DNA from: a virus | IMG/VR virus record: IMGVR_UViG_3300043411_002995 | Location: 47,706 to 111,705 of that record | Length of the DNA stretch: 64,000 bases | Strand: one strand, 5' to 3' | Part shown: positions 1-64,000 of the stretch, piece after piece | How the letters are laid out: every line of letters begins with the position of its first letter | How positions within the stretch are numbered: position 1 is the stretch's first letter | Made by a program: the position numbers and the translations under genes | The notes under the pieces: generated by a model | What the model saw: the letters and a program-made list of their open reading frames with translations, nothing else | Told to the model about the DNA's origin: nothing | Databases searched by the model: none

Positions 1-464
1 CGCAGAAGGATGCGGGCGCGCGGCGCTCGCGCGAAGAGGTGCGCCAGCGGGCGGAGGCTGTCGACAAGGCGCTCGCCGAGGCCGGCCTCCTCGACGATGC
101 CGACAAGCGCCTCCAGGCGAAGCTCTCGCAGTCCGTGCAGCCGATCGTCTACGCGTCGTTCCGCGTGCCCGGCTCGAAGTGGCGGCTCGAGCACGCGCGC
201 GCCGGCGACGACTACGTCATCCAGCTGTTCCCGCTGAAGCCGCCGCGGCTGGTCTGGCAGGATGTGGTCCTCGCGATCATCGCGACGATGGACACGATCT
301 TCCCGCGCAACATCAAGATCACCTACCGCCCACCGCGCGAGGACTACCAGATCAAGTACTACACCATCACGGTGGAGAAGGTGGTCGGGCAACCCGGATG
401 GGAACGAGCCTGCAAGGAGCGGGCACTACGTGGCCTCGCCGCGATCGACGTCTGGTCGGAGTAG
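1..464 (+). CDS. hypothetical protein, 5'-truncated or starting at GTG 39
   Basis: Frame open to the window edge, strong GC3 bias, protein-like composition, TAG at 462-464. Confidence 0.7.
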   Translation, partial: QKDAGARRSREEVRQRAEAVDKALAEAGLLDDADKRLQAKLSQSVQPIVYASFRVPGSKWRLEHARAGDDYVIQLFPLKPPRLVWQDVVLAIIATMDTIFPRNIKITYRPPREDYQIKYYTITVEKVVGQPGWERACKERALRGLAAIDVWSE

Positions 465-707
465 CCGACCTCGAGGATGGGGGGTCGAGGTCAAGTCGGG
501 CCGCCGAGCTCGGTGGACCGCGCTGGTGCGCCCCGGGACCGAGACGGTCATGTCCACGTCCTTGGCCTGCGCGCGGGCCTGGGCGGCGGACTACGCGGCC
601 CGCGGCTGCCTGGTGCGGCTGGTGGAGCTGCAGCAGCCCCGTGGTCATCCCTGCCGCCCGCCGGCGACCGCTGACGCAGCGCCGCTGCCGGGCCAGCTGG
701 TGCTGTT

Positions 708-1007
708 CTAGGGCCGACGGCGGTTGGCCATCCGCCCCAGGGCCTTGAGGAGCACGGCGGCCAGGGCGCCGCCGGCCGCCCCCTTGCCCAGGGCCCCCAG
801 CGCCGTCCCCTCCGGTCCGTCGTAGGGGTTGCCGGTGGCGAGGGCCTTGGCCTTGGAGGCGCCGTGGAGCACGCCCGAACTCAGGGCGCCGGTCGCCACC
901 AGGCGCTCGACCAGGCGGTCTGGGCGCGGCGCCAGGAAGCCGGCGGTCTTCCGCAGCGGGCTGACCGCGGTCCGAACGAGCTCGTCGCTGAAGGCCTGGA
1001 GCTTCAT
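708..1007 (-). CDS. small basic putative head/internal protein with AFSDELVRTA...RKTA tag
   Basis: ATG at 1007 overlaps the tube stop (TGATG); MKLQAFSDELVRTA matches the N-terminal motif shared by many ORFs here. Confidence 0.75.
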   Translation of the reverse strand: MKLQAFSDELVRTAVSPLRKTAGFLAPRPDRLVERLVATGALSSGVLHGASKAKALATGNPYDGPEGTALGALGKGAAGGALAAVLLKALGRMANRRRP

Positions 1008-1798
1008 CACTGGTTCGCGTAGAGCGGCTGGCCGGCGCCGGCGAGCCGCATGCGGATGGGGCGGATCTGGTCGAACTGCAGCGACACGCCCTCCATCAGC
1101 AGGACCGAGCCCGAGGAGATCGAGAGCTGGTGGCCCTGGATGTAGCACTCCTCGAGGTAGACGGCGCCCACCGTCATGTCGAGCTGGTTGCGGAAGTAGA
1201 TCGCCAGCCCGGTCGGCTGGTTGAAGATGTCCGACGCCAGGTTGAGCCACAGGTCGTCGTAGCCCGGGTTGTACTTCACCCGGTGCAGCTGGGACTGCAG
1301 GAGGGGCAGGTCCAGCATCGAGGCGTTGGGGTCGGGCACCTCGACGCCGCCGACGTTGATCGTCGCGCCCTTGGGCTTGTGGTTGAACTGGAACGGCGCG
1401 TCCGCCGCCGACTGCTTGTAGTGAGCGTAGAGCGCCTTCATCAGCGACGGCCCGTGGTAGAGCACGCGGCCGAGGGTGACCGAGCCGACGGTCCGGCCCG
1501 GGATGAAGTAGCTGCGGTTCGAGCCGATCTCGAAGATGCGCTGCAGCTGCTTCGACTGCGAGAGGCCGACGTTCTCGAGGACGCCGATCGGGAAGACCAT
1601 GTCCCCTTCGTCGGTGGTGTCGAGATCGCCCTCGGCGCCGGGCGGGCCGCCGGTGATGTCCGTGAGGCGCGGCGGCCCGGCGGCGATGAGCGTCGTCTCG
1701 GCGGAGACGAACTCGCCGCCGAGCAGCTCGGCCTGGACGTGGTGGTTGTGGAAGTCCCAGTTGTTGAAGGACGTGGTGGCTGCGGGGCGAAGGGGCAT
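1007..1798 (-). CDS. tail tube protein
   Basis: Directly downstream of sheath; IGVLENVGLSQSKQLQRIFEIGS..YFIPGR and C-terminal LEECYIQGHQLSIS are tube-like. Confidence 0.75.
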   Translation of the reverse strand: MPLRPAATTSFNNWDFHNHHVQAELLGGEFVSAETTLIAAGPPRLTDITGGPPGAEGDLDTTDEGDMVFPIGVLENVGLSQSKQLQRIFEIGSNRSYFIPGRTVGSVTLGRVLYHGPSLMKALYAHYKQSAADAPFQFNHKPKGATINVGGVEVPDPNASMLDLPLLQSQLHRVKYNPGYDDLWLNLASDIFNQPTGLAIYFRNQLDMTVGAVYLEECYIQGHQLSISSGSVLLMEGVSLQFDQIRPIRMRLAGAGQPLYANQ

Positions 1799-1827
1799 CG
1801 GCGGGTCTCCTTACCGGAACCGGTCCA

Positions 1828-4653
1828 TCAGACCAGGAGGGTCAGCGTGATGTTGTTGAGGGGCAGCGGCACGCTGATGTCGATGTCGACCTCGACGGTG
1901 TCCGGCTGCGAGGAGGATTCCTCGATCCGCGACATCTGCCCGCCGCGGAGCGGCGCCCCGACGCGCGGCGCGCGCTGGGACTTGAGGAACTCGATGCCGC
2001 CCTCGCCGCGGGTCTTCAGGACGTCCATCAGGCCGTCCGTGATGTTGTAGATCCCGAGGAACGGCCGGAACAGCCCGCGGAAGAACCGGGCGATCAGGTC
2101 GACGTTCTTCGTGACCGAGAACTCCTGGAAGTAGATGGTGGAGACGTCGGTGGTGAGCTGGTGGCGGATGCTCAGGGCGGCGTCGACCACCGGCTGGACG
2201 AACACCATGTTGCCGCCGCCGGCGATGGTGTCGAGCTGGGTGTCCGAGAACAGGTCGTCGGAGTGCTCGCGGCCGACGAAGCCGGTCACCGCCAGGTTGG
2301 TCATGCCGGCCTGGCTGGGCAGCCCGGCGGTGAGCCCGGCGATGACCGGCCCAGCGAAGTACCCCGGGACCTTCGTCGCCAGGGCGTTCACCGAGATCGC
2401 CAGGACGTCGGGCCAGGTGTGGACGCACCGACGCGACGCGAACGACGTCGCGTAGCCGGCGATGAGCTGGGCCTGCTCGGTCAGGCTGAGGTCGCGGGTG
2501 ATCCGGTACTCGACGTCCTCGAGCGTGCCGCCGAAGCCGGCCGTCGGGTCGGAGGCCAGGGTGAGCTGGCTCTCCGAGACGATCGCCTCGATCTCGTGGC
2601 GGGTGCCGGTGATGTACGCCTCCTCGTCCGCGGACGGCTCGATCGAGACGATGTCGAGCACGGTCAGCGTGGTGGTGGTGAGGCCGTTGAACTCCTCGGT
2701 CACCGGCACGGTCGTGTTGTCGGTCTTCACCTGGGTGGGCGAGATGACCGTCTCGATCACGTGGTCGTCGTTGTTGGCCCCGTTGGTGGCGCCGGCGACG
2801 CGCAGGACGCGGCCGACGTCGGCCGCCGTGAAGGCCGCGCCGAGGACGGTCCACACCCGCGAGGTGCCGTTGACGCCGTCCGCGTTGACGTCGCGCCCGG
2901 GCTCGCGGTTGATGCCGTAGACGGCCTGGGTGACGCCGCCACCGAAGGTCTCGTTGGCGCCGGGGGCCTCGACCGTCAGCACCGAGGTGGTGCTGACGAC
3001 CGTGCCGATCGTGAACGCGCCGTTGTTGCCGGCGTTGGCGGCGCCGCGCACGAAGAGCAGCTTGCCGACGTCGCCGGCGACGAAGGCCCCGTTGACGAAC
3101 GACCAGGCCTTGGTCGCCGCCACCACCGCGTCCGCGGCGTTGTGGGCGACCTCGCGGTCGAGGTCGCAGATCCACGCTCGCGTGGTCGACAGCATGACCT
3201 CGGGGGTGTCGGGCTCCGGGTCGACCGTGACGCGCGCGCCGCTGACGATCGTGAGGATCTCGTACTCGACGTCGTTGAGGGCCGTGGTCGCGCCGTCGAC
3301 GATGATGAACCGGCCGACGTCGGTGCCGGTGAAGGACGCCGCCGTCATCTGGATCACGTCGGCCGGCGCGTCGTCGAACCAGTCGCGCTCGTTGGGGGTG
3401 ACCGAGCGGTGGACGCCCTCGACGGGGAGGTAGTCGGTGATCTCGAGGAAGTACCCGACGCCGACGTCGTCGGTGATGAACTGCCCGTTGGTGGGGTCCT
3501 TGAAGGTCAGGTTGGTCGCACCGCTGGTACCGTTGCCGGTGCCGGCGCTGGTCGCGACGCCGAGGCCGCTGGCCGGCACGACGACCTCGAGCTCGACGAG
3601 CTTCCGGTTGAAGATGCCGACGCGCTCCTTGCCGACGGTCGACGCCGACATCCCATCGACGTGCGCCTTCACCAGCTGGTGCACCGCGGTGTTGTGGGTC
3701 ATCACCGCGATGGCGTAGACGTCCTTGGCCTCGAGGTACTCGAGCGCGTCCTGGAACGCCTGCTCCTCGTCGTCGAGGAAGCCTTCGTCCAGGCCGACGA
3801 AGCTGACCTCGGTGGTCGTGTTCTGGATCGCCAGGTTGACGCCGTAGGCGCCGACGTTGGAGGGGACCACGGCGCCGACGCCGAAGACCGCCTCGATCGA
3901 GTCGAGGTCGGTGAAGACGGTCAGGGCGTTGGCCAGGTCGGGGCGGATGGCGCGCCACGACAGGACGACGTTGCCCTCGACGACGTCGAGCGGGGTCGCG
4001 TCGGTCACCGACTGGAGGCCCGAGGCGATCTGGACGCCGGTCGCGGTCGGGGTGATGCTGCGGTCGCCGAACGAGGTGACGGGGTAGACCTCCTCCTCGC
4101 GGAACTCGAGCACGCGGTAGACGATGTTCGAGAGGGGCAGGCCTCCGCTCTGCCACTCGGCGGCGACGATCAGCTCGTTGTCGCTGTTCTTGCCGATGAC
4201 GAGCTTCCGCCCGAGGTCCGCGGCGGTGACGCCGCCGCCGGAGATGATGTCGACGTAGAACGTCGGGGCGCCGGCGGCATCGGGGTCGAACGCGGCGAAC
4301 GCGTCGGTGGTCACGTCCTGGAAGAGGTTGGGCGTCGCCAGCTTCCCGGTGATGGCCTGCGCCTTCTTCACCAGGTAGGCGTCGGTCAGGGTCACGCCGA
4401 CCGGCTTGTGGGCGTTCGCCTCGGCCTCGGCCTCCGGCACGTCGGAGAGGTCGACGACGGCGCCGGTGGTCAGCCCCGTGTACGGGAAGATGCTGGTGCC
4501 GAGCTCGTCCTCGGAGTAGATCCCCGCCACCACCTCATCGGCGATCTGGAAGCCCGGGGCCACGACGCACACGGGGAGGCTGGGAAGGGACAGCGAGACG
4601 GCGGCATCCTGGAACTCCTGGATGACTTCGATTGCGGGGCGGCGGTAGGCCAT
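1828..4653 (-). CDS. tail sheath protein with inserted repeat domains
   Basis: 941 aa; C-terminal sheath-like core (VPGYF...AGL, IRHQLTTD, QEFSVTKNVD, PLPLNNITLTL); followed by tube gene. Confidence 0.85.
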   Translation of the reverse strand: MAYRRPAIEVIQEFQDAAVSLSLPSLPVCVVAPGFQIADEVVAGIYSEDELGTSIFPYTGLTTGAVVDLSDVPEAEAEANAHKPVGVTLTDAYLVKKAQAITGKLATPNLFQDVTTDAFAAFDPDAAGAPTFYVDIISGGGVTAADLGRKLVIGKNSDNELIVAAEWQSGGLPLSNIVYRVLEFREEEVYPVTSFGDRSITPTATGVQIASGLQSVTDATPLDVVEGNVVLSWRAIRPDLANALTVFTDLDSIEAVFGVGAVVPSNVGAYGVNLAIQNTTTEVSFVGLDEGFLDDEEQAFQDALEYLEAKDVYAIAVMTHNTAVHQLVKAHVDGMSASTVGKERVGIFNRKLVELEVVVPASGLGVATSAGTGNGTSGATNLTFKDPTNGQFITDDVGVGYFLEITDYLPVEGVHRSVTPNERDWFDDAPADVIQMTAASFTGTDVGRFIIVDGATTALNDVEYEILTIVSGARVTVDPEPDTPEVMLSTTRAWICDLDREVAHNAADAVVAATKAWSFVNGAFVAGDVGKLLFVRGAANAGNNGAFTIGTVVSTTSVLTVEAPGANETFGGGVTQAVYGINREPGRDVNADGVNGTSRVWTVLGAAFTAADVGRVLRVAGATNGANNDDHVIETVISPTQVKTDNTTVPVTEEFNGLTTTTLTVLDIVSIEPSADEEAYITGTRHEIEAIVSESQLTLASDPTAGFGGTLEDVEYRITRDLSLTEQAQLIAGYATSFASRRCVHTWPDVLAISVNALATKVPGYFAGPVIAGLTAGLPSQAGMTNLAVTGFVGREHSDDLFSDTQLDTIAGGGNMVFVQPVVDAALSIRHQLTTDVSTIYFQEFSVTKNVDLIARFFRGLFRPFLGIYNITDGLMDVLKTRGEGGIEFLKSQRAPRVGAPLRGGQMSRIEESSSQPDTVEVDIDISVPLPLNNITLTLLV

Positions 4654-4677
4654 CGTCGGTTCTCCTGGTCGCGGCGG

Positions 4678-5340
4678 CTACGGGGTGCTTATCCGGGTGA
4701 CGACGGTGCGCAGCTTCTGATCGCCTTGCGGCTCGACGCTCCAGCGTCGTTGAACTCTCGCCTGGAAGGCGACGGGAACTACAGAGATCTCGGGTCGAGC
4801 GCCCCCCTTGACGAGGGCCTCTTCGCCCATCTGGGTGGCTTCGATCTTGAAGAAGCCCAGGTGGGAGGCCTGCATGATACCGCGACTGGCCAATTTCCGC
4901 AGGACGTCGCGGAGCGCCTGGAAGGATTCGAACAGGTACCCGGCGATGAGCTCGGCCTCCGCGCCCGACCGCGAGAAGCAGCTCAGGACCATGCTGCCTG
5001 CCACCAGATCCGTGTAGGTTCGCCGATCCGTTCGCAGGTCCAGCGACTGCATCTGGCGGAAGCCGCTCGTCCTCGACCACTGCATCGGCCCGCGGTTGGC
5101 GACGATCGCCGGCGTCGTCCCGACCCGGGCCAGGTTGAAGGCGTACTTGTCGCAGATCGTGATCTGGGTCTTCTCCTCCTCGGGGGACCAGACCAGGTTC
5201 CCGAGCGGGTTGCCCTCGTAGAACAGGAGCTGGGCCACCTCGAGGGCGAACCCCTTGATGACCTCGTGGGGCCAGACGTACCGACGGTCCTCGTCGTGGA
5301 GGCTGCGGGCGTTCTCCTGCTGCACGACCGGCTCGCTCAC
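4678..5340 (-). CDS. putative tail completion/terminator protein
   Basis: 220 aa between neck genes and sheath; function from position. Confidence 0.5.
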   Translation of the reverse strand: MSEPVVQQENARSLHDEDRRYVWPHEVIKGFALEVAQLLFYEGNPLGNLVWSPEEEKTQITICDKYAFNLARVGTTPAIVANRGPMQWSRTSGFRQMQSLDLRTDRRTYTDLVAGSMVLSCFSRSGAEAELIAGYLFESFQALRDVLRKLASRGIMQASHLGFFKIEATQMGEEALVKGGARPEISVVPVAFQARVQRRWSVEPQGDQKLRTVVTRISTP

Positions 5341-5861
5341 GGGGCACCCGGGTGGCGGCGGTTGACGGTGGCCGTGGCCTGGTCGTAGGCGTCGACCACG
5401 CCGTTCCGCAGGACGTCCGTCGTGGTCTGCTCCACGACCCGATCCTGCTCCTGCTGCTTCTGCTCACCAAACAGGGCGGCGAGCGAGATCGTGCGGAAGG
5501 TCAGCTTGGTCTCGCCGTCGGCCCCCTGGGCTGCGCTGGGCACCCCGGAGCCGGGCGCGAACAACTCCTCGACCGACCCGGCCTCGTCGCCGAGCTCGCC
5601 GGCGACCATCTCCGAGCTCGCGGCCAGGACCGCGCCCTGGTCCTCGGAGTCGATCACCATCCGGTCACCCTCGCTGGTCACGCGCACCGCCTGGGCCCGC
5701 AGGGCGGCCGCGACGTCGATGCCCGGGTCGATGCGACCACGCAAGCGGGTCTGGAGGTTGCCCGCCAGGATCGTCCGCGCCTCGGCGTCGACCTCATCCA
5801 GCCGGGCGACGCCGGCGGTGTCCTTCGGGCCGAAGAAGATCCAGTCGTTGAACCCGCTCAC
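5337..5861 (-). CDS. hypothetical protein (neck region)
   Basis: 4-nt overlaps with both neighbours, GC3 bias. Confidence 0.65.
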   Translation of the reverse strand: MSGFNDWIFFGPKDTAGVARLDEVDAEARTILAGNLQTRLRGRIDPGIDVAAALRAQAVRVTSEGDRMVIDSEDQGAVLAASSEMVAGELGDEAGSVEELFAPGSGVPSAAQGADGETKLTFRTISLAALFGEQKQQEQDRVVEQTTTDVLRNGVVDAYDQATATVNRRHPGAP

Positions 5862-6115
5862 TCACCGCCCCCGCTCTTCGAGGCGTAGTCCACCATCTGG
5901 TTCGGCGAGGTCAGGGGCGTGGGCGCGCGCTTCGCGGACGCGGGCTTGGGCTGCAGCGGCGCACCGGACTTCAGCCCTGTCTTGGCGTTGGGGCCCTGGG
6001 TCTGGTCCATGACGTCAGCGACGCCGGCGTCGTACGGCGCCGGCGCCTCGTGCTGCTGGGGGAACGCCCCCAGCTTCACGAGCTCGTCCACGAATCCACG
6101 GAGGTAGGGTCCCAT
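5858..6115 (-). CDS. small putative head/internal protein with GFVDELVKLG tag
   Basis: ATG at 6115 coupled to the upstream stop; MGPYLRGFVDELVKLG. Confidence 0.75.
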   Translation of the reverse strand: MGPYLRGFVDELVKLGAFPQQHEAPAPYDAGVADVMDQTQGPNAKTGLKSGAPLQPKPASAKRAPTPLTSPNQMVDYASKSGGGE

Positions 6116-6993
6116 CAGAACATCCGCTCTTCCTTGAGCCGTTCCCATTCTTGCACGACGGCCCGGAGGGTTTCGGCCGGAATGCGCTGGACCAGCACCT
6201 GGTACTCGACCTCGTCACGGCCGACCGCCGAGATCCGGCAGACGTGTTGGATCGTGGTCCCCTGCGGCTGGATCGTGTGGACCTTCGAGACCGCCCAGAG
6301 CGTGCCGGGCATGACCTCGTAGATGATGTCCCCCGGCTTCATCTGGGGGTAGGCCGAGAACCAGCAGTCCTTCTCCTTCTGCTGCATCTCGCCGAAGCTG
6401 GTGATCGACGTCAGCTTCTCGTCGGGGTTGTAGTCGACGTAGAAGGGGATCGGCTCGAAGAACGGGTGCTGCCGACCGGTGTTGAGGCAGAGCGTGCACC
6501 TCGAGGTGGTCTGCCGCTGCATGGTGACGTCCCAGCAGGGGCAACGCGCCGAGTCGGCGGTGCGCTCGATGAAGGCGAAGCTCGGCGTGCCCTGCAGGTA
6601 GCGCAGCACGAAGTCGTGCTGCTCGATGATGCAGAGCTCGTGAGGACGCGGCGAGGTCTCCCAGGTCCGCGTCTCGGAGACGACCTCGCCCTCCGGCGTC
6701 GTCGCCACCACCCGGTAGTAGTACTTCCGCCACCAGCTGATCAGGTTGGGCGTGACGTCGTCGAACTCGTAGACCAGCTGGCGCGCTACGCCTGCGACCT
6801 CGGCCACGAGCTCGACGAACTCGCCGGCGGTGAACTGCGGCGAGAGCGAGCGCTCGACGCGGAAGGTCACCTCCGACAGCCCGCTGTGCTGGGTCACCAG
6901 CTCCCAGCAGACCATCACGGTCGCGTTCCCATCCGGTGGCGACCCCGGTTGGGCAACGATGATGTCGAGCCGTCGGAAGGCCAGCATGGTCAC
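6115..6993 (-). CDS. putative head-closure/neck protein
   Basis: N-terminal beta-sandwich-like part, CPC...CTLC motif, KPGDIIYE..GTLWAV barrel; position after adaptor gene. Confidence 0.55.
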   Translation of the reverse strand: MTMLAFRRLDIIVAQPGSPPDGNATVMVCWELVTQHSGLSEVTFRVERSLSPQFTAGEFVELVAEVAGVARQLVYEFDDVTPNLISWWRKYYYRVVATTPEGEVVSETRTWETSPRPHELCIIEQHDFVLRYLQGTPSFAFIERTADSARCPCWDVTMQRQTTSRCTLCLNTGRQHPFFEPIPFYVDYNPDEKLTSITSFGEMQQKEKDCWFSAYPQMKPGDIIYEVMPGTLWAVSKVHTIQPQGTTIQHVCRISAVGRDEVEYQVLVQRIPAETLRAVVQEWERLKEERMF

Positions 6994-7466
6994 CAGAAGT
7001 AGTTCAGCAGGGCGTACTCCGACGCCACCCCGCCGGCGAGCGCGTTCATCACGTTGAGGGAGATCTTGTAGTTCGACTTCTTCCGCTCGTACTCGGCGAC
7101 GAACTGGGCGATCCAGGCCTGGTAGTTCTGGGTCTTGTCGAAGATCCTCACGGAGACGCCGCCCGAGCTGTACGTGAGCTCGTTGCGCGACTGCAGGATG
7201 CCGGCGCTACGCAGGACCTGGATGGTCGCGCCGTAGATCAGCATGTACAACGACGGGAAGGTCTCGACCCGGTAGGTCGAGATCAACGGCGAGGTGATGT
7301 TGAAGTCGTCCAGGGCCAGCGCGATGGCCAGGTCGAGCTTCGGGTCGTCCGACTCCTGGCGGCGGATGAGCCGGTTGAGCTCGGGCGTGTCGTTCAGGAA
7401 CATGCGCAGCAGGCGCCGAGCCTGTTGCTGCGCCCTGTCTGCCGCCGTTCCGGTAGTCGTTGCCAC
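6990..7466 (-). CDS. putative head-tail adaptor protein
   Basis: 158 aa helical protein downstream of MCP; RMFLND.PELN, YSSGGVSV motifs typical of adaptors. Confidence 0.55.
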   Translation of the reverse strand: MATTTGTAADRAQQQARRLLRMFLNDTPELNRLIRRQESDDPKLDLAIALALDDFNITSPLISTYRVETFPSLYMLIYGATIQVLRSAGILQSRNELTYSSGGVSVRIFDKTQNYQAWIAQFVAEYERKKSNYKISLNVMNALAGGVASEYALLNYFW

Positions 7467-7494
7467 GGGCTACTCCCGGCGTCGCCGGGGACGC

Positions 7495-8025
7495 CTAGTT
7501 CTTCTTGCCGACGCGGAGGTTGTCATGGAACCCGGCGACCGCGGCGATCGGCGTCGGCCGCGGGTCCACGAGATCCTCGAGCTTGCCCTTGGCCACGTCG
7601 GCCTTGGTGACCGACGGGATGTCCAGGTCGTCCTCGTCGTCCGAGGACGCCGCCAGGACCTCGGCCTCGCTGGCGTCCTCGTCGTCGGCCCCCGCGGCGC
7701 GCAGCGGCACGACCTTCGACGACTTCCGCTTGTCGACCGTGACCAGCGTCGCGCGCTCCGTCGACGGCGCCGCCTTGGGGCGCGGCGCGTCGTCGTCGTC
7801 CTTGTCGACGACCTTCGCCTTCTTCGGCGGGACGTAGGGCGGGAACGCCCCCTCCTCGACCTTCAGGTCGAGGCAGTCGACGAGCTCGGAGGTTCCCTTG
7901 TCGAGCCGGTTGATCGGCGCGGCATCTCCTGGCTGGAGCAACCGACCCGCCTCCGTGAGGAAGATCGGCCGCGCGTGGGCGGGCCCACGATCAGCGGAGG
8001 TGTTGGTGACCCTGTACTTGTACAT
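7495..8025 (-). CDS. hypothetical protein
   Basis: ATG 7 nt after a TACCGT -10 box (leaderless); charged low-complexity C-terminus. Confidence 0.7.
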   Translation of the reverse strand: MYKYRVTNTSADRGPAHARPIFLTEAGRLLQPGDAAPINRLDKGTSELVDCLDLKVEEGAFPPYVPPKKAKVVDKDDDDAPRPKAAPSTERATLVTVDKRKSSKVVPLRAAGADDEDASEAEVLAASSDDEDDLDIPSVTKADVAKGKLEDLVDPRPTPIAAVAGFHDNLRVGKKN

Positions 8026-8032
8026 GCCTGAA

Positions 8033-8062
8033 ACGGTAAGCCCGCGCAGGCGCCCTGGTCAA
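8033..8062 (-). promoter_or_regulatory. sigma70-type promoter TTGACC-N18-TACCGT, leaderless
   Basis: -35 at 8057-8062, -10 at 8033-8038, ATG at 8025. Confidence 0.7.
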
Positions 8063-8109
8063 GGCGCGAGCGCGGGCCCCTCAGCCAGCGTCGGATCAGC
8101 TCGAGCCGA

Positions 8110-9006
8110 TCAGGTCAGCGTCATCTTGGCCGCGGCGCGCAGGTTGCCGTAGCCCATGCCGACGTACTCCCAGGTCTGCCACGACACCATGTCACCGCGC
8201 TTCTCGATGTAGAACTTGGTGTCGTTCAGGATGTAGAAGTTGCCGAGGTACTTCGGGTCCGTGAAGATGTACAGGGTGCCGGGCACCACGATCGACGACT
8301 TGATCGTCACCACCAGCTTGTGGCCGAGGATGGTGTTGTACTTGTAGCCGTTGACCAGGATCTCGCTGGCCAGCGGGGAGCCGATCACGGCGCCCTCCTG
8401 GGTCATGAAGTCGTCCCAGTCGGCCTTGTGCATCAGGATGGTGCCGACGGCGAGCTCGTCGGTGTCCAGCGCCTTGAAGAGCTTGACCAGGTTCTCGCTG
8501 GTCGCCGGGCCGGCGGCCGCGGGGGCGATGGTCTTGCCGTTCGCCGCGATCACCGCGTCGGTGAACTCGATGAACTTGCCGTCCTCGATCTTCTGGATGT
8601 CCTTGACCGAGTTCTCCTCGATGACCTTGGTCACCGGGTAGTCGTAGGCCAGGAGCTCCGCCTCGTTCTTCTTGAACTTGTCGGACTCGATCTTGAAGAA
8701 CGGGATCTCGTAGCGGTCGCTCTCGATGTACCGCTCGTGGGTCTTGCCCCGGAAGTTGACCGCGGCCGCCGAGCTCTGCGGCTCGATGTCGACGATCTTG
8801 ACCAGGGTGTCGTGGTTGACCGACCGCTGGCAGTCGGCCTTGGTGAGGTACTCCGGCGGCAGGATGCTGCGCACGAAGCTGACCTCGCGGAGGCGCTCGC
8901 GCACGAAGGCACCGCCGGCCTGGGCGGCCTTCTCGAGGCCGTCCGCCGTGTCCAGGCGCGAGACGAAGAGGTTGTTGAAGGTGGCCGCGTCGATCTGGGG
9001 GTCCAT
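8110..9006 (-). CDS. major capsid protein (HK97-fold expected)
   Basis: 298 aa; order protease...decoration-MCP-adaptor; F.R.RLRE..F.R.ILPP and C-terminal WEYVGMGYGN; GGAG RBS. Confidence 0.75.
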   Translation of the reverse strand: MDPQIDAATFNNLFVSRLDTADGLEKAAQAGGAFVRERLREVSFVRSILPPEYLTKADCQRSVNHDTLVKIVDIEPQSSAAAVNFRGKTHERYIESDRYEIPFFKIESDKFKKNEAELLAYDYPVTKVIEENSVKDIQKIEDGKFIEFTDAVIAANGKTIAPAAAGPATSENLVKLFKALDTDELAVGTILMHKADWDDFMTQEGAVIGSPLASEILVNGYKYNTILGHKLVVTIKSSIVVPGTLYIFTDPKYLGNFYILNDTKFYIEKRGDMVSWQTWEYVGMGYGNLRAAAKMTLT

Positions 9007-9059
9007 CTGGTCGTTCTCCTGGCGCTGAGGTGGTTGGTGGGGGTGGGCCTACCGTGGCC

Positions 9060-9566
9060 TCAGAGACCCGGCGACTCGTAGTGGAGGACGCCGCTGGCGA
9101 CCTCGATGACGCGCCCGACGACGCCCTGCAGCTGGCGCGCGTCCATGGTCGCCGGGTTGGGGGCGTCGAGGTAGCCGCGGTCCTCGGCGGCGTCGAACAC
9201 GACGACCAGGAGGTAGCCGGGGGCGAAGGTGCCGCCGGTGTTGTAGAACGTGGTCTTGGCCTGGTACGTCCCGCTCAGGACGGTGATCGCGCCGGTGGCC
9301 AGGGTGTCGGACTGGCCATCGCCGCCCGGCACGCGGAGGGTCCAGCAGACCTTGGCGCCGAGGGCGGGCGAGTTGATGTCGTCGGCGACGACGACCTTGG
9401 CGGCCTTGGTGACGCCACCGCTGGTGGCGGGCTTGACCCACTCGCCCGGATCGAACCGGAGGGTGGTGTCGACGACGAGCAGGTCCTGGCGGAGCATCTC
9501 GTCGCCGCCACGGACGATCTCGAAGTCGCGGGCGGCGCGGACATCCTTGGGAACGGGGAAGGTCAT
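9060..9566 (-). CDS. putative capsid decoration/cement protein
   Basis: 168 aa beta-rich protein immediately upstream of MCP. Confidence 0.55.
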   Translation of the reverse strand: MTFPVPKDVRAARDFEIVRGGDEMLRQDLLVVDTTLRFDPGEWVKPATSGGVTKAAKVVVADDINSPALGAKVCWTLRVPGGDGQSDTLATGAITVLSGTYQAKTTFYNTGGTFAPGYLLVVVFDAAEDRGYLDAPNPATMDARQLQGVVGRVIEVASGVLHYESPGL

Positions 9567-9588
9567 CTGTCTCTCCTGGGGTCTGGGG

Positions 9589-9915
9589 TCAGTCGGCCAG
9601 CGTGTGGAAGAACGCCGTCACCGCAGAATCGCCGCCGGCAACCGTGCCGCCAGCGCTGGCGACCTTGCCGAGATCCGGCATGTCGACGTCGAGCTCGAGC
9701 GCCTGCTCGAGCACCTCGAGGTTCTTCTCGAGGAGCGAGGCCACCTTGATCTGGAAGGCCTCGTAGGACTCGAAGGGCGGGATCTTCCCCCGCTCCACCA
9801 TCGAGAACGCGAGCTTCGTCGCGTCCTCGCGCTTCTGCGCCCGGTCCAGCGCGTCAGCCGCCTCCTTCAGGAGGTCGTTCTTGTCGTCGATCTTGATCAC
9901 GTCGTTGGTCGCCAT
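9589..9915 (-). CDS. small helical protein, possible scaffold component
   Basis: ATG 9915 with GAGGAG RBS (MATNDV); contains KEA/KLA/KVA sites. Confidence 0.65.
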   Translation of the reverse strand: MATNDVIKIDDKNDLLKEAADALDRAQKREDATKLAFSMVERGKIPPFESYEAFQIKVASLLEKNLEVLEQALELDVDMPDLGKVASAGGTVAGGDSAVTAFFHTLAD

Positions 9916-9966
9916 GTTCTCCTCGGGGTCGTGTCGATGATCGGCTGACCGTCCGGGAGTCGCAGC

Positions 9967-9996
9967 TTGAGATCCCATCCTCTCACGGGATCTCAA
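9967..9996. repeat. perfect 10-bp inverted repeat TTGAGATCCC-N10-GGGATCTCAA
   Basis: Intergenic, upstream of the capsid genes, next to a minus-strand TTGACG at 9999-10004. Confidence 0.8.
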
Positions 9997-10005
9997 TACG
10001 TCAAC

Positions 10006-10863
10006 TCAGCCGTTGACGATGACCACGCCGGACTTCTTCTTCTCGGGCTCGGACTTCCCGCCGTTGATCGCGCGGTACGCGAGCGCGCCGCCGCCGAGGT
10101 ACAGCGCCGGCTTCTTCATCTTCTTGAGCTGGTCGTTGGTCACGCCGAGCTGCGTGCCGCCGATGTTGACGCCGAGCGCCTTGCCACCGGCCGCCCCGCC
10201 GCTCGCCGCCGAGGCGGCGGGCGTGACCGCCTGCCGGAGCTCCTTCATGGCGGGCAGGTGGGCGAAGCCCTTGTTGTCGCCCAGGATCGCGTGGACGGTG
10301 GCGTCGGGGTACTTCTTCCGGAGCTTCTCGACGAACTTCATCTTCTCGATGTCGCCGAGGCCATCGTAGGCCCGCGCCGAGCTCTTCCAGCTGCGGAGCG
10401 CGCTCTCCGCATGCTGCTTCGCCTTGTCGACGGTGGACCCGGCGCGACTGGAGCGCAGGCTCGAGCCGATCTCGCCGAAGAACCGGCGGATGCCGCCGGG
10501 TGCCGCGGCCTTCTCGAGGAACTCGGCGATCGCCTCGGGCGAATGGCCGGCCTCGAGCGCCACCTTGATGAAGGCGGCGGTGTCCACGGTGGGCGCCGCC
10601 GGCGCCGCCGTCTTGGTCTGGCCGCCGTCGATGGCGGCGATCTCCGCCATCGTCCGACGGATGATCTCGACGGACGCGACCTTCTCGGCCAGGGTCGCGT
10701 TCCCCGCCGCGACCTGGTCGGCCGGCGAGGCCTCGGCTGCACGGCGACACCGCGCGGCGAGCTTGGAGAAGTCGGGCTTCGCCGGCGCCGCCGTCTTGGT
10801 GTGCCGAGCGCCGAGGTTGTTCACCCCGGTCTCGTTGAGCAGCTCGTCGAGTGTGAAGCCCAT
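10006..10863 (-). CDS. putative head/internal protein with multiple K-x-A sites
   Basis: KTAA, KLAA, EKVA, KTAA, KVA, EKAA followed by a basic Gly/Ala-rich C-terminal part. Confidence 0.7.
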   Translation of the reverse strand: MGFTLDELLNETGVNNLGARHTKTAAPAKPDFSKLAARCRRAAEASPADQVAAGNATLAEKVASVEIIRRTMAEIAAIDGGQTKTAAPAAPTVDTAAFIKVALEAGHSPEAIAEFLEKAAAPGGIRRFFGEIGSSLRSSRAGSTVDKAKQHAESALRSWKSSARAYDGLGDIEKMKFVEKLRKKYPDATVHAILGDNKGFAHLPAMKELRQAVTPAASAASGGAAGGKALGVNIGGTQLGVTNDQLKKMKKPALYLGGGALAYRAINGGKSEPEKKKSGVVIVNG

Positions 10864-10901
10864 GTGAGTTCCCCCGGATCGAAGATCGGAAGCGACGGGG
10901 C

Positions 10902-11387
10902 TCAGCGGCCCATGTGCTTGGCGAGCAGCCGCGACACGTACTGCGGATCCGCCGCCATCTTGGCGAGGATCTTCTTCTTCCGCGCCCGGACCTTGGCGGC
11001 CGAGGTCTTCTCCTCGCCGCTGTCCTCCTTGGACTCGCGCGGCTCGGTCTTCTCCTCGTACTCGGAGTCGTCCTCCTCGTCGCCCTCCTTCTTCTCCTTC
11101 TTCTTGCCGCCCATGGCCGCGGCCATGGCCTCCTCGAAGGCGGACTTCTTGTCCGCCTCGCCGGCGCCCGGCATCGCCTCGTCGACGGCGATCTTCACCA
11201 TGTCGGCGAAGACGTGGTGGGCGAGGGTACGACCGATCGCGTCGTAGTCCTGCGCCTGCTTGAGGAGGCCGGGGTCGACCTGGCTGAGGTCGCGGGCGGG
11301 CGGGAGCCCCTGCGCGGCGCGCACCTGCGCGACCTTCTCGTGATCGCGCGACTGCATCGCGCCGAAGACTGCCTTGAGCGAGTTCAT
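10902..11387 (-). CDS. scaffold-like paralog A
   Basis: ATG 11387 with GGAG RBS; KQAQDYDAIGRTLAHHVFADMVKIA; acidic stretch. Confidence 0.7.
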   Translation of the reverse strand: MNSLKAVFGAMQSRDHEKVAQVRAAQGLPPARDLSQVDPGLLKQAQDYDAIGRTLAHHVFADMVKIAVDEAMPGAGEADKKSAFEEAMAAAMGGKKKEKKEGDEEDDSEYEEKTEPRESKEDSGEEKTSAAKVRARKKKILAKMAADPQYVSRLLAKHMGR

Positions 11388-11433
11388 GGTGTGCTCCGCG
11401 TTCGTGGGGGGAGGTGGGTCGGCTACGCCAGGC

Positions 11434-12147
11434 TCAGGCCTGGAGGTCGCGGACCGTGGCGAAGCCGAGCGGCGAGCCGCCACCCAGGCCGATCGCGGCC
11501 GCCTCGGGGTCGGTGCCGGTGCCCTGGCCGGCCGAGATGGTCTTGGTCGGGGCGAGGGTGTCCGAGTAGGTCTGCTTCGGGCCGGGGCCCGAGGTGACCA
11601 TCTTCTCGTCGTGGTTCGCCGACCCGGCGAAGTTGGTCTCGAGCGTGGGCAGGCCGCGCTCGCCGAGCGCCGGGGTCTTCGCCCCCGACTCCGACTCGGT
11701 CATCTGGTTGTCGGGGGCGGTCGTCGCCAGGCCCTCGGCCAGCTTGTGGAACTCGGAGAAGAAGCCGCGCGCCATGATGCGGCCGGCGGCGTCGTACTCC
11801 TGCGCGACCTTCATGATCTGGCCGTCGTCCTCGTCGGCGACCTGCTCCTCGGCCTCGGCGGCCGCGAGCTTCTCCGCCATGGCGGCGAAGTCGACGTCGT
11901 CCTGCTCGACCTCGGGCGCCGGCGCGTGAGCGGCGGCCGCGGCCTGCTTGACGTGATCCTGATCGGTGAGCGCGAGGTAGAGGCTGGCGAGCGAGTTCAT
12001 CTGGTCTCCTCCGGAGGCGAGCTTGGTGTGGTCGCCGCCGGTGGCGGCAGGCTTGCGCGCCGGCGGCGCGCCGGTCGCGGAATCGTGGGTCGTGGTCTCG
12101 GTGCTGGCGGACGCGAACTTGTTCATCAGGTCGCTGAGGGTGGGCAT
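11434..12147 (-). CDS. scaffold-like paralog B (possible internal start at 12000)
   Basis: KVAQEYDAAGRIMARGFFSEFHKLA; GGAGGAG RBS before internal Met. Confidence 0.7.
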   Translation of the reverse strand: MPTLSDLMNKFASASTETTTHDSATGAPPARKPAATGGDHTKLASGGDQMNSLASLYLALTDQDHVKQAAAAAHAPAPEVEQDDVDFAAMAEKLAAAEAEEQVADEDDGQIMKVAQEYDAAGRIMARGFFSEFHKLAEGLATTAPDNQMTESESGAKTPALGERGLPTLETNFAGSANHDEKMVTSGPGPKQTYSDTLAPTKTISAGQGTGTDPEAAAIGLGGGSPLGFATVRDLQA

Positions 12148-12149
12148 GG

Positions 12150-13967
12150 TCAGATCTCCTTCATGCGCCGCGCGAGCCGCTGGACCGACTCGAGGATCGA
12201 GGCGTCGAGAGCCGGATCGCTCATCAGCCCGCCGAACTTGGTGAGGTGGTGAGTCGCGCGATCGTGCGGTGCTGCAACAGACGCGAGTCGCTCGAAGCCT
12301 CCACGGCTCCCGGCTTGCGATCGTTGCTGTTGAACACCTGCATGGATGTACGCGAGTGGGATCAATCCTGTGATCCCGGCCGTCTTGCGCTGATGGTAGG
12401 CTGGGCCGTTTTTTGCGTCAAGTCCGGCACCTGTGCCGTGGGGCTCCAGATCCCGCGGCGCCCCCAGCTGTTGCGCTGCCACGGTCGCCCCGACACCTGC
12501 GCTGATCAGGAGCGGGAGCATCCAAGGGTGCTTCGCGATCGCGCGCACCGGCGACGGCGCCTTCTCGACCAGCTGGGGGAACGCCCGACGGAAGACCATG
12601 AACCCGGCGGCGAGTGCGAGGCTGGCGGGCACCACGCCGGGCATACCCGACGAGAGCCGTCGCTGCTCGTTCGTCATGGGATACCACTGGCTGTCGCGGT
12701 TGTACCCCTCGATCTCCCCGCGCTTCTCCATCCGCTCGAGGCGGGCGGCGAGGATCTCGGGATAGCAGCTCCGGTCGGCGATGTAGGGGCGCAGCTGCAG
12801 CGCGACCTTCTCGCTGACGTCGTGCTCGCTCAGGTGCTCGAGCTCGCGTGCCCACTTCGGCATCGGGCCAGGCCGGTGCTCGTCGAACACCAGGCGGTGG
12901 GCCGCCAGCTTGTCCGCGAGGGCACGGGCGCCCTGCTTGACCAGGATGATCCGCTGGAACTCCTGCGGGCGCAGGTCGATCCCCAACGCGGCGAGCGTGG
13001 CGAAGATCTCGCGCAGCGGGAAGCCCGTGAGCTGGTTGAGCAGCGCCGGCGGCAACGCCGGCTCGGTCGACTTGACCGCACCGGCGTCCTCCATGAAGGC
13101 GTCGACCTTCGCCTGGTCGGACGGCGTCACGCCCTCGATCTTCGTCTCGCCCGCCGGGACCTCCTTGGTCAGGTCGGCGGTCTTGCGCGCCGAGCTCGCC
13201 TTCTCGGCGGCCGCGTACTTGGCGTAGAAGCTCTCGCCGAGCTCGGCCGAGCTCGGCCGGATCTCGTAGATGCACCCATCGTGCGCGACCTTCTTCAAGA
13301 CGTGGCTCGCCTTCTCGGCACCGATCGTCACGAAGGAAATGTCGAAGAACTTCGGCTTGTCGTTGAACGCGAAGACCCGCCGTCCGTCCGGCAGGATCTT
13401 GTTCATCTGGTAGCGGAGGTGCGGGCAGTACTCGGCCCGGTTCTTCGCGCGGTTGCCGCAGACGGAGCAGCGGTCCCACGGGACCCGGCACCCCATCGAG
13501 ACGTCCCAGTACCGGTTCGCGGCGAGGTCGCCGAGGATGTCCTGGCACTTCGCGTCGTCGACGCGGACGATCAGCAGGACGCGGTGCATGCCCGGGTCGT
13601 AGGCCGAGAGCGTGACCTTCTCGCCGTACGCCCGCGCCGGGTCCTTGTTGACGTGGTGCTTGAACGGGTAGGCGTAGTGCTGGAACGTCTCGTAGCCGTA
13701 CTCGGGACCGGGGTGGCGCAGCGCCTCCTCGGGGAAGTAGTCGCCGTTGACGTTCGACCCGTAGTACTCGCCCGACCCCATCGCGTCGATGAGCAGCTGG
13801 GTCTTGCCCGGGATCGGCGCCGCCGATCGCAGGTACTGCTCGATGGACGCGGGGAGCTCGCGCGCCATCTTGATGTGGCCGATCGACCGCTCGAGGTTGG
13901 CCTCGATCGGGAAGATGTGCGGGCCGGTCCGCGCGTCGTACCCAGCGTAGTTGATCAGCTTGTACAA
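12150..13967 (-). CDS. prohead maturation protease with Zn-finger insertion and long C-terminal extension
   Basis: Probable TTG start 13967; FKHH, VSMGC (putative catalytic Ser), CSVC...CPH, FFDISFV.IGA resemble HK97/assemblin-fold prohead proteases; upstream of MCP. Confidence 0.7.
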   Translation of the reverse strand: MYKLINYAGYDARTGPHIFPIEANLERSIGHIKMARELPASIEQYLRSAAPIPGKTQLLIDAMGSGEYYGSNVNGDYFPEEALRHPGPEYGYETFQHYAYPFKHHVNKDPARAYGEKVTLSAYDPGMHRVLLIVRVDDAKCQDILGDLAANRYWDVSMGCRVPWDRCSVCGNRAKNRAEYCPHLRYQMNKILPDGRRVFAFNDKPKFFDISFVTIGAEKASHVLKKVAHDGCIYEIRPSSAELGESFYAKYAAAEKASSARKTADLTKEVPAGETKIEGVTPSDQAKVDAFMEDAGAVKSTEPALPPALLNQLTGFPLREIFATLAALGIDLRPQEFQRIILVKQGARALADKLAAHRLVFDEHRPGPMPKWARELEHLSEHDVSEKVALQLRPYIADRSCYPEILAARLERMEKRGEIEGYNRDSQWYPMTNEQRRLSSGMPGVVPASLALAAGFMVFRRAFPQLVEKAPSPVRAIAKHPWMLPLLISAGVGATVAAQQLGAPRDLEPHGTGAGLDAKNGPAYHQRKTAGITGLIPLAYIHAGVQQQRSQAGSRGGFERLASVAAPHDRATHHLTKFGGLMSDPALDASILESVQRLARRMKEI

Positions 13968-13971
13968 GCGA

Positions 13972-14811
13972 TCACTTCCACCGGGCGTTCCCGCCCGCGA
14001 CGGACGCTGACGGCCTGACCCGCGGCGTCTGCGGCGCCTGCTCGCTCCGAGCTTCGGCCGCCTGCATCCGCTGCACCTTCTCCTCGATGGTGACCGGCCC
14101 ACGCTTCGGCGCCGTCGGCCGGACTGCGCCGCCCATCCGCCCCTCGCGGATCTCGCCCACGTTGCGGTTGGCATCGGACCAGCGCTGAGCCTTGTTCGAG
14201 GGGGCGTTGTAGGCGGCCTCGGCGCGCGCCTTGGTCGCGGTGTAGTCCGTCCTCCGCGCCTGCATCCGCGCCTTGCGCGCGTCGGCCTCGGCCTGCGTGA
14301 GCTGCTTCCCAGAACCTGACGCGCGCGCCTGGGCGTTGACCAGCTCGCCGCCGACCATCACCTTGCGGCCCGGCGCGTTGTTGGCGTCGAACTTCTTGTT
14401 GTAGGCCTGCTCGCTGATGACGCGCTGCGCGCGCTGCGGGGCTGTCTCCCACGGCACGCCGGGGTCACCGCGACCGCCACCGCCCCCCTGCTTCTTCGGG
14501 GTGGCGGGCGGTGGAGTCGGATCTCCGGCCTTGCTCGGGCGGTAGCCGGGCGACGGACGCCATCCCTGGGGTGCGTTCTTCGCCGGCGACTCCATCTTCT
14601 GGGTCGGGATGGCGCCGAGCAGGTTGCCGCCGGGCGCGCCCATCTGGTTGGGCGGCTTGGGCGCCGGCGCGCCGGGGACGCCGGTCGAAGGAGGGCGAAC
14701 GATGCCGCCGGGCGGCGGCGGACGTGGAACCGACGGCACGCCAGCCGGCGCACCCCAAGGCCCTGCGACCTTGAGGAGCTCGTCGGCGAAGCCTGCGAGG
14801 TATCGGTTCAC
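13972..14811 (-). CDS. Pro/Gly-rich basic putative internal protein with GFADELLKVA tag
   Basis: GTG start, MNRYLAGFADELLKVAG. Confidence 0.75.
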   Translation of the reverse strand: MNRYLAGFADELLKVAGPWGAPAGVPSVPRPPPPGGIVRPPSTGVPGAPAPKPPNQMGAPGGNLLGAIPTQKMESPAKNAPQGWRPSPGYRPSKAGDPTPPPATPKKQGGGGGRGDPGVPWETAPQRAQRVISEQAYNKKFDANNAPGRKVMVGGELVNAQARASGSGKQLTQAEADARKARMQARRTDYTATKARAEAAYNAPSNKAQRWSDANRNVGEIREGRMGGAVRPTAPKRGPVTIEEKVQRMQAAEARSEQAPQTPRVRPSASVAGGNARWK

Positions 14812-14823
14812 GTCGATGGCCGA

Positions 14824-15228
14824 TCAGCCGCCCTGCGGGCGCGGCGGGAGCGGACCGTTGCCCAGGGTGACCTTGGCCTTCGGCGCGGCCTTCGGCGCGG
14901 GCATGCCCGGGTTCTTGTGCTGGCCGGTGACCGGGTTCATCTTGGTCTTGCTGCCGAACGCCTGGCCGGGGGCGTTGGTGTCGGTGGGCGCCGGGACCTT
15001 GGGCACGCCGCCGCCCGGGCCCTTGCGGCCGGCGCGGCCACCCGCGAACGGGTCGTAGCCCGAACCGGTGGCGTCGGCGAGCTTGCTCAGCTCGTCGGCG
15101 AACGCGCGCGCGGTGATCCGGCCCGCGGCGTCCTCCTCCTCCGCCTGCTTGATGATCTCGGCAGCCTGCTTCTCGAGCTCGGCATCCTTCGACGCCATGG
15201 TGTCGTACACGTCCGTGAGGGTTCGCAT
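14824..15228 (-). CDS. scaffold-like paralog C
   Basis: KQAEEEDAAGRITARAFADELSKLA; GGAG RBS. Confidence 0.75.
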   Translation of the reverse strand: MRTLTDVYDTMASKDAELEKQAAEIIKQAEEEDAAGRITARAFADELSKLADATGSGYDPFAGGRAGRKGPGGGVPKVPAPTDTNAPGQAFGSKTKMNPVTGQHKNPGMPAPKAAPKAKVTLGNGPLPPRPQGG

Positions 15229-15246
15229 CTCCGTGTCTCCTTCGGG

Positions 15247-16236
15247 CTAGCGCCCCGTGATCAGTTTTCGCACGCCGCCCAGAACAGTACCAGCGGCGTT
15301 GACAGGCGGCTTGCGCCCGAACATCCGCCCCACCCGGCGCGTCGCGCCGCCGGCGAGGCCCAGGCCCATCTTGCCGAGGACCAGGGCGGCGATGGCCGAC
15401 CCCTGTGGGCTGCTGGTGATGGCCTTCACGGCCTCGTCGGCCTTGCCGGCCGCGCCGCGCGCGGCGATGCCGACGTTCTTCTTGAACTCGCTGCCGCGAT
15501 CGCCGATGTAGTTCGAGGCGCGGTTCGCGTACTCCTCGGCGGAGGCGGCGCTCTTCTCGATCCCGAAGGACGTGCCGAGGAACCGGGGCGAGGCGTGCTT
15601 GCCCATCTGCGAGCTCGAGGTTGCGCGGAGCGACATCGAGCCGCCCTCCACGAGCCCGTGCTTCGCGCCGGGGGCGCCGTGGCTGGGCGCGCGCGCCTCG
15701 CTGCTGTGGAAGCGCTCGCCACCGGCCTCGAGCGGCGCCGGCTGCTCCTTGGCCGGACGGTGGAACCCGGTCGGCAGGCCGCTGTCGGCGTCCCAGTCGC
15801 TGGGCGCCGCGCCCGCGCACTTCACCGCGCCCTTCTTCTTGGGCTGGCCGGTGCCGTACATGCCGCCGCCGGCCTCCTCGCCACCGGAGTCCATCCCGCC
15901 AGGGGTCACGGCGGGGCTGGCGCCGGCCGGCTCGCTCGGCTTGGCCGGCTTGGTCGACGGGTCGTCCTTCGCGGCCTCCGCCATCTTCTGGTGGAAGGTC
16001 GCGTCGTCACGCCCGGGGAGGTCGCGGAAGAACCGCCCGCCGCGCGGCTGCGCGGCCTTCTGGAAGAACATCCCATCGCCAGCGACCTTCCCGAGCGGCT
16101 GGCGCTCGGGGTTGGTCTGCGGGTGCTTCTTCTCGGGGAGGTCGCTCATGTTCGGGGTCTCCTTCGCCCACTCTCGCGCCTTCTTGGGGTTCGTGGCGAA
16201 GAAGAGGCGCTGCTGGGCCTTGGACTCGAAGGGCAC
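15247..16236 (-). CDS. putative head/internal protein
   Basis: MPFESKAQQRLFFA N-terminus; KVA, KAA, KMA, KCA, KHA, KSA sites; basic amphipathic C-terminus. Confidence 0.7.
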   Translation of the reverse strand: MPFESKAQQRLFFATNPKKAREWAKETPNMSDLPEKKHPQTNPERQPLGKVAGDGMFFQKAAQPRGGRFFRDLPGRDDATFHQKMAEAAKDDPSTKPAKPSEPAGASPAVTPGGMDSGGEEAGGGMYGTGQPKKKGAVKCAGAAPSDWDADSGLPTGFHRPAKEQPAPLEAGGERFHSSEARAPSHGAPGAKHGLVEGGSMSLRATSSSQMGKHASPRFLGTSFGIEKSAASAEEYANRASNYIGDRGSEFKKNVGIAARGAAGKADEAVKAITSSPQGSAIAALVLGKMGLGLAGGATRRVGRMFGRKPPVNAAGTVLGGVRKLITGR

Positions 16237-16240
16237 GCGA

Positions 16241-17092
16241 TCAGCCTTCGCTGGCGCCGCCGCGGAGGCGCTCCTGCAGGGCGGTGTGGTAGGCCATCAC
16301 GCCCTCCTTCCGACCGAGCATCCGGGCCTTCTGGGCGACCTCCATCACGTCGTTGGTCCCCTCGTCGTAGCCCTTCTGCTTGCCCTTGCTGCTGCCGAGC
16401 GCCGCACCACCGACACCGGCGGCGGCGCCGAGGCCGAGCATCTTGGCGACGCCGCGGCCGGCGCTGGGCGCGGTCTGCGCGGCCGGGCGCCCGAAGCGCA
16501 TCATGCGGGCGAGGCGCCCCGCACCGGGCGAGGCGACCTTGACGAGTTCGTCCTGGAATCCGCGCATGAAGTTCATCGGCATCGCCTTCTTCTCCTGGGG
16601 CTGACTCGACTGCTCGAGCATACAGCGGACGAACGCCGCCTTGGGTGGAACTGCCTTGCGTGTCGCTACGTGATCGATGAGGTACTCGCTGAACGTGTCG
16701 GCGAAGTCCTCTTCCGGGCTCGTCTTGGCGTACTCGTCGACGAACCCAGCGCCGGCGGTGGACGCCGTCCACGCGGCGAGCAGCCGCGGGTTCGTTCGCA
16801 CGATCGTGTGGGCGAGTTCATGAAAGACAGATCGCCGAAACTGCTCAGGATCGATCCGGTCGCCATCGTACACGCCCTTGTCGTAAACGACAATTGCACC
16901 CTCGGCCGGCTCGTACTTCGAGTGCCCCGGTGCGCTCGGCGGCGCATCTTCGAGGACCGGGCGCCGGACGAGCGTGCGGAGGTTCGGGTTCTCCTCGAGC
17001 CAGCGCGCGGGGAGCGGTGCGAGGAACCGCTGCAGCTCGGCCACCTCCGCCGGCGTCCAACGGCCCTCGAGCTCGAGCCCGCGAACCCTCAC
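16241..17092 (-). CDS. zincin metallopeptidase domain fused to a GFQDELVKVA-tagged module
   Basis: VFHELAH...YAKTSPEEDFADTF; internal MPMNFMRGFQDELVKVA at 16582 with upstream GGAG. Confidence 0.7.
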   Translation of the reverse strand: MRVRGLELEGRWTPAEVAELQRFLAPLPARWLEENPNLRTLVRRPVLEDAPPSAPGHSKYEPAEGAIVVYDKGVYDGDRIDPEQFRRSVFHELAHTIVRTNPRLLAAWTASTAGAGFVDEYAKTSPEEDFADTFSEYLIDHVATRKAVPPKAAFVRCMLEQSSQPQEKKAMPMNFMRGFQDELVKVASPGAGRLARMMRFGRPAAQTAPSAGRGVAKMLGLGAAAGVGGAALGSSKGKQKGYDEGTNDVMEVAQKARMLGRKEGVMAYHTALQERLRGGASEG

Positions 17093-18576
17093 AGGACCTT
17101 CTTGAGGTCGGCGAAGAGCTTCGTGAGGATGCCGCCGGCGAGCGCCGACCCAAGGCCGACCAGGCCGGCGAATCGGAGCGGGTGCTGCTCGCGCCAGCTC
17201 TCGGACGCGTGGCGAATCCCCGGCGTCGGCGTCTTGATGGTGGGGAGCAGCTCGTAGGGGTGTCGCCCGGTGATGAACGCGTCGCGCTCGGAGGGATGGA
17301 TGCGGGCGCGGATGTGCTTGCCGGACTCGGTGCCGTAGAGGTACATCGCGCCCATCGCGGCGGGGATCGCGGTGGTCAACGCGCCGGCGACGAAGTCCGG
17401 GGAGGTCCCGACCTCCTTGGCGGCGCCGGCGATCCGACGGCCGGCACCAGGTGAACCCATGATCTCGGCGGACTGGTGTCCGATCTGCGAGCCGATGTGC
17501 TTGAGGTCGTCCCAGGTATCACCGACGAAGCGGCCGATGCCGATGGCTCCACCTCTGGCGGCGTCGATGATGCCGCTGGTCTTCTCGATGTCCTCCGGCG
17601 GCTCCTGCGCCTCCACCCGCGCCTGCCGCATGTACTTCCGCGCGAGCGCCAGGCCGACGATCGGCGGGATGGTGCCCAGGAGGTAGCTCGCCCAAGCCGG
17701 ACCGAGCCGCTTGAACGACGCCCGCGCGGCCGCGGGGCCTTCGGTCTTGGCGATGTGCGAGAGGGCGAGGATCGAGGCCTTGGCCTCGGGGTAGAGCTGC
17801 GTCGCGGCCAGCGTGGCGCCCATGATCTCCGGGGCGTTGTCCTGCATGAAGGAGATCGCCTTGTCGTCGATCGTGCCTGGCATCATCTCCTTGATGCGGT
17901 CGCCAGCGATCAGCGCGATCGGCAGCGCCGCGTAGGCGGCGCGCTGCAGGCCGGGGCCGACCTTGGAGCGCACCTTGCCGAGCCGGCTGCCGGTGAAGTC
18001 GGCGGCATGGCCGAGTTCGTGGAGGACCTTCTCCTTGCCGATCTCCTTGAGGAAGACCTCCTTGGTCGCGTGGTTGTAGTAGTTCCCGCTGAGCAGGCCG
18101 TTCTGGAAGTTCAGGCGAACGCCCTTGTTGGCCAGGTCGTGCTTGCCGATGAAGGAGTCGACGACCTTCTGGATCTCGGGGATCTTCTTCGCCGCCTCCA
18201 TGATGGCGTCCTTGTCCGCGGCATCGTGGGCCAGCCGCAGACGGGCGGAGACGTTGAAGAGGCCCATCAGCTTGGACGGCTGCACCTGCGGCCGCGCTTC
18301 CGCCAGCGTGGGCGCGTTGCGGAGCTGCAGCGCGTTGTGCCAGGAGACCGATCCCTTGTCCGCCACGTTCCCGAGCGCCCAGCCGGCCCCCATCGTCGCG
18401 AGCCGGCGCGCGAACGGCGCGGTGCCGAGCGCGACGAGGCTCGCGATCGCGCGCTCGCCAGGATCGAGGCTGGTCGGGCTCGTCTCCCGCTCGGGCGGCA
18501 GGTACGGCGCCGTCGACGGCGCGTCGACGGCCGTCTTCTCGCTCAAGAAGACGCGGAGCGGGTCAGGGCGGGCCAT
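17089..18576 (-). CDS. membrane-associated zinc metallopeptidase (YugP/Zn_peptidase_2-like), paralog of 30766-31869
   Basis: VLHELGHA, EAKAS..AL, WASYLL; several hydrophobic helices; SEKTA near the N-terminus. Confidence 0.65.
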   Translation of the reverse strand: MARPDPLRVFLSEKTAVDAPSTAPYLPPERETSPTSLDPGERAIASLVALGTAPFARRLATMGAGWALGNVADKGSVSWHNALQLRNAPTLAEARPQVQPSKLMGLFNVSARLRLAHDAADKDAIMEAAKKIPEIQKVVDSFIGKHDLANKGVRLNFQNGLLSGNYYNHATKEVFLKEIGKEKVLHELGHAADFTGSRLGKVRSKVGPGLQRAAYAALPIALIAGDRIKEMMPGTIDDKAISFMQDNAPEIMGATLAATQLYPEAKASILALSHIAKTEGPAAARASFKRLGPAWASYLLGTIPPIVGLALARKYMRQARVEAQEPPEDIEKTSGIIDAARGGAIGIGRFVGDTWDDLKHIGSQIGHQSAEIMGSPGAGRRIAGAAKEVGTSPDFVAGALTTAIPAAMGAMYLYGTESGKHIRARIHPSERDAFITGRHPYELLPTIKTPTPGIRHASESWREQHPLRFAGLVGLGSALAGGILTKLFADLKKVL

Positions 18577-18583
18577 GTGGAGA

Positions 18584-19288
18584 TCACACCCCCATCGCCT
18601 TCGTCGCGAACTCGCCGGCCTTGATCGGCGAGGGGCGCCCGCTGCCGCGGCGCTGCTCGTTCATCTCGTCGATGCTGGCCTGGGCCTCGGCGAGCATCTT
18701 GACCTCGCCGGGGGCGACGTTCCGGCTCATCGTGCTCGCGGTCAGCCACGTGCCCGCGACGAGCGGATCGGCGGCGAGGGTGGGGGCGTAGCGGGCGAGC
18801 ACCCCGAAGTGGCTCGCCACCAGCCCCGGCTTGGTCTCCTCGACGTCCTTCAGGTTCGGATGCACGTCGTAGAGCTGCGCGTAGGACGACTGGATGTCGT
18901 TGTCGACCTGCTTGTCGCGGCTGTGGCGCAGCAGGCCCTGCACGCCCGCGGTGGCGCCCGCGGTCATCGCGGACAGCGCGAGCATCTTGGCCAGGTTGAG
19001 CCCGACGTCCGACCAGCCCGGCGAGAGCCGGCCCGCGCCCTCGGCCACCTCCTTCACGCCGGTCGCTCCGCCCGTGCGGAGCTTCTCGAGGAGGCTCAGC
19101 GGTGGCTGGACGACCTTCTTGGCCACGTCGTCGGCGCCGCCGCGGAGCCGACTGAACCAGCTGGCAGCCTCTTTCTGGAGGGCCTGCTTGATCAGGCGCT
19201 GGCGAACGGTCGCGACCTCGTCCGCGGCCTGCTTGGACAGGAGACCGTTGGCGAGGCAGGCATCAAGGAGCTCGGCGGACGTGGCCAT
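18584..19288 (-). CDS. putative head/internal protein
   Basis: ATG 19288 with GAGG RBS; SKQAA, QKEAA; central hydrophobic helix. Confidence 0.7.
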   Translation of the reverse strand: MATSAELLDACLANGLLSKQAADEVATVRQRLIKQALQKEAASWFSRLRGGADDVAKKVVQPPLSLLEKLRTGGATGVKEVAEGAGRLSPGWSDVGLNLAKMLALSAMTAGATAGVQGLLRHSRDKQVDNDIQSSYAQLYDVHPNLKDVEETKPGLVASHFGVLARYAPTLAADPLVAGTWLTASTMSRNVAPGEVKMLAEAQASIDEMNEQRRGSGRPSPIKAGEFATKAMGV

Positions 19289-19292
19289 CTGA

Positions 19293-19631
19293 TCACCTCT
19301 TGAACTTGGCGGCATCGTAGTCCCGGTGGAGCCGCTTCAGCTGGCCCTTGGCGGGGCGCTTGTTGAAGAGGTCGTTGAAGTTCGTGTAGGCGGCCTCGCT
19401 CGCCTGTGCGTGGCCCGTGTTCGGGTCGACGGCCGCGGCCAGGTAGCGCGGCTTGTCGCCACCGCGGAGCCCGCGCTTGTAGGCGCTCGAGCTCGCCATG
19501 CCCGTGGCCGCGACCGTGCCGGCCGCGGTGACCGCGATCAAGGGGTGCTTGACCGTGAACTTGCCCACGCCCTTCAGCACGCCGCCGACCTTGACGAGCT
19601 CGTCCGCGAAGCCGGTGAGGAACGCATCCAT
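19293..19631 (-). CDS. small basic putative internal protein with GFADELVKVG tag
   Basis: ATG 19631 coupled to the upstream stop; MDAFLTGFADELVKVGG. Confidence 0.75.
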   Translation of the reverse strand: MDAFLTGFADELVKVGGVLKGVGKFTVKHPLIAVTAAGTVAATGMASSSAYKRGLRGGDKPRYLAAAVDPNTGHAQASEAAYTNFNDLFNKRPAKGQLKRLHRDYDAAKFKR

Positions 19632-20566
19632 CACAGATCCCGGAGCTTCTGCTGGTTGATCGTGATCTCGTCGTCGATGCGCAGGATGTCGCGCAGGCCG
19701 TTCTTGATCTCGTCGGTCTTGCGCTGGATGGTGTCGAGCGACACGAGCACCGGGTGCGCGCCGTTGATGATGGTCGTGTTGCCGAGGTTCTCGCTGATCA
19801 GGTCGGCGGCGACCGGCGCGATCGCGAGCTTCACCAGCCGGGACCGCACGTCCCCGTGCGTGTCGGCGATGAGGCGGGCCTCGAACTTGGGGATGAGCTC
19901 GCCCGCGAGCTTGGCGTGCCCGGCGATCACCGAGGCGACCAGGACCTGGCGCATCGTGGCGCCACCGAGCACGGTCTGCTTGACCTGCTCGAACGCCCGC
20001 TTCTCGAGGGACTCGACCTCCATGCCCAGGCGCATGACCTGGTCGGCGAGCTGCTGGCGTGCGGCCGCCTGCTTCTGCAGGATGACGATCACTCGCTGGC
20101 GATCGCTGGGCCCCGCGAGCCCGTTGTGCACCGCGGCGGGGTCGACGCCCATCATCGAGGCCATCGATGGGCCGGGCTGCGGGATGCCGCGCGGCGGGCC
20201 GGCGTAGTCGGAGGTGGTGACAGGCAGCGTCTCCGGGTCGACCGATCCGTCGCCGGCCCCGCAGCCGCAGGCTGCGAGCACGACCTTCGAGTCGGCGAGG
20301 GGGAAGGCGATCTTCTCCTTCTGCGCGGTCTTCGACCAGAGCCCCTGGTGCGTGGCGATGTTCGCCATCTCGCAGACCCGGGCGATCTGGTTCGCGTTGA
20401 GCTCGTTCTCCTTCGCGAGCTTCGTGATCACGTCGTTGAGCTTGGAGCCCTCCTCGAGGTAGCGCTTCGCCGCGATCTTGGCGAACGACTCGAGCCGATC
20501 CGACGCCACCTTCGAGACCTGCGGCTTGCGGCCCTCGAGCAGGTATGAGAAATGCCCAACGTTCAT
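19631..20566 (-). CDS. helical putative head protein
   Basis: ATG 20566 with GAGG; first gene of the head operon; KVA/KLA/KQA sites. Confidence 0.7.
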   Translation of the reverse strand: MNVGHFSYLLEGRKPQVSKVASDRLESFAKIAAKRYLEEGSKLNDVITKLAKENELNANQIARVCEMANIATHQGLWSKTAQKEKIAFPLADSKVVLAACGCGAGDGSVDPETLPVTTSDYAGPPRGIPQPGPSMASMMGVDPAAVHNGLAGPSDRQRVIVILQKQAAARQQLADQVMRLGMEVESLEKRAFEQVKQTVLGGATMRQVLVASVIAGHAKLAGELIPKFEARLIADTHGDVRSRLVKLAIAPVAADLISENLGNTTIINGAHPVLVSLDTIQRKTDEIKNGLRDILRIDDEITINQQKLRDL

Positions 20567-20594
20567 CGAGGCCTCGCTTCTGGTGTTGACGTCG

Positions 20595-20623
20595 AGGGTA
20601 TAGGCTACGCCAGGTCGGGTCAA
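20595..20623 (-). promoter_or_regulatory. sigma70-type promoter TTGACC-N17-TACCCT
   Basis: -35 at 20618-20623, -10 at 20595-20600, heading the head-gene operon. Confidence 0.65.
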
Positions 20624-20654
20624 GGAAGCGGAAGTACACCGAAAGGACCGCCAG

Positions 20655-21329
20655 ATGAAGTTCTGTCCTCACTGCGGGGGCGACCTCTCGCAGTACAGCA
20701 TGGCCGGCGCGCCACACGCGCCGGCCACCACCGGCACCGTCTACAACCAGACCACGATGTGGAAGGCGCTCGTGGAGCGCGCTCGTGCGATCGAGGGCAC
20801 GCCGCCGCCGCTCGAGAACCTGGTGCTGCCCATCGTCTCTCAGATGACTGCGGCGTTCGCGGCGCGCCCGGACCGGGAACGAGACGCGCCGCTGAAGACG
20901 GTCGTGCACTTGGCCTTCGACCGCGACGTCGTGCCACGCGGCGGCGCGCTCCACTACATCACGATGACCGAGGGTCGGGGCGCGATGGACCTCGGCCGCC
21001 TGCAGGCGATGGGCTACGCCGTGCTGGACGGGAAGGTCCAGGTGGTCGACGACGTGCCCGTGGGGCCGGCCTACCAGCTGCTCAGCTACTGGGGCGGCGC
21101 TCGGCAGCACAAGCGCTGGCACCTCGAGGCGCCCTGCGAGATCAACCCGTCGCGGAACGGGGACCCGGCGTTCATGGACGCGAACATGATCGGATTCGTG
21201 GCGACGTGGAAGGACACGGAGCGGATGACGGAGGCGCTGATCGAGCTGCTCGAGATGTTCGCGCACGGGTTCGGCGAGCATCGCGTGACGATCGCCATGC
21301 CGCTGGTGCTCGAGCTGGCGGCGCGCTGA
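20655..21329 (+). CDS. hypothetical protein with N-terminal CPHC
   Basis: AAAGGA RBS, GC3 bias. Confidence 0.75.
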   Translation: MKFCPHCGGDLSQYSMAGAPHAPATTGTVYNQTTMWKALVERARAIEGTPPPLENLVLPIVSQMTAAFAARPDRERDAPLKTVVHLAFDRDVVPRGGALHYITMTEGRGAMDLGRLQAMGYAVLDGKVQVVDDVPVGPAYQLLSYWGGARQHKRWHLEAPCEINPSRNGDPAFMDANMIGFVATWKDTERMTEALIELLEMFAHGFGEHRVTIAMPLVLELAAR

Positions 21330-21351
21330 TCGGGATCACTCCTCCTTTGCG

Positions 21352-21370
21352 GGCATAAGAAAGGACAGAA
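21352..21370 (+). promoter_or_regulatory. phage-specific promoter candidate GGCATAAG-N8-GAA
   Basis: One of six copies located just upstream of plus-strand genes. Confidence 0.7.
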
Positions 21371-21381
21371 GGAGCCACACC

Positions 21382-21717
21382 ATGTCCATCGATCCCAAGT
21401 CGCAGTCCACCGTTTCCCCCATCACCCCGCCGACGAAGGTCGACGAGTCCCCCACCCGCGAGCAGCAGGCGTTGGACCTCCACAGCAAGCTGCTGTCCGC
21501 CAACCCCGGCTGCGATCTGGAGGTGACGCTCGGTGCCAAGTACGGCCCCGACGCGATCAACCTCGAGACGCGCAACCGGGGTGCGGACAAGTTCGCTGCG
21601 GGGGTCCTCGCCGGCATCGCGTTCGCGGGACTCGCCGGCCTCATCGGCGTGGCGGTGGCGAAGGCCGTGACGCCGCGCCCCCAGGTCAAGAGCCTCGGGG
21701 ACGACGACACCAAGTAG
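21382..21717 (+). CDS. small membrane protein
   Basis: AAGGAG RBS; C-terminal hydrophobic helix FAAGVLAGIAFAGLAGLIGVAVA. Confidence 0.75.
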   Translation: MSIDPKSQSTVSPITPPTKVDESPTREQQALDLHSKLLSANPGCDLEVTLGAKYGPDAINLETRNRGADKFAAGVLAGIAFAGLAGLIGVAVAKAVTPRPQVKSLGDDDTK

Positions 21718-21726
21718 CAACCTCAA

Positions 21727-21793
21727 CCACCACTCGTGAGAGTGTTTTCCGCCGCGCAAGCGGCGAAACACCCTCGCGGGTGGTTTCTTACCC
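21727..21793 (+). terminator. long GCAA-loop hairpin followed by TTTCTTACCC
   Basis: CCACTCGTGAG/CTCGCGGGTGG stem with G-U pairs, CGCCGC-GCAA-GCGGCG top. Confidence 0.7.
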
Positions 21794-21813
21794 ATGACCA
21801 GGATCGCTCCGCG

Positions 21814-21830
21814 GGCATAAGAAGAGGGAA
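21814..21830 (+). promoter_or_regulatory. phage-specific promoter candidate GGCATAAG-N6-GAA
   Basis: Exact motif upstream of ATG 21852. Confidence 0.75.
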
Positions 21831-21851
21831 CCCCCAACCAAAGGATTCCCC

Positions 21852-22274
21852 ATGCGCAACAAGCTCGTGGCGACGCTCGACATCGTGTTGAGCGCCCGCC
21901 TCATCCATGCAGAGATTGAACGCACCGTGGAGCAGGCCCACAAGGTCTGCGACCCCCACCTGGCGATCTCGTTCGCCAACGCCCGGCAGACCGTGTCGAA
22001 CCCCGTCGACATGGCCGTCGAGCTCGAGATGCTCGACGCCGCCATCGACCTCTCGAAGGAGAACCTGGCAGAGATCGAGGGCCTGAAGCGCTCGATCGCC
22101 AAGTCGCTCCAGGGCCACGAGGTCCTGGAAGCGCTCGGCAGCGCGCTCGTGTCGCAAGACATGATCGACGCCGTCGAGGAGAAGTTCCAGGTCACCGGGC
22201 TCAGGCTCGAGGAGATGGAGAAGCTGCGGGACCTCACCGTGTCCCGCGCCCGCGACCTCACCAGCCAGCTCTAG
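21852..22274 (+). CDS. hypothetical coiled-coil protein
   Basis: AAAGGA RBS, GC3 bias. Confidence 0.75.
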   Translation: MRNKLVATLDIVLSARLIHAEIERTVEQAHKVCDPHLAISFANARQTVSNPVDMAVELEMLDAAIDLSKENLAEIEGLKRSIAKSLQGHEVLEALGSALVSQDMIDAVEEKFQVTGLRLEEMEKLRDLTVSRARDLTSQL

Positions 22275-22302
22275 GGCTGGTGGGTGCGCGGGGCTTCTCT
22301 GC

Positions 22303-22312
22303 TCTCTTAGCC
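22303..22312 (+). terminator. conserved 3' element TCTCTTAGCC
   Basis: Follows an imperfect hairpin around the 22274 stop and a pyrimidine tract. Confidence 0.55.
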
Positions 22313-22331
22313 TTCGGGTACACTCGCCACC

Positions 22332-22829
22332 ATGACGCCGTTCCTCCAGGCCTTCACCGATGAGCTGGTCAAGCTCGGCGCGGACAACGACCTGGTCGAC
22401 GTCTTCCGGGAGGCCAAGAAGGAGACCCGGAGGCAGCCGGCGCGGGACAGCGCCCTGAGCGCGCTGCGCGGGAACGGCACCCCGGTCAGCCGCAACTACC
22501 TCGCGTCGATGTTGATCGGCGGGATCTCGGTGCCGGCGGTGGCGGTCATGAGCAAGCGGATCTCGCGGGCCCTGAACAACAAGACCGTGCAGCGTGAGCT
22601 CCGCGGCCTTGGGCCGATGGCGCACCCGAAGAAGGTCCGGGCGCTGCGCGACGAGTTGCACACCGGCCCGTCGTTCGGGCGCGCGCGCCCCGGCACGCCG
22701 TTGAACACCCGGCCGCTCATCACGCACGGCGAGGCCGCCGGTCTTGCGGCGAGCGGCGTCGCGACCGGTGGCCTGGTGCAGATGATCCGGGACTACTTCG
22801 CGGGCAGCGCGCCGACGACCCCGCGCTAG
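22332..22829 (+). CDS. putative internal head protein with AFTDELVKLG tag
   Basis: MTPFLQAFTDELVKLGA; TACACT 7 nt before the ATG (leaderless). Confidence 0.75.
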   Translation: MTPFLQAFTDELVKLGADNDLVDVFREAKKETRRQPARDSALSALRGNGTPVSRNYLASMLIGGISVPAVAVMSKRISRALNNKTVQRELRGLGPMAHPKKVRALRDELHTGPSFGRARPGTPLNTRPLITHGEAAGLAASGVATGGLVQMIRDYFAGSAPTTPR

Positions 22830-24601
22830 AAGCGGTTCGAGCTGATGTCGGCGGCGAGCTTGCAGTAGACCAGCGAGTGCAGCCCGTCGTCGGGCTGGTC
22901 GATCGGGTGGTCGTAGTTCATCGTGCGCGTGCGCTCGTTGTACTCGATGTACTCGGCGAGGATGTCCTTGCCGAAGGACTCGAACTCGGCCCACTCGGGG
23001 AGGATGAACTTCTTCTGCTTGAAGCCGAGGAAGGTGTCGGCGAGGACGGCGTTGCGGTTGATGATGAACTTGTGGGCCTCAGGGTCGTACTTCTTCCGCT
23101 CGCCGAGGCTGGTGGAGTAGGCGAACTGCATGACGCCGGTGCGGCCGCGGGCCTTGAAGAGGCGGCTGTTGACGCCCCAGCCGTGGCCCCAGTCGGCGCC
23201 GAGGACCTCGACACCCCAGTGGCCGCAGATGTTGAGCACGTCGGGGACGATGATCTCGGGATCGATGTCCTTGCCGGTGTAGCGCTTCCAGAGGAAGGGC
23301 CAGAAGAGCTCGTCGTTGACGTAGGCCCCGAGCGTGAGCACGGTCCACGACGCGAACTTCTTCCGCCCCTTCTCGGCCGAGCCCTCCTGGCGTCCTTCGC
23401 CCCAGTCGATCCCGCCGAAGATGCGGAGGCCGTGCATCTTCGAGTTCTTGGTGTGGATGATCTTGCGCGTCTCGCGCGTGGGGATCTGCTTGTCGGGGTA
23501 GCAGCACTTCTGCAGGTCCATCCGCGTCACGGGGGCGGACGCGGTGTCGTACGAGAAGCCGAGGATCTCGTTCTGGAACTTGTTCTCGGGCCACTTCTCG
23601 TAGGGGAGGACGATCTCCTTCCGCCAGGCGTTCTCCCCCTGCTTCCAGGGGACCATCAGCTGGGAGATGTGGTAGCCGACGTAGTACTCGCCGGGGCAGA
23701 AGGTGACCCACTGACCCTGGGAGGCGTCGAGGGCCTTGCCGCAGTTGGAGCAGATCAGGCCGGTCTTGCCGATGTTCCGCTCGTCGAGGAAGTTCCAGTA
23801 GCTCCCCGCCTCGCCGCTCTTGCAGTCGCAGGGGACGAGCCACTCGTTCTGCGTGGACCACTGCCAGTACTCCTCGAGGGTGTTGGAGTGGGTCAGCGGC
23901 GTGCCGGTGATCATCTCCGAGCCCTGGACGCCGGCGGAAAGCAACGAGGCCGACAGCGACTGGCTGATGACCTTGATGTTGTCCTTGAGCAAGTCCTGGG
24001 CTTCGTCGAAGAACACGCGCGACGCCGGGATGCCGCGGGCGCGGGCGGCGGTCAGGTACGCCGCGCGCAAGAAGATGTACGACCCGTTCATCAGGGTCTT
24101 CTCGAAGACCTGATCGATGACGCCCTTGCCGAGGTACAGGTTCTTCAGGAAGGGCGAGTCGTAGAGGGTCGGCCGCAGCTTCTCGTTCGAGTACTGCCGG
24201 GTCTGTTGGTGCGACGGCGAGACGTAGAGCGTGCGCCAGTGGGGGTGGAGCACGGCCTCGAGGATCTGGAGGCAGCAGACCGTCGTCGACTTCGCGACCT
24301 GGCGCGAGGTCTTCATGACCAGCTGGCTGTCCTGGTCGTTGTAGATCGGGATCAGGAAGGCGTGGTTGTCGAGCCGGAGCGGCTTGCCGAGGTGGTAGAG
24401 GATCGCCTGGGCGATGTCGGATCGGCGCCCGTGGAACGTGGGGATGCCGCCCTCGGACTTCGCGGCGAACTCCTTCAGCTGCGGCGCCCACTTGTAGGCC
24501 GCGTTCCAGTTGATGTCCCGGATCATCGCCGGGCGCGCTTCCCCCTTGCCCTCGAAGTCGAAGGGGTCGTCCTCGAGGACGCCATCGGCTTCGTCCAGCA
24601 C
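22826..24601 (-). CDS. terL: terminase large subunit
   Basis: GTG 24601 with AAGGAG; KTSRQVAKST (Walker A), VFFDEAQD (Walker B), ITGTP, FGGIDWG and PDDGLH nuclease motifs. Confidence 0.9.
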   Translation of the reverse strand: MLDEADGVLEDDPFDFEGKGEARPAMIRDINWNAAYKWAPQLKEFAAKSEGGIPTFHGRRSDIAQAILYHLGKPLRLDNHAFLIPIYNDQDSQLVMKTSRQVAKSTTVCCLQILEAVLHPHWRTLYVSPSHQQTRQYSNEKLRPTLYDSPFLKNLYLGKGVIDQVFEKTLMNGSYIFLRAAYLTAARARGIPASRVFFDEAQDLLKDNIKVISQSLSASLLSAGVQGSEMITGTPLTHSNTLEEYWQWSTQNEWLVPCDCKSGEAGSYWNFLDERNIGKTGLICSNCGKALDASQGQWVTFCPGEYYVGYHISQLMVPWKQGENAWRKEIVLPYEKWPENKFQNEILGFSYDTASAPVTRMDLQKCCYPDKQIPTRETRKIIHTKNSKMHGLRIFGGIDWGEGRQEGSAEKGRKKFASWTVLTLGAYVNDELFWPFLWKRYTGKDIDPEIIVPDVLNICGHWGVEVLGADWGHGWGVNSRLFKARGRTGVMQFAYSTSLGERKKYDPEAHKFIINRNAVLADTFLGFKQKKFILPEWAEFESFGKDILAEYIEYNERTRTMNYDHPIDQPDDGLHSLVYCKLAADISSNRF

Positions 24602-25497
24602 TAGGACTCCTTCTTGTCGGCGGTCTTCTTCGTGGGAACCGCGACCTGGCCGGCCAGCTGCGCCAGGGAGATGTGGGAGGACTTCTCGGGCTTCACCGAG
24701 AAGAGCCCCTGGAAGTCGGCGGTGCTGGGGGTGCCGTCGCTCTTCGGCACGCCGAGCCCGGCGGTCTTCTTGACGCTGAGCGCGCGCAGGGTGAGCTCGG
24801 CCCACCGCATGGCGCCAGCGAGCTCGGGTTGGGGGGTGTCCATCGCCAGCTTGAACTGCTGGTACGTCTTGTTGATGATCGTGTTGACGATCTGCTCGTC
24901 GCTGTGGACCGACGCGACGCCGAGCATGTCCCGCACCTCCTCCGCGGTGGGCGAGGCGACGCCGAAGGCGACGTAGCTGCGCTCCTCCTGGGAGATGAGC
25001 TTCTTGTAGAAGTCGTCCCAGGCCTTGCGGCTGAGCAGCTTGACGTCCCAGTAGATGTGCCGGTAGGTGCTCAGGGCGTCGTTGCTGAGCTCGATCCCGT
25101 AGTGCTCGAAGAGGAGCTTCTGGATCTCGCCGGCGCTGGCGCGCGAGAGCAGCAGGCAGCCCAGGATGGCGCGCGTGTGGACGTTCGTGAAGAGCCGGAA
25201 GGCCAGGTCGGCGTGGGGCGGCGCGGCCGCGCGGCCGAACTCGCGCTGCATCCGCCAGAGGTCACCGACGCCCTCGGCGTCGGCCCAGGCGAGCACTCCC
25301 TCCAGGTCGGTGATCTCGGTGTCGGTGCCGTCGATGAACGCGCCGACCGACGTCGGCGCGGTGTCGCGGAGGTGCTGGCGGCAGTCGGCGAGCCACAGGT
25401 CGCCGACGCGCGGCAGCTCGTAGCGCTCAAGCGTCGAGTTGATCTCGATCTTGCGCGAGACGAGGAACCGGAGGAATCGCTCGTAGGGGTACCTCAC
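24601..25497 (-). CDS. hypothetical protein, possible terminase small subunit
   Basis: Coupled directly upstream of terL; helical; function from position only. Confidence 0.55.
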   Translation of the reverse strand: MRYPYERFLRFLVSRKIEINSTLERYELPRVGDLWLADCRQHLRDTAPTSVGAFIDGTDTEITDLEGVLAWADAEGVGDLWRMQREFGRAAAPPHADLAFRLFTNVHTRAILGCLLLSRASAGEIQKLLFEHYGIELSNDALSTYRHIYWDVKLLSRKAWDDFYKKLISQEERSYVAFGVASPTAEEVRDMLGVASVHSDEQIVNTIINKTYQQFKLAMDTPQPELAGAMRWAELTLRALSVKKTAGLGVPKSDGTPSTADFQGLFSVKPEKSSHISLAQLAGQVAVPTKKTADKKES

Positions 25498-25503
25498 GCG
25501 AGC

Positions 25504-27684
25504 TCATCGAGCCATCCCGATGGGCTGGCCGTCTCGCAGGAGGCGGCCCCCCACGTGTCGGGGCGCCACCGCGGCCGCGGTCTTGGTCTTCTGTTCCTCG
25601 AGCATCCTCAGGCGGCTGAGGCCATCGATGACGCGCTGCAGGTGCCCGAGCGCCGAGCGCACCGCCTCTTCCGGGATGTCGTCCATCCCGAGCCGGCTCG
25701 CCAGCAGCAGGTTCGCCAGCATGTGGCTGGTCTCCCAGAGCAGCGGCTTGACCGAGGCGAAGCGGGCGATGTTCTCCTCGTTGACGAACCCCAGGGACAG
25801 GACCGAGTCAACGGTCTGCGCGTCCTCGAGGTTGGCGGCGATCTTGAGCAGCTCGCTGAATGGCGCACGCATGCTGGCCACGACCATCTGGCGCATGGGG
25901 CTGGCGACCTTCTCGGCCCGGCCCGGCAGATCCCGCGTCCGCAGGTGGTGGAGCTGCAGCTCGAGGCGATCGCGGACGCCATCGAGCACCTGCGCGCGCT
26001 TCTCCCCGGGCAGGCCCCAGGTGGCGAGCAGGAAGTCGGCCTCGTGCCGCGGCAGCGAGGCGAAGTCGAAGGCCGCCTTGACCATCTTGGCGTTGCCGCG
26101 GATGGGCGTCTGGCGGCACGCCGCGTACTTCTCGAGGCGGCCACCCCGGAAGATGTAGCGCCCGTTGGCGGCCGCCACCTTCACCGGCTGGGTGTCGAGC
26201 CACGAGGCGGTGATCCGCTTGAAGTCGTCGGGCGCCTCCGACACCGGGCACAGCCGCGGCATGCGGATGAACGACATCTTGGCCGAGACGATGTAGTTCG
26301 CCTTCGGGCCCAGCAGCGGTCGCATCTCCGGCGACTTGTTGGTGTCGGAGAGCCGGACGATCCCGTCGACCGTCGGCGAGATGATCAGGTTGATGATGTT
26401 GCCCTTGTAGTCGACCGCCGCGATCGCGCGGAGGTTCTTGTAGACCGTCACCCCGGTGACCTGGAAGGGCACGGTCGCGAGGACGTCCTTCCCGTCGCGG
26501 TAGACCAGGGTGCCCATCTTGCCCGGCTCGGGCCGGTCGGCCTGCAGGCTGGTGTCGGGGTCGTCGGGCAGCGGGATGCCGGCGAAGCGCGACTGGATGG
26601 AGGCCAGGGCCTTGCCGAGGAAGAGCTTGGTGTCGGCCTTCCCGCCCTCGAACGTGACCACGTTGGGGATGACCCAACCCTTGGCCATGACGCCGTCCCG
26701 ATCGCGCACGCCGTAGCGGCCGTACTCGTCGATCTGCTTGACGGTGCGGTCGTCGCTGCGCGGGTCGAAGACGAACGGGTTCTTGTGCACGCCCAGCTCG
26801 CCGGGCGGTCCCTCCATGTCCTTGCCGTAGACGGTCGCCGGCGGGTCGAGGGTGAAGTGGCCGACCTGGTCGGCGACGGTCAGTGGGTCCTTCTCGTAGT
26901 TCTGGAGCTCGGCCTTCCGCAGCTCGAGGAGCGAGCGGATGCCCTGCCGGTTGGTCGTGATGATGACCGGGTCGAAGACCTCGTCCGAGGAGGTGTAGAG
27001 CCGGTAGACGTCGGGGCCGTCCTTCTTGACGGTGAAGACCGCCTGCGCGCGCTCCTTGTTGAGCTCGTCCTGCTCGGTCACCGCCGGCGTCTCCGCCGCG
27101 TACTTCTTCAGGACGTCGAAGGTCTTGCGGCGGTAGAAGCCACCGAGCAGCGTCGGCTGCTCCGCCACGGCCTGCTTGAACAGGCGGAGGTCGTCGGCGC
27201 CCAGGGTGCCGCCGAGGAGGTCCACCATCGACAGCGGCGCGGAGTAGGAGTACTTGCCGCCCAGGGGCGGGTTGCGGCTGTCGGCGAAGGTGTCGTCCGC
27301 CATGCTCGGCGGCGGCGTCGCCGATGCCACGCCCGCGCCCAGGCTGTTCTGGTAGAAGATCTTCGCCAGGTTGTCGTCCGTGAGCGGGTAGAGCTTCCCG
27401 CTCTCGAAGAACAGGTCGAGCGGCGCCATGTGCCACGACTTGATGATGATCGGGACGCCGATCGACGACCCGTCGTTGCCCGCCTTGGCGATCGCCGTGC
27501 CGTAGCCGTAGCCCTTCTCGTCGTCGAGGTCCTGGAAGACGACCGTGACGGTGACGCCCAGGTCCTTCGGGAGCTTCTCCGCGACCATCGCGGAGATCTC
27601 CTGCTGCCACTCGCGGACGTTGTCCGAGAGCTTCTTGTACTGGGTCCGGCGGAACATCGGATCGTCGGAGAACAGGTTGTCCAT
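25504..27684 (-). CDS. large virion/head-associated protein of unknown function
   Basis: 726 aa, strong GC3; KAA, KVA, FSELLKIA, KTAA in the C-terminal part. Confidence 0.7.
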   Translation of the reverse strand: MDNLFSDDPMFRRTQYKKLSDNVREWQQEISAMVAEKLPKDLGVTVTVVFQDLDDEKGYGYGTAIAKAGNDGSSIGVPIIIKSWHMAPLDLFFESGKLYPLTDDNLAKIFYQNSLGAGVASATPPPSMADDTFADSRNPPLGGKYSYSAPLSMVDLLGGTLGADDLRLFKQAVAEQPTLLGGFYRRKTFDVLKKYAAETPAVTEQDELNKERAQAVFTVKKDGPDVYRLYTSSDEVFDPVIITTNRQGIRSLLELRKAELQNYEKDPLTVADQVGHFTLDPPATVYGKDMEGPPGELGVHKNPFVFDPRSDDRTVKQIDEYGRYGVRDRDGVMAKGWVIPNVVTFEGGKADTKLFLGKALASIQSRFAGIPLPDDPDTSLQADRPEPGKMGTLVYRDGKDVLATVPFQVTGVTVYKNLRAIAAVDYKGNIINLIISPTVDGIVRLSDTNKSPEMRPLLGPKANYIVSAKMSFIRMPRLCPVSEAPDDFKRITASWLDTQPVKVAAANGRYIFRGGRLEKYAACRQTPIRGNAKMVKAAFDFASLPRHEADFLLATWGLPGEKRAQVLDGVRDRLELQLHHLRTRDLPGRAEKVASPMRQMVVASMRAPFSELLKIAANLEDAQTVDSVLSLGFVNEENIARFASVKPLLWETSHMLANLLLASRLGMDDIPEEAVRSALGHLQRVIDGLSRLRMLEEQKTKTAAAVAPRHVGGRLLRDGQPIGMAR

Positions 27685-27694
27685 GAGAGGGCTC

Positions 27695-28144
27695 CTAGAG
27701 CAGGGGGGCGATGACGCCCGGCGGCACCGTCACCTTGACGGCCCCCAAGGTCAGGCGGCTGATGAGCAGGGCCACGCCGTTGGCTTGCTGCTCCGGGGTG
27801 GCGTTGGCAGGCTGCGGGCTGTTGAGGTTGGTGGTGGTGGGGATGAAGGCCGTCACGACGCCGGCCTGGGCGGGGATGGTCATCCCCATCCAGTAGAGCT
27901 GCAGCGCGCTCATGAAGAGCACCGGGCCGCTGCCGGCGAGCTCGGGGGCGAAGGCCCGCTCGAGCGAGTTCGCCAGCGAGGACCTCCGGGACTGCGCCTC
28001 GGGGATGCCGCCGGCGACGAGGTAGCCGGCGTAGGCCTTGGCCCAGTCGACGGCCGCCTTGCGCGTCGAGGTCGGCGCGGTCGCGGCTCGGAAGAGCGGG
28101 ACCAGGCCGGCGGTCAGGACCGGGGTGACGACGGCGACAGGCAT
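27695..28144 (-). CDS. small protein downstream of spike gene
   Basis: ATG 28144, 4 nt after the upstream stop. Confidence 0.6.
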   Translation of the reverse strand: MPVAVVTPVLTAGLVPLFRAATAPTSTRKAAVDWAKAYAGYLVAGGIPEAQSRRSSLANSLERAFAPELAGSGPVLFMSALQLYWMGMTIPAQAGVVTAFIPTTTNLNSPQPANATPEQQANGVALLISRLTLGAVKVTVPPGVIAPLL

Positions 28145-28148
28145 GGGG

Positions 28149-29138
28149 CTAGAGGTCCGCGGGATCTTTCGAGAAGAAGGCGAAGGTCGACAGGATCTTA
28201 TCAGAAAGCTCGGAGCGCAGTTTCTCGAGATCGATGGGCGTCGGTGGCAGCGGCGGCGTGGACGGCCCCCACGCCGTGTTGACCTTGAGCGCCTTGATGA
28301 TGTCGAACAGCCGCCCGAAGACCTCGACGAGCGCCAGCCCGAGCACGGCCGGCTCGTTGGCGCCCGCGCCGCCCCACTGGTACTTCGGCCCGGATCCGAC
28401 CCACTCGCCATCGCGGTTGTAGGTCTCGCGGGTCTTCACCGTGACGGTCTCAGCTCCGGCCACGGTCGCCACCGCAGCGAGCTCGAGCTCACGCCGGACG
28501 CCGTCCTCGAGGGCGCCGTGGCGCACGGTGAACCGGTCGGCGCTCGGGCCCACCTGGTGGAGGAACGTCTCGTCGTGCACGGTCGCCGGGTCGGTCTTGC
28601 CGACGACCTTGCGTCCCCGCGCGGCGCTGTAGCCGTCGGCGATGTGACCGAAGTTCGTCGCGCGGAGGGTCATCGTGTTGTTCAAGGGGTTGAGGATCAC
28701 CCCCGTGCCTGCGCCGCCTTCGATGATCACCGCCCCCCCGCGCTTCAGGATCAGCGTGGCCTCGCCCGCTGTGCGGTAGACCTTGTCGCCGGCCGACTGG
28801 TTGTCGTCGGGGTTGCCGACCGAGGGAGGATCGTCGGTCTCCTCGTCGACCGTGGGCAGGCGCAGGAAGCCGATGATGCAGCACTGGGCGCCGTTGGTCG
28901 TCATGACGGCGATGCAGTAGGAGCCCGGCCGGGGCCGGGTGTTCTCGCCACCGCCGTCCGTGTCCACATCGGGGCTGAGGATGTGAGCGTCGTTGACGAC
29001 GAACCCATCGCTCGAGGAGAACCGGTAGGTGCCGGGGTGGTTCGGGTGTTCCTCGCCCAGCCGCCCGAACAGGATGGCGCCGGCGGGGACTCCTCGTCCT
29101 GCCCAGAACTTGTCGTTCACGAGGCCATCGTACAGCAA
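28149..29138 (-). CDS. baseplate central spike/hub protein (gp5/gpV-like)
   Basis: TTG 29138 with GAGGAG; N-terminal OB-like part (PRPGSYCIA...IIGF), beta-strand repeats, C-terminal EPAVLG...TAWGPSTPP. Confidence 0.6.
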   Translation of the reverse strand: MLYDGLVNDKFWAGRGVPAGAILFGRLGEEHPNHPGTYRFSSSDGFVVNDAHILSPDVDTDGGGENTRPRPGSYCIAVMTTNGAQCCIIGFLRLPTVDEETDDPPSVGNPDDNQSAGDKVYRTAGEATLILKRGGAVIIEGGAGTGVILNPLNNTMTLRATNFGHIADGYSAARGRKVVGKTDPATVHDETFLHQVGPSADRFTVRHGALEDGVRRELELAAVATVAGAETVTVKTRETYNRDGEWVGSGPKYQWGGAGANEPAVLGLALVEVFGRLFDIIKALKVNTAWGPSTPPLPPTPIDLEKLRSELSDKILSTFAFFSKDPADL

Positions 29139-29157
29139 AGAGGACTCCTCCCCCCCT

Positions 29158-29174
29158 GGCATAAGGAACACGAA
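29158..29174 (+). promoter_or_regulatory. phage-specific promoter candidate GGCATAAG-N6-GAA
   Basis: Exact motif upstream of ssb. Confidence 0.75.
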
Positions 29175-29209
29175 GCAGCATCCAATCTGCTGAGAACAAG
29201 GAGCCAACC

Positions 29210-29665
29210 ATGTCTTCCGTGAACAAGATGATCCTGATCGGCCACCTCGGAGCCGATCCCGAACTCAAGCACATCCCATCGGGGCAGCCCGTCTGCACCT
29301 TCACGATCGCCACCAACGAGGTCTGGAAGGACAAGTCGGGTGAGAAGCAAGAGCGCGTCGAGTGGACCAACATCGTCGCGTGGGGTCCGCTCGCCGAGGT
29401 CTGCGCGAAGTACCTGGCCAAGGGCCGGCAGGTCTACGTCGAGGGCCGCAAGCAGACGCGGACCTACGACGACAAGGAGGGCGTGAAGCGCTACTTCACC
29501 GAGTGCGTCGCCCAGGAGGTGAAGTTCCTCGGCGACGGCAAGGGTGACGGGGACGGTCGCGGTGAGAGCCGCGGCCGCAGCGACAGCAAGCCGTCGGGCC
29601 GCCGCGATGACGGCCCTCCGCCCCGTGGCCCGGGCCCCGGCGCGGACGACGACATCCCGTTCTGA
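29210..29665 (+). CDS. ssb: single-stranded DNA-binding protein
   Basis: [28 protein letters not shown]-terminal DDDIPF. Confidence 0.97.
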
Positions 29666-29691
29666 TCCCCTGCAACCAATGGGGGTGATCA

Positions 29692-30201
29692 ATGTCTTCG
29701 TATCTCGTCATCATGAGACACCGAGCCAAGTCTCTCGTGGCTAAGGCCACGGATTGTCGGCTCACCCTGGGCGAGTTCCTGCTCGACCAGACGGGCATCG
29801 TGGCGCGGCTCAACGGCGCGCTGGCGAAGTACTCGCGCCACATCGGCTGGCCCTACGTGCCCATCGGGTTCGCGACGCTGCGCGCCCTGATGGAGGACAT
29901 CCGCTACGGCGAGGCCGACACGTTCGATCTGGTCTGCCGGCGGTTCGGGTTCTCGGAGTCCGCCTCAGCGCCGATCGTCGAACGGGCGATCGGCCGGGTC
30001 GAGTGGCACATCGGTCCTGACGCACCGTGCGAGACCATGTGGCACGAGTCCGACCTGATCGAGGACGCCCAACGGCTCATCCGCTGGGGCGAGAGCCTCG
30101 TCACCCGCTGCCCCAACGGCGTCGTCGCGCACCAGCTGCAGGCGCTGGTGGCGATGTCGCGCGAGGACCTCGGGCGGTACGTCGCCCGCGCTCTGGGGTA
30201 G
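29692..30201 (+). CDS. hypothetical protein
   Basis: GC3 bias, follows ssb. Confidence 0.65.
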   Translation: MSSYLVIMRHRAKSLVAKATDCRLTLGEFLLDQTGIVARLNGALAKYSRHIGWPYVPIGFATLRALMEDIRYGEADTFDLVCRRFGFSESASAPIVERAIGRVEWHIGPDAPCETMWHESDLIEDAQRLIRWGESLVTRCPNGVVAHQLQALVAMSREDLGRYVARALG

Positions 30202-30211
30202 CATCCTCGGG

Positions 30212-30691
30212 ATGCGGAAGCCCCCCGAGGACATGACCAGCACGGAGGACCTCTGGCTCCGTGCGCTCGATCGCCAATGGCAGGAAACCCCCGAGCACCT
30301 CAAGGAGCTCGGGCAGGTCCTGCGCCGCAGCGTCGACCACGATGTGGACGAGCTCGCGGCATTCCTTTCCAAGCACGAGATCCAGGTCGCCGCGGAACAC
30401 CTCGCGGAGTTCCGCGACGTCCTGATCGTCAAGCGCATCGACATGAAGGACCTCGAGCCAGCGGCGCGCGCCCGCCTGCGCGCCCGCCTCCTTCAAGCCG
30501 ACGACCCGCGCCACATGACGGCGGACTACGCCGCGGCCATCCAGGCCGGCGAAGTCCCGCGGTGCCGCAGCTGCCGATGGTTCGTCACCGCACCCGGTGA
30601 CACCACCGCCGGCGGCGACAAGCCCTGCACCAGCTTCGGAACCAAGGGCGCCGACCAGGCGTGCTTCGGCTTCACGAAGACCGATCTCTGA
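30212..30691 (+). CDS. hypothetical protein with C-terminal Cys4 cluster
   Basis: CRSC...C...C; TAGCAT 7 nt before the ATG. Confidence 0.7.
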   Translation: MRKPPEDMTSTEDLWLRALDRQWQETPEHLKELGQVLRRSVDHDVDELAAFLSKHEIQVAAEHLAEFRDVLIVKRIDMKDLEPAARARLRARLLQADDPRHMTADYAAAIQAGEVPRCRSCRWFVTAPGDTTAGGDKPCTSFGTKGADQACFGFTKTDL

Positions 30692-30722
30692 AAAGGCTCT
30701 CGCTCCTTCATGAGCCTTTTCG

Positions 30723-30771
30723 ACGGCGCACGGGGCGGTTGGCTCCCAACCCCTGCGCCGTTTTTTTAGCC
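30723..30771 (+). terminator. intrinsic terminator hairpin plus T-run ending TTAGCC
   Basis: ACGGCGCA...TGCGCCGT stem then TTTTTTTAGCC. Confidence 0.8.
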
Positions 30772-31869
30772 TGAGGGCGTCGCGAGCCGCGAGCCGCGAG
30801 CCGGGTTGTAGAGCGACTCGACCATGTCCTTGTAGAAGGCGGTCTTGCTCGGCGGCTTCGCCTGGGCGCGCTCCTTCGCCGGCCCGCCGACCTGCCCAGG
30901 ACCGATGCTCTTCGGCTTGGGCGGGCTGGTCCCCATGCGCCAGGCCGAGCTCGCGCTCGAGCGCAAGGCCCCCGGTGCCTTGACCTCGGCGCCGGCCGCC
31001 GCCGCCCCGAGCTTCTCCTCCTGCGCTTCGAGCTCGCCCGCCCGCCGCTTCGCCGCCGCCCCTTCCCTCAGCGCCTCGACCAGCCGCTTGGCCAGGATGG
31101 TCGCCAGGACCGGCGCCGCCGCCGCCGCGACGTAGGTGCCGAAGGACGGGGCGAGCTCCTTCAGTGCGCGCATGGTGCCGTAGCCGCTGTGGCGAGCCCC
31201 CTGCAACGCCTTGTAGGACGCCCGCGCCTCCTCGATGAGTTCGGGGGCGGTGGTGGCGGCCACCAGCGCGGGGGCGTGGTCGTAGACGAACCGCCGGACC
31301 CGCTCCCCCTCCTGGGGCTCCGAGATCGTGCTGGCCGCGAGCCCCGCCCGAACCAGGTGGCCGATGGTGGACCCCGTGCCGAGCGTCTTGCCCATCGACT
31401 GGAGGGCCCGCCGCAGGTCGTGGCTGCCGGCGATCGGCGAGGCGTGGCCGATCTCGTGGAACGCCTGTGGGACCGACGACCGGTTGAGCCCGATGTGGGG
31501 GGTGACGTCGCCGACGGGCTCGCCGGCGATGCGCATGAGCAGGCTGCGGAGCGGGCCGGGGCGGTCCATGAAGTAGCCGGACTCGAACCCCGGCCCACCG
31601 GCGATGATGGGGACGGTGACGCCGCTCTTGCGGGCGAAGTCGGCGATTGCCTCCGCCTCGGCGCGCGTGAACTTCGAGAGCCGCTTCAGCGGCGTGCCGG
31701 TGTCGTCGTCGAGCGGCACGCCGGACATGAGCAGCTTCGCGAGCCCGTGCGGAGCGTCGCTCGTGAGCGGAGAGATCACGCGAGGAAGCCCTTCGTACGC
31801 GGCCGCGGCCGCGAGCGCTGGCGCGACGCCGAGCCCCCCACCGTCTTCCTGGTCCCGATCGTCGGACAT
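30766..31869 (-). CDS. membrane-associated zinc metallopeptidase (YugP/Zn_peptidase_2-like)
   Basis: AFHEIGHA, LIEEARASYKAL, FGTYVAAA; start overlaps the RNAP stop. Confidence 0.7.
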   Translation of the reverse strand: MSDDRDQEDGGGLGVAPALAAAAAYEGLPRVISPLTSDAPHGLAKLLMSGVPLDDDTGTPLKRLSKFTRAEAEAIADFARKSGVTVPIIAGGPGFESGYFMDRPGPLRSLLMRIAGEPVGDVTPHIGLNRSSVPQAFHEIGHASPIAGSHDLRRALQSMGKTLGTGSTIGHLVRAGLAASTISEPQEGERVRRFVYDHAPALVAATTAPELIEEARASYKALQGARHSGYGTMRALKELAPSFGTYVAAAAAPVLATILAKRLVEALREGAAAKRRAGELEAQEEKLGAAAAGAEVKAPGALRSSASSAWRMGTSPPKPKSIGPGQVGGPAKERAQAKPPSKTAFYKDMVESLYNPARGSRLATPSG

Positions 31870-34800
31870 CAGTAGACGCCTTCCTTCCTGGAACGACCCT
31901 GCGGGGCATCACCGAACTCGGCGCCGTAGGCGAAGGCCGGGACCGGTGAGTACCCGTGGAGGTCTGACTCGCTCATGGTGGCAGCGCCTTCGATGAGGCC
32001 CCTGGCCAGCTCACGATACCCCATCTGCCCCATCCAGTCGTCGCGGAGGAGGGGTACCCGCTGGATGCCGGCGAGGAAGGGTTCGTGGACGACCCGCTTC
32101 GGGCCCACGCCGATCGTCTTCTTCCCGCGGCGCTCCAAGACCGCCTTCATCGTCTCGTCGAAGGTCTCGCCCTTGGTAGCGCCGGGCACATCGTCCTCGT
32201 GCACGACATGCCCGACGGCTTCCTCGAGAGGCAGGTCACCGACCTTCTTGTTGTTGTAGTCGTTGACGACGGTCCACGACGCCACGTCACCCGGCAGGTA
32301 GGGGCCATCGCCAGGATCCAACACCCGCGTGGTGTTCCCCGCCGCGCGCACGACGGTCTCGATCGCCCGCCGCTTCAGCTTCACACCCTGGCCGTCGAAG
32401 GCCTTGTGGATCTCCTCGACGACGTAGTTCATCGCAGGGAGCATGCCCTTGAGGCGAACGAGGTCCTGCGGCTGCGCGATGCCCTTCGACAGGATGTCAC
32501 CACGCTTCACCTCGGACCCGACCCGGACGCGATCGCTGTCCCAGAGCCCCTGCTCGACGAAGACCGGCTCCTTCGAACCGCGGATGAAGATGTTCGTGCC
32601 GCCGCCGCCGGGCACGTCCTCGATCCGGTCGACCTTGCCGTCGGCCTCGGCCAAGGCCGCGCGGCCGCGCTTGATCTGGTGCAGCTTGAAGAGCTTGTCG
32701 ATCGCGGCGTACCCATCGAGGACGCCGCGCGTGCCCGAGACGCCGCCCTGGTGGAAGGTGCGCATCGTCATCTGGGTCAGCGGCTCGGACATCGCCTGAC
32801 CGGAGATCGCCCCGACGTTGTCGCCGATCGCCGGCAGCTTGCCGTTCTCGGTGATGCCGTAGCTCTTGGCGCTGATGCCGTGGGGCGTCGGGTCGGTCAA
32901 CGGCGACATCACCCACAGCGTCTTCTGCTTGCGGTCGCGCAGGGTGTTCAGCAGCGCCGCGGTGACCTGGTCGCCGGCGTGGGCGATGACCGTCCCGCCG
33001 ATGCGGATGTCCTTCGACAGGAAGCGGTCCTCGAGGTCGTTCGACCGGTTGTCGACCGGCAGCTCGATGCCTTCCTGCGGCCCCGAGTCGTGCCGCGAGA
33101 CCACCTGGGTCACCGAGGTGGCCATGATGTCCTTGTTGAAGGCGCCGGGCTCGGAGGTCTGCATCTGCTTGTCCACCGCGGCGGCCCGCGCGCCGTAGAG
33201 GGTCGCCCAGTAGTCGGACAGCGGCAGCCCCTCGGCGAACGAGCGCATCACCGGCGCGAGCTGGGCGTTGCCCCGGTGGTCGTCGACCATGAACGGCGCC
33301 GAGACGATCTGCTTGAGCTGGTTGCGGTTGCCGCGCGCGCCCGACCGCACCATCAGGTCGAAGTTGTTGTCCTGCTCGGGCAGGCGGACCTTGAGCATCG
33401 CGTTGAGCTCGTCGTTGGCCGCCGAGATGAGCTGCTCGCCGCTCGCACGCCCCTCGGGGGTGTCGAGCTTCAGCCCCAAGAGCCCCTTCCGGGTGCGCTC
33501 GAAGATCGCCTTCTTCTCGGGCAGGTCGGGGAGCAGGTCCTTCAGGCTCACGGTGAACCCGGTCTTGTAGGTGTGGAGGTCCCCCATCTTCTTGAGCTTG
33601 TCGACGACCCCGCCGTGGTCCTTCGGCAGCACGCGCGCGAGGTCGCGCATCAGCTCGTCGAGCCCCTTGCTGTCGAGCTCGCGGTCCGCGAACTTCGTCT
33701 GCAGCTCGGGTGGCAGCACCTGCAGCAACTCGGGCTTGTACTTCGGGTCGCGCGACATCTGGTACAGCCCCAGCGCCGCCTCGTTCTGCGGCTTGATCAT
33801 GATGCCGCCGGTGCCCGGGTTGAAGAGGTTCCGCGACGGCATCATCCGGTACGCCTCCTCGATCGCGTCCTCGAGGATGGGCACGTGGACGTTCATGGCG
33901 TCGCCGTCGAAGTCGGCGTTGAAGCCCTTCACGACGAGCGGCGGGATCTTGATCGCCCTCCCATCGGTCATCTGCGGCGTGAAGCCCATCACCGAGAACT
34001 TGTGGAGCGAGGGGGCGCGGTTGAGCAGCACCGGGCGCGAGGCCATCTCGGCCTGCAGCGCCGATAGCGCGATGGGGGATCGCTTGTCGATCTCCTCCTC
34101 CGCGGCGAGCGGCTTCATGCCCGAGTGGTTCACCAAGCGCCGGGTCACGAACGGGCGGAAGAGCGTCCAGGACATCTCCTCGGGGAGTCCGACCTCGTCG
34201 ACGCCGAGCTTGGGCTCGGGGATGATGGTGCCGCGGCCGACCAGGTTCTGTCGCCGGCGCAGCACCTCGTACTGGAAGTAGCCGGTCTTCGCCGGCTTGC
34301 CCTTGACCTGCTCGAGCACGCCCTTGGGCCGGCGGGCCTCGGGGTAGAAGGCGATCGGCTTGCCGATGCCCGAGAGCGCCTGCATGCCCTTGTAGAGGTC
34401 CTCGCGGAGCGGCGCGCTCACCGAGTCGGGGATGAACGGGATGTCGTTCTGCCACTTCAGCTCGTTGTTCACGAGCGCAAGGTCGCGGTAGAGCGTGTTG
34501 AGCCCGGGCGTCGACAACGACCCATCCTCCATCTCGACGACGGGGCGGAAGTTGGGGGGGATGACGGGGAGCTTCGTCTGGACGTAGGCGTCCTCGGGGC
34601 GGATCTTGAGCTTCTTGAGCGCGGAGAGGTACTTCAGGCTCTTGTTCGCCTTGTCGAGCTCCTCGGGGGTCCGTGCCTGCTTGGCCTCCTCGGTCCACTG
34701 GGAGATCTGGTCGTCGACGTTGATCTTGCCGAGCAGCGCCTTCACGGCGGCGCCGCTGGTGACGGTGACGGGATCCTTCTCGTCGCCGAACTCCCCGGTC

Positions 34801-37800
34801 TCGGGGTTCACCCAGAGCTTGCCGGTGACCAGGCCACTGAACTGCTGCTCGTTGAGCCCGGTGAGCTGTCGGATCGGCTTCTCGAAGATGGGGTTCGGGA
34901 CGGGCTCGGCCAGATCGATGTGCCCCCAGCGGTCGCCCTTGCGGCCGCCGAAGACCGTGCGGTCGAGCAACCCGCCGCGCTCCTCCTTCAGGTCCTTGGC
35001 GTTGACGAAGACCGGATCGACGACCGCGCCGTTGCTGATCTTGTCGACGTCGGCGTCCGTCATCGGCTGCAGGACCATCTTCGAGCCGTTCCGCTTCACG
35101 TTGATGCCGGCGGCCTGGAGGTAGCCCTCGAACTTCTTGTAGGCGAAGGTCGGGGTCGGCGGCGGCTTCATCAGCCCTGAGCCGGCGCCGCCGGCGAGCC
35201 AGGTCCAGAACGGCTCGTTCTTGGACGCCTTGTAGGTCGCCATCTCGCGCAGGTTCGCGCGCGCGCCATGCGACAGCATCGAGTAGAAGGTGATGAGGTC
35301 GAGCGCCTTGGCGCCTTCCTCGCCGCCGCTCACGGGGTTCCCGTTGGAGTCGTACTTGCCCTCGCCGCGCGCCGAGTACTGGGTAGTCGCCTGCTTTCCG
35401 AGCTTCAGGATGTACTGCGGCCCGGTCATGACCTGCCCCAACGCCTCCTTGCTGTGGGGGTCGTAGAGCGTCTCGGTGTCGGAGACGCCGGCCTTGGCCA
35501 GCTCGTCGCTGACCCGCTGGGCGTACCCGTCCTTGCTCGTGATCGCGTTGTCGACGATGTAGGGCTTGCCCCGGTGCTCGGCGAGCTTGGCGGCCGCCGT
35601 CTCGAGCATCTGGGACGGGTTCACGCGGCTGGTGATGCCGTGCGGGTTGAGGAGGATATCGATCGGCTCGTGCGTGCCGTCGGGCTTGATCGAGTACGGC
35701 GCCTCCGCATCCTCGATGATCTTCGTGATGATGCCCTTGCCGCCGTGACGGTTCGTGACCTTGTCGCCGATCTGCGCTGGCTCGCGCGTGCGGACGTAGA
35801 CCTTCACCTTCTTGCCCGTGCGGACGACGTCGACGACCTCGCCGTCGTAGTCCTCGGTCCACTCCTCGGCGACCCCCCGCTTCGGGGGCATGTTGGCGCC
35901 GAGGCGACGCATCGCGAGGTAGTCGGGGTCGTTCTTGTTGTCCTTGGTGCCGACCCAGAGCGGGTCGCCCTTGCGGACGATCTGTCCCTTCCGGATGACC
36001 CCATCCTTGTCGAGCTTGGCCGAGGTCTCGTCGTCGATCGCCCCGGGCTTCCACGCCCGGTACTGGTCGAGCGAGAGGGTCGTCTGCTCGTTGAGCATCG
36101 TCGAGTACTGGTGCATGTGCTCGCTGGTGAGCTTTTTGCGCGCGCTCTCGGTGATGACGATGCCGTCCTCGAAGTTGTAGCCCTTCCAGGGGATGTAGGC
36201 GGCCTTGAGGTTGGTGCCGATCGCCATCACCCCGTCGGAGGTGAAGTTGGTGTCGGCCAGGGTCTCGCCCTTCTTGACGGCCTGCCCCTCGACCACGCGC
36301 ACCGTCGAGTCGACGAACGCCTTGTTGTTCAGCGGGAGGTTGCTGAACAGCGGATGCTCGTTCTCGCCGTCCTTGGTCTTGACCACGATCTTGTTCTTCG
36401 AGATCGACTGGACGACGCCGTCCTCGAGGGCGGCGGTGGAGAAACTCCCGCCGATCGCCCGCTCGATCGTGCCGCCCCCGACCTTCACCTGCACGAGCGG
36501 CGCCTCGCGGTTGACCAGCGGGATCGCCTGCTCGAGCATCTTGGTCGCCATCTGCGCCCGGACGCCCATGGCGGCGGGCAAGAAGGGGATGGTGTTCGAG
36601 GCGATCGAGAAGGCCTGCCGTGGTGAGTGCAGCACCACGTCGACCTGGTCGGCATCGACCAGCCGGCGCTCCCCGTTGACGTGGGCCAGCACCTTCTTGT
36701 CGATCGCCACGCCGTCCTCGAACTGGTCGGAGAAGGAGAGCGTGAGGTTCGCGGCCTCGGCCGCGGTGATCTTCCGGTTCTTCTTCGTCTTGACGTCGTA
36801 GACGGTGGTCTCGAGCTCGTCGCCGCGCTTGCTCACGCCCACCGGCAGGTGCATCGTCAGGCCGATGTGGCCGGAGTCGGGCGTGTGGATCGGATCGATG
36901 AACCCGAGCTGCGACGGGTGGACGGCGCGCTCCTCCGCCCGGACGTTCTGCGCGTTGGACCCCGCGCCGCCCTCGCCCATGATGGTGACCTTGGTCATCC
37001 CGTTGAGCATGTGGATCGGGTTCGTCTGATCGGGCACGTGGGCGTGCCCGCCGGTCTGCGTGAAGAACGACGAGAGCGTCGAGGAGAGCTGGTTCGAGCT
37101 CACGAGCTGCCCGACCTGCGTCGGGGGCTGCCGCTGGTTGTTCAGCTTCCGCAGGATCTTCCTGCGGTACTCGTTGAGGAACGGCTGGATCTCGCCGTTG
37201 TCCTTGACGAGACGCTCGCGCATCAGGTCCGAGACGGACATGATCTTCTTGAACTCGAGGGACTGGCGATCGTCGGGCGCCCGCTTCCCAGCGGCGGCGG
37301 CGATCAGCTCCTTGGAGCTGGCGACGATGGCCTCGGGGGAGACCTTGTCGAAGGCCTGGCCCACCGTCTTCTTGGTGACCTCGGGGCGGAGCTCGGTCTG
37401 GTCGAAGTAGGCCAGGAGCGCCTTGCCGGCCTCGTCAGGCGTCTCGAACCGCGGGCGCGTGTCACCCGCCCGCAGCCGCTTCAGGTCGGCGGCCTTGTCG
37501 GCGGCGAAGTACTCGGCGGCCTTCTTGACGGACTCGTTCGCCTTCTTCTTCGAGGCGGCCTTGTTCGCGCTGAGGATCTGGTCGCCCCAGGCCCGCGCCA
37601 GGGTTGAGTCGGCCACGCCCATGGCCGAGAGGATGGGGTAGAGCGCCGGGCCGCTCTTGTCCTCGGCGCCGCCGGCGCGGCGGGCGAGGCGGAAGACCGT
37701 GGAGGCGGGGTTGAACTCGACGTCGAAGGCGCGGCCGGCGACGTTGATCTCGGCCTTCGTCTCGCCGTTCTTCTTCTCGGTGACGTAGATGCCCGGCTTG

Positions 37801-38156
37801 CGGCGCAGCTGGCTCTGCACCTGGTAGTGCTTGCCGTCGACGATGAAACTGCCGAAGTTGGTGGCCTTGGGCAGGGTCGCGATCTTCATGCGCTTCTGCG
37901 TGGAGATCACCTTCCCGGTCTTGCGGTCGGTGAGCTCGAGGTTCGCGTAGACCGGGACGCCCCAGGTCTTGTCCTTCCGCACGGCCTCGCGCTGGCCCTC
38001 GGCGTCCCCGGGATCAGCCGAGTCGTCGACCCAGACCTCCTTGGCCCGGAGGCGGAGGCCGGTCTGCTCGGCCTGGACGTCGAGGGCCTTGGTGAAGGCC
38101 TCCGCGATGTCCTTCTTCACCTTCTCGAACTGGCTCTGGTAGTCGAAGCTCTCCAT
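31869..38156 (-). CDS. rpoBC: single-chain beta/beta' fusion DNA-directed RNA polymerase
   Basis: beta motifs GYNFEDGI, GDKVTNRHGGKG, LNPHGITSRVN; beta' motifs LLNRAPSLH, NADFDGD (33900-33920), SGARG, EPLTQMTMRTFH; no stop between halves. Confidence 0.95.
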   Translation of the reverse strand: MESFDYQSQFEKVKKDIAEAFTKALDVQAEQTGLRLRAKEVWVDDSADPGDAEGQREAVRKDKTWGVPVYANLELTDRKTGKVISTQKRMKIATLPKATNFGSFIVDGKHYQVQSQLRRKPGIYVTEKKNGETKAEINVAGRAFDVEFNPASTVFRLARRAGGAEDKSGPALYPILSAMGVADSTLARAWGDQILSANKAASKKKANESVKKAAEYFAADKAADLKRLRAGDTRPRFETPDEAGKALLAYFDQTELRPEVTKKTVGQAFDKVSPEAIVASSKELIAAAAGKRAPDDRQSLEFKKIMSVSDLMRERLVKDNGEIQPFLNEYRRKILRKLNNQRQPPTQVGQLVSSNQLSSTLSSFFTQTGGHAHVPDQTNPIHMLNGMTKVTIMGEGGAGSNAQNVRAEERAVHPSQLGFIDPIHTPDSGHIGLTMHLPVGVSKRGDELETTVYDVKTKKNRKITAAEAANLTLSFSDQFEDGVAIDKKVLAHVNGERRLVDADQVDVVLHSPRQAFSIASNTIPFLPAAMGVRAQMATKMLEQAIPLVNREAPLVQVKVGGGTIERAIGGSFSTAALEDGVVQSISKNKIVVKTKDGENEHPLFSNLPLNNKAFVDSTVRVVEGQAVKKGETLADTNFTSDGVMAIGTNLKAAYIPWKGYNFEDGIVITESARKKLTSEHMHQYSTMLNEQTTLSLDQYRAWKPGAIDDETSAKLDKDGVIRKGQIVRKGDPLWVGTKDNKNDPDYLAMRRLGANMPPKRGVAEEWTEDYDGEVVDVVRTGKKVKVYVRTREPAQIGDKVTNRHGGKGIITKIIEDAEAPYSIKPDGTHEPIDILLNPHGITSRVNPSQMLETAAAKLAEHRGKPYIVDNAITSKDGYAQRVSDELAKAGVSDTETLYDPHSKEALGQVMTGPQYILKLGKQATTQYSARGEGKYDSNGNPVSGGEEGAKALDLITFYSMLSHGARANLREMATYKASKNEPFWTWLAGGAGSGLMKPPPTPTFAYKKFEGYLQAAGINVKRNGSKMVLQPMTDADVDKISNGAVVDPVFVNAKDLKEERGGLLDRTVFGGRKGDRWGHIDLAEPVPNPIFEKPIRQLTGLNEQQFSGLVTGKLWVNPETGEFGDEKDPVTVTSGAAVKALLGKINVDDQISQWTEEAKQARTPEELDKANKSLKYLSALKKLKIRPEDAYVQTKLPVIPPNFRPVVEMEDGSLSTPGLNTLYRDLALVNNELKWQNDIPFIPDSVSAPLREDLYKGMQALSGIGKPIAFYPEARRPKGVLEQVKGKPAKTGYFQYEVLRRRQNLVGRGTIIPEPKLGVDEVGLPEEMSWTLFRPFVTRRLVNHSGMKPLAAEEEIDKRSPIALSALQAEMASRPVLLNRAPSLHKFSVMGFTPQMTDGRAIKIPPLVVKGFNADFDGDAMNVHVPILEDAIEEAYRMMPSRNLFNPGTGGIMIKPQNEAALGLYQMSRDPKYKPELLQVLPPELQTKFADRELDSKGLDELMRDLARVLPKDHGGVVDKLKKMGDLHTYKTGFTVSLKDLLPDLPEKKAIFERTRKGLLGLKLDTPEGRASGEQLISAANDELNAMLKVRLPEQDNNFDLMVRSGARGNRNQLKQIVSAPFMVDDHRGNAQLAPVMRSFAEGLPLSDYWATLYGARAAAVDKQMQTSEPGAFNKDIMATSVTQVVSRHDSGPQEGIELPVDNRSNDLEDRFLSKDIRIGGTVIAHAGDQVTAALLNTLRDRKQKTLWVMSPLTDPTPHGISAKSYGITENGKLPAIGDNVGAISGQAMSEPLTQMTMRTFHQGGVSGTRGVLDGYAAIDKLFKLHQIKRGRAALAEADGKVDRIEDVPGGGGTNIFIRGSKEPVFVEQGLWDSDRVRVGSEVKRGDILSKGIAQPQDLVRLKGMLPAMNYVVEEIHKAFDGQGVKLKRRAIETVVRAAGNTTRVLDPGDGPYLPGDVASWTVVNDYNNKKVGDLPLEEAVGHVVHEDDVPGATKGETFDETMKAVLERRGKKTIGVGPKRVVHEPFLAGIQRVPLLRDDWMGQMGYRELARGLIEGAATMSESDLHGYSPVPAFAYGAEFGDAPQGRSRKEGVY

Positions 38157-38174
38157 GGTCACCTGGTGCCGTCG

Positions 38175-38191
38175 GGCATAAGCCTCGTGAA
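38175..38191 (+). promoter_or_regulatory. phage-specific promoter candidate GGCATAAG-N6-GAA
   Basis: Exact motif, divergent from the RNAP start. Confidence 0.75.
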
Positions 38192-38300
38192 GGAGGGATG
38201 TTACGCGTGAGCCATCGTAGCAAGAACCCCCCGCGGCCGCTGCGCTCCGTCACCGTCGGAGCGTTCGATGCCGTCTTGACCTGCTGGCACGAGGAGATAC

Positions 38301-38525
38301 ATGTCCGCGCTGATCGTCCTGCTCAACCCGCGGCCGCGGGGCCGCTCTGCACCCAGTCGCCAGTCGCCCCCGACCCGGATCCGGGCACTGGCCGACGCTA
38401 GCATCCAGTTCGGCCGCACCCTGATCGCAGGCTGGATGCTGCTGGCCTGGGTCCTCATCCTGACGAAAGAGGCGATGCGCGGCATCGCGTGGCTCACCGG
38501 CGCCACCGCCGATCTGTCGGCATAA
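38301..38525 (+). CDS. small membrane protein
   Basis: GAGGAG RBS; TLIAGWMLLAWVLIL helix. Confidence 0.6.
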   Translation: MSALIVLLNPRPRGRSAPSRQSPPTRIRALADASIQFGRTLIAGWMLLAWVLILTKEAMRGIAWLTGATADLSA

Positions 38526-38536
38526 GCCAGGGAGAA
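38519..38536 (+). promoter_or_regulatory. phage-specific promoter candidate GGCATAAG-N7-GAA
   Basis: Overlaps the TAA of the preceding ORF, upstream of ATG 38544. Confidence 0.65.
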
Positions 38537-38543
38537 GGAGACT

Positions 38544-38999
38544 ATGTCCTCGTACATCTGCCTGAGGCGCTACGGCCTCATCCGCAAGGCGGCGCCGGCA
38601 CCCCAGCCCGTCCGCTTCTACAAGACCATGCAGAGCCTCGCGGCGATCACCGCGAGCGTCACGGTGCCAGCCCACGGCATGCTGGTCTCGGGCTTCTCCC
38701 ACCAGTCCATCCCCATGCGATCCCAGATCTGGACCTTCTTCAAGCAGCTCCTCCGGGGGTGCGCTTGGGCCGCGGCGATCGCCGCGGGCATGTTGGTCTA
38801 CACGGCGTTCGTCTCCAAGTGGAAGGAGAACGGCTTCCCCACCATCCCCATCAGCGCGCTCGTGGCGATCGATCAGGCCATGCCCAAGAACGGTCCGTCG
38901 AACGTCGTCACGCTCGGTGGCGGCAGTGCGCAGGTCCCATCTCCGCGACCCGCCAACACCCGGCAGACGAACCTCATCGACATCGAGTACGAGGGCTAG
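38544..38999 (+). CDS. hypothetical membrane protein
   Basis: AAGGAG RBS; one hydrophobic helix. Confidence 0.65.
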   Translation: MSSYICLRRYGLIRKAAPAPQPVRFYKTMQSLAAITASVTVPAHGMLVSGFSHQSIPMRSQIWTFFKQLLRGCAWAAAIAAGMLVYTAFVSKWKENGFPTIPISALVAIDQAMPKNGPSNVVTLGGGSAQVPSPRPANTRQTNLIDIEYEG

Positions 39000-39460
39000 T
39001 CGAGCGCGCGCGCTACCAGCATCCCCGCCAACAAGGAGGTCGAGATCGCAGCAACCGTCCACGCGACCGGCGACCCCCACATCGGCTTGACCCGCTCGAG
39101 CTGGTACTTCTTGTCGAGTGCGATCAGATCGGAGGAGAGCTTGTCGGTGCGTGCGACAAGCAGCGCCTGGCTCTTGGCGTAGGTCGCCACCTGGTCCTGC
39201 AGGGACGTCACCTGCAGCGCCAGGTTGGCGGCGCGCTCGCCCTCTTTCTTAGCCACCACCCGCTGGTGGATCAGCTCGGCGTCGACCTCGAGGACGGCCT
39301 TCCAGTCGTCGATGTTGACGTAGCCGCAGATGGTTCCGATTCCCGGCACCACGTACTTCGTGCAGGGGGGAACCAGCTGCGGCTGGTAGACGTCGTCAGC
39401 GTGTGCCGGGGACGTCGTCCCAAGAACGGATGCGATCGATAGCGCGACGATCAGCCTCAT
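38996..39460 (-). CDS. secreted coiled-coil protein with C-terminal TM helix, spanin-partner candidate
   Basis: ATG 39460 with GAGGAGG; signal peptide ending AHA-D, two Cys, coiled coil, hydrophobic C-terminus. Confidence 0.6.
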   Translation of the reverse strand: MRLIVALSIASVLGTTSPAHADDVYQPQLVPPCTKYVVPGIGTICGYVNIDDWKAVLEVDAELIHQRVVAKKEGERAANLALQVTSLQDQVATYAKSQALLVARTDKLSSDLIALDKKYQLERVKPMWGSPVAWTVAAISTSLLAGMLVARALD

Positions 39461-39845
39461 AGCGTGCCTCCTCGGCCCGTAGGTCGGCCGCGATGACCCG
39501 CAGGGTCTCCTGCGCAGCGTCGATCTCCTTCTGGCGCTCGGCGAGCACCAGGCTGTCCTTGGCGATCTGGGCGTGCATGGTGGCCTGGTCGGCCTGGATG
39601 CGCGCCTTCTCCTTCTCGTGGCGCAGCATCGCGAGCTCGCGGTTCCGCCGCCACGAGACCCAGGCCCAGATGGCGGCGGCCGCGAGCACCACCGCGAGGA
39701 TGATGATCGTCCCCAGCCACGACTTGCTGCCGCCGCCCGCCGCCGCGGGTTGCTGGTTGCGCTTGATGACCGCCTCGAGCTTCGAGAGGATCTCGGCCGG
39801 GTCGAGGGGCGGCTTCGCGACGCCCGTCGTGTCCTGGTCAGGCAT
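39396..39845 (-). CDS. i-spanin-like protein
   Basis: Single TM (WLGTIIILAVVLAAAAIWAWV) then long coiled coil; 3' end overlaps next gene. Confidence 0.55.
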   Translation of the reverse strand: MPDQDTTGVAKPPLDPAEILSKLEAVIKRNQQPAAAGGGSKSWLGTIIILAVVLAAAAIWAWVSWRRNRELAMLRHEKEKARIQADQATMHAQIAKDSLVLAERQKEIDAAQETLRVIAADLRAEEARYEADRRAIDRIRSWDDVPGTR

Positions 39846-40434
39846 GCGTCAGACCTTCTCGGGCGCCGCGGAGGCCTTCGACGCGCAGCTTGAAGAGCTC
39901 GGCCTCGATGAGGCCCTCGAGGCGGCCGCGGGCGAGCTCGGGCAGCCCCTGGGACACGGCCATGTCGGTGGCCCAGTTGACGGCGACATCGAGCACCTCG
40001 GGACCCGGGACCTTCTTGTCGTCCGTCAGCTCCTTGGCCTTCTTGCGCGCCCACTCGGCGCCGCGCAGCGCGGCCTGGCGCGCCAACGACTTCCACTGCT
40101 CGGTCGTCTTGTCGGAGACGTCGAGGTGCAGCTTCTGCTTCGCCTTGTTGAGGAGCAGTCCGACGAGGCCAGCGATGAAGGTCGCGAACACGGGGATCAG
40201 CACGGCCAGCAGCTGGTCGCTCAGATTCTGGAGCCCCGTCTTGGCCGCCGGCGTCGGGGCGACCGTGGCGGGGGGCGTGGTGACCGCGATGGGTGCCGGA
40301 GCGGCTGGCTCCGTCACGGCGGCAACACCGCCATCGTCCGCCACTGCCGGCGCCGGCGCGCCGGCCAGGCAGCACAGGACCAGCAGGCTACCCAGCAGGC
40401 GCGATACGGCGGCGGTCTTCTTCGTCATCTTCAT
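39838..40434 (-). CDS. holin-like membrane protein (LL-H-like)
   Basis: TM helix then AALRGAEW...GPEVLDVA...LIEAEL pattern; preceded by a signal-like segment. Confidence 0.5.
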   Translation of the reverse strand: MKMTKKTAAVSRLLGSLLVLCCLAGAPAPAVADDGGVAAVTEPAAPAPIAVTTPPATVAPTPAAKTGLQNLSDQLLAVLIPVFATFIAGLVGLLLNKAKQKLHLDVSDKTTEQWKSLARQAALRGAEWARKKAKELTDDKKVPGPEVLDVAVNWATDMAVSQGLPELARGRLEGLIEAELFKLRVEGLRGAREGLTHA

Positions 40435-40732
40435 CGGAGTCTCCTCTGGTACGGGAAGGGGTCTTGGCCCAGTAGTGAACGAGGAGGATGATCTCCTCGG
40501 TCGTCGTGCTGATGTTGCTCCCGCCCTCCATCGTCTCGGTGATGGTCTTCTTGCGAGAGTACTCCTTGATCATGTCGACCTTGATCCCTTCGGAGAGGTC
40601 GTTCATCCGGTTGCGGAGCTCCGCGTAGGCCTCGCGATCCCCCTGCTCGAAGAGGTTGAACTCCTCGCAGTAGAACGTCCCGAGGTTGCGCCCGCCGACG
40701 CCGCCGAAGTTGACGGGGGTAGCCTTCGCCAT
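40388..40732 (-). CDS. hypothetical protein
   Basis: Start coupled to the portal stop. Confidence 0.65.
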   Translation of the reverse strand: MAKATPVNFGGVGGRNLGTFYCEEFNLFEQGDREAYAELRNRMNDLSEGIKVDMIKEYSRKKTITETMEGGSNISTTTEEIILLVHYWAKTPSRTRGDSDEDDEEDRRRIAPAG

Positions 40733-42765
40733 CAGATCGGCCCTCCGTCACGCCGCGGAGGCGCCGCCTGGGGCAGTGGCTTCTGCTGGTCGGCGACGTC
40801 GCCGGCGGTGGCGCCGGGCGCCATCTGGGACAGGAGCTGCTCGACCAGGCGGGCCATGTTGGGCATCTTCGCGCGCAGCTCGTTGAGGACCTGGACGCGC
40901 TGGCCCTGGTCCATCTTGGAGATCTTGTTGGCCCACTGCTTGGCGACCCGGGCCGCATCGAGCTGCACGACCTGGCCGCCCTGGCCGCCCACGTCCGTCC
41001 CGCCGGCTTGAGTCCCCGCCTCGCCGGCGACGGCCGCCTGCTGCTGGGATGCCTGTTGCTGGGCCGCCTGCTGCGCCATCTGCTGGTCCTGGGCCATCTG
41101 CTCGGGCCCTGCGGCAGGCGCCGGCGCGCCGCCCATGGCCGGGTCCTGGGCCTGCCCTGGAGGCAACGCGCCCTGAGGCCCGGCGTTGCCCTGCTGCTCG
41201 TTCTGGGCCTGCCCCTCCATGCCCGGCTGTCCGCCGGCGGACGCGCCCTGGGCCTCCGCGAAGGCTTCCTGGGCGCGGGCCTGGTAGCGGGCCTGGACGA
41301 TCGACGACTCTCCCTGGGCCTCGGTCTGGGCCTTCATGGTGATCGCCTGGATGCGGTTCCGCTGCTCCGCCTCCTTCTCGATCATGTTGAGCTCGTCGTC
41401 GTAGTCGAACCCGAGCTCGGTGAGCATCGTGTGGTCCGAGATCTTGTTGGCAGCGTTCAGCTGGATGACGATCTGCTTGCGCTGGATGTCGTCCGCCATC
41501 TTGAACTCGGTGAACCCGATGACGACATCGGGCATCCCGAGGTAGAGGCGCACGCGGTTCTTCGCCCAGTTGACGAAGCGCAGCAGCAGCCGGCGGTACA
41601 AGAGGAAGTGGTTCTCGAGGGTGCGCAGCGAGACGGAGCTGCCCGACCACGAGAGGCCGCCGAAGACGAACTCGAGCGGCACGCCCATGCCGCCGGTGAT
41701 CTCCTTGTTCGTCACCTCGATCTCGGGCCCAAGGAGTAGGGCCCGGCCGTCGCCGCCCAAGCGCTCGAACCCGAGCGGTACAGCGACGACCGAGACGTAG
41801 TTCGGGTCGATGCGCCACTTGCGGATCTCCTCCTGCACCGTGCCCTGCCACGTGGACAGGTTGACGTGCTGGTAGGGGTCCTGCTGGGCGTTCGCCTGGG
41901 GGAAGATGAACTCGAGCGGGAGGATGCGCTGCAGCGCGATCGCCTCCTGCGCGCGGCGCAGGACGTAGAGGTAGAACATCCGCCCCATCGAGTGGATGAT
42001 CAGCGGCTTGCCCCACCCCATGTCCTGCTCGGCCAAGGTCGGGCGCTTGAAGTGGAAGAGGTTCTGGTCCGAGAGCGCGACGTCGCGGCTCAGCTTCAGC
42101 GCCAACAGGAAGACCGCGGGGATGTCGACCAAGATCTCGCGCGACCCTTCCTGGATCGCCTTGCGGATCTTGTTCGGGATCTTGTAGCGGTACTTCGACC
42201 GCCCCGTGATCGGGTTGTAGTGGATGTCGATGTTCTTCGGGTCCCACCGAACGAAGTTGATGCCGGTCCGGTCCTTGATCGGCCTGTCGACGATCTCCCC
42301 GACGACCTCGGCGCGGCAGGCCTGGCAACCGTAGTGGAACTGGAAGTTGCGGAACTTGTAGCTGAACGACTCGTCGGAGAGTCGAGCCATCGACTTGCAG
42401 GCTGGGCAGCGCAGCCACCGCACGAACGGCAGGTTCATCGAGATGAACGCGTTGCCGTAGCAGAAGTAGTCGAGGCCGATCTCGATCAGGAAGGGCTTGA
42501 GGTTGAGCTCGTCCTCGAGGAGGGTCTTCCACCCGTCACGGACGTGCTTCTCGTCGGCGTTGTAGACGAAGTCCGTGACCGGGTACTCGGCGATCTTGGT
42601 GACCACCGACCCGATCATCGGGTCCTTGTAGAAGAAGTACTGGCACCACCGGAAGAGCTCCTTCACGGTCGGCGGCATGTACGTCTGCGCGATGTCGAAG
42701 AACGGGGACGGGTACACCGTCCCCCGTCGCCGATCGAGTCGCCCTTGGAACATGCCGTCGGACAT
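40732..42765 (-). CDS. portal protein
   Basis: 677 aa; KIAEYPVT, DYFCYGNAF, LFHFK....GWGKP, ITGGMGVPLEF portal-like motifs; Gln/Ala-rich tail. Confidence 0.8.
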   Translation of the reverse strand: MSDGMFQGRLDRRRGTVYPSPFFDIAQTYMPPTVKELFRWCQYFFYKDPMIGSVVTKIAEYPVTDFVYNADEKHVRDGWKTLLEDELNLKPFLIEIGLDYFCYGNAFISMNLPFVRWLRCPACKSMARLSDESFSYKFRNFQFHYGCQACRAEVVGEIVDRPIKDRTGINFVRWDPKNIDIHYNPITGRSKYRYKIPNKIRKAIQEGSREILVDIPAVFLLALKLSRDVALSDQNLFHFKRPTLAEQDMGWGKPLIIHSMGRMFYLYVLRRAQEAIALQRILPLEFIFPQANAQQDPYQHVNLSTWQGTVQEEIRKWRIDPNYVSVVAVPLGFERLGGDGRALLLGPEIEVTNKEITGGMGVPLEFVFGGLSWSGSSVSLRTLENHFLLYRRLLLRFVNWAKNRVRLYLGMPDVVIGFTEFKMADDIQRKQIVIQLNAANKISDHTMLTELGFDYDDELNMIEKEAEQRNRIQAITMKAQTEAQGESSIVQARYQARAQEAFAEAQGASAGGQPGMEGQAQNEQQGNAGPQGALPPGQAQDPAMGGAPAPAAGPEQMAQDQQMAQQAAQQQASQQQAAVAGEAGTQAGGTDVGGQGGQVVQLDAARVAKQWANKISKMDQGQRVQVLNELRAKMPNMARLVEQLLSQMAPGATAGDVADQQKPLPQAAPPRRDGGPI

Positions 42766-42779
42766 GGTGGCCTACCGGC

Positions 42780-44108
42780 TCAGATGATGCCTTCGCCGCC
42801 GGTGACCGCGCCCTTGCCGGTGACCATGCGGTAGCCCGCGGCGCCGAGCGCGCCGGCACGGATGAGCGCGCCCTTCTCCTGCGGGCTCAGCGAGCCCCAG
42901 CCGTTGTTCGTCCACTTCTTGAACGAGTCCATCGCCTTGACCTCGCCCGGAGGATCCGCCGGCGGTTTGGGGCCGTCGGCGTCGACCTTGGCCTTCGGCG
43001 AGATGTCCGGCGCGGGACCGTCGGTCCCCGTCCCCTTGCCGCCCTGAACGACTGCCAGCTCGGGCTTGCCACGATCGGCCTTGGGCGAGGCCGCGTCGGC
43101 CGCATCGGCGGTCGCCTTGGCACGCTCGCCCTCGGCCTTGACGACCTTCGCCTCGCCGAGCTGCGCCGGGGGCGGCGTCGGGGCCTTGGTCGCGTTGGCG
43201 GGACTGCCCGCCGCGGCGTTGCCGCGCGCCACCGACGTGTTCGCCGGCGCGGCCGGGGCATCGTCCCAGCCAGCGTCGATCTTCTTCATCGTGGTGTCGC
43301 GCTTGTCGATCGCCCGCCGCGCCTTCTCCTGGGCCACCGCGACGTTCTTCTGCGCGGCCGGCAAGGCACCCTTCGCGGCCGCGCCGCGGAGGCCGGCCGC
43401 CTGGGTCGCGGCCTGGACCCGCGCGAGTTCGGCCCGCGCCTTGTCGGGCGCGTTGATCGTGCGCAGGTGGCGAGCCTCGCGAGCCTTGGTACCGACGAAG
43501 GGGGCGTTCTTGGCGACGCTGCGGCCCGCGGCCGCCACGGGCTTCGCAGCCGCCCGCGCCGCACCTGCGACGGGCTTCGCAACCGCCCGCGCCGCGCCGC
43601 CACCGAGGTGGCGTGCCACGCCCTTGAGGGCGCCGAAGCCGCCGCGGATGGCGCCGATCAGCGCCTCCTTCTCCATCATGGCCATGGAGACGAGGTCGTG
43701 GCCCACCTTGGCCAGCTCGGCCTCGACCACCGGATGCAGGTCCGGGGGGACCTCGCTGCAGAGCGAGGCGAACATCGCCTCGAGGTCGCCCTGGATCGCT
43801 GCCGCCGCGACCTTGTCGAACACCTCGCCGAACTCCTCCGGGCTCAGGTCGACCTGGTTGAGGATCTGGTCGATGTAGACGTCGGCGCGCTTCTGCATGC
43901 CGGCGTTGGCGCCGCGCATCCCGACCGATCGAAGGATCTCGATGTCACGGTCCAGTCGCCGCGCCACCTTCTCGAACGGGGTGGCCGCGGCTGCGGTCTT
44001 CGCCATCGGCGCCGGCGCGCGCGGCTTCACGCCGGCCTCGGCGTTCGCCAGCTTCTGGAAGAAGGCGTTGCTGGACTCGGCGGTGAGGTAGGAGAAGTGG
44101 TCGCGCAT
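42780..44108 (-). CDS. putative internal head protein
   Basis: N-terminal region with QKLA, KTA, EKVA, QKRA, DKVA, EKEA, then a basic Ala-rich part with AKPVA repeats. Confidence 0.7.
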   Translation of the reverse strand: MRDHFSYLTAESSNAFFQKLANAEAGVKPRAPAPMAKTAAAATPFEKVARRLDRDIEILRSVGMRGANAGMQKRADVYIDQILNQVDLSPEEFGEVFDKVAAAAIQGDLEAMFASLCSEVPPDLHPVVEAELAKVGHDLVSMAMMEKEALIGAIRGGFGALKGVARHLGGGAARAVAKPVAGAARAAAKPVAAAGRSVAKNAPFVGTKAREARHLRTINAPDKARAELARVQAATQAAGLRGAAAKGALPAAQKNVAVAQEKARRAIDKRDTTMKKIDAGWDDAPAAPANTSVARGNAAAGSPANATKAPTPPPAQLGEAKVVKAEGERAKATADAADAASPKADRGKPELAVVQGGKGTGTDGPAPDISPKAKVDADGPKPPADPPGEVKAMDSFKKWTNNGWGSLSPQEKGALIRAGALGAAGYRMVTGKGAVTGGEGII

Positions 44109-44110
44109 GG

Positions 44111-44311
44111 TCAGCCTCCGGCGGCCCAGGCCGGGCCGCGGCCGCGGCCGCGCGCAGGGTCGAAGCCGTCTTCGACTACCTGGGCGAGTTCGCGTTCGAA
44201 GTCCTGGCGGGTCTTGTCCATGAACTCTCTGCGGAACTCGGAGATCGTGGCCGCCAGTTCTCTGGCTGCCTCGACTTCCGAGGGCGGGGTCGGGTCGTCA
44301 GACTGCATCAT
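44111..44311 (-). CDS. small hypothetical protein
   Basis: ATGA overlap with the upstream gene; fills the gap. Confidence 0.5.
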   Translation of the reverse strand: MMQSDDPTPPSEVEAARELAATISEFRREFMDKTRQDFERELAQVVEDGFDPARGRGRGPAWAAGG

Positions 44312-45348
44312 GGCACAGGAGGCGCAACCGTTGAAGCGCCGGCCGGGGCTCCGGGCACCGCCTGGCGTAGCACGCCGCGCTCGTCCAGGTACGCCTTGAC
44401 CACCACGAGCTTCAGCAGGTGGATGTCCAGCGGGTGATCCGGTCGCCATTCGATCGTGGTTGGGTCGACGTCCTTGATCCGCTCCCACGCCGCGGCGACG
44501 TCCATGCGGAAGCCGACGGTCCACTTCTTCCGGTCGAGGAGCCCCTGCACCGGCCCGAAGAACTCCTCGGGAGCGTAGACCCAGCCGTGGTCCTCGAGGA
44601 TCGCCCCGATGTACGCGATGACCTCGGCGTCGAACTCCTCATCGGCGCGGATCGCGCGGAGGATGGACACGGCGAACGCCGTCTGCGCAGGGCTCATCGG
44701 CTGGAAGGCACCGATGATCGGGACGATGTCGTTCCAGGCCAGGCCGCTGTCCTCGAAGATGTCCCAGTCCAGCCACGGCATGTCGCTTGTCACGGCGACC
44801 CGCAGGGCCATGATCTTGTTGCGGGTCAGGTCTCCGACCGGGCCGAAGTCCTTGCGCAGTGCCCACCACAGCGTGGCGGGCTCCCAGTCGGCCCAGGCGG
44901 TGCGATAGCGCATCGTGAGGGTGTCGAGCAGCTGCAGCGGGTGGGCGCGCTTGTCGGTGAAGATCCGCCCGTGCGTCCGGCGGGATGGCAGCGCCGGCTC
45001 GGGCGCCGGCTCTTCGCCCTCCTCGAGCTCGGGCTCAGCGTCCGCGCGATCGAACCCGTCCACTTCCATGGCCGCCGATGGGGCGACGGCCTCGAGGCCA
45101 TCGTCCTGGGCATCCTGGGCCTCCTGGACCTCCTGGGGCTCTTGGGCTGTGTCTGCCACCGCCGGCGCCGTGGTGGCCGCCGGCGCCTGCCGCTCGAGCT
45201 CCTTCAGGATCGATGGCGAAACGGTCGGCAGGTCCAGCGCCTCGGCCACGCCGGGGTCAAGGTCGACGGCGGTCTTCGCCAGTGGGCCGCGCCCCATGAC
45301 CGTGGCGAAGAAGCTCTGCTCCGCCGAGTTGGGGATGTGCCGGGTCAA
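44308..45348 (-). CDS. hypothetical virion-associated protein
   Basis: AKTA site, acidic linker, globular C-terminal domain. Confidence 0.7.
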   Translation of the reverse strand: MTRHIPNSAEQSFFATVMGRGPLAKTAVDLDPGVAEALDLPTVSPSILKELERQAPAATTAPAVADTAQEPQEVQEAQDAQDDGLEAVAPSAAMEVDGFDRADAEPELEEGEEPAPEPALPSRRTHGRIFTDKRAHPLQLLDTLTMRYRTAWADWEPATLWWALRKDFGPVGDLTRNKIMALRVAVTSDMPWLDWDIFEDSGLAWNDIVPIIGAFQPMSPAQTAFAVSILRAIRADEEFDAEVIAYIGAILEDHGWVYAPEEFFGPVQGLLDRKKWTVGFRMDVAAAWERIKDVDPTTIEWRPDHPLDIHLLKLVVVKAYLDERGVLRQAVPGAPAGASTVAPPVP

Positions 45349-45349
45349 G

Positions 45350-46495
45350 CTACGCCTCGCCGGAGATGACCTGCTTGATCAGCGCCTTCTCGGGGGCCGG
45401 GAGCGACTCGTAGATCTCGACCGGGTTGGCCGCGAACTGGCTGGCGAAGCTCGACCCCATGTAGCCGGCGATCTTCTTCTGGACAGCCTCCTTGCGCAGG
45501 TCGGCCTCGGTGATCGTCATCCCGTCGACCTCGTCGGACCACCCCTCGGCGACCTTGCCCATGGTGCTGGCATAAGGGTCGCTGAGCCCCCGATCGTAGT
45601 ACCGCGACAGCCCGGTCGCGGCGTCGATGGCCTGGAGGGCTGCTGCAGCGTCCTCCGGGCTGGTCTCCCCCAGGGAGGCCGCCAGCTTGTCGAGGACCGA
45701 CCGAGCGTCCTGGTTGCGAGGAAGGAGGGACTTGCGCTGCTCGATGTGGGCCAGCACGTGGCGGTTCCAGCCCGGCGACGCCCACTTCTCGAGGAGGTCG
45801 TGACCGGAGACGTCCACCTCGAGCTCGGCCGCGCGGGCCTGCACGTTGCGCGCGAACTGGTGACGGTGCGGAGGCGAGAGGTCCATGGCGTACTTGTCGA
45901 AATACTCGGCCGCCACCTTCACGTACTCGGCCGTCGGCATCGCGTACTTGCGCAGGATGGTCCCGTCCTCCGAGCGCACCACGAGCCCCCAGTGCTCGTT
46001 GGGCAGGTTGACGAAGGCCTCGATCTCCGCGGCCTGGGCCTGCTTCTCGATGAACTCGCGCTCGGCGAGCTTGCGCAGCATCCACCCAGTCTCCGATCCC
46101 TCGACGAAGGTGTTGCTCGTCGCCTCGTCATCACCCACCCGCGCCGCGTACGCGGCCACCATCTTCGAGTTCGGCACCCCGTACGCGTCGCATGCGGTCT
46201 TGATGAACTTGGCGGCGATGAACCTCGCCGGCCAGGCCAGCTTCTCGTGCGTCGCCTGGAAGTACTGGGCGCTCAACCAGGCGTTGCCCGGGTCGTTCAC
46301 CGGGTAGCGCCGCATCACCGCCGCGCGCTTGGTCAGGACGATCAAGCCGAAGTCGGTGTCCGGCAACGCGGCGTGCTGGTCCGCCGTCAAGACCGTGGTC
46401 TGCGCGCGCGCGATCGCGGCAGGCATGGCGATCTTGCTCATCAACTCGTGCTTGCTGTCGTCGTAGAAGTCGAGGACCGCGGCTGCGATGGTCAT
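45350..46495 (-). CDS. hypothetical head-associated protein with internal duplication
   Basis: LPDTDFGLIV...RRYPV and LPNEHWGLVV...RKYAM repeats; many K-x-A. Confidence 0.7.
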   Translation of the reverse strand: MTIAAAVLDFYDDSKHELMSKIAMPAAIARAQTTVLTADQHAALPDTDFGLIVLTKRAAVMRRYPVNDPGNAWLSAQYFQATHEKLAWPARFIAAKFIKTACDAYGVPNSKMVAAYAARVGDDEATSNTFVEGSETGWMLRKLAEREFIEKQAQAAEIEAFVNLPNEHWGLVVRSEDGTILRKYAMPTAEYVKVAAEYFDKYAMDLSPPHRHQFARNVQARAAELEVDVSGHDLLEKWASPGWNRHVLAHIEQRKSLLPRNQDARSVLDKLAASLGETSPEDAAAALQAIDAATGLSRYYDRGLSDPYASTMGKVAEGWSDEVDGMTITEADLRKEAVQKKIAGYMGSSFASQFAANPVEIYESLPAPEKALIKQVISGEA

Positions 46496-46523
46496 TCTGA
46501 TCGCCTTTCCCTGCGCAGCAGGA

Positions 46524-46553
46524 ACGGTATCACGCGCCTCGAAGGGGGGTCAA
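46524..46553 (-). promoter_or_regulatory. sigma70-type promoter TTGACC-N18-TACCGT
   Basis: Same hexamers as at 8033-8062; heads the portal operon. Confidence 0.7.
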
Positions 46554-46579
46554 CGCAGGGGAACCACTCGACCTTTCCA

Positions 46580-46596
46580 GGCATAAGAACCTTGAA
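46580..46596 (+). promoter_or_regulatory. phage-specific promoter candidate GGCATAAG-N6-GAA
   Basis: Exact motif upstream of the lone plus-strand gene at 46686. Confidence 0.75.
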
Positions 46597-46685
46597 CGAG
46601 GAGCAATACCTCGATCACCTCCGTCGATGGTGCGCCACCACCGCCGGAGTTTCTTCAACGGCGCAGATACAGGGAGCCACCCATC

Positions 46686-47027
46686 ATGACCACCGCCGCC
46701 AACACCGCCGCCAAGTCCGAGTCCGCCACCCCCGTCGTCGAGAAGCCCGGGCTGTTCAGCCGCGTCGGTTCCTCGCTCACCGACTTCCAGACCAACGTCA
46801 CGGTCGCCAACCCCTTCCTCGGCACTGCCGCCGGGGTCGCCCTCTACTCCGGGGTCGCCGCTGTCGCGGCGCCCCTGGCCAAGAAGGCGATCTCCGGCGC
46901 GCAGAGCCTGTTCGGGCGCGGCGCCAAGACGGCGGTCGAGGAGGCGAGCAAGGAAGCCGCGCAGGAGCAGGCCGCGAACTTCGCGAGCGGCGGGGGCAGC
47001 ATCCTCGGCCTCTTCGGCCGCAAGTAG
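46686..47027 (+). CDS. small Ala/Gly-rich membrane-type protein
   Basis: GGGAG RBS; FLGTAAGVALYSGVAAVAAPL. Confidence 0.75.
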   Translation: MTTAANTAAKSESATPVVEKPGLFSRVGSSLTDFQTNVTVANPFLGTAAGVALYSGVAAVAAPLAKKAISGAQSLFGRGAKTAVEEASKEAAQEQAANFASGGGSILGLFGRK

Positions 47028-47036
47028 CGCCACCGT

Positions 47037-47084
47037 CACCCCCGCCCGCAAGGGCGGGGGTGGTCTCACCCGTTTCTCTTAGCC
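47037..47084 (+). terminator. GCAA-loop hairpin plus TCTCTTAGCC
   Basis: 11-bp stem CACCCCCGCCC-GCAA-GGGCGGGGGTG; motif at 47075-47084. Confidence 0.75.
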
Positions 47085-47085
47085 T

Positions 47086-47376
47086 TCAGATCAGCGTCGT
47101 GAAGTCGACGGTGACCTGGGCGGGGACGAGGATCTCCTTGCGGAGGTTGATCGTCGGGATCTCGAGCAGCACCGTGGCGCCCTGGATGAGATCGATCCCG
47201 AAGCTCCCGTCGTCCTCGCTGAACGCCTCGATCGGATCCGAGACAACGCCCTTCGTGCCCGCGACCTGGCCGCCCTGGTCCTGCTGCGTCGACTTGATCG
47301 TGGCCTTCACCAGCTGGTTCGCCAGCGGGGTCTCGTCGGCCTTGCAGATGGTGCCGGTCACGGTACAGATCGCCAT
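47086..47376 (-). CDS. small beta-sandwich protein, paralog of the C-terminal domain of 48207-48827
   Basis: CTVTGTI...DGSFGIDLIQGA vs CSVQGTI...QGEFDLPLVRGG. Confidence 0.7.
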   Translation of the reverse strand: MAICTVTGTICKADETPLANQLVKATIKSTQQDQGGQVAGTKGVVSDPIEAFSEDDGSFGIDLIQGATVLLEIPTINLRKEILVPAQVTVDFTTLI

Positions 47377-47378
47377 GG

Positions 47379-47687
47379 CTACTGGGCCTCCTTCTTGCGC
47401 TGGTCAGGGAACCGGAGCTTCGAGCGGTGGAAGGCGTAGTGCGCGCAGAGCGCCGTCAGGATCGACGCGCCGGCCGTCGAGTAGACGACCAGGTCGACGT
47501 CGGCGGCGCCGGTGATCAGCCAGATCCCAGCGATCGCCCACCACATGATGAGCAAGATCGCCGCCGCCAGCGCGAGGCTCACCGGGTTGCTGCGACGGCG
47601 CCACTGCGCCAGGAAGTTGCGGAGGATCGGGGCCCAGAGCAGCACGCTGATCCCGGCGACCACGCCGTAGTAGTAGGAGTTCGACAT
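47379..47687 (-). CDS. three-TM membrane protein (holin-like topology)
   Basis: Three hydrophobic segments, basic C-terminus. Confidence 0.65.
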   Translation of the reverse strand: MSNSYYYGVVAGISVLLWAPILRNFLAQWRRRSNPVSLALAAAILLIMWWAIAGIWLITGAADVDLVVYSTAGASILTALCAHYAFHRSKLRFPDQRKKEAQ

Positions 47688-47690
47688 GGG

Positions 47691-47954
47691 CTAGCGGTGC
47701 TTCGCGGCCTTCTTCGTCGGAGGGTACCAGGAGACGTGGGCCTGCCTTGGACCGGCGGGCTGCGGGAGGTTGGTGGGCGGCCTGCCGAAGCGGGCGGTGT
47801 GGGCGCGCTCGGCGATCTCGCCGATCTGCGGCAGGGTCTGCTGCGCCACCCGTTCGGTCTCGTCCTGGACGACGTCGCGGCGGTGGCGCGTCGTGCGCGC
47901 GAGGATGAGCACCGTCACGACGAACATCACGAGGAACACGACGAAGGTGATCAT
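47691..47954 (-). CDS. small single-TM protein
   Basis: ATG 47954, MITFVVFLVMFVVTVLIL. Confidence 0.6.
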   Translation of the reverse strand: MITFVVFLVMFVVTVLILARTTRHRRDVVQDETERVAQQTLPQIGEIAERAHTARFGRPPTNLPQPAGPRQAHVSWYPPTKKAAKHR

Positions 47955-48184
47955 GGTGTCTTGCCCTCCTGCAGCACCGGGTGGGGCCCGGTGAGGTTCG
48001 CTCGGTGAGGATGGACGAGGTGATCGTCCACCGACTTGGCGAGCAACGCCGTCGCTTGCATGAGCGAGGTCATCAGCTCGAACAGGCGATCCATCCGCTT
48101 CTCCAGCCTCCACATGAACCACATGGAGACGAAGACCGGGAAGCCGAACTCCCGCAGGAGGGCAACGCCTGATTCGAACGTCAC
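47951..48184 (-). CDS. YvrJ/BhlA-like small holin-type protein
   Basis: FGFPVFVSMWFMWRLEKRMDRL; extended -10 TGTTAGCCT 6 nt before GTG. Confidence 0.6.
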   Translation of the reverse strand: MTFESGVALLREFGFPVFVSMWFMWRLEKRMDRLFELMTSLMQATALLAKSVDDHLVHPHRANLTGPHPVLQEGKTP

Positions 48185-48206
48185 GGCCTCAGGCTAACAC
48201 GGTGGG

Positions 48207-48827
48207 TCAGAGAGCGGTGAACAGGACCGAGGTGGCGTCAGGGATGGTGACCTTGCGGTCGAACCCCACCGCCAGAACCTGCAAGCGGAACACCCCTCCG
48301 CGGACCAGGGGAAGATCGAATTCCCCTTGCGCGTTCGTGTAGGTCGTCATCACCCGCTCCGACTGGACGCTCCGGCCCTGGGCGTCCAGGAACGACGGCA
48401 CCAGGGTGGCCTGCACCATCGCGTTCCGCACCGCGATCCCGTCCGGCGTGAAGATCGTCCCCTGCACCGAGCACAGCTGCAGCGCGGCCGCGCCGGCGAG
48501 CGGCCCGAAGACCAGGTCCTCGTACTCGGTCCGCGCGCTCCCGCCCAGGTTGGTCTTCCGGACGATGTACGTGACCGACCCCTCTTCCTCGTCCAGCGAC
48601 TGGTCGAAGTCGAAGTAGTACCGGCCGGGCAGGTTCACCGCGTCGAGCTGCGCCATGGCGTTCTGGACGACGGTCGACTGCCAGGTCCCGTCAGACGCCT
48701 GGAACCAGTAGTCGTCCGCCACCCGGCGGATGGCGATCGTCGGGGTCTGGCTGATGACGCCGGCGCCGGCGGTGACGACATCGAGGTAGAGGCGCACGGT
48801 GGCGCCGAGGCTGTGGCGGCTAGACAT
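48207..48827 (-). CDS. two-domain beta-rich virion protein
   Basis: ATG 48827 with GGAG; downstream of tail fibre genes. Confidence 0.65.
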   Translation of the reverse strand: MSSRHSLGATVRLYLDVVTAGAGVISQTPTIAIRRVADDYWFQASDGTWQSTVVQNAMAQLDAVNLPGRYYFDFDQSLDEEEGSVTYIVRKTNLGGSARTEYEDLVFGPLAGAAALQLCSVQGTIFTPDGIAVRNAMVQATLVPSFLDAQGRSVQSERVMTTYTNAQGEFDLPLVRGGVFRLQVLAVGFDRKVTIPDATSVLFTAL

Positions 48828-49131
48828 CGGAGGCTCCCTTCCGGACCAGGCGGGTCTTCGGCTGATCGTAGACCCACTCCCCCTCGGGGAGCTGCAGGAC
48901 CTGCGAGATCCGCTGCACGATGCTGCGGTGCTGCACCTCGGCCTGGCGTGCCCGCGCGGAGACCCGCCGCAGGTGCGCTTCCGCCTTCTCGAAGGCTGCG
49001 CGCATCTCCTCGAAGCGCAGGTAGGCCTCCCCGAGCTCCGCACGCGCCGTGTCGACGAACTTGGCCGCCTCCTCGAGCCCGCGGCTCTGGTCGGGCGTCA
49101 GCACCAGCTCGTCGACCAGCTCCGGCATCAC
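48820..49131 (-). CDS. small coiled-coil protein, possible fibre chaperone
   Basis: Coupled to the fibre gene stop. Confidence 0.55.
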   Translation of the reverse strand: MMPELVDELVLTPDQSRGLEEAAKFVDTARAELGEAYLRFEEMRAAFEKAEAHLRRVSARARQAEVQHRSIVQRISQVLQLPEGEWVYDQPKTRLVRKGASDV

Positions 49132-52100
49132 GCCTTCCTGGTGGTGGTGGCGATCTCGACGACGTCCCAGACCAGGACCGCCGTGTCCAGCCCGCCCTCG
49201 TACGACCTCCCCGTCGGTCCCAGGTCACCGGAGAGCACGGCCAGCACGCCCGTGGTCTGCAGGTCGCCGCTCGCCACCGGCGCCGAGGTCAAGTCGGTGG
49301 AGATCGCCCAGGACGCCTCGGTGGCGCTCTTCCAGGCGATCCAGAACCAGTACATCACGCCGACCGTCGGCGTGAAGCCGGTGCTCACGACCGCGTACGC
49401 CGGCGTCACGTTGCAGAGCGAGAAGCGCAGCACGGCGTCGCCGTAGCTCGCCGTCGACTGGGAGAAGTAGGCGACCAGCGTGCCATCGCTGGGCCGCCGC
49501 AGACCGATGGTGTAGGCGTTGAGGGCCGCCGCCGCCGTGGTGAACGCCGCGCGCGCGCGGAACAGCGGCTTGCTGGTCCACGGCCCCACGACGCCTTGCA
49601 CCGTGGTCATCTGCGCCGTGCCACCGGCACCACCACCCGAGTCGAGCTGGGCTCGATGGGGCGCCAGCCAGGTGGTCACGCCGCCCGCGGCGTCGGAAGT
49701 GTGCTCCCAGACCGTGTTGTCGGCGTCGACCGGGTTGTCGTGGAAGTCGTCGTAGAAGTACTCGCCCAGGTGGGCAAGCTGCCCCCCTCGGTCGATCATC
49801 GTCTGGAGCCCGAGGGTCGCGAAGTAGCTCGAGCTGCGGAGCTCGAGCGGCCCTTCCATCGTGTCGCCGGCCTTGAGCACGCGCTCGTTGACGGCCGTGG
49901 TGATCACGTCCTCGGTCGCCCCGTTGAACTTGTCGTTCGGCGCGGCCGCGCTGAGCTTGATCGCATCGTCCGTGATGCCCGCACCGCGGGTGTTGTCGTC
50001 CTCGAACGCCAGCGCGTCCGCATCCGCCGGCACCCGCAGCGTCTTCCCGACGGTCGTCGCGAGGAAGGCCGTGTCACCGGTGACACGCCCCGTGCAGTTG
50101 GCCAGGTAGACCGGGGTCGACCGACCTGCCTCGATGTCCCAGACCACCGCAGCGCCATTGCTGCCGTCGCCGCCGCAGTCGATGAAGACCGGGGTCTGCG
50201 CCTCCGCGGTGACCCGAACCCGCCCCTTCCCATCGACCAGGCGGATGCCGCGGAAGCAGCCGTTCCCGTCGCGCGAGTGCTCGCCGCTGCCACGTACACG
50301 GAACGCGTACGCCGCCGCGTCGGCGGCGAGGCCGCGCAAGTCGATGTTCTCGATGACGGGCTGGTGGCAGGCGTTGAGATCCACCGCGGCGCCGGTCGCC
50401 GCGGCGGTCATGCTGCCCTCGATGCGGAGGTTCCTGATCGACGGCTGATACAGCCCCGCGCAGAGCAGGTGGAAGTGCGTCGCGCCACTCAGGGCGGCGC
50501 GGATCGTGAGGTTCTCGATCTTCACCCCGGCGGCGTACGCGTACGTGGCCGCGCCGAGCGCCGGCGCGCCGTTCTCGTTGTTCTCGAGGAGGTAGCGCAC
50601 GTCGGTGCCGACCGGCGCGAGGATCGCGCGGATCGTGTGGAACCCGCTGCCACCGTCGGCCAGATCGATGATGTCGCCGACCCGTGGCACGTAGCCGATG
50701 CCGGCGCCGAGGAGTTCGGCCTTGGCCAGCGTCACGATGTTGCCAGAGACCGCGTGGCCGATGACCACCCGGTTGCTGCCCGACGACACGAGCCCCACGC
50801 TCGAGGGGAACTCGAGGTAGGCGTTCGGCTCGCCTCGGAGCGAGACGCCGCCGCCGACCGTGAAGTAGTCGGTGCCCGCCGTGGTGTGGATCTTGTGGTA
50901 GCCGGCGCGCACCACGACGTCACCACCGCCGAGGCGCTGCGCCTCCGCGAGCGCTCGCCGCAGCGAGCCGAACCCCTGGTAGTCGCCCCGGTCGCCGACC
51001 AGGAATGGGTAGTTCATCTTCTTCGGCCGCACGTGCTGGACGGCGAAGATGCCGTCCTCGGCGAGAGGCCCGTTGCTGGCGAACGGGGCGGCGTCGCGGT
51101 CTGTGTCCGCGCCAACCTCGTACTGGAGCAGCGGCAGGTCCTTCGGGTGGTACTCGACCTGGAGGCTGTTCCACGACCCGCTGTAGAGCGGCGCGGTCGG
51201 CCGCAGGCCGCCCTGGCGTTGCGAGCAGGCGTTCATCGCGCCGCCGGCGCCCGTCCGCGAGAGCAACACGACATCGCCGGCCATGCCGAGCTCGATGCCG
51301 TAGTCGTCGAACGTGCCCAGCGAACCGGTCGTGACGATGTTCGCGCCGTAGGGCAACGATCGCTTCTCGAAGAAGCCGTTGCGGAACGGCTGGGGGTTGA
51401 GCGTGAAGAGGTGGTGGCGCGGGGCGGCGTGCGACGAGATGAGCCCGATGTGCAGCTGGCCCAGCTCGCCGGCGACGATGTCGCAGCTGTTCAGCGACCC
51501 AAGGTTCGCGGTGTAGCTGGCCTCGAGCAGCCCCGCGGTCGTCGCAACCGAGACGATCGGGAACCCGATGGCGCGCTGGAAGTCCGGGTGGAAGAGCAGG
51601 AGCTGATCGACCACCGGCGAGGACGCCGTCGACTCACCGAGCAGCGCGATGTAGACCTCGTCGTGTGGCGTGACGGTGATGTGGCAGTTCGTGAAGGCGT
51701 CGAAGGCCTCCGCGACGAACCCGCCGGCGCCGGCGTCCGGGTCGAGCAGCACCGAATCGTCCGTCGTACCGACGTGGACGCTCGGCGCGTAGGTCACGGT
51801 CGCGATCTCGATGTCACCGTTCGCGTCGCGCACCTGGTACTTCAGATCGCCGTCGATGCCGGTCACCCCGTTGACCCAGCAGACGTGGGCGCGGCCGTAG
51901 CGGTCGTGCGCCACGTCCGGCCACAGCGAGATCGATCCCTCTGCCGCGCCCTCGATGTAGTTCGGCGCCACCGCGGCCGTACCGAAGGACGTCACGGCGT
52001 AGCTGAACTTGCCGTAGTAGATCTCGCCGTTGCCGCCCTCCTGGCGACGGTAGACGACGCTGAAGGTCTCGCCGTTGGCGCGCGCGGCGCGCAGCTGGGT

Positions 52101-53147
52101 CTTGACCCCGACGTCCGAGTTCAGCGTGACCGCCGCGTCGATCACGGTGCCCGCCGCGGCGTCGAAGCTCACCATCTTGAGCTCGTTGCCGTTGTCGATG
52201 TAGATCAGGATGATCGCGTCGTCGCTGACGCGCTGTCCGACGATCCAGACCTGAGAGATCGTGCCACCGCCGACCAGTAGCGTCGTCGCGGCGAACCCGT
52301 CACCGGCCGGTCCTCCGATGATGCGGAGGTTCGACGGGGGACCGCCGGATGCCCACGCCCACCACTGATCGTTGTAGCCCCCACCGCGCTTGCCGTAGTA
52401 GTGAGGCCGGCAGACGCCGGAGGTGGTCTGCAGCACGGCGAGACCCTCCTCGCCATGCAGCGACCCCTGCAGGTGGACGATCTCCGACAGGTTCGCGTCC
52501 ACCTGGCGGCGGACGATGTGGTCGGTGCGGTCCCAGAGCGGATCGGGCGAGGTGGGCGTGAGGTTGAACGCCTCCGCGGTCGAGGCCGCGCCAGCGGCGA
52601 GGCGCCGGCGGACGCCGTCCGGGTCGACGACCTGGCCGCGCTCGACGTCGAGACCGGTGACGTAGGGGATCGGTGGCACGCCCGACGCCACGACGGTCGC
52701 GCGCCCGTTGGCACCGTCCTCGAGACCGGACTCCGATGCCCGCATCGCCGGGCCGGTCAGGTCAACCGGCACGGGGTTCTGCCAGGCGCCGCCGGCCTTG
52801 AAGGCGATGACGACCGAGTTGGTGGCGAGGGCGAGGCTGCCCGTCACCGTCACCGCCACCTCGGAGGCCGGGTTGTCGTCGGGCGTGCCGGCGATCACCC
52901 ACGCCGGCTCGATGAGGTCGGTGCCGTCGAGCAGCTCGGCGGGGATCGTGATGTCGACCCCGCCCGTCTCGCAGATGATGCCGCGCTGGACGAAGACGAA
53001 CGGCTGCAGCGTGATCTCGCCGAGCTCGTCCGCGCAGCCGCCGCCGCTGAGATAGCCGTCGCGCCCGTAGATCAGCTCGGTGAGGCGCTGGAAGGTCGCA
53101 CCCGTGTAGGGCGACTTGAAGGACACGGTCTTGGTGGCAAGCGCCAT
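49128..53147 (-). CDS. tail fibre/receptor-binding protein
   Basis: 1339 aa, beta-rich; SLRRALAEA...GGGDVVVRAGYH...VSLRGE start of a parallel beta-helix; VLKAGDTMEGPL fibre motif. Confidence 0.7.
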   Translation of the reverse strand: MALATKTVSFKSPYTGATFQRLTELIYGRDGYLSGGGCADELGEITLQPFVFVQRGIICETGGVDITIPAELLDGTDLIEPAWVIAGTPDDNPASEVAVTVTGSLALATNSVVIAFKAGGAWQNPVPVDLTGPAMRASESGLEDGANGRATVVASGVPPIPYVTGLDVERGQVVDPDGVRRRLAAGAASTAEAFNLTPTSPDPLWDRTDHIVRRQVDANLSEIVHLQGSLHGEEGLAVLQTTSGVCRPHYYGKRGGGYNDQWWAWASGGPPSNLRIIGGPAGDGFAATTLLVGGGTISQVWIVGQRVSDDAIILIYIDNGNELKMVSFDAAAGTVIDAAVTLNSDVGVKTQLRAARANGETFSVVYRRQEGGNGEIYYGKFSYAVTSFGTAAVAPNYIEGAAEGSISLWPDVAHDRYGRAHVCWVNGVTGIDGDLKYQVRDANGDIEIATVTYAPSVHVGTTDDSVLLDPDAGAGGFVAEAFDAFTNCHITVTPHDEVYIALLGESTASSPVVDQLLLFHPDFQRAIGFPIVSVATTAGLLEASYTANLGSLNSCDIVAGELGQLHIGLISSHAAPRHHLFTLNPQPFRNGFFEKRSLPYGANIVTTGSLGTFDDYGIELGMAGDVVLLSRTGAGGAMNACSQRQGGLRPTAPLYSGSWNSLQVEYHPKDLPLLQYEVGADTDRDAAPFASNGPLAEDGIFAVQHVRPKKMNYPFLVGDRGDYQGFGSLRRALAEAQRLGGGDVVVRAGYHKIHTTAGTDYFTVGGGVSLRGEPNAYLEFPSSVGLVSSGSNRVVIGHAVSGNIVTLAKAELLGAGIGYVPRVGDIIDLADGGSGFHTIRAILAPVGTDVRYLLENNENGAPALGAATYAYAAGVKIENLTIRAALSGATHFHLLCAGLYQPSIRNLRIEGSMTAAATGAAVDLNACHQPVIENIDLRGLAADAAAYAFRVRGSGEHSRDGNGCFRGIRLVDGKGRVRVTAEAQTPVFIDCGGDGSNGAAVVWDIEAGRSTPVYLANCTGRVTGDTAFLATTVGKTLRVPADADALAFEDDNTRGAGITDDAIKLSAAAPNDKFNGATEDVITTAVNERVLKAGDTMEGPLELRSSSYFATLGLQTMIDRGGQLAHLGEYFYDDFHDNPVDADNTVWEHTSDAAGGVTTWLAPHRAQLDSGGGAGGTAQMTTVQGVVGPWTSKPLFRARAAFTTAAAALNAYTIGLRRPSDGTLVAYFSQSTASYGDAVLRFSLCNVTPAYAVVSTGFTPTVGVMYWFWIAWKSATEASWAISTDLTSAPVASGDLQTTGVLAVLSGDLGPTGRSYEGGLDTAVLVWDVVEIATTTRKA

Positions 53148-53149
53148 GA

Positions 53150-54694
53150 CTACCTCCGCGCGATCACGCGCATCTCACCGGTCGTCTGATCGTTGTTCGA
53201 CGAATCGGTGAAGAGCGCGTCGGGGTTCGCCGGATCCGTGCTGGCGTTCAGGATGGCCACGGTCACGTTGATCTCGGAGGAGTGGACGTAGACCGAGGGC
53301 AGGAGGAACGTCGTGGTCTTCGTGTCGCCGGGATCGAGGGTGACGTCGCCCTCGTCCACCGCGGTGACGACCTGGCGCTGCACCATGCCGCGGTACTGCC
53401 GCCCGGCCGCCGCATCCACGCGGAACCAGACCTGGACGTCCGACGGGTAGGTGCCGAGGTTGTGGATCACCGTCTTGGGGAAGTCGAGGCTGGCGTCGAC
53501 CGGCATCCAGCCGGAGTCGAACACGCCGCCATGGGCGAAGGTGACGATCGACGTCGGGTTGCCGCCGGTGTTGTGCGCGGCGCGGGCGAAGTAGACGCGG
53601 CCAGCGACCTGTGGAGGGAGCGTGGTCGGGTCGGTGTCCGTGACCACCGCACCGATGTTCGGGTGCCAGTTGTCGCGGATGTACCAGCTGGCCCCGGAAG
53701 CGCTGGCCTTGAACGCGCCCTTGATCGTGAGCTTCGTGTCGGGCGTGACGCCGTCGAGCGCGTCGATCACGTACTCGCCGGCGGCGGCGGTGTTCGTGAT
53801 CACGAGGGTGTCACCCTCCTTGATCTTCCCGAGGAACGCGGTGTTGAACAGCGCGCTCGCGCTGGTGAAGGTGCTCGTCGAGGTGACGCCGTCCGAGCCC
53901 GACTGGAGCTTCCGCAGGTCCTTCGTGGCGATCACGCCACCCGGCCCCTTGTAGCGGTAGTTCCCGTTGTTGTAGTCGCCCTCGACGCGGCTGACGTAGA
54001 TCCAGACGTACTCCCCGTTCGCCGGCGCGCCACCACCGTCGATGAGGTTCCAGTCCAGATCGAGGATCTCCCTCAGGCGGAAGATGTAGCCGTCGATGTT
54101 GAAGATCGCGGGCGTGGCGTCGGCCGTGATGCGGACCTGGCCGATGGCGATGCCGGTGACCAGCGGGTTGGCGCCACCCATCATCAGCCCGGGCGCCCAG
54201 GGCACGAACGGGGCCGCGATGGGGTTGCCGAACGGGCCACTGAAGTCCGCGGTCTGGAGCGCCATCGCGGAAGCGAACGACTCGGGCGGGAAGGCCGCGG
54301 TGGGACCGCCGGCCGGCATCGGCACGAAGCGGCCGCCGAGCACGGGCTGCGCGGCATCGTAGGCCTCGAAGTCGCCTGCGTCGAGCCGGTCGCGGGGGCT
54401 GCTGTACGCGCCGCGGACAGCCGACGTGGCCATCTCCAGGACGCCGGGGGACCCGGAGACATCGATGGTGCCGTCGGGGTTGATCGAGACGTCCAGGCGA
54501 TCGGCCAAGTTGTCGTGGGTGCCCACGAGGTCGGCCCACGTCGCAGACGCACCAGTGCCGACCAGGCCGGCGTGCAGGTCCTTGATCCAGTCGTCGAGGT
54601 CCTCGAAGTTCTGGTTCAGCGGCTCGTGCCACTTGTTCAGGAACTCGTTGAGCTCCGGCAGCGTCAGTTCGAGGAAGGCGGTGAAGTCAGGCAT
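53150..54694 (-). CDS. tail fibre/baseplate-attached protein
   Basis: LTLP...WHEPLNQNFEDLD N-terminus and FDSGW...IHNLGTYP C-terminal domain seen in phage fibres. Confidence 0.65.
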   Translation of the reverse strand: MPDFTAFLELTLPELNEFLNKWHEPLNQNFEDLDDWIKDLHAGLVGTGASATWADLVGTHDNLADRLDVSINPDGTIDVSGSPGVLEMATSAVRGAYSSPRDRLDAGDFEAYDAAQPVLGGRFVPMPAGGPTAAFPPESFASAMALQTADFSGPFGNPIAAPFVPWAPGLMMGGANPLVTGIAIGQVRITADATPAIFNIDGYIFRLREILDLDWNLIDGGGAPANGEYVWIYVSRVEGDYNNGNYRYKGPGGVIATKDLRKLQSGSDGVTSTSTFTSASALFNTAFLGKIKEGDTLVITNTAAAGEYVIDALDGVTPDTKLTIKGAFKASASGASWYIRDNWHPNIGAVVTDTDPTTLPPQVAGRVYFARAAHNTGGNPTSIVTFAHGGVFDSGWMPVDASLDFPKTVIHNLGTYPSDVQVWFRVDAAAGRQYRGMVQRQVVTAVDEGDVTLDPGDTKTTTFLLPSVYVHSSEINVTVAILNASTDPANPDALFTDSSNNDQTTGEMRVIARR

Positions 54695-54706
54695 CAGCTT
54701 CTCCGT

Positions 54707-55351
54707 TCACGACGAGATCGTGATGGTCCAGGTGACCGTGATGGTCACGTCTTCCGCCGGGTCGAAGGAGACCGACCGGAACGTTCGCATGGAGACCATG
54801 ATCTCGTCCGCGTCGATGGTGTCGGGCGGGACCTTGTTCACCTGCTTCTTGTCGTCGCCGACCGTCAGCACGCCATCGCCGATGATCAGCGCCGCCTCGT
54901 TGATCACCCGATCGGCGAGCGAGAAGCTCGTCACGTCGACGTCGACGGAGTTGAAGGCGGCCACGAAGCGCATCGTGGAGGCGGTGGGCGTGGTGAAGAC
55001 CGAGATGTCCTGGCGGATCACCTCGTGGAAGAGGTCCGTCTTCGCCGGCCAGGTCGCGTCCGGTGGCTTCGGATTGAACAGCTCACCGACCGGCACGCCG
55101 CCGTCGCCGACGGCCATGCGGAAGATCGAGCCGGCGAACCCCGCGCCGTTCACGCCGATGAGGACGTCACGGATGGCCGTGATGCCGGCGTCGACGATGA
55201 AGTTCTTGCTGTCGTAGACGGTCTCGAGCTCGCCGCCGCGGGGCTGCCGCTGCACGAGCAGGTGACCGCGCATGCGCAGCCCATCGCTCTCCGGTTCGAC
55301 CCGACGGGCGAGCCGGGGTCGAAGAAACTCGAGGAAACGGGGCAAGCGCAT
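54707..55351 (-). CDS. baseplate/tail-collar protein
   Basis: NFIVDAG, MAVGDG, INEAAL, ITVTWTI pattern. Confidence 0.65.
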   Translation of the reverse strand: MRLPRFLEFLRPRLARRVEPESDGLRMRGHLLVQRQPRGGELETVYDSKNFIVDAGITAIRDVLIGVNGAGFAGSIFRMAVGDGGVPVGELFNPKPPDATWPAKTDLFHEVIRQDISVFTTPTASTMRFVAAFNSVDVDVTSFSLADRVINEAALIIGDGVLTVGDDKKQVNKVPPDTIDADEIMVSMRTFRSVSFDPAEDVTITVTWTITISS

Positions 55352-55363
55352 GATTCACCTCGG

Positions 55364-55393
55364 ATTCTAGTGGCGCGTCGCTGGGGCCGTCAA
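55364..55393 (-). promoter_or_regulatory. sigma70-type promoter TTGACG-N18-TAGAAT
   Basis: -35 at 55388-55393, -10 at 55364-55369. Confidence 0.7.
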
Positions 55394-55401
55394 TCCGGCC
55401 A

Positions 55402-57798
55402 CTAGATCTCGACCGCGTCCGTGACAGTTGGACCCGTGTTGTCGACGCGCACCAGTGCCGCCGACGCGAGCTTGTGACCCTGGAAGGCGATGGCCGGCGC
55501 CGCGGCGACGGTCAGATCACCGGTGGTGACGTCGGCGGCGGTGATCTCCTGGACCTCGGCCCCGCCGTTCGTGATGTCGATCAGCAGGAGCGCCGTCACC
55601 TCCGTGTTGGAGAGCCAGCTGAGGTCGGCGTCGGTCTTGGTGTTGAACCCCCCGCCGGGCGCCGAGTAGCTGAAGCCCGTGCGAGCGATGTGCTCGTTGC
55701 GGAGGCAGACGGCGTCGTGGTTGAGGCGGCTCTGCTCCTCGGTGAGAACGGCGTAGGTGAGGTTGAGCACGGTCTGCAGGTCGGCGTCGGGGATGTCGAT
55801 CGCCAGCAGCGTGGAGCTGAACCTGGCGAGCACCGCCCGGTAGCCGTAGAACGGCCCCGACGGGATCCAGATCGTGTCGCCGGCGTCGACGCCGAGCGTG
55901 ACGAAGTTGGCCATGTTGTCGAAGAAGTTGCCGGTGGCCTGGCTGCCGGAGCCGTCGATCCCGCCCGTGTGGACGAATCGGTAGAAGTGATCGAACGAGA
56001 AGGTGCTGTTGAACTCGTTGTTCGCGACGAGGGTGCTCAGGTCGATCGCGACGTCGAGGTCGACGTCGTCCTCGGTGACGGTGAGGGTCTCGGTCTCCTC
56101 GGACTGGAAGGAGAAGACGTACTCGGTCCACTGCGGCTTCATGTTGTCGAGGAACGTCACCAGCTCGGTGACGTTCACGCGGCGGGTCACCGCCTCGACC
56201 AGGATCTGCGGCAAGAAGAGGTGGTGCTCGAGCAGCCGCAGGGCCTTCGTCTCGTCGGTGTCGCCTGGCCCGCGGCTCGCGTCCGACGTGAGGAACCGGT
56301 TGATGCCGGCGCGGCCGAGGCGGTTCGCCACGAAGCCCGGCTCGTTGTTCCGGTCGATGATGCTGACGCCGGTGGTGAGCGAGTCGAACCGCGCGACCGC
56401 ATCACCGCGGGCGACCACGGGGGCGAGGCCGGTGGGGATCAGGTAGGTGATGACCTGGCCGCGTGGGTCGGTGACGTCGACCTCCCCGAGCGTCGTGTCG
56501 AGGCGGGTGACGGTGCCGGCGCGCTTGGCGAAGGGGAGGCCCAGCAGGATGTGCATGCCTCGCTGGAGATTCCCAGGCGTCGAGCCCGTCCAGAACGTGT
56601 ACCAGAGACCCTGCAGCGCGAGCTTGTACTCCTCGGAGTTCTCCCGGAAGAAGTCGATCAACACCCCGAAGTTGCGGTACGGCGTCTCGCGGTTGACCTG
56701 CGTGACCTCGGCCCACATCTGCCGGCGCCGGTCGGCCTCGGGGCCGAGCGACGAGACCCGGAAGGCCACGCGCGAGGCGAGCAGGCCGCCCTGCACGACG
56801 TAGTCGACGCCCTCGATCAGCACCTGGGTGGGGTCGTCGACCAGGTCGCGGAGGTTGGGGATCGAGACGATCGCCTTGTCGACCTTCAGGCCGTGGGGGA
56901 AGGCGTTGATGGTGTAGGGCACATCCCCGGCCTGGGTCGAGGGGAAGACTTCGGCGACGGTCAGCGCGATCGGGCTGACCACGGCGTTGATGGTGTAGGT
57001 CCCCGCGTTCGGCCCGCCGGTGATGACGAGCGTGCGCCCGGCCTTCACCGCGCTGAAGTCCGCGTTCACGTCGGTGAGCGTCGAGTCCTCGACCTCGCCG
57101 CTCGATCCGGTCATCGGCAGGGTCGCCGTGCCGTTGTAGGTGTACATCGCCCGCACCGTGGCGCCGTCGGCGATCGTGGTGCCGGCGATGCGGGCCACGG
57201 TGCCAGCCACCTCGTCGAGCTCGTAGTCGAGGTCACGCGTGTAGTAGCGGTGCTGGTAGCGGACGGTGACGGTCTCGTCGGTCGGGATGCGTCCGTCGTC
57301 GAGAGCCTGGATCACGCCCGTCGCCAGGTTGATCGCGTAGTCCCGGTTCAGCGTGAACTGCTGGCCACCCAGGACGACGGCCACCGTGCCCGGGATGATG
57401 TCGCCGTACCGCAGCGATCGCGCGGCGGTGTCGAAGAAGCGGAGGGTCTCCTCGTGGAAGATCTGGCCCGAGCTCGAGGTGAGCTGCAGCGTGTCGAAGA
57501 ACGCTGTCTCCCTCGAGACCGAGACCGCCGCCAGCAGCACGAGGGTGAGCTCGTCGGTCTGCGGGAAGAGGTCGCAGGTCTCGTCGTCCATGACGAGACG
57601 GTTCCAGCGCTCGCTGAGGAACACGGGGACCTTGGCGATCTCGGTCGAGAGGCCCGCCTCCATGACCTTCTGCTCGAGGTTCGAGGCGATCTGCACCTGC
57701 GCCGACCAGAAGGTCTCGAAGAGCTTGCGGTCCTCCGTCGGCAGGAGGTCCCACACGTCCTCGAGGAACCTCCACAGGAAGCCAGCGGAGACGCTCAC
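55402..57798 (-). CDS. baseplate wedge protein
   Basis: 798 aa after J-like gene; GSTPGNL..G..ILLG and FLDNMKPQWT wedge-like motifs. Confidence 0.65.
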   Translation of the reverse strand: MSVSAGFLWRFLEDVWDLLPTEDRKLFETFWSAQVQIASNLEQKVMEAGLSTEIAKVPVFLSERWNRLVMDDETCDLFPQTDELTLVLLAAVSVSRETAFFDTLQLTSSSGQIFHEETLRFFDTAARSLRYGDIIPGTVAVVLGGQQFTLNRDYAINLATGVIQALDDGRIPTDETVTVRYQHRYYTRDLDYELDEVAGTVARIAGTTIADGATVRAMYTYNGTATLPMTGSSGEVEDSTLTDVNADFSAVKAGRTLVITGGPNAGTYTINAVVSPIALTVAEVFPSTQAGDVPYTINAFPHGLKVDKAIVSIPNLRDLVDDPTQVLIEGVDYVVQGGLLASRVAFRVSSLGPEADRRRQMWAEVTQVNRETPYRNFGVLIDFFRENSEEYKLALQGLWYTFWTGSTPGNLQRGMHILLGLPFAKRAGTVTRLDTTLGEVDVTDPRGQVITYLIPTGLAPVVARGDAVARFDSLTTGVSIIDRNNEPGFVANRLGRAGINRFLTSDASRGPGDTDETKALRLLEHHLFLPQILVEAVTRRVNVTELVTFLDNMKPQWTEYVFSFQSEETETLTVTEDDVDLDVAIDLSTLVANNEFNSTFSFDHFYRFVHTGGIDGSGSQATGNFFDNMANFVTLGVDAGDTIWIPSGPFYGYRAVLARFSSTLLAIDIPDADLQTVLNLTYAVLTEEQSRLNHDAVCLRNEHIARTGFSYSAPGGGFNTKTDADLSWLSNTEVTALLLIDITNGGAEVQEITAADVTTGDLTVAAAPAIAFQGHKLASAALVRVDNTGPTVTDAVEI

Positions 57799-58085
57799 CG
57801 GCGGTCCTTGTACGCCCGGTTGAACTTCTCGCGGTCGATCGGCTCGCGGGTCGTGGCAGGCGCGCCGAGCTGCCCCGGAACGACGGCGATCGGCGAGGCG
57901 GCGGTCAGCGGCAGGCGCGTGCCGGCGAGCGCCGGGTTGAGCAGGATGGACGGCGGGGTCACGCCCGGGGACATCATCCCGTGGGGGATCTCGCTGGTGT
58001 TGATCTCGCCGTCCTCCGCCCGCTTGTACAGGCAGCCCATCGCCCCGACCTTCACCAGCTCATCGACGAAGCTGAGCAAGTTCAT
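57795..58085 (-). CDS. small protein with SFVDELVKVG tag
   Basis: MNLLSFVDELVKVGA...YKRA; 4-nt overlaps on both sides. Confidence 0.7.
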   Translation of the reverse strand: MNLLSFVDELVKVGAMGCLYKRAEDGEINTSEIPHGMMSPGVTPPSILLNPALAGTRLPLTAASPIAVVPGQLGAPATTREPIDREKFNRAYKDRR

Positions 58086-60136
58086 ACGAGGCTCCGGGCC
58101 AGGGTGATGTCCCGGGCGATGAACCGGGCGATGCGCGGCGACAGCGGCTTCTCGGTGGGATCGGGGATCTCGTCGTCGGGGATGCGGACGACGCCCTGGG
58201 CATCCGGGTTCGTGAAGATGACCGAGCCGTCGTGGTTGTGGATCTCCCCGCGGAGCGTCTGGATCGTCCCCATGTCCACGCGGGTCGCGCCGTTGTCGTA
58301 GAGGAGGTCGATCAGGTCGGAGAGCTCGAGGGCGTTTCCCTCGTCGATGTCGTCGATGAACGCCTTCAGCAGGTCGGTCATCTCGTCGACGGTGATGGCC
58401 GTCGTCGACGTCGACGTCGGGATGTCGTAGGTGATGGCGGTGGTCCCGTCGACGTAGACGGGGATGAAGTGACGGGCGAGCAGGGAGGCGGTCTCGCTCT
58501 GGTTGTTCCGGTCGTCCATGAAGGCCTGGATCGCCTGGATCGCGGACGCGTACTTGTAGTTCACGCGGAGCGATGCGCCGACCTGGGTGTCGGCCAGCTC
58601 GATGTAGTTGTCCTCGCGCTCGGAGTGCCGCAGCGTGGACTCGGTGACGATCAGCTGGAAGTCCGGGGACGAGCCGACACCGTAGCCGCCCGCGCCGTAG
58701 CCGCCCGCGCCGTAGCCGCCGACGCCGCTCAGCACGTCGCCGGTGGGGTCGCCCGAGAGCGGGTCGAGCACCTCGATGGAGGCGATGTACATCAGCGGCA
58801 CGTCGGTGATCGTGAAGTCGGTGCGGTCCACCGCCCGCGCCTCCTTGATCACGTCGATGGCGACGGGGTTGTACTCGTAGGAGACCGTCAGGTTGTCGTC
58901 CATCTGGAAGTCGACGCCCGTCTCGGCCGCGATCGGGAAGGAGCCGTAGATCTCGACGGTGTCGTCGTCGATCTTCCGCTTGATGGTGTAGGTGCCGGCG
59001 ACGGAGGCCGGGGTGTCGATCGTCAGGATCATCCCCGCCCGGGCCGAGACGAAGTCGCCGGTGGACTCGAAGATCTTCAGCCCCGTCACGTCAGCGCCGG
59101 TACCGTCGACGTGCACGATGCCCGAGCCGATCGGCCGGGAGATCAGGTTGTCGACGATCTCGTAGTCGATGGTGACGGCGTAGGTGACGGCGCCGTCGAT
59201 GCTCCGGACGACGGGCGCGACCTCCGAATCGTCGACCGGGTGCCCGAGGTCGTACCCCACGCCCTGGTCGAGCAGCACCACCGTGGTGGTCGTCGCGCGG
59301 CGGCGCGACGTGTCGACCTCGAGGCCGAAGAAGTCCGCGGCCCCGTCCGAGAGGGTGGCGGTCTTGATGTACACGTCGACGTTGCCGCCGATGTGCACGT
59401 TGTAGACGATGTCCCGCATCATCTCCGGCTGGCCGAAGCCGATGGGCTCGATCTCGACGATCGTCGTGAAGTTCTCGGTGAGCGTGACGATGATGCCACG
59501 GCCGGTGACGAGCGCCCGCACCGTGACGGCGACCTTGATGCGGTCGATCAGCTCGGTGTTGGTCTCGCGGTTTCGGCCCTGGTCGATGCCGAAGAGGTTG
59601 GTCGTGTTGGCGACGCCGGCGGGCTCCGACTCCATCGTCGTGATGGAGCCCTTGTCGGCGTTGAAGTCCTCGCCCTCCTCGAGCGCGATGATCGGGATGT
59701 CGAGGTAGTAGAGGGTGCCCTCCTGGTTCAGCGCCATCTCGGCGCTGGTCACGGAGACGGCCTCGGAGTTCGAGTAGCGCTGGCCCGTGGCGCCCCGGAA
59801 GATCAACACGCCCTTCTGCGCACCGAAGTCCTGGGGGCGGAAGAAGCGGATGCGCTGCACGTCCGAGCCGATGGCGCCCGGGATGCGTTCGACGAAGACG
59901 TTCGACGCCAGGCCGTCGACGATGTCCTCGGGGAACGCGTCGGGGTCGTCCGACTCGAGGATCGTGAGGATCGACTGGCTCGCCTGGACGACGGTCAGCT
60001 CGTCGATGATCGGCTGCAGGATGATGGCCTGCGGGTCGATCATCAGGCTCGTGGTGGGAACGCCCGAGCCGACGTCGAAGCTCGGATCGTACTCGAGCAG
60101 GCGCTGGATGATGAAGTCGCGGACGGGAAGGGCCAT
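58082..60136 (-). CDS. baseplate J-like wedge protein
   Basis: IIALEEGEDFN...GSI, GRNRETNTELIDRI, GGNVDVYI. Confidence 0.8.
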   Translation of the reverse strand: MALPVRDFIIQRLLEYDPSFDVGSGVPTTSLMIDPQAIILQPIIDELTVVQASQSILTILESDDPDAFPEDIVDGLASNVFVERIPGAIGSDVQRIRFFRPQDFGAQKGVLIFRGATGQRYSNSEAVSVTSAEMALNQEGTLYYLDIPIIALEEGEDFNADKGSITTMESEPAGVANTTNLFGIDQGRNRETNTELIDRIKVAVTVRALVTGRGIIVTLTENFTTIVEIEPIGFGQPEMMRDIVYNVHIGGNVDVYIKTATLSDGAADFFGLEVDTSRRRATTTTVVLLDQGVGYDLGHPVDDSEVAPVVRSIDGAVTYAVTIDYEIVDNLISRPIGSGIVHVDGTGADVTGLKIFESTGDFVSARAGMILTIDTPASVAGTYTIKRKIDDDTVEIYGSFPIAAETGVDFQMDDNLTVSYEYNPVAIDVIKEARAVDRTDFTITDVPLMYIASIEVLDPLSGDPTGDVLSGVGGYGAGGYGAGGYGVGSSPDFQLIVTESTLRHSEREDNYIELADTQVGASLRVNYKYASAIQAIQAFMDDRNNQSETASLLARHFIPVYVDGTTAITYDIPTSTSTTAITVDEMTDLLKAFIDDIDEGNALELSDLIDLLYDNGATRVDMGTIQTLRGEIHNHDGSVIFTNPDAQGVVRIPDDEIPDPTEKPLSPRIARFIARDITLARSLV
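58681..58720. repeat. 15-nt tandem repeat encoding GGYGA
   Basis: cgtagccgcccgcgc repeated about 2.7 times. Confidence 0.85.
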
Positions 60137-60561
60137 CAGGTCACCACCACGGCTTGCTGCTGCTGCTGTTCCTCGTTGACCACCGCGACCACCAACTCGA
60201 CCTCGGTCGAGGTGTCGTCGGGGACGATGTCCACCAGCTGGAGGTTGCGCAGGCGCTCGGACGGCGGACGCTTGGTCCGCACCTGCTCCTGCTTGATCTG
60301 CTGCTCGACGCGACTCACGATCAGCCGCATGTCGGTCATCAGCTCCGACGGGTCGGAGGGATCGATGTTGCTGCCCAGGAGGGCACGCAGGCCGCCGGCG
60401 CGGCCGGGCGACACGATGGACCGGCCGCCGTTCTCCATGAAGAGCAGCGCGACGATCTGGACCAGCAGATCGATCCCCGAGACGAACCTGGGAGGACGGG
60501 GAAGCCCGAGTCGCAGGCGACCCGTCTCAGCGTCGCGGATGAGGATCTGGAGATCCGGCAT
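60136..60561 (-). CDS. gp25-like baseplate wedge/sheath initiator
   Basis: VSGIDLLVQIV..L....G...PGRAGGL, PPSERL; upstream of J-like gene; extended -10 TGATAGCGT upstream. Confidence 0.7.
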   Translation of the reverse strand: MPDLQILIRDAETGRLRLGLPRPPRFVSGIDLLVQIVALLFMENGGRSIVSPGRAGGLRALLGSNIDPSDPSELMTDMRLIVSRVEQQIKQEQVRTKRPPSERLRNLQLVDIVPDDTSTEVELVVAVVNEEQQQQQAVVVT

Positions 60562-60585
60562 AACCCACGGGAAACGCTATCACAA

Positions 60586-62574
60586 TCAGTCGCAGAGCAC
60601 GACGCCGGCGTTGGGATGGTCCGAGAACTCCTCGAGCCCGGCGGCCAAGCGGCCACCGGCGCCTACCGCCAGGTGATCGATGTTCGCCGCGAACCCGTTC
60701 AGCGCCTGCAGCTGATCGAAGGTCTGCTCCACGGCCTCGCCGGCGGCGAGGAGGATAGTCTTGAGCTCGCTGACGATGCTCTCGACGGTCTTCGCGTTCT
60801 TCTGGATCGACGCGACCTTGCCCTTCAACTTCTTCAGGGTGCGGGTCCGCCCCTGGTCGGCGCCGTCGGCGGCCGCGATGTCCATGTTCGAGCGCTGGGC
60901 GATGAGGCCATCCCGGATCTTCCCGATCTGCTGGCGCGTCTGGGCATCGTCGGTGCCCTTGATGCCGTGCCCCAGGCACTTGATCGCGATGCCGAGGTAA
61001 GACAGGTCCTCGAGGTCAGCGCTCAGGAACTCCTCGAACCCGCCCGTCGTGAGCAGGTCGACGCCGCGGTCCAGGCCGAGTCGACGCAGCGACTCCTGCA
61101 GATCCTCGAGCTTCGCGGAGGTCTTCAGGTCGATCGCCGCGAACGACTCGCAGAGCGCCTTCTGGCGCTTGGCCACGGTGATGGAGCGCTGGATCCGGCT
61201 GGTCTGGGCGGTCGCCGTCGTGACGGCTTCGAGGTGGAACGTGGCGAGGCGGTTCTCGGTCGTCCGGCCGTTCTCGAGGTCCTTCACGATCCGCCGGGCG
61301 CCCTTGGTGAGCGCCAAGACGCGGTCACGCAGCAGGAGCGGGTTCTCGATGCCCGCGGTCGTCTCGTCGTTCTCGATCGCCGTCAGGCCGGTCAGGAGCG
61401 CCTGGAAGGCCTGCTCGAGCTGGTAGGCCTTGTCCGGCCCCTCCACAGAGCCTTCCTGCAGGGTGAGCAGCCTCACCCGGTCCATGGTGGCCAGGATGGT
61501 CTTGACCCGCGCGGACCAGAGGAGCATCTCGCCGGACGCGGCCGACAGCGCCTGGCGACTCCGGGCTAGGTCGATCCGCTCGGCGAGGTTCGCGAGCCGG
61601 GTCTGGATCTCACGGATGGCGCGCGAGCGCTGCTCCGCGACCTTGCTGGCCTGCCCCGACCGCCGGTAGCTGCCGATCACCTCGCCCAGCTTGCCGACGT
61701 AGTAGTTGATCACCTGGACCTGGGTGACAACGGCCGAGATCTCCACCTCGATGAGCTGGATGAGCGACGGGATGACCAGGGTCACGAGCTTGCGGTTGCC
61801 GCGGGTCACGTTGGCGGTCGTGACGCTCCCGTAGAGCAGGATGTCGGTGGCGTCGAGCAAGGACGTGCCGTCCTTGTCGGGCGTGAGCAGGGAGCTGGCG
61901 TCGGTCAGCTGCTGGCGCGCGCGCTCGAACGCCTGGAAGTCGAAGTGCACTTCGCCCGCCTTGACCCGCTGGCTGAGGACCAGGTTCGCCTTGACCTGCG
62001 CCAGCAACGCCGCCACCGCGTCGAGGTCCTCGAAGGTCTCGTCCTTGTAGGTGGTGACGCTCTTCGCCAGGACGAGCACGGCGTTGACCAACTGCACGAT
62101 GTGCTTCCGCAGGCACTCCAGGTTCTTGGTCTTCAGGTCGTCGAGCTCGATGATGACCTCGCACATCTTCTGGCCGGCCGCGTAGGGCATGTCGGACAGC
62201 AGGGCAAGCATGGAGCTGCCGTTCGCGACCACGACGCTCGAGAGGTTGCGGGTCGCGTGGACCCGCTTCGTGACGCTGGGGTACTCCGCCGCCATCGCAC
62301 CCAGGATGTCGCTGGCCTCGCGCCGCACGAGCTGGGCCCCGATGCCGACCGCCGCAGATCCCAGGTTGCTGTAGATGTCCCCCTCGGACAGCGCGGCCAC
62401 GTCGGCGATCAGCGAGTCGACGTTCAGGTCGCCGAGGGCCGCCAGTGGGTCCGTGAACCCCTGGACCGCCGTCGCGATCTCGTCGGTCAACGCGGCGAGC
62501 TCCTTCGCCACGAACTGCGGGAAGACCGTGGAGAGGCAGCCGGCGGCCAGCTTGACGTCGTCGATGCTCGCCAT
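60586..62574 (-). CDS. large all-helical protein of unknown function
   Basis: 662 aa, GC3 bias, coiled-coil character. Confidence 0.7.
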   Translation of the reverse strand: MASIDDVKLAAGCLSTVFPQFVAKELAALTDEIATAVQGFTDPLAALGDLNVDSLIADVAALSEGDIYSNLGSAAVGIGAQLVRREASDILGAMAAEYPSVTKRVHATRNLSSVVVANGSSMLALLSDMPYAAGQKMCEVIIELDDLKTKNLECLRKHIVQLVNAVLVLAKSVTTYKDETFEDLDAVAALLAQVKANLVLSQRVKAGEVHFDFQAFERARQQLTDASSLLTPDKDGTSLLDATDILLYGSVTTANVTRGNRKLVTLVIPSLIQLIEVEISAVVTQVQVINYYVGKLGEVIGSYRRSGQASKVAEQRSRAIREIQTRLANLAERIDLARSRQALSAASGEMLLWSARVKTILATMDRVRLLTLQEGSVEGPDKAYQLEQAFQALLTGLTAIENDETTAGIENPLLLRDRVLALTKGARRIVKDLENGRTTENRLATFHLEAVTTATAQTSRIQRSITVAKRQKALCESFAAIDLKTSAKLEDLQESLRRLGLDRGVDLLTTGGFEEFLSADLEDLSYLGIAIKCLGHGIKGTDDAQTRQQIGKIRDGLIAQRSNMDIAAADGADQGRTRTLKKLKGKVASIQKNAKTVESIVSELKTILLAAGEAVEQTFDQLQALNGFAANIDHLAVGAGGRLAAGLEEFSDHPNAGVVLCD

Positions 62575-62577
62575 GGG

Positions 62578-63426
62578 CTACCAGAACCTGTCGACCTTCT
62601 TCTTGATCTGACTCTTCAGGGAGCGGATCTTCTGCGGCGACAGGTTGAGCTGCTGGGCGAGCGCCAGGTCGTCCTCGATGACCGGCTTGCCGAAGCCCTC
62701 GAAGGTGTGCTCGAGCACGAGCTGCTGTTCGGGGTTCAAGGACCCGTGGAGGAAGACGATCTGGCGCCGGAGCTTGCTGTCCGCATCCACCTCAACCGCG
62801 CCGCCAGCCATCTCGGTGGTGAGATCCTGGCGCAGCTCCTTCCGCAGCGTGCCCACGACCTTCGGCGTGATCCTGTTGTTCTTGAGGTTCGCGGTGTCCT
62901 GCGCCGAGAGGAGCATGTCGTCGGCGAGCTCGGTGTCGGTGGGCACGCGCCCGAGCTTCTCCTTGAGCTCGTTCTCGCGCTGCTGCAGGAGGCCGATCAG
63001 GCCGGCACGCTCTTCGGGGATGCGGCCGACGTTCGTGTAGCGCTGCAGGTACCGACCGGTGCGGCCGACGCCGTTGTAGACGTGCGAGCTGAACTTGGTC
63101 CCGAAGGAGGGGTCGAAGGTCTTGAGCGCCTCCACGTAGCCGCGCAGCAGGCTGCCCTTCACCGCGCTCTTGGGCACCTGCGCCGAGCTGATGTACCGAT
63201 TGCCGGCGGCGTTGATCAGCGGCTGGTGCTTGTTGTACAGCCACTCGAAGTCCTCGGGGTTCGGCGTCTCCTGCCAGCGCTTGATGACCTCGGCCTCGCC
63301 GGCGTAGAGGTCGTTCGGGTCCAGCCCCTGCTCGAGCGCCTCCTTGACGAGCCACGCCGCGAGCTCAGCGTCGACATCGAAGTCGGCGCTCGGGTCGGTG
63401 TGCTCTTGCTCATCCAGTGAAGCCAC
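62578..63426 (-). CDS. phage sigma70-family RNA polymerase sigma factor
   Basis: GTG 63426 with GAGGA; region 2 (YVEALKTFDPSFGTKFSSHV), region 3 (RIPE...LKEKLGRVPTDTELA), region 4-like (LNPEQQLVL...LAQQLNLSPQKIR). Confidence 0.85.
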   Translation of the reverse strand: MASLDEQEHTDPSADFDVDAELAAWLVKEALEQGLDPNDLYAGEAEVIKRWQETPNPEDFEWLYNKHQPLINAAGNRYISSAQVPKSAVKGSLLRGYVEALKTFDPSFGTKFSSHVYNGVGRTGRYLQRYTNVGRIPEERAGLIGLLQQRENELKEKLGRVPTDTELADDMLLSAQDTANLKNNRITPKVVGTLRKELRQDLTTEMAGGAVEVDADSKLRRQIVFLHGSLNPEQQLVLEHTFEGFGKPVIEDDLALAQQLNLSPQKIRSLKSQIKKKVDRFW

Positions 63427-64000
63427 GGGTCCTCGCCAGCTCTTCGCGGTAAGCGTCGATGATCGCCCGGCGCAGGTCAACGACCTGCTTCTCCGACAGC
63501 GGCTGGGGCAGCGCGTGGCGCTCCTCCTGCTCCAGGCCATCGCCGGTTGGCGCCTGCACCTTGGTCGGCATCGAGGTGGTCTTGCGCGCGCGGGCGTCGT
63601 GGCGCCCCTTCTTCTTGCGCGCGTCCTCGTCCTTCTTCCGGGCCTCGATGTCGTCCTTGCGCTTCTGCGCCGACGCCGCACGCTCCTCGGCCGTCTTCGG
63701 TCGGACGATGTTCCCCTTGGGGTCCTCGAGGAAGTAGTCCGACGCCTCCGCGTTCTCCTCGATCTTCCCCCCCGTGGGGGCGAAGCCGGCGTCGCGCAGC
63801 GACTGCTGCCAGAGCCGGAACTCGAAGTCGAACATCAGGGGGCGGCCGTCGTACCGCGCCCGATCGGACAGCGCCCGTTCGGCCCCGCTCTTGATCAGCG
63901 CGTCGCGGGTCTTCTTGTCCGTCGCCTCCTTCCCCGTGTGGATCTTCGTGTCGAAGACCGGGAAGGCTCCGGCCATCCGATCCGGGGGAGGCGCAGCACC
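63410..64000 (-). CDS. C-terminal part of a hypothetical protein
   Basis: Frame open to the window edge; charged composition. Confidence 0.6.
   Translation of the reverse strand, partial: GAAPPPDRMAGAFPVFDTKIHTGKEATDKKTRDALIKSGAERALSDRARYDGRPLMFDFEFRLWQQSLRDAGFAPTGGKIEENAEASDYFLEDPKGNIVRPKTAEERAASAQKRKDDIEARKKDEDARKKKGRHDARARKTTSMPTKVQAPTGDGLEQEERHALPQPLSEKQVVDLRRAIIDAYREELARTRGFTG

Follow-up and report, generated by a model that had tools for sequence, protein, structure and literature searches.

The question raised by a 64,000-nucleotide stretch of viral DNA (IMGVR_UViG_3300043411_002995:47706-111705; the window, with positions counted from its first letter) is what a short F-x-D-E-L-x-K-x-[AG] peptide, here called the tag, does on a set of proteins that otherwise seem unrelated. 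The original prediction took it for a portable label that loads proteins into the phage head and is then cleaved off. The eight instances on which this was based are all present at the positions and on the strands given below, and the two variants that were named, GFFSEFHKLA and VFADMVKIA, are real and lie in 11434-12147 and 10902-11483, respectively, both on the minus strand.

The tag and its carriers in the window

Across the 111.7-kb genome of this uncultivated phage, F-x-D-E-L-x-[KR] is matched eight times, against a mean of 0.05 and a maximum of two in 300 residue shuffles of the six-frame translation. With a Met three to seven residues upstream there are seven matches against none expected in the same shuffles, and the best permuted-order version of the pattern is matched only twice; a chance origin of the tag set is excluded. 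A tag HMM run over the genome, a check that had been proposed, returned nine matches at 18-25 bits, the next best scoring 3.7 bits, and none of them came from the non-structural half of the genome (positions 1-47705); every copy falls within the structural half. Counting the two degenerate copies, ten proteins are tagged, six of them 4-7 residues past the true start codon, one at a nested ATG and three inside scaffold-like paralogues.

The motif can be written roughly as φ-φ-x-[GAS]-F-x-D-E-L-x-K-[LVI]-[AG], where φ is a hydrophobic residue, and is predicted to form an amphipathic helix of 14-18 residues, with a hydrophobic moment of 0.35-0.55 compared with 0.20-0.27 in shuffled sequences. The Glu is present in 61 of 61 collected instances and the Phe three residues before it is fixed, in a set gathered by a DNA pattern and a regular expression so that the invariance of both residues is partly built in. 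A secretion or lipoprotein signal peptide was considered and set aside on inspection, the tag being acidic with a central D-E and no continuous hydrophobic run. Of the viral matches to a 29-nt pattern, 12 of 28 are tag-like, as against 4 of 120 in bacterial genomes (p 2e-7), and an N-terminal tag was not found in the sample of bacterial genomes; on these sequence comparisons the tag is phage-specific in its placement.

Coordinates below refer to the minus strand except where stated. Protein A (99 aa; 708-1007) carries the N-terminal tag MKLQAFSDELVRTA at 963-1007, has a pI of 11.3 and ends in a Gly/Ala-rich hydrophobic segment; protein B (85 aa; 5858-6115), with MGPYLRGFVDELVKLGA at its N-terminus (6065-6115), is rich in Pro, Ala and Gln and has a net charge of zero. 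Protein D (279 aa; 13972-14811), encoded directly upstream of the protease, begins with (GTG)NRYLAGFADELLKVAG at 14761-14811, beyond which it is basic, Pro/Gly-rich and poorly conserved. Protein G (112 aa; 19293-19631; N-terminal tag MDAFLTGFADELVKVGG at 19581-19631) and protein H (165 aa; 22332-22829 on the opposite, plus strand; N-terminal tag MTPFLQAFTDELVKLGA at 22332-22382) are both basic with one hydrophobic segment, and protein I (96 aa; 57795-58085; N-terminal tag MNLLSFVDELVKVGA at 58041-58085) is encoded with a fibre-like gene of 798 aa on one side and a gene of 684 aa on the other. The proposed starts of A, B, G and I coincide with a step in third-position GC, and the ATG of gene A overlaps the stop of the upstream gene; the GTG of gene D lies four codons past a stop, and gene H has no alternative start because its ATG is only seven codons past the upstream stop.

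In these six the tag follows a true start; the copy described as following a Met at 16582 lies inside protein F (283 aa; 16241-17092), an ORF that is open and coding over its whole length. Protein F comprises a zincin (HExxH) domain (residues 1-162), a linker, the tag helix (residues 174-187; DNA 16529-16582) and a basic tail, and in the model the tag helix is separate from the folded domain. The domain matches Peptidase_Mx1 at an E-value of 2e-4, under the Pfam cut-off, and a PPEP/M34-type zincin fold at 5e-5. A conserved internal Shine-Dalgarno sequence and ATG at 16582, just before the tag, suggest that the gene also yields a nested product of 113 aa in which the tag would be N-terminal.

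In the remaining three carriers the motif is extended and internal. Protein C (237 aa; 11434-12147), acidic and scaffold-like, holds YDAAGRIMARGFFSEFHKLA at 11734-11799, and its paralogue protein E (134 aa; 14824-15228) holds EEDAAGRITARAFADELSKLA at 15073-15138, the Phe being residue 43. The third, protein J (10902-11483), probably starts at an ATG at about 11387 and has the degenerate DYDAIGRTLAHHVFADMVKIA at 11187-11249. With the tag masked these three are weak paralogues (C-E, E-value 6e-8; C-J, 0.004), and it is only the other seven that are unrelated, as had been proposed for all, the best blastp E-value among them being 0.09; the tag is evidently portable across unrelated proteins. Downstream parts had been described as mostly basic and often hydrophobic: a strongly basic pI (10-11.3) is found in only four carriers, one being acidic (pI 4.5), and a Gly/Ala-rich hydrophobic, near-transmembrane segment in four. 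The described scatter over tail, neck, head and baseplate operons could be followed only in part, through the genes identified as sheath, capsid protein, protease, large terminase, portal and a fibre-like protein, the remaining neighbours carrying no annotation.

Conservation in close relatives and cargo in distant phages

Three syntenic relatives (G001-G003; 59-67% GC) each have eight tags at orthologous positions, where the tag outlasts the drift in the rest of each protein; the conservation in relatives that the original prediction had asked about is therefore present. The tag is the best-conserved block in proteins A (with orthologues in G001-G003), D, G and H, and in protein D almost the sole block kept among four orthologues; an orthologue of protein G, P0002, is 84% identical, and orthologues of protein E include P0003, P0005, P0009 and P0013. 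This retention in the three relatives indicates that the tag is under selection. Its conservation extends over a GC range of 51-72%. One departure is found in G002, where the Asp at position +2 is lost in four of eight tags compared with 1 of 25 in the other three genomes (p 0.008).

More distant uncultivated phages of 115-200 kb with the same protease family bear the tag on other proteins, and the protease family was present in all five of the distant tag-bearing genomes tested; no cultured phage carrying the tag was found in the searches made. The tag forms an N-terminal extension of ∼20 aa on SNF2 helicases with 32-39% identity to gp217 of Salmonella phage Arash; gp217 itself has no such extension, so that the tag was gained or lost as a discrete unit. 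The Arash virion proteome contains gp217 in abundance (38 peptides, 1148 spectra), although this is weak evidence of true packaging because the virion preparation also held enzymes such as ribonucleotide reductase (PMC10585845). Other tagged proteins are one of 2990 aa that contains an LPD23 domain and some in which KTSC, InPase and GNAT domains occur. LPD and KTSC domains are characteristic of polyvalent proteins, a class for which packaging, injection and cutting into modules have been predicted (PMC5512222). Such domains occur in the relatives' L037 (LPD23), P0001 (KTSC, InPase and GNAT) and P0023 (SNF2), and the polyvalent arrangement is confined to relatives, protein F of the window having one peptidase domain.

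That the carriers are merely diverged paralogues, in which a recognisable N-terminus survives as a relic with no shared function, would suit C, E and J, which are real paralogues, but is highly improbable for the set as a whole. The other seven carriers retain no residual similarity, the folds that bear the tag are unrelated (zincin peptidase, SNF2 helicase, InPase and GNAT), the untagged Arash helicase orthologue points to gain or loss as a discrete unit, and the tag is conserved across the whole GC range given above.

Many relatives have two to six copies in one protein, of which some are internal and some lie in tandem at a spacing of 18-24 residues; in the helicase orthologues and giant polyvalent proteins there are often two to five copies between domains. 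Those of P0001 lie on both sides of the InPase domain and ahead of the GNAT domain, and those of P0023 on both sides of the SNF2 helicase. With this many copies the motif cannot be a purely N-terminal address label, and its main role may be in processing or docking.

The protease, the scaffold-like proteins and the role of the tag

At the centre of the tag-rich cluster is a prohead serine protease (12150-13868, start codon tentative; minus strand; phrog_18299), itself without a tag, which is flanked by E, D, C and J, with C directly downstream and D directly upstream. Its H72 and S124 are invariant, its C-terminal half contains hydrophobic segments and its N-terminal domain is modelled with a gp21/assemblin fold, resembling T4 gp21 (5jbl_A; Z 8.8 over 128 aa, 3.2 Å, near the tool's quoted noise range) and the VZV protease (Z 8.6). 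Confidence in this fold is moderate because the mean pLDDT of the model is only 68. The major capsid protein (8110-9006, minus strand; phrog_2522, E-value 1e-15), also untagged, is 31% identical to the capsid protein of Arash and 24% to that of phage G. Protein C has 112 invariant columns across four genomes. In the unrelated contigs L025 and L054 the protease is followed, as in the window, by a small motif-bearing protein, and in L054 the capsid-protein family of the window comes a few genes further on; the motif is at the extreme C-terminus of this small protein in L025 and internal in L054, as in C, E and J.

The proposed explanation, the probability of which we put at about even, is that the tag is a head-core docking and maturation-cleavage motif, comparable to the capsid targeting sequence (CTS) of T4 and derived from a scaffold helix. 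The motif would have begun as a helix of scaffold-like core proteins C, E and J around a gp21-type prohead protease, and would then have been copied to the N-termini of unrelated cargo and to domain boundaries of larger proteins. Tagged proteins may dock to whatever partner the scaffold has, be it the core itself, the inner surface of the capsid or the protease, and be enclosed while the shell assembles. The maturation protease could then cut them at or beside the motif, either after the invariant Glu, as do the T4 and phiKZ-type enzymes, or after K-φ-[AG], where conservation ends, so that small basic proteins, the peptidase, the helicase and modules of polyvalent proteins would stay in the head and be delivered together with the DNA. 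The steps of docking, packaging, cleavage and ejection are inferred; the tagged helicases and polyvalent proteins are cargo such as one would expect in virions. Internal tags in several copies are more in keeping with a docking or processing element than with an address that is always N-terminal; they also weaken the head docking and cleavage reading, because several or tandem tags are superfluous for a simple address label. The lack of the motif in the capsid protein, portal and protease likewise counts against this reading, as does a Leu at P1′, which Glu-specific enzymes of the gp21 type would not usually have (that of SPN3US prefers Ser; PMC10052503).

A fairly unlikely alternative is that the motif is a cleavage site only, the extended recognition sequence of a highly specific prohead or zincin protease acting on polyproteins and propeptides, and that head entry occurs by other means. 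The copies in inter-domain linkers of relatives would be explained in this way, as would the joint occurrence of tag and gp21-fold protease in five of five genomes, the predicted cutting of polyvalent proteins into modules (PMC5512222), and the invariant Glu, a residue found at P1 of the T4, phiKZ and SPN3US enzymes (PMC10052503). However, the loss of just 8-16 N-terminal residues from six small proteins would have no obvious use unless the peptide acts beforehand, proteases usually bind extended strands rather than a ∼14-residue helix with a conserved hydrophobic face, and the closely spaced tandem copies resemble multivalent binding. Furthermore, the motif was looked for and is absent in the capsid protein, portal and protease of the window genome, which, if it were the protease's site, would be uncut or cut elsewhere.

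Conversely, the motif could be a docking or co-assembly helix that is never cut and serves as a permanent N-terminal or inter-module anchor to the scaffold core, the inner surface of the capsid, the portal or a DNA-condensing core, resembling the capsid-binding end common to scaffold proteins and their mimics. The occurrence of an amphipathic helix in three scaffold-like paralogues and at the C-terminus of the L025 protein, the avidity suggested by multiple and tandem copies, and the loss of Asp in G002, which hints at drift against one common partner, are all consistent with such an anchor. It is nevertheless unlikely, as the gene for a gp21-type protease lies amid the tag-rich cluster and phages that have such a protease, T4 for one, normally degrade their scaffold proteins.

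Genes A, B and I sit among sheath/tail and fibre genes, which makes a tail-lumen or other destination possible. A function outside the head, whether host-factor or membrane binding or a tail-lumen or assembly-chaperone signal of late proteins, would also accommodate the near-transmembrane segments of four carriers and of the C-terminal half of the protease. It is made improbable by the extended form of the motif on proteins wedged between protease and capsid genes in several unrelated phages, by the addition of the tag to polyvalent proteins and to an orthologue of a virion-associated helicase, by the failure to find an N-terminal tag in the bacterial genomes sampled, and by the acidic, amphipathic character of the tag, which on inspection has no signal-peptide features.

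Comparison with known systems

The prohead proteases of giant phages (phiKZ gp175, that of 201phi2-1 and SPN3US gp245) are of the same fold class and cleave at A/S/G-x-E (Glu being a possible P1 here too), at N-terminal propeptides of many head and ejection proteins and at multiple sites per protein (PMC10052503, PMC5694885). SPN3US gp245 cuts after A-x-E and some of the propeptides removed are only 20-24 residues long (PMC10052503). Their motifs are of three residues within propeptides that are not conserved between substrates, whereas the tag has nine conserved positions, a free P3 in place of A, S or G, and would place Leu at P1′. The gp21 consensus L/I-x-E was rejected as the end of the tag, the residue two before the Glu being free (A 22, V 6, F 6 and L 6 among the 61 instances).

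DarB of phage P1 has an N-terminal capsid signal that brings a giant polyvalent-type antirestriction protein (methylase and SNF2-like helicase) into the head (PMC9024508), a cargo class matching the tagged helicase and polyvalent proteins; the Dar proteins of P1 have neither a consensus nor a motif in common, and P1 has no separate scaffold, whereas here one motif serves all cargo. Polyvalent proteins (Iyer et al., 2017; PMC5512222) share with tagged P0001, P0023 and L037 the LPD23, KTSC, InPase, SNF2 and GNAT domains, and their metallopeptidases recall the zincin domain of protein F. As proposed for the tagged proteins, they are predicted to be delivered with the DNA and cut into modules; the head anchor given for them is a MuF or portal fusion, and no inter-module motif like the tag was found in the available text (PMC5512222).

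Encapsulin cargo-loading peptides are likewise short and portable and send unrelated cargo inside an HK97-fold shell, but they are usually C-terminal, extended rather than helical and of a different consensus, with no protease or DNA. The tag was not assigned to this class, being N-terminal or internal, helical, F-x-D-E-L-x-K in sequence, accompanied by a protease and without a C-terminal Gly/Ser/Leu-rich peptide. Capsid-binding ends of scaffolds are reused in the nested genes C/Nu3 of lambda and UL26/UL26.5 of herpesviruses and by SaPI1 CpmB, which mimics the 80alpha scaffold C-terminus. As proposed here, a short scaffold helix is reused by another protein for procapsid entry, and the nested in-frame start of protein F recalls C/Nu3; there, however, the element is C-terminal and only one or two proteins have it, in contrast to about ten per genome here, mostly with an N-terminal element.

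The closest parallel is the CTS of the T4 internal proteins IPI-III and Alt, reportedly the subject of work by Mullaney and Black in 1996. To our knowledge there is no visible sequence relation between tag and CTS, and the tag differs in being a longer, conserved amphipathic helix with F, D-E-L and K, in lying also inside the scaffold-like proteins themselves, in its multiple internal or tandem copies on very large multidomain proteins of relatives, and in being known from sequence, with targeting and cleavage proposed. In both systems a short N-terminal peptide is the sole conserved part of diverse small, often basic proteins (as reviewed for T4 in PMC3012670 and PMC9026906; on sole conservation see PMC3012670), the genes are scattered, and a gp21-fold protease (here from the pLDDT 68 model) is encoded together with a multi-protein scaffold or scaffold-like core; a load-then-cleave logic would be common to both. 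In the window, six N-terminal tags and one at a nested start are found on proteins that are unrelated once the tag is masked. What stands of the proposed label is its portability, its restriction to the structural half, its conservation and its company of protease and scaffold-like proteins, though not a strictly N-terminal position. The T4 analogy is apt because of these features together with the virion-type cargo, the gp21/assemblin-fold protease and the sharing of the motif with scaffold-like proteins, and the most likely role of the tag is to mark proteins that are to enter the phage head and be cut there.

Distribution of the tag and its carrier proteins

A six-frame scan recovers all eight F-x-D-E-L-x-[KR] instances of the original prediction together with both of its variants. 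The strict pattern is present eight times, whereas 300 residue shuffles give 0.05 on average; seven copies have a Met 3-7 residues upstream (none in the shuffles), and no permutation of the tag residues gives more than two matches. A motif HMM built from nine copies scores those at 18-25 bits over the whole genome, a single viral contig of 111,705 bp and 68% GC (the window being its positions 47706-111705), where the next match reaches 3.7 and the first 47.7 kb contain no tag. A 285-aa protein encoded at 10006-10863(-) begins MGFTLDELLNE, a tag-like start in which an additional residue separates F from D-E-L and the Lys is missing; the tag HMM does not detect it.

The starts of proteins A (708-1007(-)), B (5858-6115(-)), G (19293-19631(-)) and I (57795-58085(-)) are confirmed by third-position GC, which climbs sharply at the ATG proposed for each. 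Protein D (13972-14811(-)) starts at a GTG four codons past a stop, and the ATG of protein H (22332-22829(+)) lies seven codons past the upstream stop. Proteins E (14824-15228(-)) and C (11434-12147(-)) have the tag at an internal site, following D-A-A-G-R-I-x-A-R, and protein J (10902-11483(-)) contains a third copy of this extended form, which is degenerate. The remaining tag, listed as following a Met at 16582, needs a correction: the site is inside a 283-aa ORF (protein F, 16241-17092(-)) that is coding throughout and forms a single ORF in three relatives. Just before the F tag (16583-16620), CAGGAGAA-N6-7-ATG is kept in all four genomes, namely the window and its syntenic relatives G001-G003, and encodes Q-E-K-x-A-M with locally rare codons (AAA, GTA, ACA, GCT). 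This conservation makes a nested in-frame translation start inside the zincin-peptidase gene likely, an arrangement that looks similar to the nested in-frame start of lambda C/Nu3.

None of the tagged proteins matches a Pfam or PHROG family, the sole exception being the N-terminal half of F, which contains HExxH, has a sub-threshold Peptidase_Mx1 match and, as modelled, resembles PPEP/M34-type zincins. Another HExxH motif (VLHELGHAADF) occurs in a 495-aa protein encoded upstream of F (17089-18576(-)); this protein, which also has several hydrophobic segments and matches neither Pfam nor PHROGs, may be a second metallopeptidase of the head module. A 329-aa protein at 15247-16236(-) begins (V)PFESKAQQRLFFATNPKKA, matches phrog_1375 weakly (E 3e-4) and is otherwise Gly/Ala/Pro-rich with a hydrophobic C-terminal segment.

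The description of the carriers as unrelated holds for A, B, D, F, G, H and I, which give no mutual blastp match once the 17 tag residues are masked (best E 0.09), but not for C, E and J, which are weak paralogues (C-E 6e-8 unmasked, C-J 0.004 masked). On the masked comparison paralogy was rejected as the full explanation of the tag; that mere paralogy underlies it is extremely improbable. A signal-peptide reading was rejected by inspection. The downstream parts, said to be mostly basic, are strongly so in A, D, G and H but acidic in C, and the hydrophobic helix said to be frequent corresponds to one Gly/Ala-rich hydrophobic segment in A, F, G and H.

Conservation and portability among uncultivated phages

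Relatives were sought in IMG/VR using a degenerate DNA pattern for the tag, which yielded 60 loci (∼25 clearly N-terminal) on contigs of 48-200 kb. G001, G002 and G003 (67, 63, and 59.5% GC) are syntenic with the window and each has eight tags at orthologous positions. When the four orthologues are aligned, the tag stands out as the most conserved block in A, D, G and H, and is nearly the sole one in D. In G002 (L096-L098) the Asp at +2 (F being 0) is lost from four of the eight tags (to S, Q, S, and R) vs 1 of 25 in the other three genomes (p 0.008), which hints that tags drift together, changing in concert against a common partner.

Among 61 distinct instances, the consensus comprises F at 0 and E at +3 (both 61/61), D at +2 and L at +4 (both 56/61), K at +6 (59/61), L/V/I at +7 (53/61), and A/G at +8 (59/61), flanked by [GAS] at -1 and hydrophobic residues at -4 and -3; the instances were partly gathered with a pattern requiring most of these residues, which exaggerates their invariance. 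The hydrophobic moment of the segment is that of an amphipathic helix, and in the model of F the segment is predicted with low confidence to form a separate helix after a disordered linker. When the same 29-nt pattern was applied to bacterial genomes, placement resembling an N-terminal tag was found in 4 of the 120 matches listed, compared with 12 of 28 in viral contigs (p 2e-7). Among those listed, the bacterial matches are mostly chance, internal occurrences in high-GC genes; they include no extended form and provide no clue to the host.

The tag is also found in distant phages, where it heads SNF2 helicases (L041, L069, and P0023), a 2990-aa LPD23 protein (L037), and 1274- and 524-aa proteins without known domains. 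The tagged helicases are 32-39% identical over ∼480 residues to gp217 of Salmonella phage Arash, which begins at the helicase core and is without the ∼20-residue tag. With 38 unique peptides and 1148 spectra, gp217 ranks with the most abundant proteins of the Arash virion proteome, obtained from a preparation that also contained metabolic enzymes (PMC10585845). No other tagged protein has an orthologue in Arash detectable by tblastn, C, E, and the N-terminus of G have no tblastn match among 50,697 phage records, and the tag profile finds no tag in Arash, Vibrio phage D69, or Bacillus phage G.

Profile searches of large protein sets returned mostly multi-tag proteins. The 1556-aa JGI metagenome protein P0001 contains KTSC (248-308), InPase (1042-1156), and GNAT (1384-1452) domains and five tags, at 815, 1006, 1180, 1308, and 1342, all within linkers. 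In P0023 the order is tag, SNF2, tag, tag, and P0022, P0028, and P0032 each combine an N-terminal tag with one or two internal copies; in several proteins tags stand in tandem at a spacing of 18-24 residues. KTSC and LPD domains, found here with InPase, are typical of the polyvalent proteins described by Iyer et al. (PMC5512222), for which packaging, injection and splitting into modules by peptidases are predicted.

The prohead protease and its neighborhood

Structural genes in the window were named by PHROG profiles and comprise those for tail sheath (1828-4653(-)), major capsid protein (8110-9006(-)), a protein with a head-maturation-protease region (12150-14174(-)), large terminase (22826-24805(-)), portal (40732-42765(-)), and a fibre-like protein (55402-57798(-)). 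By tblastn, the capsid protein is closest among cultured phages to that of Arash (31%), followed by Vibrio phages D69, D148, and D181 (30%) and Bacillus phage G (24%); the terminase is 25% identical to that of Arash. Judged from these sequences, the closest cultured relatives of the window phage are very distant.

The N-terminal domain of the protease, modelled from seven homologues (pLDDT 68), best matches T4 gp21 (5jbl_A; Z 8.8, 128 residues, 3.2 A), followed by the VZV protease (Z 8.6) and ∼30 herpes assemblins; the match comes from VIA-align only, as Foldseek alone gives nothing significant and there is no match in PDB by sequence. His72 and Ser124 are invariant. Residues ∼126-150 (13440-13520(-)) form a Cys-rich insert, C-x(8-9)-C-x2-C-x(10)-C-x-H, largely kept among the seven homologues and weakly like Cys-His zinc modules (Pfam C5HCH, E 0.011); a zinc ribbon within an assemblin-fold protease would be unusual, if true. 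The C-terminal half (12150-12700(-)) is a ∼350-residue extension with three hydrophobic, near-transmembrane segments, similar to ones in several tagged proteins.

The genes lie in the order E, D, protease, C, J, with the capsid protein further on, which we take to mirror the T4 order 67-68-21-22-23. The same protease family is directly followed by a small motif-bearing protein (extended form) in two unrelated contigs, L025, where the motif is at the very C-terminus of that protein, and L054 (the latter of 51% GC), where the same capsid family is encoded a few genes beyond. The protease family is encoded in all five of the more distant tag-bearing genomes tested (E 1e-42 to 2e-64). On a 183-kb contig (L002:806-946(-), L033, L038) a 47-aa ORF beginning MLCGFADELSKLG lies directly upstream of this protease family, in the place occupied by D in the window. 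Arash has the protease (gp222) and lacks the tags. Just upstream, gp220 and gp221, and these two only, have a weak look-alike start, L-x-D-G-[LI]-[LV]-K-x-A. The scaffold-position protein gp223 (L118:11505-12272) contains the unit E-K-A-A-A-V-N-x-L-I-x-x-G-x-x-F-x-E-A-V-E-L-V-K-E-A-S two to three times, a repeat that may correspond distantly to the extended motif. A tag function unrelated to the head is judged improbable.

Proposed function and comparison with known systems

The tag fits a motif by which proteins of the prohead interior are marked and which a shared partner reads. Its N-terminal position on numerous small proteins of unrelated sequence, its sharing with scaffold-like proteins, and its discrete addition to a virion helicase favour docking or targeting; the adjoining gp21-fold protease, the invariance of the Glu, and the copies placed between polyvalent-protein modules favour processing. 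Cleavage alone is unlikely, and docking alone quite unlikely. Both sets of points together lead to a combined reading, a dock-then-cleave signal that stems from a scaffold helix; this reading has about an even chance of being correct. Candidate cut sites are after the Glu and, as the original prediction suggested, after K-phi-[AG] (phi, hydrophobic), where conservation ends; the two are equally putative.

More broadly, the dock-then-cleave signal could constitute a clade-wide head-cargo code of uncultivated 110-200 kb phages, a tentative proposal. The helix would be copied from the scaffold's own assembly interface, would recruit proteins bearing it at the N-terminus or between modules into the procapsid by scaffold mimicry, and would also tell a gp21-type protease where to cut. 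As part of this proposal, the tag-bearing phages might, with similar reserve, represent a deep uncultivated clade, distantly akin to Arash and Bacillus phage G. If the code is real, sequence alone would suffice to read off the full injected set, with SNF2 helicases, zincin peptidases and giant polyvalent proteins among its members, and the tag would be a portable packaging signal. If the motif marks cargo clade-wide, the cargo of uncultivated phages could be listed in this way, a concrete peptide, protease and scaffold would be at hand for in vitro test, and scaffold evolution would be linked to cargo loading, a link already proposed for encapsulins. If it is a protease site only, it would represent a new extended specificity for the gp21/assemblin class and explain the cutting of polyvalent proteins into modules.

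The choice of proteins to be enclosed or injected is known for few tailed-phage systems (the T4 CTS, P1 DarB, and MuF or portal fusions) and is only predicted for polyvalent proteins. No Pfam or PHROG family covers the tag, no cultured phage was found to carry it, and no description of it was found in the literature searched. T4 gp21 cuts after L/I-x-E. SPN3US gp245 cuts after A-x-E (PMC10052503). The tag differs from the sites of these Glu-specific prohead proteases in having, if its Glu is P1, Leu at P1' and a free P3. The T4 CTS is the sole conserved part of diverse internal proteins (PMC3012670), and the tag resembles it in its N-terminal position on diverse proteins and in a putative docking or targeting role. 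In kind the tag would match this CTS, the propeptides of giant phages and the DarB signal of P1; what is new is its length and conservation, its presence in the scaffold-like proteins themselves, its use in several copies within polyvalent proteins, and its spread over a putative deep uncultivated clade.

Follow-up and report, generated by a model that had tools for sequence, protein, structure and literature searches.

The sequence GGCAYAAG, which recurs on one strand of the viral contig analyzed here, is likely to form the -10-type core of a class of promoters that are specific to the phage and read by a phage sigma factor, probably with a phage β-β′ RNA polymerase. A preliminary description of the window (the whole stretch of 64,000 nucleotides under study, within a contig of 111.7 kb) had proposed a promoter with its start near a downstream GAA. 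This reading is well supported by comparison: all copies lie on a single strand in six related contigs, the orthologous intergenic footprint is confined to the motif plus an upstream box, a T/G pair stands at a fixed distance, where -1/+1 should fall, and there are several terminator-promoter-SD arrangements. Promoter function and phage-sigma specificity are well-supported predictions from motif statistics, geometry and conservation and from the presence of both proteins; what we infer is which sigma and which core take part, where exactly transcription starts and when, including the "early" class that had been assigned.

Within the window, GGCATAAG occurs seven times, always on the plus strand, compared with 0.24 copies expected and with none of 100 shuffles reaching seven, so the earlier judgement that chance is unlikely to explain the recurrence was borne out. 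The six positions listed at that time (21352, 21814, 29158, 38175, 38519 and 46580) are exact and on the plus strand, while the total of six overlooked another plus-strand copy at 45569. The spacings to GAA were also correct (6 nt at 21814, 29158, 38175 and 46580, 7 nt at 38519 and 8 nt at 21352), and the GC content, given as about 70%, is 68% as measured. Over the whole contig, nine GGCATAAG copies were found on the plus strand and none on the minus strand (approximately 0.02 expected per strand, order-2 Markov model), and for GGCAYAAG the numbers were 13 and 0. Of these 13, nine lie wholly between genes, although such DNA makes up only 4.6% of the contig (p = 6e-10), and three more overlap the upstream gene only at its last codons or stop codon; the genome-wide search that had been suggested as a check thus returned a non-random distribution. 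GGCACAAG is present four times on the contig, each time on the plus strand shortly 5′ of a plus-strand gene, three copies being intergenic and one falling in the final codons of the ORF before it. The copy at contig position 29546 is now directed into two inserted minus-strand genes.

The genes headed by the motif encode an SSB, a sliding clamp, a Sak4-like annealing protein, a primase-helicase operon and small unknown proteins, and the structural genes, the polymerase and the sigma factor are all on the other strand. The motif had been described as heading the plus-strand islands, which holds for three of the four; in the first island the copy sits inside, and the first gene (20655-21329) has no copy upstream. 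The predicted promoter core at 21352-21359 (+) ends 22 nt 5′ of gene 21382-21717 (+) and has a CAC box 15 nt upstream, and the next, at 21814-21821 (+), is followed by N6-GAA, comes after hairpins and a T-rich tail at 21740-21792 and ends 30 nt 5′ of gene 21852-22274. Divergent from the minus-strand gene 28149-29138, the core at 29158-29165 (+) ends 44 nt before the start codon of the SSB operon (29210-29665, the SSB, 29737-30201 and 30212-30691), and this island is closed by an intrinsic terminator with a GC hairpin and T7 at 30722-30772 (+). The core at 38175-38182 (+) is 15 nt from the next plus-strand start codon and 13 nt from that of the RNA polymerase, which is on the opposite strand. 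At 38519-38526 (+), 17 nt 5′ of gene 38544-38999, the core again has a CAC box 15 nt upstream, and the TAA within it is the stop codon of ORF 38301-38525; a terminator-like hairpin plus CTCTTTCTTA follows the gene at 39227-39251 (+). Lastly, the core with N6-GAA at 46580-46587 (+) heads gene 46686-47027 at a distance of 98 nt, and that island is closed by a hairpin with the T-rich tail TTTCTCTTAGCC at 47035-47082 (+). In the proposed scheme, the class would drive non-structural genes in units that end at such ordinary hairpin/T-run terminators. The seventh exact copy (45569-45576, +) lies within the minus-strand gene 45350-46495, where it spells the codons P-Y-A-S; as a conserved element it was rejected, because a relative keeps the residues with different codons, and it is probably fortuitous and without meaning.

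It is highly improbable that the motif is not a promoter at all and acts instead at the RNA level (processing or translation) or as a binding site for a phage regulator in 5′ leaders. It could belong to a leader, since a start codon always follows at 12-100 nt, and two copies overlap the stop codon of the upstream gene, but five sites stand immediately after a hairpin and T-run, where a new start is needed, and 17-24 nt before an SD and ATG, and three copies head divergent units without a co-directional gene upstream. Further, the box lacks symmetry and resembles a -10 element, a T/G pair stands at a constant six bases past it, and the opposite strand never carries it, though leaders are present there too.

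The anatomy of the sites was determined from a logo of 43 sites from this contig and five relatives, collected by exact pattern. Counted from the first core base, T is found in 24/43 sites at +13 and G in 31/43 at +14, that is, 6 and 7 nt past the core, where -1/+1 of a sigma-type start would fall, followed by A in 27/43 at +15 and in 29/43 at +16. On the upstream side, C (30/43 at -15) and A (29/43 at -14) belong to a box, rrnCAC, placed 12 nt before the core, and positions -6 to -4 are T-rich. In promoter numbering, the hexamer CATAAG retains A at -11, and each of the 43 copies has C at -12 and G at -7, a core invariance that is partly due to collection by exact pattern. The logo has no TTGACA-like -35 box around 17 nt upstream, and on these three counts (C at -12, G at -7 and no such box) the motif is indeed not the sigma70 consensus, as had been stated. 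If the conserved G of TGAA is taken as +1, the upstream box (purines, then CAC) would lie at about -32 to -27, followed by a T-rich spacer; GG at -14/-13 would correspond in position to an extended -10, CATAAG would span -12 to -7 and keep the usual A at -11 with G instead of T at -7, and a 6-nt discriminator with a final T would precede a start at G/A. Near-variants of the core were examined in this contig, and one of them, the one-mismatch variant GGCATACG at contig position 32379, overlaps a TTGACG box of the other strand.

Canonical housekeeping-type promoters are predicted for at least four operons of the strand that carries the structural, polymerase and sigma genes. TTGACC-N18-TACCGT with TGn (46524-46553, -) lies ahead of the operon of 45350-46495 and the portal gene and is kept in five relatives; it stands back-to-back with the 46580 core, and the pair is kept in relatives. 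TTGACC-N17-TACCCT (20595-20623, -), TTGACC-N18-TACCGT (8033-8062, -) and TTGACG-N18-TAGAAT (55364-55393, -) precede the minus-strand genes 19631-20566, 7495-8025 and 54707-55273, respectively. Since canonical promoters with T at -7 are conserved on minus-strand operons, the phage appears to carry two distinct promoter classes. This bears on whether the motif is read by the host, either as an extended -10 for the housekeeping sigma or by an alternative sigma of the FliA/sigma-28 or sigma-F/B type, which we regard as distinctly unlikely. Host promoters vary at -7 and strongly favour T, whereas G occupies this position in every collected copy, in phages from 35% to 68% GC and in a Salmonella phage, and the canonical promoters conserved on the other strand of the same genome have T there. 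Also against host recognition are the lack of a TTGACA-like box at 17 nt in the 43-site logo and an information content far above that of host promoter populations. CATAAG/TATAAG does have A-11, T-10, A-9 and A-8 in common with TATAAT, G at -14, often preceded by T, suits an extended -10, and the GC-rich prefix plus ATAA resembles the sigma-28 box GCCGATAA; the box is near TGnTATAAT, above all in the Salmonella phage Arash (tGGTATAAG), so that some recognition by the host holoenzyme is possible.

The proposed phage-specific promoter class was further followed in five related contigs (polymerase 55-62% identical, only 36% in L030; GC 55-61%). Forward/reverse counts of GGCAYAAG were 12/0, 0/7, 6/0, 3/0 and 0/2, and none of the 30 copies shares a strand with the RNA polymerase gene. 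In the polymerase-divergent region, GTCAC-N12-GGCAYAAG is the only conserved stretch outside coding sequence, and this footprint of the 38175 site is kept in four relatives; orthologous copies are also present ahead of the SSB gene, at the 29158 site, and ahead of the 46686 gene. In six low-GC relatives, GGYATAAG was split between strands as 27/9, 25/4, 16/2, 16/3, 13/2 and 6/1, and most relatives have an nATAAG box opposite the start of the polymerase gene; several of these boxes are followed by N5-TGAAG. The lineage does not share the exact 8-mer throughout: it showed no enrichment in mid-GC relatives, and GGYATAAG was not enriched in Vibrio phage D69 (5/9 vs. 10/5 for the control). A DNA similarity search of the polymerase region against INPHARED phages gave no match.

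The preliminary description had attributed the motif to a phage RNAP/sigma pair. Both genes exist, and their pairing with the motif is the part that we infer. The polymerase is a single-chain β-β′ enzyme of bacterial type (31869-38162, -; 2097 aa) with Pfam Rpb2/Rpb1 domains and a PDB β′ match at E = 1e-100. The sigma factor (62578-63426, -; 282 aa), recognized by homology and fold search, is a group-3-like member of the sigma-70 family with regions 2, 3 and 4. It matches Arash gp10 (E = 1e-19; 36% identity over regions 2-3) and aligns to RpoS regions 2-4 (E = 2.8e-6); every top Foldseek match is a sigma factor, SigD, SigB, sigma-F and WhiG are among its closest relatives of known structure, and it has more than 110 metagenomic homologues. 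It was detected in only one of five related fragments, and a related-locus search with the sigma alone returned no relatives. The Pfam sigma region 2 search on the contig gave no match, and a weak region-4 match at contig positions 44890-44988 fell in an unrelated short frame. Two candidates chosen by position were discarded: 48207-48827 encodes a CarboxypepD_reg-like protein without similarity to Arash gp10, and 30766-31869 belongs to no family.

This sigma most likely reads the motif and probably forms a holoenzyme with the single-chain β-β′. It is unlikely, although less so than direct reading by the host, that the phage sigma acts on the host core polymerase, as T4 gp55 or SPO1 gp28 does, with the phage β-β′ serving another purpose or gene class. 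The sequence gives no reason to connect the motif with the core enzyme in preference to the sigma, the sigma, with its regions 2-4, is an ordinary sigma-70-family member of a kind that can dock on bacterial cores, and no gene for an alpha subunit was found on the contig, which is 71% complete; however, sigma and fused polymerase occur together throughout the lineage, canonical promoters already serve the host holoenzyme, and both proteins are present in Arash virions (PMC10585845).

Virions of Salmonella phage Arash (OQ632216) contain β, β′ and the sigma Gp10, in a study that makes no mention of promoters (PMC10585845). In the Arash genome, GGTATAAG is found 30 times on one strand vs. once on the other (control 4/6), with the favoured strand opposite the structural genes, and at equal N5-TG spacing its copies have T in 13/15 and G in 11/15. 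Its 8-mer differs from that described here at one base only, T rather than C at -12, strand bias and N5-TG spacing are in common, and sigma and polymerase are homologous; by contrast, an A/T-rich upstream box replaces CAC, and the Arash polymerase consists of two chains. A GGYATAAG class can thus be delineated by a core followed by N5-TG in this contig, its relatives and Arash, and by strand splits of 13/0 here, 30/0 in the five relatives and 30/1 in Arash, with a strong bias in the six low-GC relatives. If the enzyme were packed in the virion as in Arash, the only phage for which packing of polymerase and sigma is known and whose polymerase is 33% identical, the GGCAYAAG class would fire first after infection. 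We tentatively propose that the lineage, widespread and hardly studied, may inject a two-protein holoenzyme, a single-chain β-β′ without alpha plus a group-3-like sigma, that would start at GGnATAAG-N5-TG on DNA entry; replication and take-over genes would be independent of host polymerase, and structural and enzyme genes would be left to canonical host-type promoters. Such a scheme, if true, would reverse the T7 order and parallel N4, but with a cellular-type enzyme.

The motif offers a concrete candidate promoter for a phage machine, a one-chain bacterial-type β-β′ with its own sigma, that hundreds of uncultured and a few cultured phages possess, and with it transcription units and probable temporal classes can be mapped on these genomes from sequence alone. 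The -10 rule of the proposed natural sigma/promoter pair, with G at -7 and -12 variable, is uncommon and bears on how sigma region 2 reads DNA; the pair is also of interest as an orthogonal expression part. As Arash, cultured on Salmonella, carries a close variant, the prediction is open to bench testing. A literature search on the motif and on virions with a fused polymerase and a sigma yielded the Arash paper and general reviews only, none describing the promoter class.

Among known systems, group-3 sigmas include sigma-F/B types, and the sigma-28/FliA/WhiG consensus is TAAA-N15-GCCGATAA. Group-3 promoters resemble the motif in joining a GC-rich prefix to an ATAA core and in an upstream box nearer than the classical -35; they differ in that GGCATAAG has a final G, its TAAA box is degenerated to purines plus CAC, and its proposed reader is a phage rather than a host sigma. 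Only the ATAA core and the GC-rich prefix match the sigma-28 consensus, and the upstream part of the 43-site logo is purine-rich, not TAAA, so the motif does not belong to that class. It shares with the extended -10 (TGnTATAAT) the G at -14, A-11/T-10/A-9/A-8, independence of a -35 hexamer and, for its predicted start, the 6-nt distance, but has, in the set collected by exact pattern, an invariant C at -12 and G at -7 and a fixed G at -13. T4 late promoters (TATAAATA, read by gp55) and the gp28 and gp33/34 promoter classes of SPO1 are, as proposed here for the motif, short, near-invariant phage boxes that replace the host consensus and define a temporal gene class; their sigmas use the host core, whereas here the phage also supplies a β-β′ core and its sigma retains regions 3 and 4. 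A promoter of the single-subunit T7/N4 type, with some 20 bp of conserved sequence or a hairpin, does not fit, as conservation is limited to the 8-mer and short flanks and the polymerase found is a multisubunit-type β-β′. In concept, the N4, phiKZ and AR9 vRNAPs (PMC7598289, PMC9209446) are similar in that a packaged polymerase, here presumed from Arash, reads a dedicated promoter class, and the late genes may be left to the host sigma-70 enzyme, as they are in N4. The N4 vRNAP, however, is of the single-subunit, T7-like kind and recognizes hairpins, and those of phiKZ and AR9 are split and highly diverged enzymes without a sigma-70-family factor (PMC7598289, PMC9209446), in contrast with the present phage, whose core is close to bacterial β-β′ (E = 1e-100) and which has a true sigma.

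The 111,705-bp viral contig (IMG/VR) is linear, with a GC content of 68% and an estimated completeness of 71%; the window covers its bases 47706-111705. According to a codon-bias gene call, its left 48 kb carry nearly all genes on the plus strand, while genes in the window lie mainly on the minus strand, interrupted by four small plus-strand 'islands' (20655-22829, 29210-30691, about 38198-38999 and 46686-47027). The window contains seven copies of the 8-mer GGCATAAG, always on the plus strand, vs. 0.24 copies expected; in the whole contig, nine copies were found on the plus strand and none on the minus strand (approximately 0.02 expected per strand), making it the most over-represented strand-asymmetric 8-mer. 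The only one-mismatch variant behaving similarly in this contig was GGCACAAG, with four copies, all on the plus strand and each just before a plus-strand gene. A genome-wide search for both forms (GGCAYAAG), as suggested in the preliminary description, revealed a distribution far from random: 9 of the 13 copies are wholly intergenic, vs. 4.6% intergenic DNA in the contig (p = 6e-10), and three more touch just the stop codon or the last codons of the upstream gene. The six window copies of GGCATAAG listed in that description and their spacings to GAA (6, 6, 6, 6, 7 and 8 nt) were correct on recount; its total of six, however, missed a seventh copy at 45569, within the minus-strand gene 45350-46495. 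There, the 8-mer corresponds to P-Y-A-S codons, and this copy is probably fortuitous, because one relative encodes the same residues by different codons and lacks the motif there. The named genes headed by the motif are all non-structural, namely those for SSB, a sliding-clamp-like processivity factor and a Sak4-like annealing protein, and a primase-helicase operon. The latter, headed by a GGCACAAG copy at contig position 646, contains a 1143-aa primase-helicase fusion (contig 1690-5121; PHROG 18685; hits to both primase and helicase).

Relatives were recovered by using the polymerase (2097-aa ORF, 31869-38162) as a probe, which yielded 37 IMG/VR loci. The closest relatives scanned show 55-62% polymerase identity (only 36% in one contig) and 55-61% GC. 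Across the whole records of the five closest, forward/reverse counts of GGCAYAAG were 12/0, 0/7, 6/0, 3/0 and 0/2, and a reversed control pattern showed no strand bias in the same five. As in this contig, none of the 30 copies shares a strand with the polymerase gene. Orthologous copies were found before SSB, before the gene at 46686 and near the polymerase start; the last are on the other strand at a distance of 20-25 nt from the start codon of the polymerase, and, when this divergent region was aligned, GTCAC-N12-GGCAYAAG was the only conserved block outside coding sequence. In three relatives (L010, L012 and L014), the start codon of the first ORF past this site seems to be CTG, and a strong Shine-Dalgarno (SD) sequence lies 7-8 nt upstream of it (aaggag...cacCTG). 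In the 38198-38401 region of this contig, GTG or ATG opens a basic ORF of 64-67 aa; 38198-38401 and 38301-38525 are small overlapping ORFs, and conservation was undetectable for either.

A logo was derived from 43 GGCAYAAG sites (13 from this contig and 30 from the five relatives), with positions numbered relative to the core's first base. Upstream, it favours purines at -18 and -17, C at -15 in 30 of the 43 sites and A at -14 in 29 of 43; the bases from -6 to -4 are T-rich, and C is favoured at -2. Downstream of the core, five unconstrained bases precede T (24/43), G (31/43), A (27/43) and A (29/43). This TGAA is clearly distinct from the SD sequence in the relatives, where the latter is located further downstream. 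If the G of TGAA is set as +1, the core would span -14 to -7, with GG at the place of the TG of an extended -10 element, a pyrimidine/purine pair at -1/+1, and CATAAG keeping A-11, T-10, A-9 and A-8 of TATAAT, while positions -12 and -7 hold C and G. Judged from sequence, the layout would fit a sigma-70-family promoter, and a start near the GAA, as proposed in the preliminary description, would be its natural reading. The accompanying remark that the motif is not the sigma70 consensus also holds, as the motif departs from the housekeeping consensus at -12, -7 and -35.

Five sites are directly preceded by a hairpin with a T-run, and an SD sequence with ATG follows 17-24 nt beyond them. A motif so close to the start codon might alternatively be a leader element and no promoter; the terminator-motif-SD order, in turn, is what one would expect at a point where transcription has to start anew, and we consider it very probable that the motif is a promoter core. 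The plus-strand islands themselves terminate in hairpins with T-rich tails, with T-runs ending in TTAGCC or TTACCC at 30763-30774, 47066-47082, 39242-39254 and 21783-21792. In the relative G001, a terminator tail near 70130 reads TTTTTTTAGCC, and two relatives show the T-run passing straight into GGCATAAG. Between the convergent genes 38544-38999 (plus) and 39396-39845 (minus), 396 nt (39000-39395) hold no confident gene; terminator-like hairpins there number two on the plus strand and none on the minus strand, so that minus-strand transcription might run through the plus-strand island into the polymerase gene. At contig positions 29546-32441, a GGCATAAG copy is orthologous to one heading plus-strand genes in G001. 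Two genes on the minus strand, 29615-30016 and 30079-32307 (the latter encoding 742 aa), come next and seem to have been inserted so that they separate the putative promoter from its operon, which now begins behind GGCATACG at contig position 32379.

The pattern TTGACN-N16-19-TAnnnT matched the contig seven times, vs. 0.9 expected per strand; six matches are on the minus strand, six are intergenic, the latter being placed 6-91 nt before co-directional genes. Four putative promoters of housekeeping type, at 46524-46553, 20595-20623, 8033-8062 and 55364-55393, all on the minus strand, precede structural operons; they follow the pattern TTGACC/G-N17-18-TAnnnT, and TGn is often present. Five relatives retain the first of these, which precedes 45350-46495 and the portal operon; its hexamers TTGACC and TACCGT (TACGGT in one relative) are separated by a variable spacer, the second usually being preceded by TGn. 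It and the GGCATAAG site at 46580 are arranged back-to-back. The presence of these matches alongside the motif sites suggests that the phage has two promoter classes, the canonical one predicted to serve at least four structural operons. Neither class was found in 20567-20654, ahead of the first gene of the first plus-strand island (20655-21329, whose product has CPHCGG in an N-terminus resembling a zinc ribbon), where only GGTATAGG is present, 50 nt before the start. Seven otherwise unrelated window proteins share F-x-D-E-L-x-K/R-x-A/G, mostly in their first 20 residues: 708-1007, 5858-6115, 14824-15228, 16241-17044, 19293-19631 and 57795-58085 on the minus strand, and 22332-22829 on the plus strand. 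The tag is absent from the polymerase and sigma; since 22332-22829 belongs to a plus-strand island, not every plus-strand gene need be non-structural.

In Salmonella phage Arash, a distant cultured relative (33% polymerase identity), the one-base variant GGTATAAG has 30 copies on one strand, opposite structural and polymerase genes, and a single copy on the other; the control gave 4/6. Among 15 copies read, T (13/15) and G (11/15) follow at the same N5 spacing as in this contig, and an A/T-rich box is located upstream. A like strand bias was observed in six low-GC IMG/VR relatives (27/9, 25/4, 16/2, 16/3, 13/2 and 6/1), while the exact 8-mer was unenriched in Vibrio phage D69 and mid-GC relatives. 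Opposite the start of the polymerase gene, most relatives carry an nATAAG box, which in several is followed by N5-TGAAG and whose -12 base varies by clade (C, T, A or G). A sigma factor of the host could in principle read the motif; nevertheless, G at -7 is kept across phages of 35% to 68% GC, including a Salmonella phage, and the signal would be more easily explained by the phages' shared sigma than by their hosts.

The phage sigma candidate is the 282-aa product of 62578-63426 (minus strand), which was matched by the Arash sigma factor Gp10 (E = 1e-19), aligned with RpoS over regions 2.x, 3 and 4, and has more than 110 metagenomic homologues. Its predicted structure matches only full-length sigma factors (SigA, RpoS, SigB, SigD and WhiG). 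The DNA-melting segment reads FSSHVYNGVGRT (FSTYATWWIRQT in RpoS) and region 2.3/2.4 (residues about 105-135) reads FSSHVYNGVGRTGRYLQRY (FSTYATWWIRQTIERAI in RpoS). In sigma factors, a tryptophan pair wedges the -12/-11 junction; in the alignment, this pair is missing from the phage protein and its whole family, an absence that would be consistent with changed rules for reading the -10 element. We regard the phage sigma as the probable reader of the motif. Its partner could be the host core or the phage's own fused beta-beta' RNA polymerase (31869-38162, minus strand, 2097 aa), which is very close to bacterial enzymes. The alpha-subunit domain PF01000 was not found on the contig (71% complete), and the phage core may work alpha-free or borrow host alpha. 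We lean slightly towards the phage core as partner. Purified Arash virions contain beta, beta' and Gp10, beta being the virion protein with most spectra (PMC10585845). By analogy, the enzyme might be delivered in the virion and the motif class might be the earliest, a suggestion that we make tentatively.

Taken together, the motif is classed as a putative promoter of the sigma type, associated with an unusual holoenzyme that the phage itself would supply; what the window newly contributes is the form of the sub-clade, in which -12 is C, and the pairing with canonical promoters. Among its nearest known counterparts are the Arash GGTATAAG sites, not described in print, extended -10 promoters, promoters of group-3 sigma factors such as sigma-28, and the phage-sigma promoter classes of T4 and SPO1, while the virion-polymerase early promoters of N4 and phiKZ/AR9 are near in concept (PMC7598289, PMC9209446).

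Follow-up and report, generated by a model that had tools for sequence, protein, structure and literature searches.

A plus-strand hairpin element with a conserved AGCY box, a candidate terminator in a phage lineage with a fused beta-beta' RNA polymerase

The element in the window

The DNA analysed here (the window) is a 64-kb stretch of a 111.7-kb phage contig. Gene islands on its plus strand are led by the promoter-like motif GGCATAAG, all seven copies of which lie on that strand (7/7), and they converge with minus-strand late operons; the minus-strand operons have sigma70-like promoters. The phage's own RNA polymerase (RNAP), a fused beta-beta' chain of 2097 aa, is encoded on the minus strand at 31869-38162. 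A short element, TYTYTTASCC, is repeated along the islands, with exact matches at the five originally listed positions, 21784, 22303, 30762, 39245 and 47075, all on the plus strand (Table 1), while the whole contig holds six copies on the plus strand and none on the minus strand. Shuffling of the window gave 0.10 expected copies against the five found, and five were reached in 0 of 100 shuffles, a figure that overstates the significance because the pattern was fitted post hoc; independent support for the element comes from the related genomes. The repeated element is confirmed as real. A megablast comparison of a 10-kb piece with 50,697 phage records returned no match, Rfam at the gathering threshold assigned no family in the whole window, and no tRNAs were found.

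Table 1. Coordinates of the element, the associated hairpins and the promoter-like motifs in the window (z, folding z-score).
Feature	Position	Strand	Remarks
GGCATAAG, promoter-like motif	21352..21359	+	ahead of gene 21382
Long extended hairpin, GCAA loop	21729..21783	+	abuts T-rich tract; -40.6 kcal/mol, z -7.6
TTTCTTACCC, U-rich tract and distal box	21784..21793	+	ACCC variant
Hairpin	22250..22291	+	3' of gene 21852-22274; -33.7 kcal/mol, z -3.7
TCTCTTAGCC, U-rich tract and AGCC box	22303..22312	+	between two plus-strand genes
TACACT, -10-like hexamer	22319..22324	+	7 nt 5' of the ATG of SD-less gene 22332-22829
Strong hairpin	30722..30761	+	end of island 2 (SSB island); -24 to -30 kcal/mol, z -3.0
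TTTTTTAGCC, canonical U-tract and AGCC box	30762..30771	+	
Long imperfect hairpin	39176..39241	+	antisense of spanin-like gene; -45.5 kcal/mol, z -4.3
TTTCTTAGCC	39245..39254	+	antisense within minus-strand gene 38996-~39400; ends island 3
GC-rich hairpin, GCAA loop	47035..47071	+	3' of gene 46686-47027; z -3.4
TCTCTTAGCC, U-rich tract and AGCC box	47075..47084	+	ends island 4; non-coding
GGCATAAG, further copies	21814, 29158, 38175, 38519, 45569, 46580	+	

The copies are located after the stops of plus-strand genes, ahead of either the next promoter or the stop of a convergent gene. One copy closing each island had been proposed, and this holds for three copies, each of which ends one island; the copies at 21784 and 22303 both lie inside island 1, and no copy follows the last gene of that island. 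The hairpin before 21784 forms the putative terminator stem 3' of gene 21382-21717, and the GGCATAAG promoter at 21814 lies 20 nt 3' of this copy, a terminator-promoter junction also seen in the related genome G005 (at 70123). The 22303 copy, which has homologous counterparts in G001 (TTTTCTTAGCC) and G005 (T8AGCT), is probably a partial terminator, that is, an attenuator. The -10-like hexamer beyond it recurs at the same spacing as TACACT in G001 and TAGACT in G005, and its position points to a probable promoter for a leaderless mRNA directly 3' of the terminator. The 30762 box, read on the minus strand, provides the Gly-TAA stop of gene 30766-31869, and a distance of 1 nt separates the 47075 copy from the TGA stop codon belonging to the minus-strand gene 47086-47376.

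A stable GC-rich stem-loop accompanies all five copies, and is likewise found in relatives; the original prediction had counted four hairpins, and was correct as to the two GCAA loops (21784 and 47075). A terminator scan, separate from folding, flagged three copies as terminator-like by small proximal stems that directly precede the T-rich tract, at 21769-21782, 39227-39241 and 47058-47071. In intrinsic terminators, a U-rich tract of ~7-9 nt is expected to start <=~2 nt from the stem. The tract lies within ~2 nt of the stem at 21784 and 30762, while only weak 5-bp proximal stems adjoin it at 39245 and 47075, and the sole adjoining stem at 22303 is weak and contains G-U pairs. Since the large hairpin is 9-20 nt from the tract at these last three sites, they would be weak terminators by canonical rules. 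Furthermore, the 22303 copy and one copy in G004, the latter situated between a promoter and that promoter's gene, lie just 5' of genes that need expression, which argues for leaky or regulated termination.

Anatomy and conservation across related genomes

The comparison set comprised 11 related contigs of 51-68% GC. Permissive hairpin and terminator finders yielded hundreds of sites at 68% GC and were dropped, and hairpin sites were redefined as T>=5 runs combined with compact hairpins under energy cut-offs. The gene calls of the relatives are home-made and imperfect; in high-GC genomes, where a self-trained codon gene caller chose shadow ORFs, GC3-based calls were used.

Across the 11 contigs, whose sites are partly non-independent (G003 is a near duplicate of G005), AGC[CT] follows 15 of the 31 strong hairpin+T5 sites on the plus strand and 0 of the 9 on the minus strand. 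The share of AGC after hairpin+T5 rises from 23% to 35% and 48% as the cut-off moves from -9 to -12 and -15 kcal/mol, and is 0 after minus-strand sites. An unbiased strand-bias scan of five genomes ranked GGCATAA first among plus-biased 7-mers, with T7, TTTTTTA (30:3) and TTTTTAG (31:4) next, and AGC is the commonest triplet after runs of at least six T on the plus strand (18/99, compared with 1/43 on the minus strand).

The homologous sites locate this conservation. At the end of island 2, identity among seven genomes is 0.29 for the hairpin zone and 0.67 for the T run, reaches 1.00 for AGCC, and is 0.40 for the 20 nt beyond. The corresponding values for five genomes at the island-4 end, a site that is non-coding in G000 and G002, are 0.31, 0.56, 0.75 (box) and 0.30. 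The homologues of the 47075 copy read AGCC in G005, AGCT in G002 and G007, and AGAC in G004. Identity in the stem zone is ~0.3, yet a hairpin is present at every homologous site. The sites lie on the transcribed strand, 3' of a gene, and what they conserve is the structure and not the stem sequence.

Judged from the relatives, the true element is a GC-rich hairpin, a T run and then A-G-C-[C/T]. It takes the form T6-9AGCY in lower-GC relatives, and the T run is worn down to TYTCTT in the high-GC members (67-68% GC). TYTYTT would then simply be a U-tract, in eroded form, of the intrinsic-terminator type, with A-G-C-[C/T] as the only sequence-specific addition; the proposal of a sequence-specific terminator is to that extent modified. 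Distant relatives with an RNAP identity of 35-39%, in which GGCAYAAG is absent, have the box as well.

Codon-level selection and promoter pairing

As had been noted from the sequence, the 39245 copy lies antisense within a minus-strand CDS, where it is built from the codons GTG-GCT-AAG-AAA; in this genome, 3.0% of Ala residues are encoded by GCT and 0.93% of Lys residues by AAA. In this gene, which is spanin-like, T-run+AGCY arises from the same codon positions in four of six homologues, encoded by way of AKK, LKK, LKN and LKI, and the embedded site in L037 permits a modest hairpin at most. The Gly-TAA stop at the end of island 2 is retained in seven genomes, TAA being the stop of 3 of 108 called genes. 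Rare codons, and differing amino acids that give the same DNA motif, bear out the suggested selection at the nucleotide level, including at 39245.

GGCAYAAG is found 84 times on the plus strand and twice on the minus strand in the 11 genomes, and its fourth base is A in 84/84 copies. The pairing check sustains the predicted association, a box being present within 2 kb downstream at 38 of 81 GGCAYAAG sites, against 14.3 expected and 9 upstream, and the description of the element as a mark of the 3' ends of GGCATAAG-led plus-strand units stands. Literature on GGCATAAG yielded primer matches only, and a paper on RNAP-encoding Caudovirales (PMC7481178) is without promoter or terminator data.

Other roles considered for the element were rejected. 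Neither a -35 or UP role for TTAGCC nor a -10 role for TAGCCT agrees with a spacing to the next promoter element that varies from 1 to 28 nt, or with convergent copies that have no plus-strand gene downstream. A 5'-3' panhandle of GGCAUAAG with CUUAGCC was set aside because transcription probably begins 3' of GGCATAAG and the likeness is gone in lower-GC relatives, and an N4-type hairpin promoter of a virion RNAP because stems and loops differ wholly between copies and genomes.

Candidate mechanism and relation to known systems

The plus-strand units are probably punctuated by intrinsic-type terminators or attenuators with a lineage-specific distal box, the element forming their 3' half. Transcription of a unit would begin at a GGCA[T/C]AAG promoter or at other plus-strand promoters, and the RNA polymerase would make a GC-rich hairpin, at several sites a large one and then a small proximal one, before transcribing the U-rich tract. 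A weak rU:dA hybrid together with hairpin folding would bring about release, or a pause, close to the conserved A-G at the end of the T run, and the A-G-C-[C/T] after the run would act as a terminator-distal box that most likely tunes this point. At convergent junctions, such terminators would prevent antisense read-through of plus-strand transcription into the late operons of the minus strand, and the insulation of islands that had been envisaged is plausible; inside units, a new promoter 1-28 nt after the terminator would give terminator-promoter punctuation. We infer from these features that transcripts end at the element and that AGCY has a role in this, and to our knowledge there is no established mechanism for a conserved AGCY after a U-tract.

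A larger role for the box is conceivable, though unlikely: T-run+AGCY may itself be the main signal for stopping or pausing, sequence-specific and read on the RNA or the non-template strand by the phage single-chain beta-beta' RNAP or a phage termination factor, with the hairpin as an auxiliary. The conservation of the box exceeds that of all its surroundings, it is retained in a CDS with rare codons where L037 leaves room for little hairpin, it is found in relatives that have only the fused RNAP in common, and the few minus-strand terminators, whose operons bear sigma70-like promoters, are without it. However, a hairpin is near or abuts the T run at every window copy and at nearly all intergenic copies in relatives, and the box is missing from some strong hairpin+T8 sites (genome 41364). 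The share of AGC climbs with hairpin strength and so fits a hairpin-dependent terminator bearing an accessory box. The poxvirus early signal U5NU and the T7 RNAP class II signal ATCTGTT are hairpin-free; they are likewise short, sequence-specific, U-rich signals of virus-encoded polymerases, whereas here a hairpin lies beside every good copy.

The same anatomy would also suit an element of RNA processing or stability, in which the hairpin guards a 3' end, UUAG/CY is the cleavage site of a host or phage endoribonuclease, and unit boundaries are fixed post-transcriptionally. Ribonuclease sites resemble a conserved, short, single-stranded U/A-rich segment 3' of a stable hairpin, and some copies lie 5' of genes still needing expression, but a canonical T6-8 directly 3' of GC hairpins is a signature of termination; we know of no nuclease with UUAG/CY specificity, and consider this explanation quite improbable. 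Less probable still is a second, inverted site for the GGCATAAG factor, acting as a roadblock or minus-strand promoter. Its basis, that the reverse complement GGCTAAGARA is GGCATAAGRR minus one base, holds in the high-GC genome and fails in lower-GC relatives, where the reverse complement of T6-9AGCY, GGCTAAAAAA (RGCTAAAAAA), is unlike GGCATAAG although promoters there are still GGCATAAG. The fourth base of the promoter motif is invariant, a minus-strand promoter at the box would fire antisense into the plus-strand islands, and the presence of the box in distant relatives without GGCATAAG leaves this part of the original prediction unsupported. Chance combined with coding constraints (T-rich minus-strand codons, Gly-TAA stops, Lys-Lys codons) deserves next to no credence. 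Two window copies do overlap minus-strand codons, and in AT-rich distant relatives many TTTAGC[CT] matches are antisense Ala/Leu-Lys codons of the RNAP gene, a strand bias that was not counted as support. Non-coding copies are nonetheless conserved between genomes, coding copies employ the rarest codons and the rarest stop, one DNA motif is obtained from differing amino acids, and the copies are associated with hairpins and upstream promoters; in the close clade, rare codons, homologous-codon comparison and site conservation rule this explanation out.

A terminator with an accessory distal box shares much with canonical Rho-independent terminators: a GC-rich stem-loop followed by a U-rich tract, a strand-specific position 3' of genes and, in some cases, a new promoter directly downstream. 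It differs from them in that A-G-C-[C/T] is conserved past the U-tract although the hairpins share no sequence, the tract is eroded in the 67-68% GC members, large and small hairpins stand in tandem at some sites, and one copy is retained antisense within a CDS. Sequence just 3' of the release site reportedly alters the efficiency of T3/T7 early terminators, a result of Telesnitsky and Chamberlin (1989). There too, downstream sequence matters for termination by a multisubunit RNAP, but the effect is on efficiency at single terminators, whereas the box is common to a set of them. Bacillus NusG recognises a TTNTTT motif on the non-template strand, of which the AGCY box is not a part. NusG assists termination by mycobacterial RNAP at suboptimal terminators (PMC3993855). 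The interrupted T-rich tracts by modest hairpins at 22303, 39245 and 47075 could likewise terminate with the help of a factor reading the T-rich non-template strand. Phages phiKZ and 201phi2-1 also have their own multisubunit-type RNAP and many terminators that share a motif beyond hairpin and U features, MEME motif A being present in 59 of 132 mapped terminators of 201phi2-1 (PMC11512511). Mapped 3' ends were the source of those motifs, which take in the stem. In the present lineage, unrelated by sequence search, stem sequence is free to vary, the conserved bases lie past the U-tract, and the RNAP consists of one fused beta-beta' chain.

Selection on terminator-distal sequence can thus be strong, a feature that has no place in standard terminator models: the AGCY box persists across genomes of 51% to 68% GC, and within a gene it is retained through codons used <1-3%. 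If the box were a dedicated termination or pause signal for the phage single-chain RNAP or a partner protein, for which we see a small chance, the lineage would have promoter and terminator codes of its own (the promoter code being GGCATAAG-N6-GAA in one clade), the two separating the plus-strand programme from a host-type (TTGACC...TAnnnT) minus-strand late programme. For this uncultivated phage lineage with a fused beta-beta' RNAP, the analysis maps the transcription units at the level of sequence, by a promoter motif, a terminator with a distal box, and host-type promoters on the opposite strand, and the hairpin+box cassettes might find use as compact insulators in high-GC hosts.

Layout of the structural arm

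The source contig, an IMG/VR virus of 111.7 kb and 68% GC, is 71% complete according to CheckV. The window is its final 64 kb and consists mostly of minus-strand structural genes, among which lie four small plus-strand islands. Since island 2 opens with an SSB gene, a replication-type gene here forms a plus-strand island within the structural arm. A 10-kb megablast against 50,697 phage records returned no close relative among deposited phages. Across the whole contig, AGACCGAGAC and shifted versions of this word occur 9-13 times, on one strand only, and probably represent a tandem coding repeat.

Principal features (P and T, putative promoter and terminator at that window position; island limits from GC3 framing)
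Feature	Position	Strand	Content
Tail sheath	1828-4653	minus	
Large terminase	22826-24805	minus	
Portal	40732-42765	minus	
Baseplate J	58082-60136	minus	
Fused beta-beta' RNA polymerase	31869-38162		2097 aa; Pfam Rpb2_6 3.7e-44, Rpb1_2 2.4e-26
Island 1	20655-22829	plus	P21352, gene, T21784, P21814, gene, T22303, gene
Island 2	29210-30691	plus	P29158, three genes, T30762
SSB, first gene of island 2	29210-29665	plus	PF00436, 6e-38
Island 3	38301-38999	plus	P38175/38519, gene(s), T39245
Island 4	46686-47027	plus	P46580, gene, T47075
Spanin-like gene, uncalled	38996 to about 39400	minus	signal peptide with Cys, coiled coil, C-terminal TM helix
Sigma70-like promoter regions	46496-46600, 20624-20700, other minus operon starts	minus	one upstream of gene ending 46495

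The minus-strand operons are nearly devoid of T-run terminators and carry conserved promoters, TTGACC-N15-17-(TGn)TAnnnT, at homologous places in 4-5 relatives. These promoters are sigma70-like, which suggests that transcription of the structural genes, and even of the gene for the phage RNAP, is carried out by the host RNAP.

The plus-strand units are headed by the promoter-like motif GGCATAAG. In the close clade GGCA[T/C]AAG is found 84 times on the plus strand and twice on the minus strand; its extended form is a Y-rich stretch, GGCATAAG, N6, GAA and a Shine-Dalgarno (SD) sequence. GGCATAA occurs ten times in the contig, on the plus strand only. One GGCATAAG copy (45569-45576) has no plus-strand gene behind it and falls inside minus-strand coding sequence or immediately upstream of it; this copy is kept at the homologous place in the relative G005 (85408) and may be an antisense promoter.

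Composition of the element

The five predicted TYTYTTASCC copies are indeed present in the window, all on the plus strand (0.10 expected), and the whole contig holds six on the plus strand and none on the minus strand. The original prediction placed four of them after hairpins, two with GCAA loops; the association and both loops were recovered, but all five copies follow hairpins, which fold better than shuffled sequences (z of -7.6, -3.7, -3.0, -4.3 and -3.4 for 21784, 22303, 30762, 39245 and 47075). The stem directly adjoins the T-rich tract at 21784 and 30762, while a small proximal stem of 5 bp does so at 39245 and 47075. A built-in terminator scan picked out the latter two sites plus 21769, and T≥5 runs in the contig number seven on the plus strand and one on the minus strand.

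Relatives were found by terminase and RNAP searches of IMG/VR, and another ten close-clade contigs, of 51-67% GC, were turned to the window's orientation. In an unbiased scan of strand-biased 7-mers in five genomes, T7, TTTTTTA (30:3) and TTTTTAG (31:4) ranked next after the promoter words. AGC is the commonest triplet after plus-strand T≥6 runs (18/99; minus strand, 1/43). Where T≥5 runs follow compact hairpins, it occurs at 19/83, 16/46 and 15/31 plus-strand sites at cut-offs of -9, -12 and -15 kcal/mol (minus strand, 0/31, 0/15 and 0/9). Since AGC is thus favoured after plus-strand T runs, in a share that grows with hairpin strength, the element is a hairpin, a T run and an A-G-C-[C/T] (AGCY) box; in genomes of 67-68% GC the T run has eroded to TYTCTT, the form behind the original prediction.

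Conservation at homologous sites

The 39245 copy lies, as predicted, antisense within a minus-strand gene whose product looks like a spanin; this gene is kept in six relatives and overlaps the stop of plus-strand gene 38544-38999 by 4 nt. Its codons at the box are GTG GCT AAG AAA in this phage, AAG CTA AAA AAA in L037/G007, CAG CTA AAA AAT in G004 and CAG CTA AAA ATT in G002; in G005 and L035 they are CTC AAG and the motif is absent. Four genomes hence retain the T run and AGCY through differing residues (AKK, LKK, LKN, LKI). The unusual codon choice noted earlier was confirmed: among the codons for each amino acid in this genome, the share is 3.0% for GCT (Ala), 0.93% for AAA (Lys) and 0.4% for CTA (Leu). 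This copy is the strongest case, the motif being kept through rare codons.

Comparing the island-2 end among seven genomes gives ungapped pairwise identities of 0.29 (hairpin zone), 0.67 (T run), 1.00 (AGCC) and 0.40 (following 20 nt). Those last 20 nt code for the C-terminal end of the convergent gene's product. On the minus strand this box gives Gly and a TAA stop, rare in this genome (3/108 called genes), and the residues ahead of Gly vary. The corresponding island-4 values in five genomes are 0.31, 0.56, 0.75 and 0.30; that box is non-coding in this phage and G002, and overlaps or abuts a stop in the others.

Probable termination and its alternatives

The simplest reading of these sequences is intrinsic-type termination or attenuation of plus-strand transcription, in which the hairpin(s) would supply the release force and the U-rich tract a weak hybrid. 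At convergent junctions this would keep plus-strand transcription from entering the late operons antisense. Boxes pair with promoters: in ten genomes, 38/81 GGCAYAAG sites are followed within 2 kb by a same-strand box (14.3 under random placement), and just 9/81 have one within 2 kb upstream. New promoters come after internal terminators, with GGCATAAG 20-22 nt past the terminator at 21784 and at 70123 in G005, and TTGACA/TTGACG 1-15 nt past it at several plus-strand arm sites. Past T22303, a TACACT conserved in three genomes stands 7 nt ahead of the ATG of gene 22332-22829, which has no SD, and these two features suggest a leaderless mRNA. The product of this gene bears an F-x-D-E-L-x-K tag at its N-terminus.

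In G004 (12581-12662, window orientation; L025/L024 region, 51% GC), GGCATAAG is followed by 57 nt, a hairpin with TTAGCC, and then SD and ATG, an attenuator-like arrangement that would imply read-through or antitermination. Given this copy between a promoter and its gene, and T22303 just preceding a gene, some terminator copies must be leaky. Upstream of the window, at L001:1505-1553 (contig 36197-36245), a T7-ACCC terminator is followed by TTGACA, TCACAC-CGG-GTGTGA and TATGAG, an arrangement kept in G001 and G005; the perfect inverted repeat is a candidate repressor operator inside a plus-strand host-type promoter.

It had also been proposed that the element is a second binding site for the GGCATAAG factor. 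This fails, because lower-GC relatives carry T6-9AGCY while their promoters stay unchanged, and relatives at 35-39% RNAP identity have hairpin-T5/6-AGC[CT] with no GGCAYAAG. Across relatives the box follows the fused RNAP and not the promoter, so that a phage-polymerase-specific signal retains some plausibility, although the tie to hairpins favours an accessory over a primary role. Chance or coding constraints are excluded for the close clade by the rare codons, the differing residues giving the same motif and the conservation at homologous sites; in AT-rich distant relatives raw box counts are confounded by codons and were left out of the support. For the AGCY box, a distal element particular to this lineage, we infer a role in pause or release positioning.

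Terminators made of a hairpin and a U tract are ordinary. The AGCY box and this lineage's signals are not described in Rfam or in the literature searched. Shared terminator motifs have been reported in phiKZ and 201phi2-1, which encode multisubunit RNAPs (PMC11512511), and the present phage resembles them as an RNAP-encoding phage with a putative terminator motif common to several sites. The interest of the finding lies mainly in the conserved distal box and in the evidence of its codon cost.
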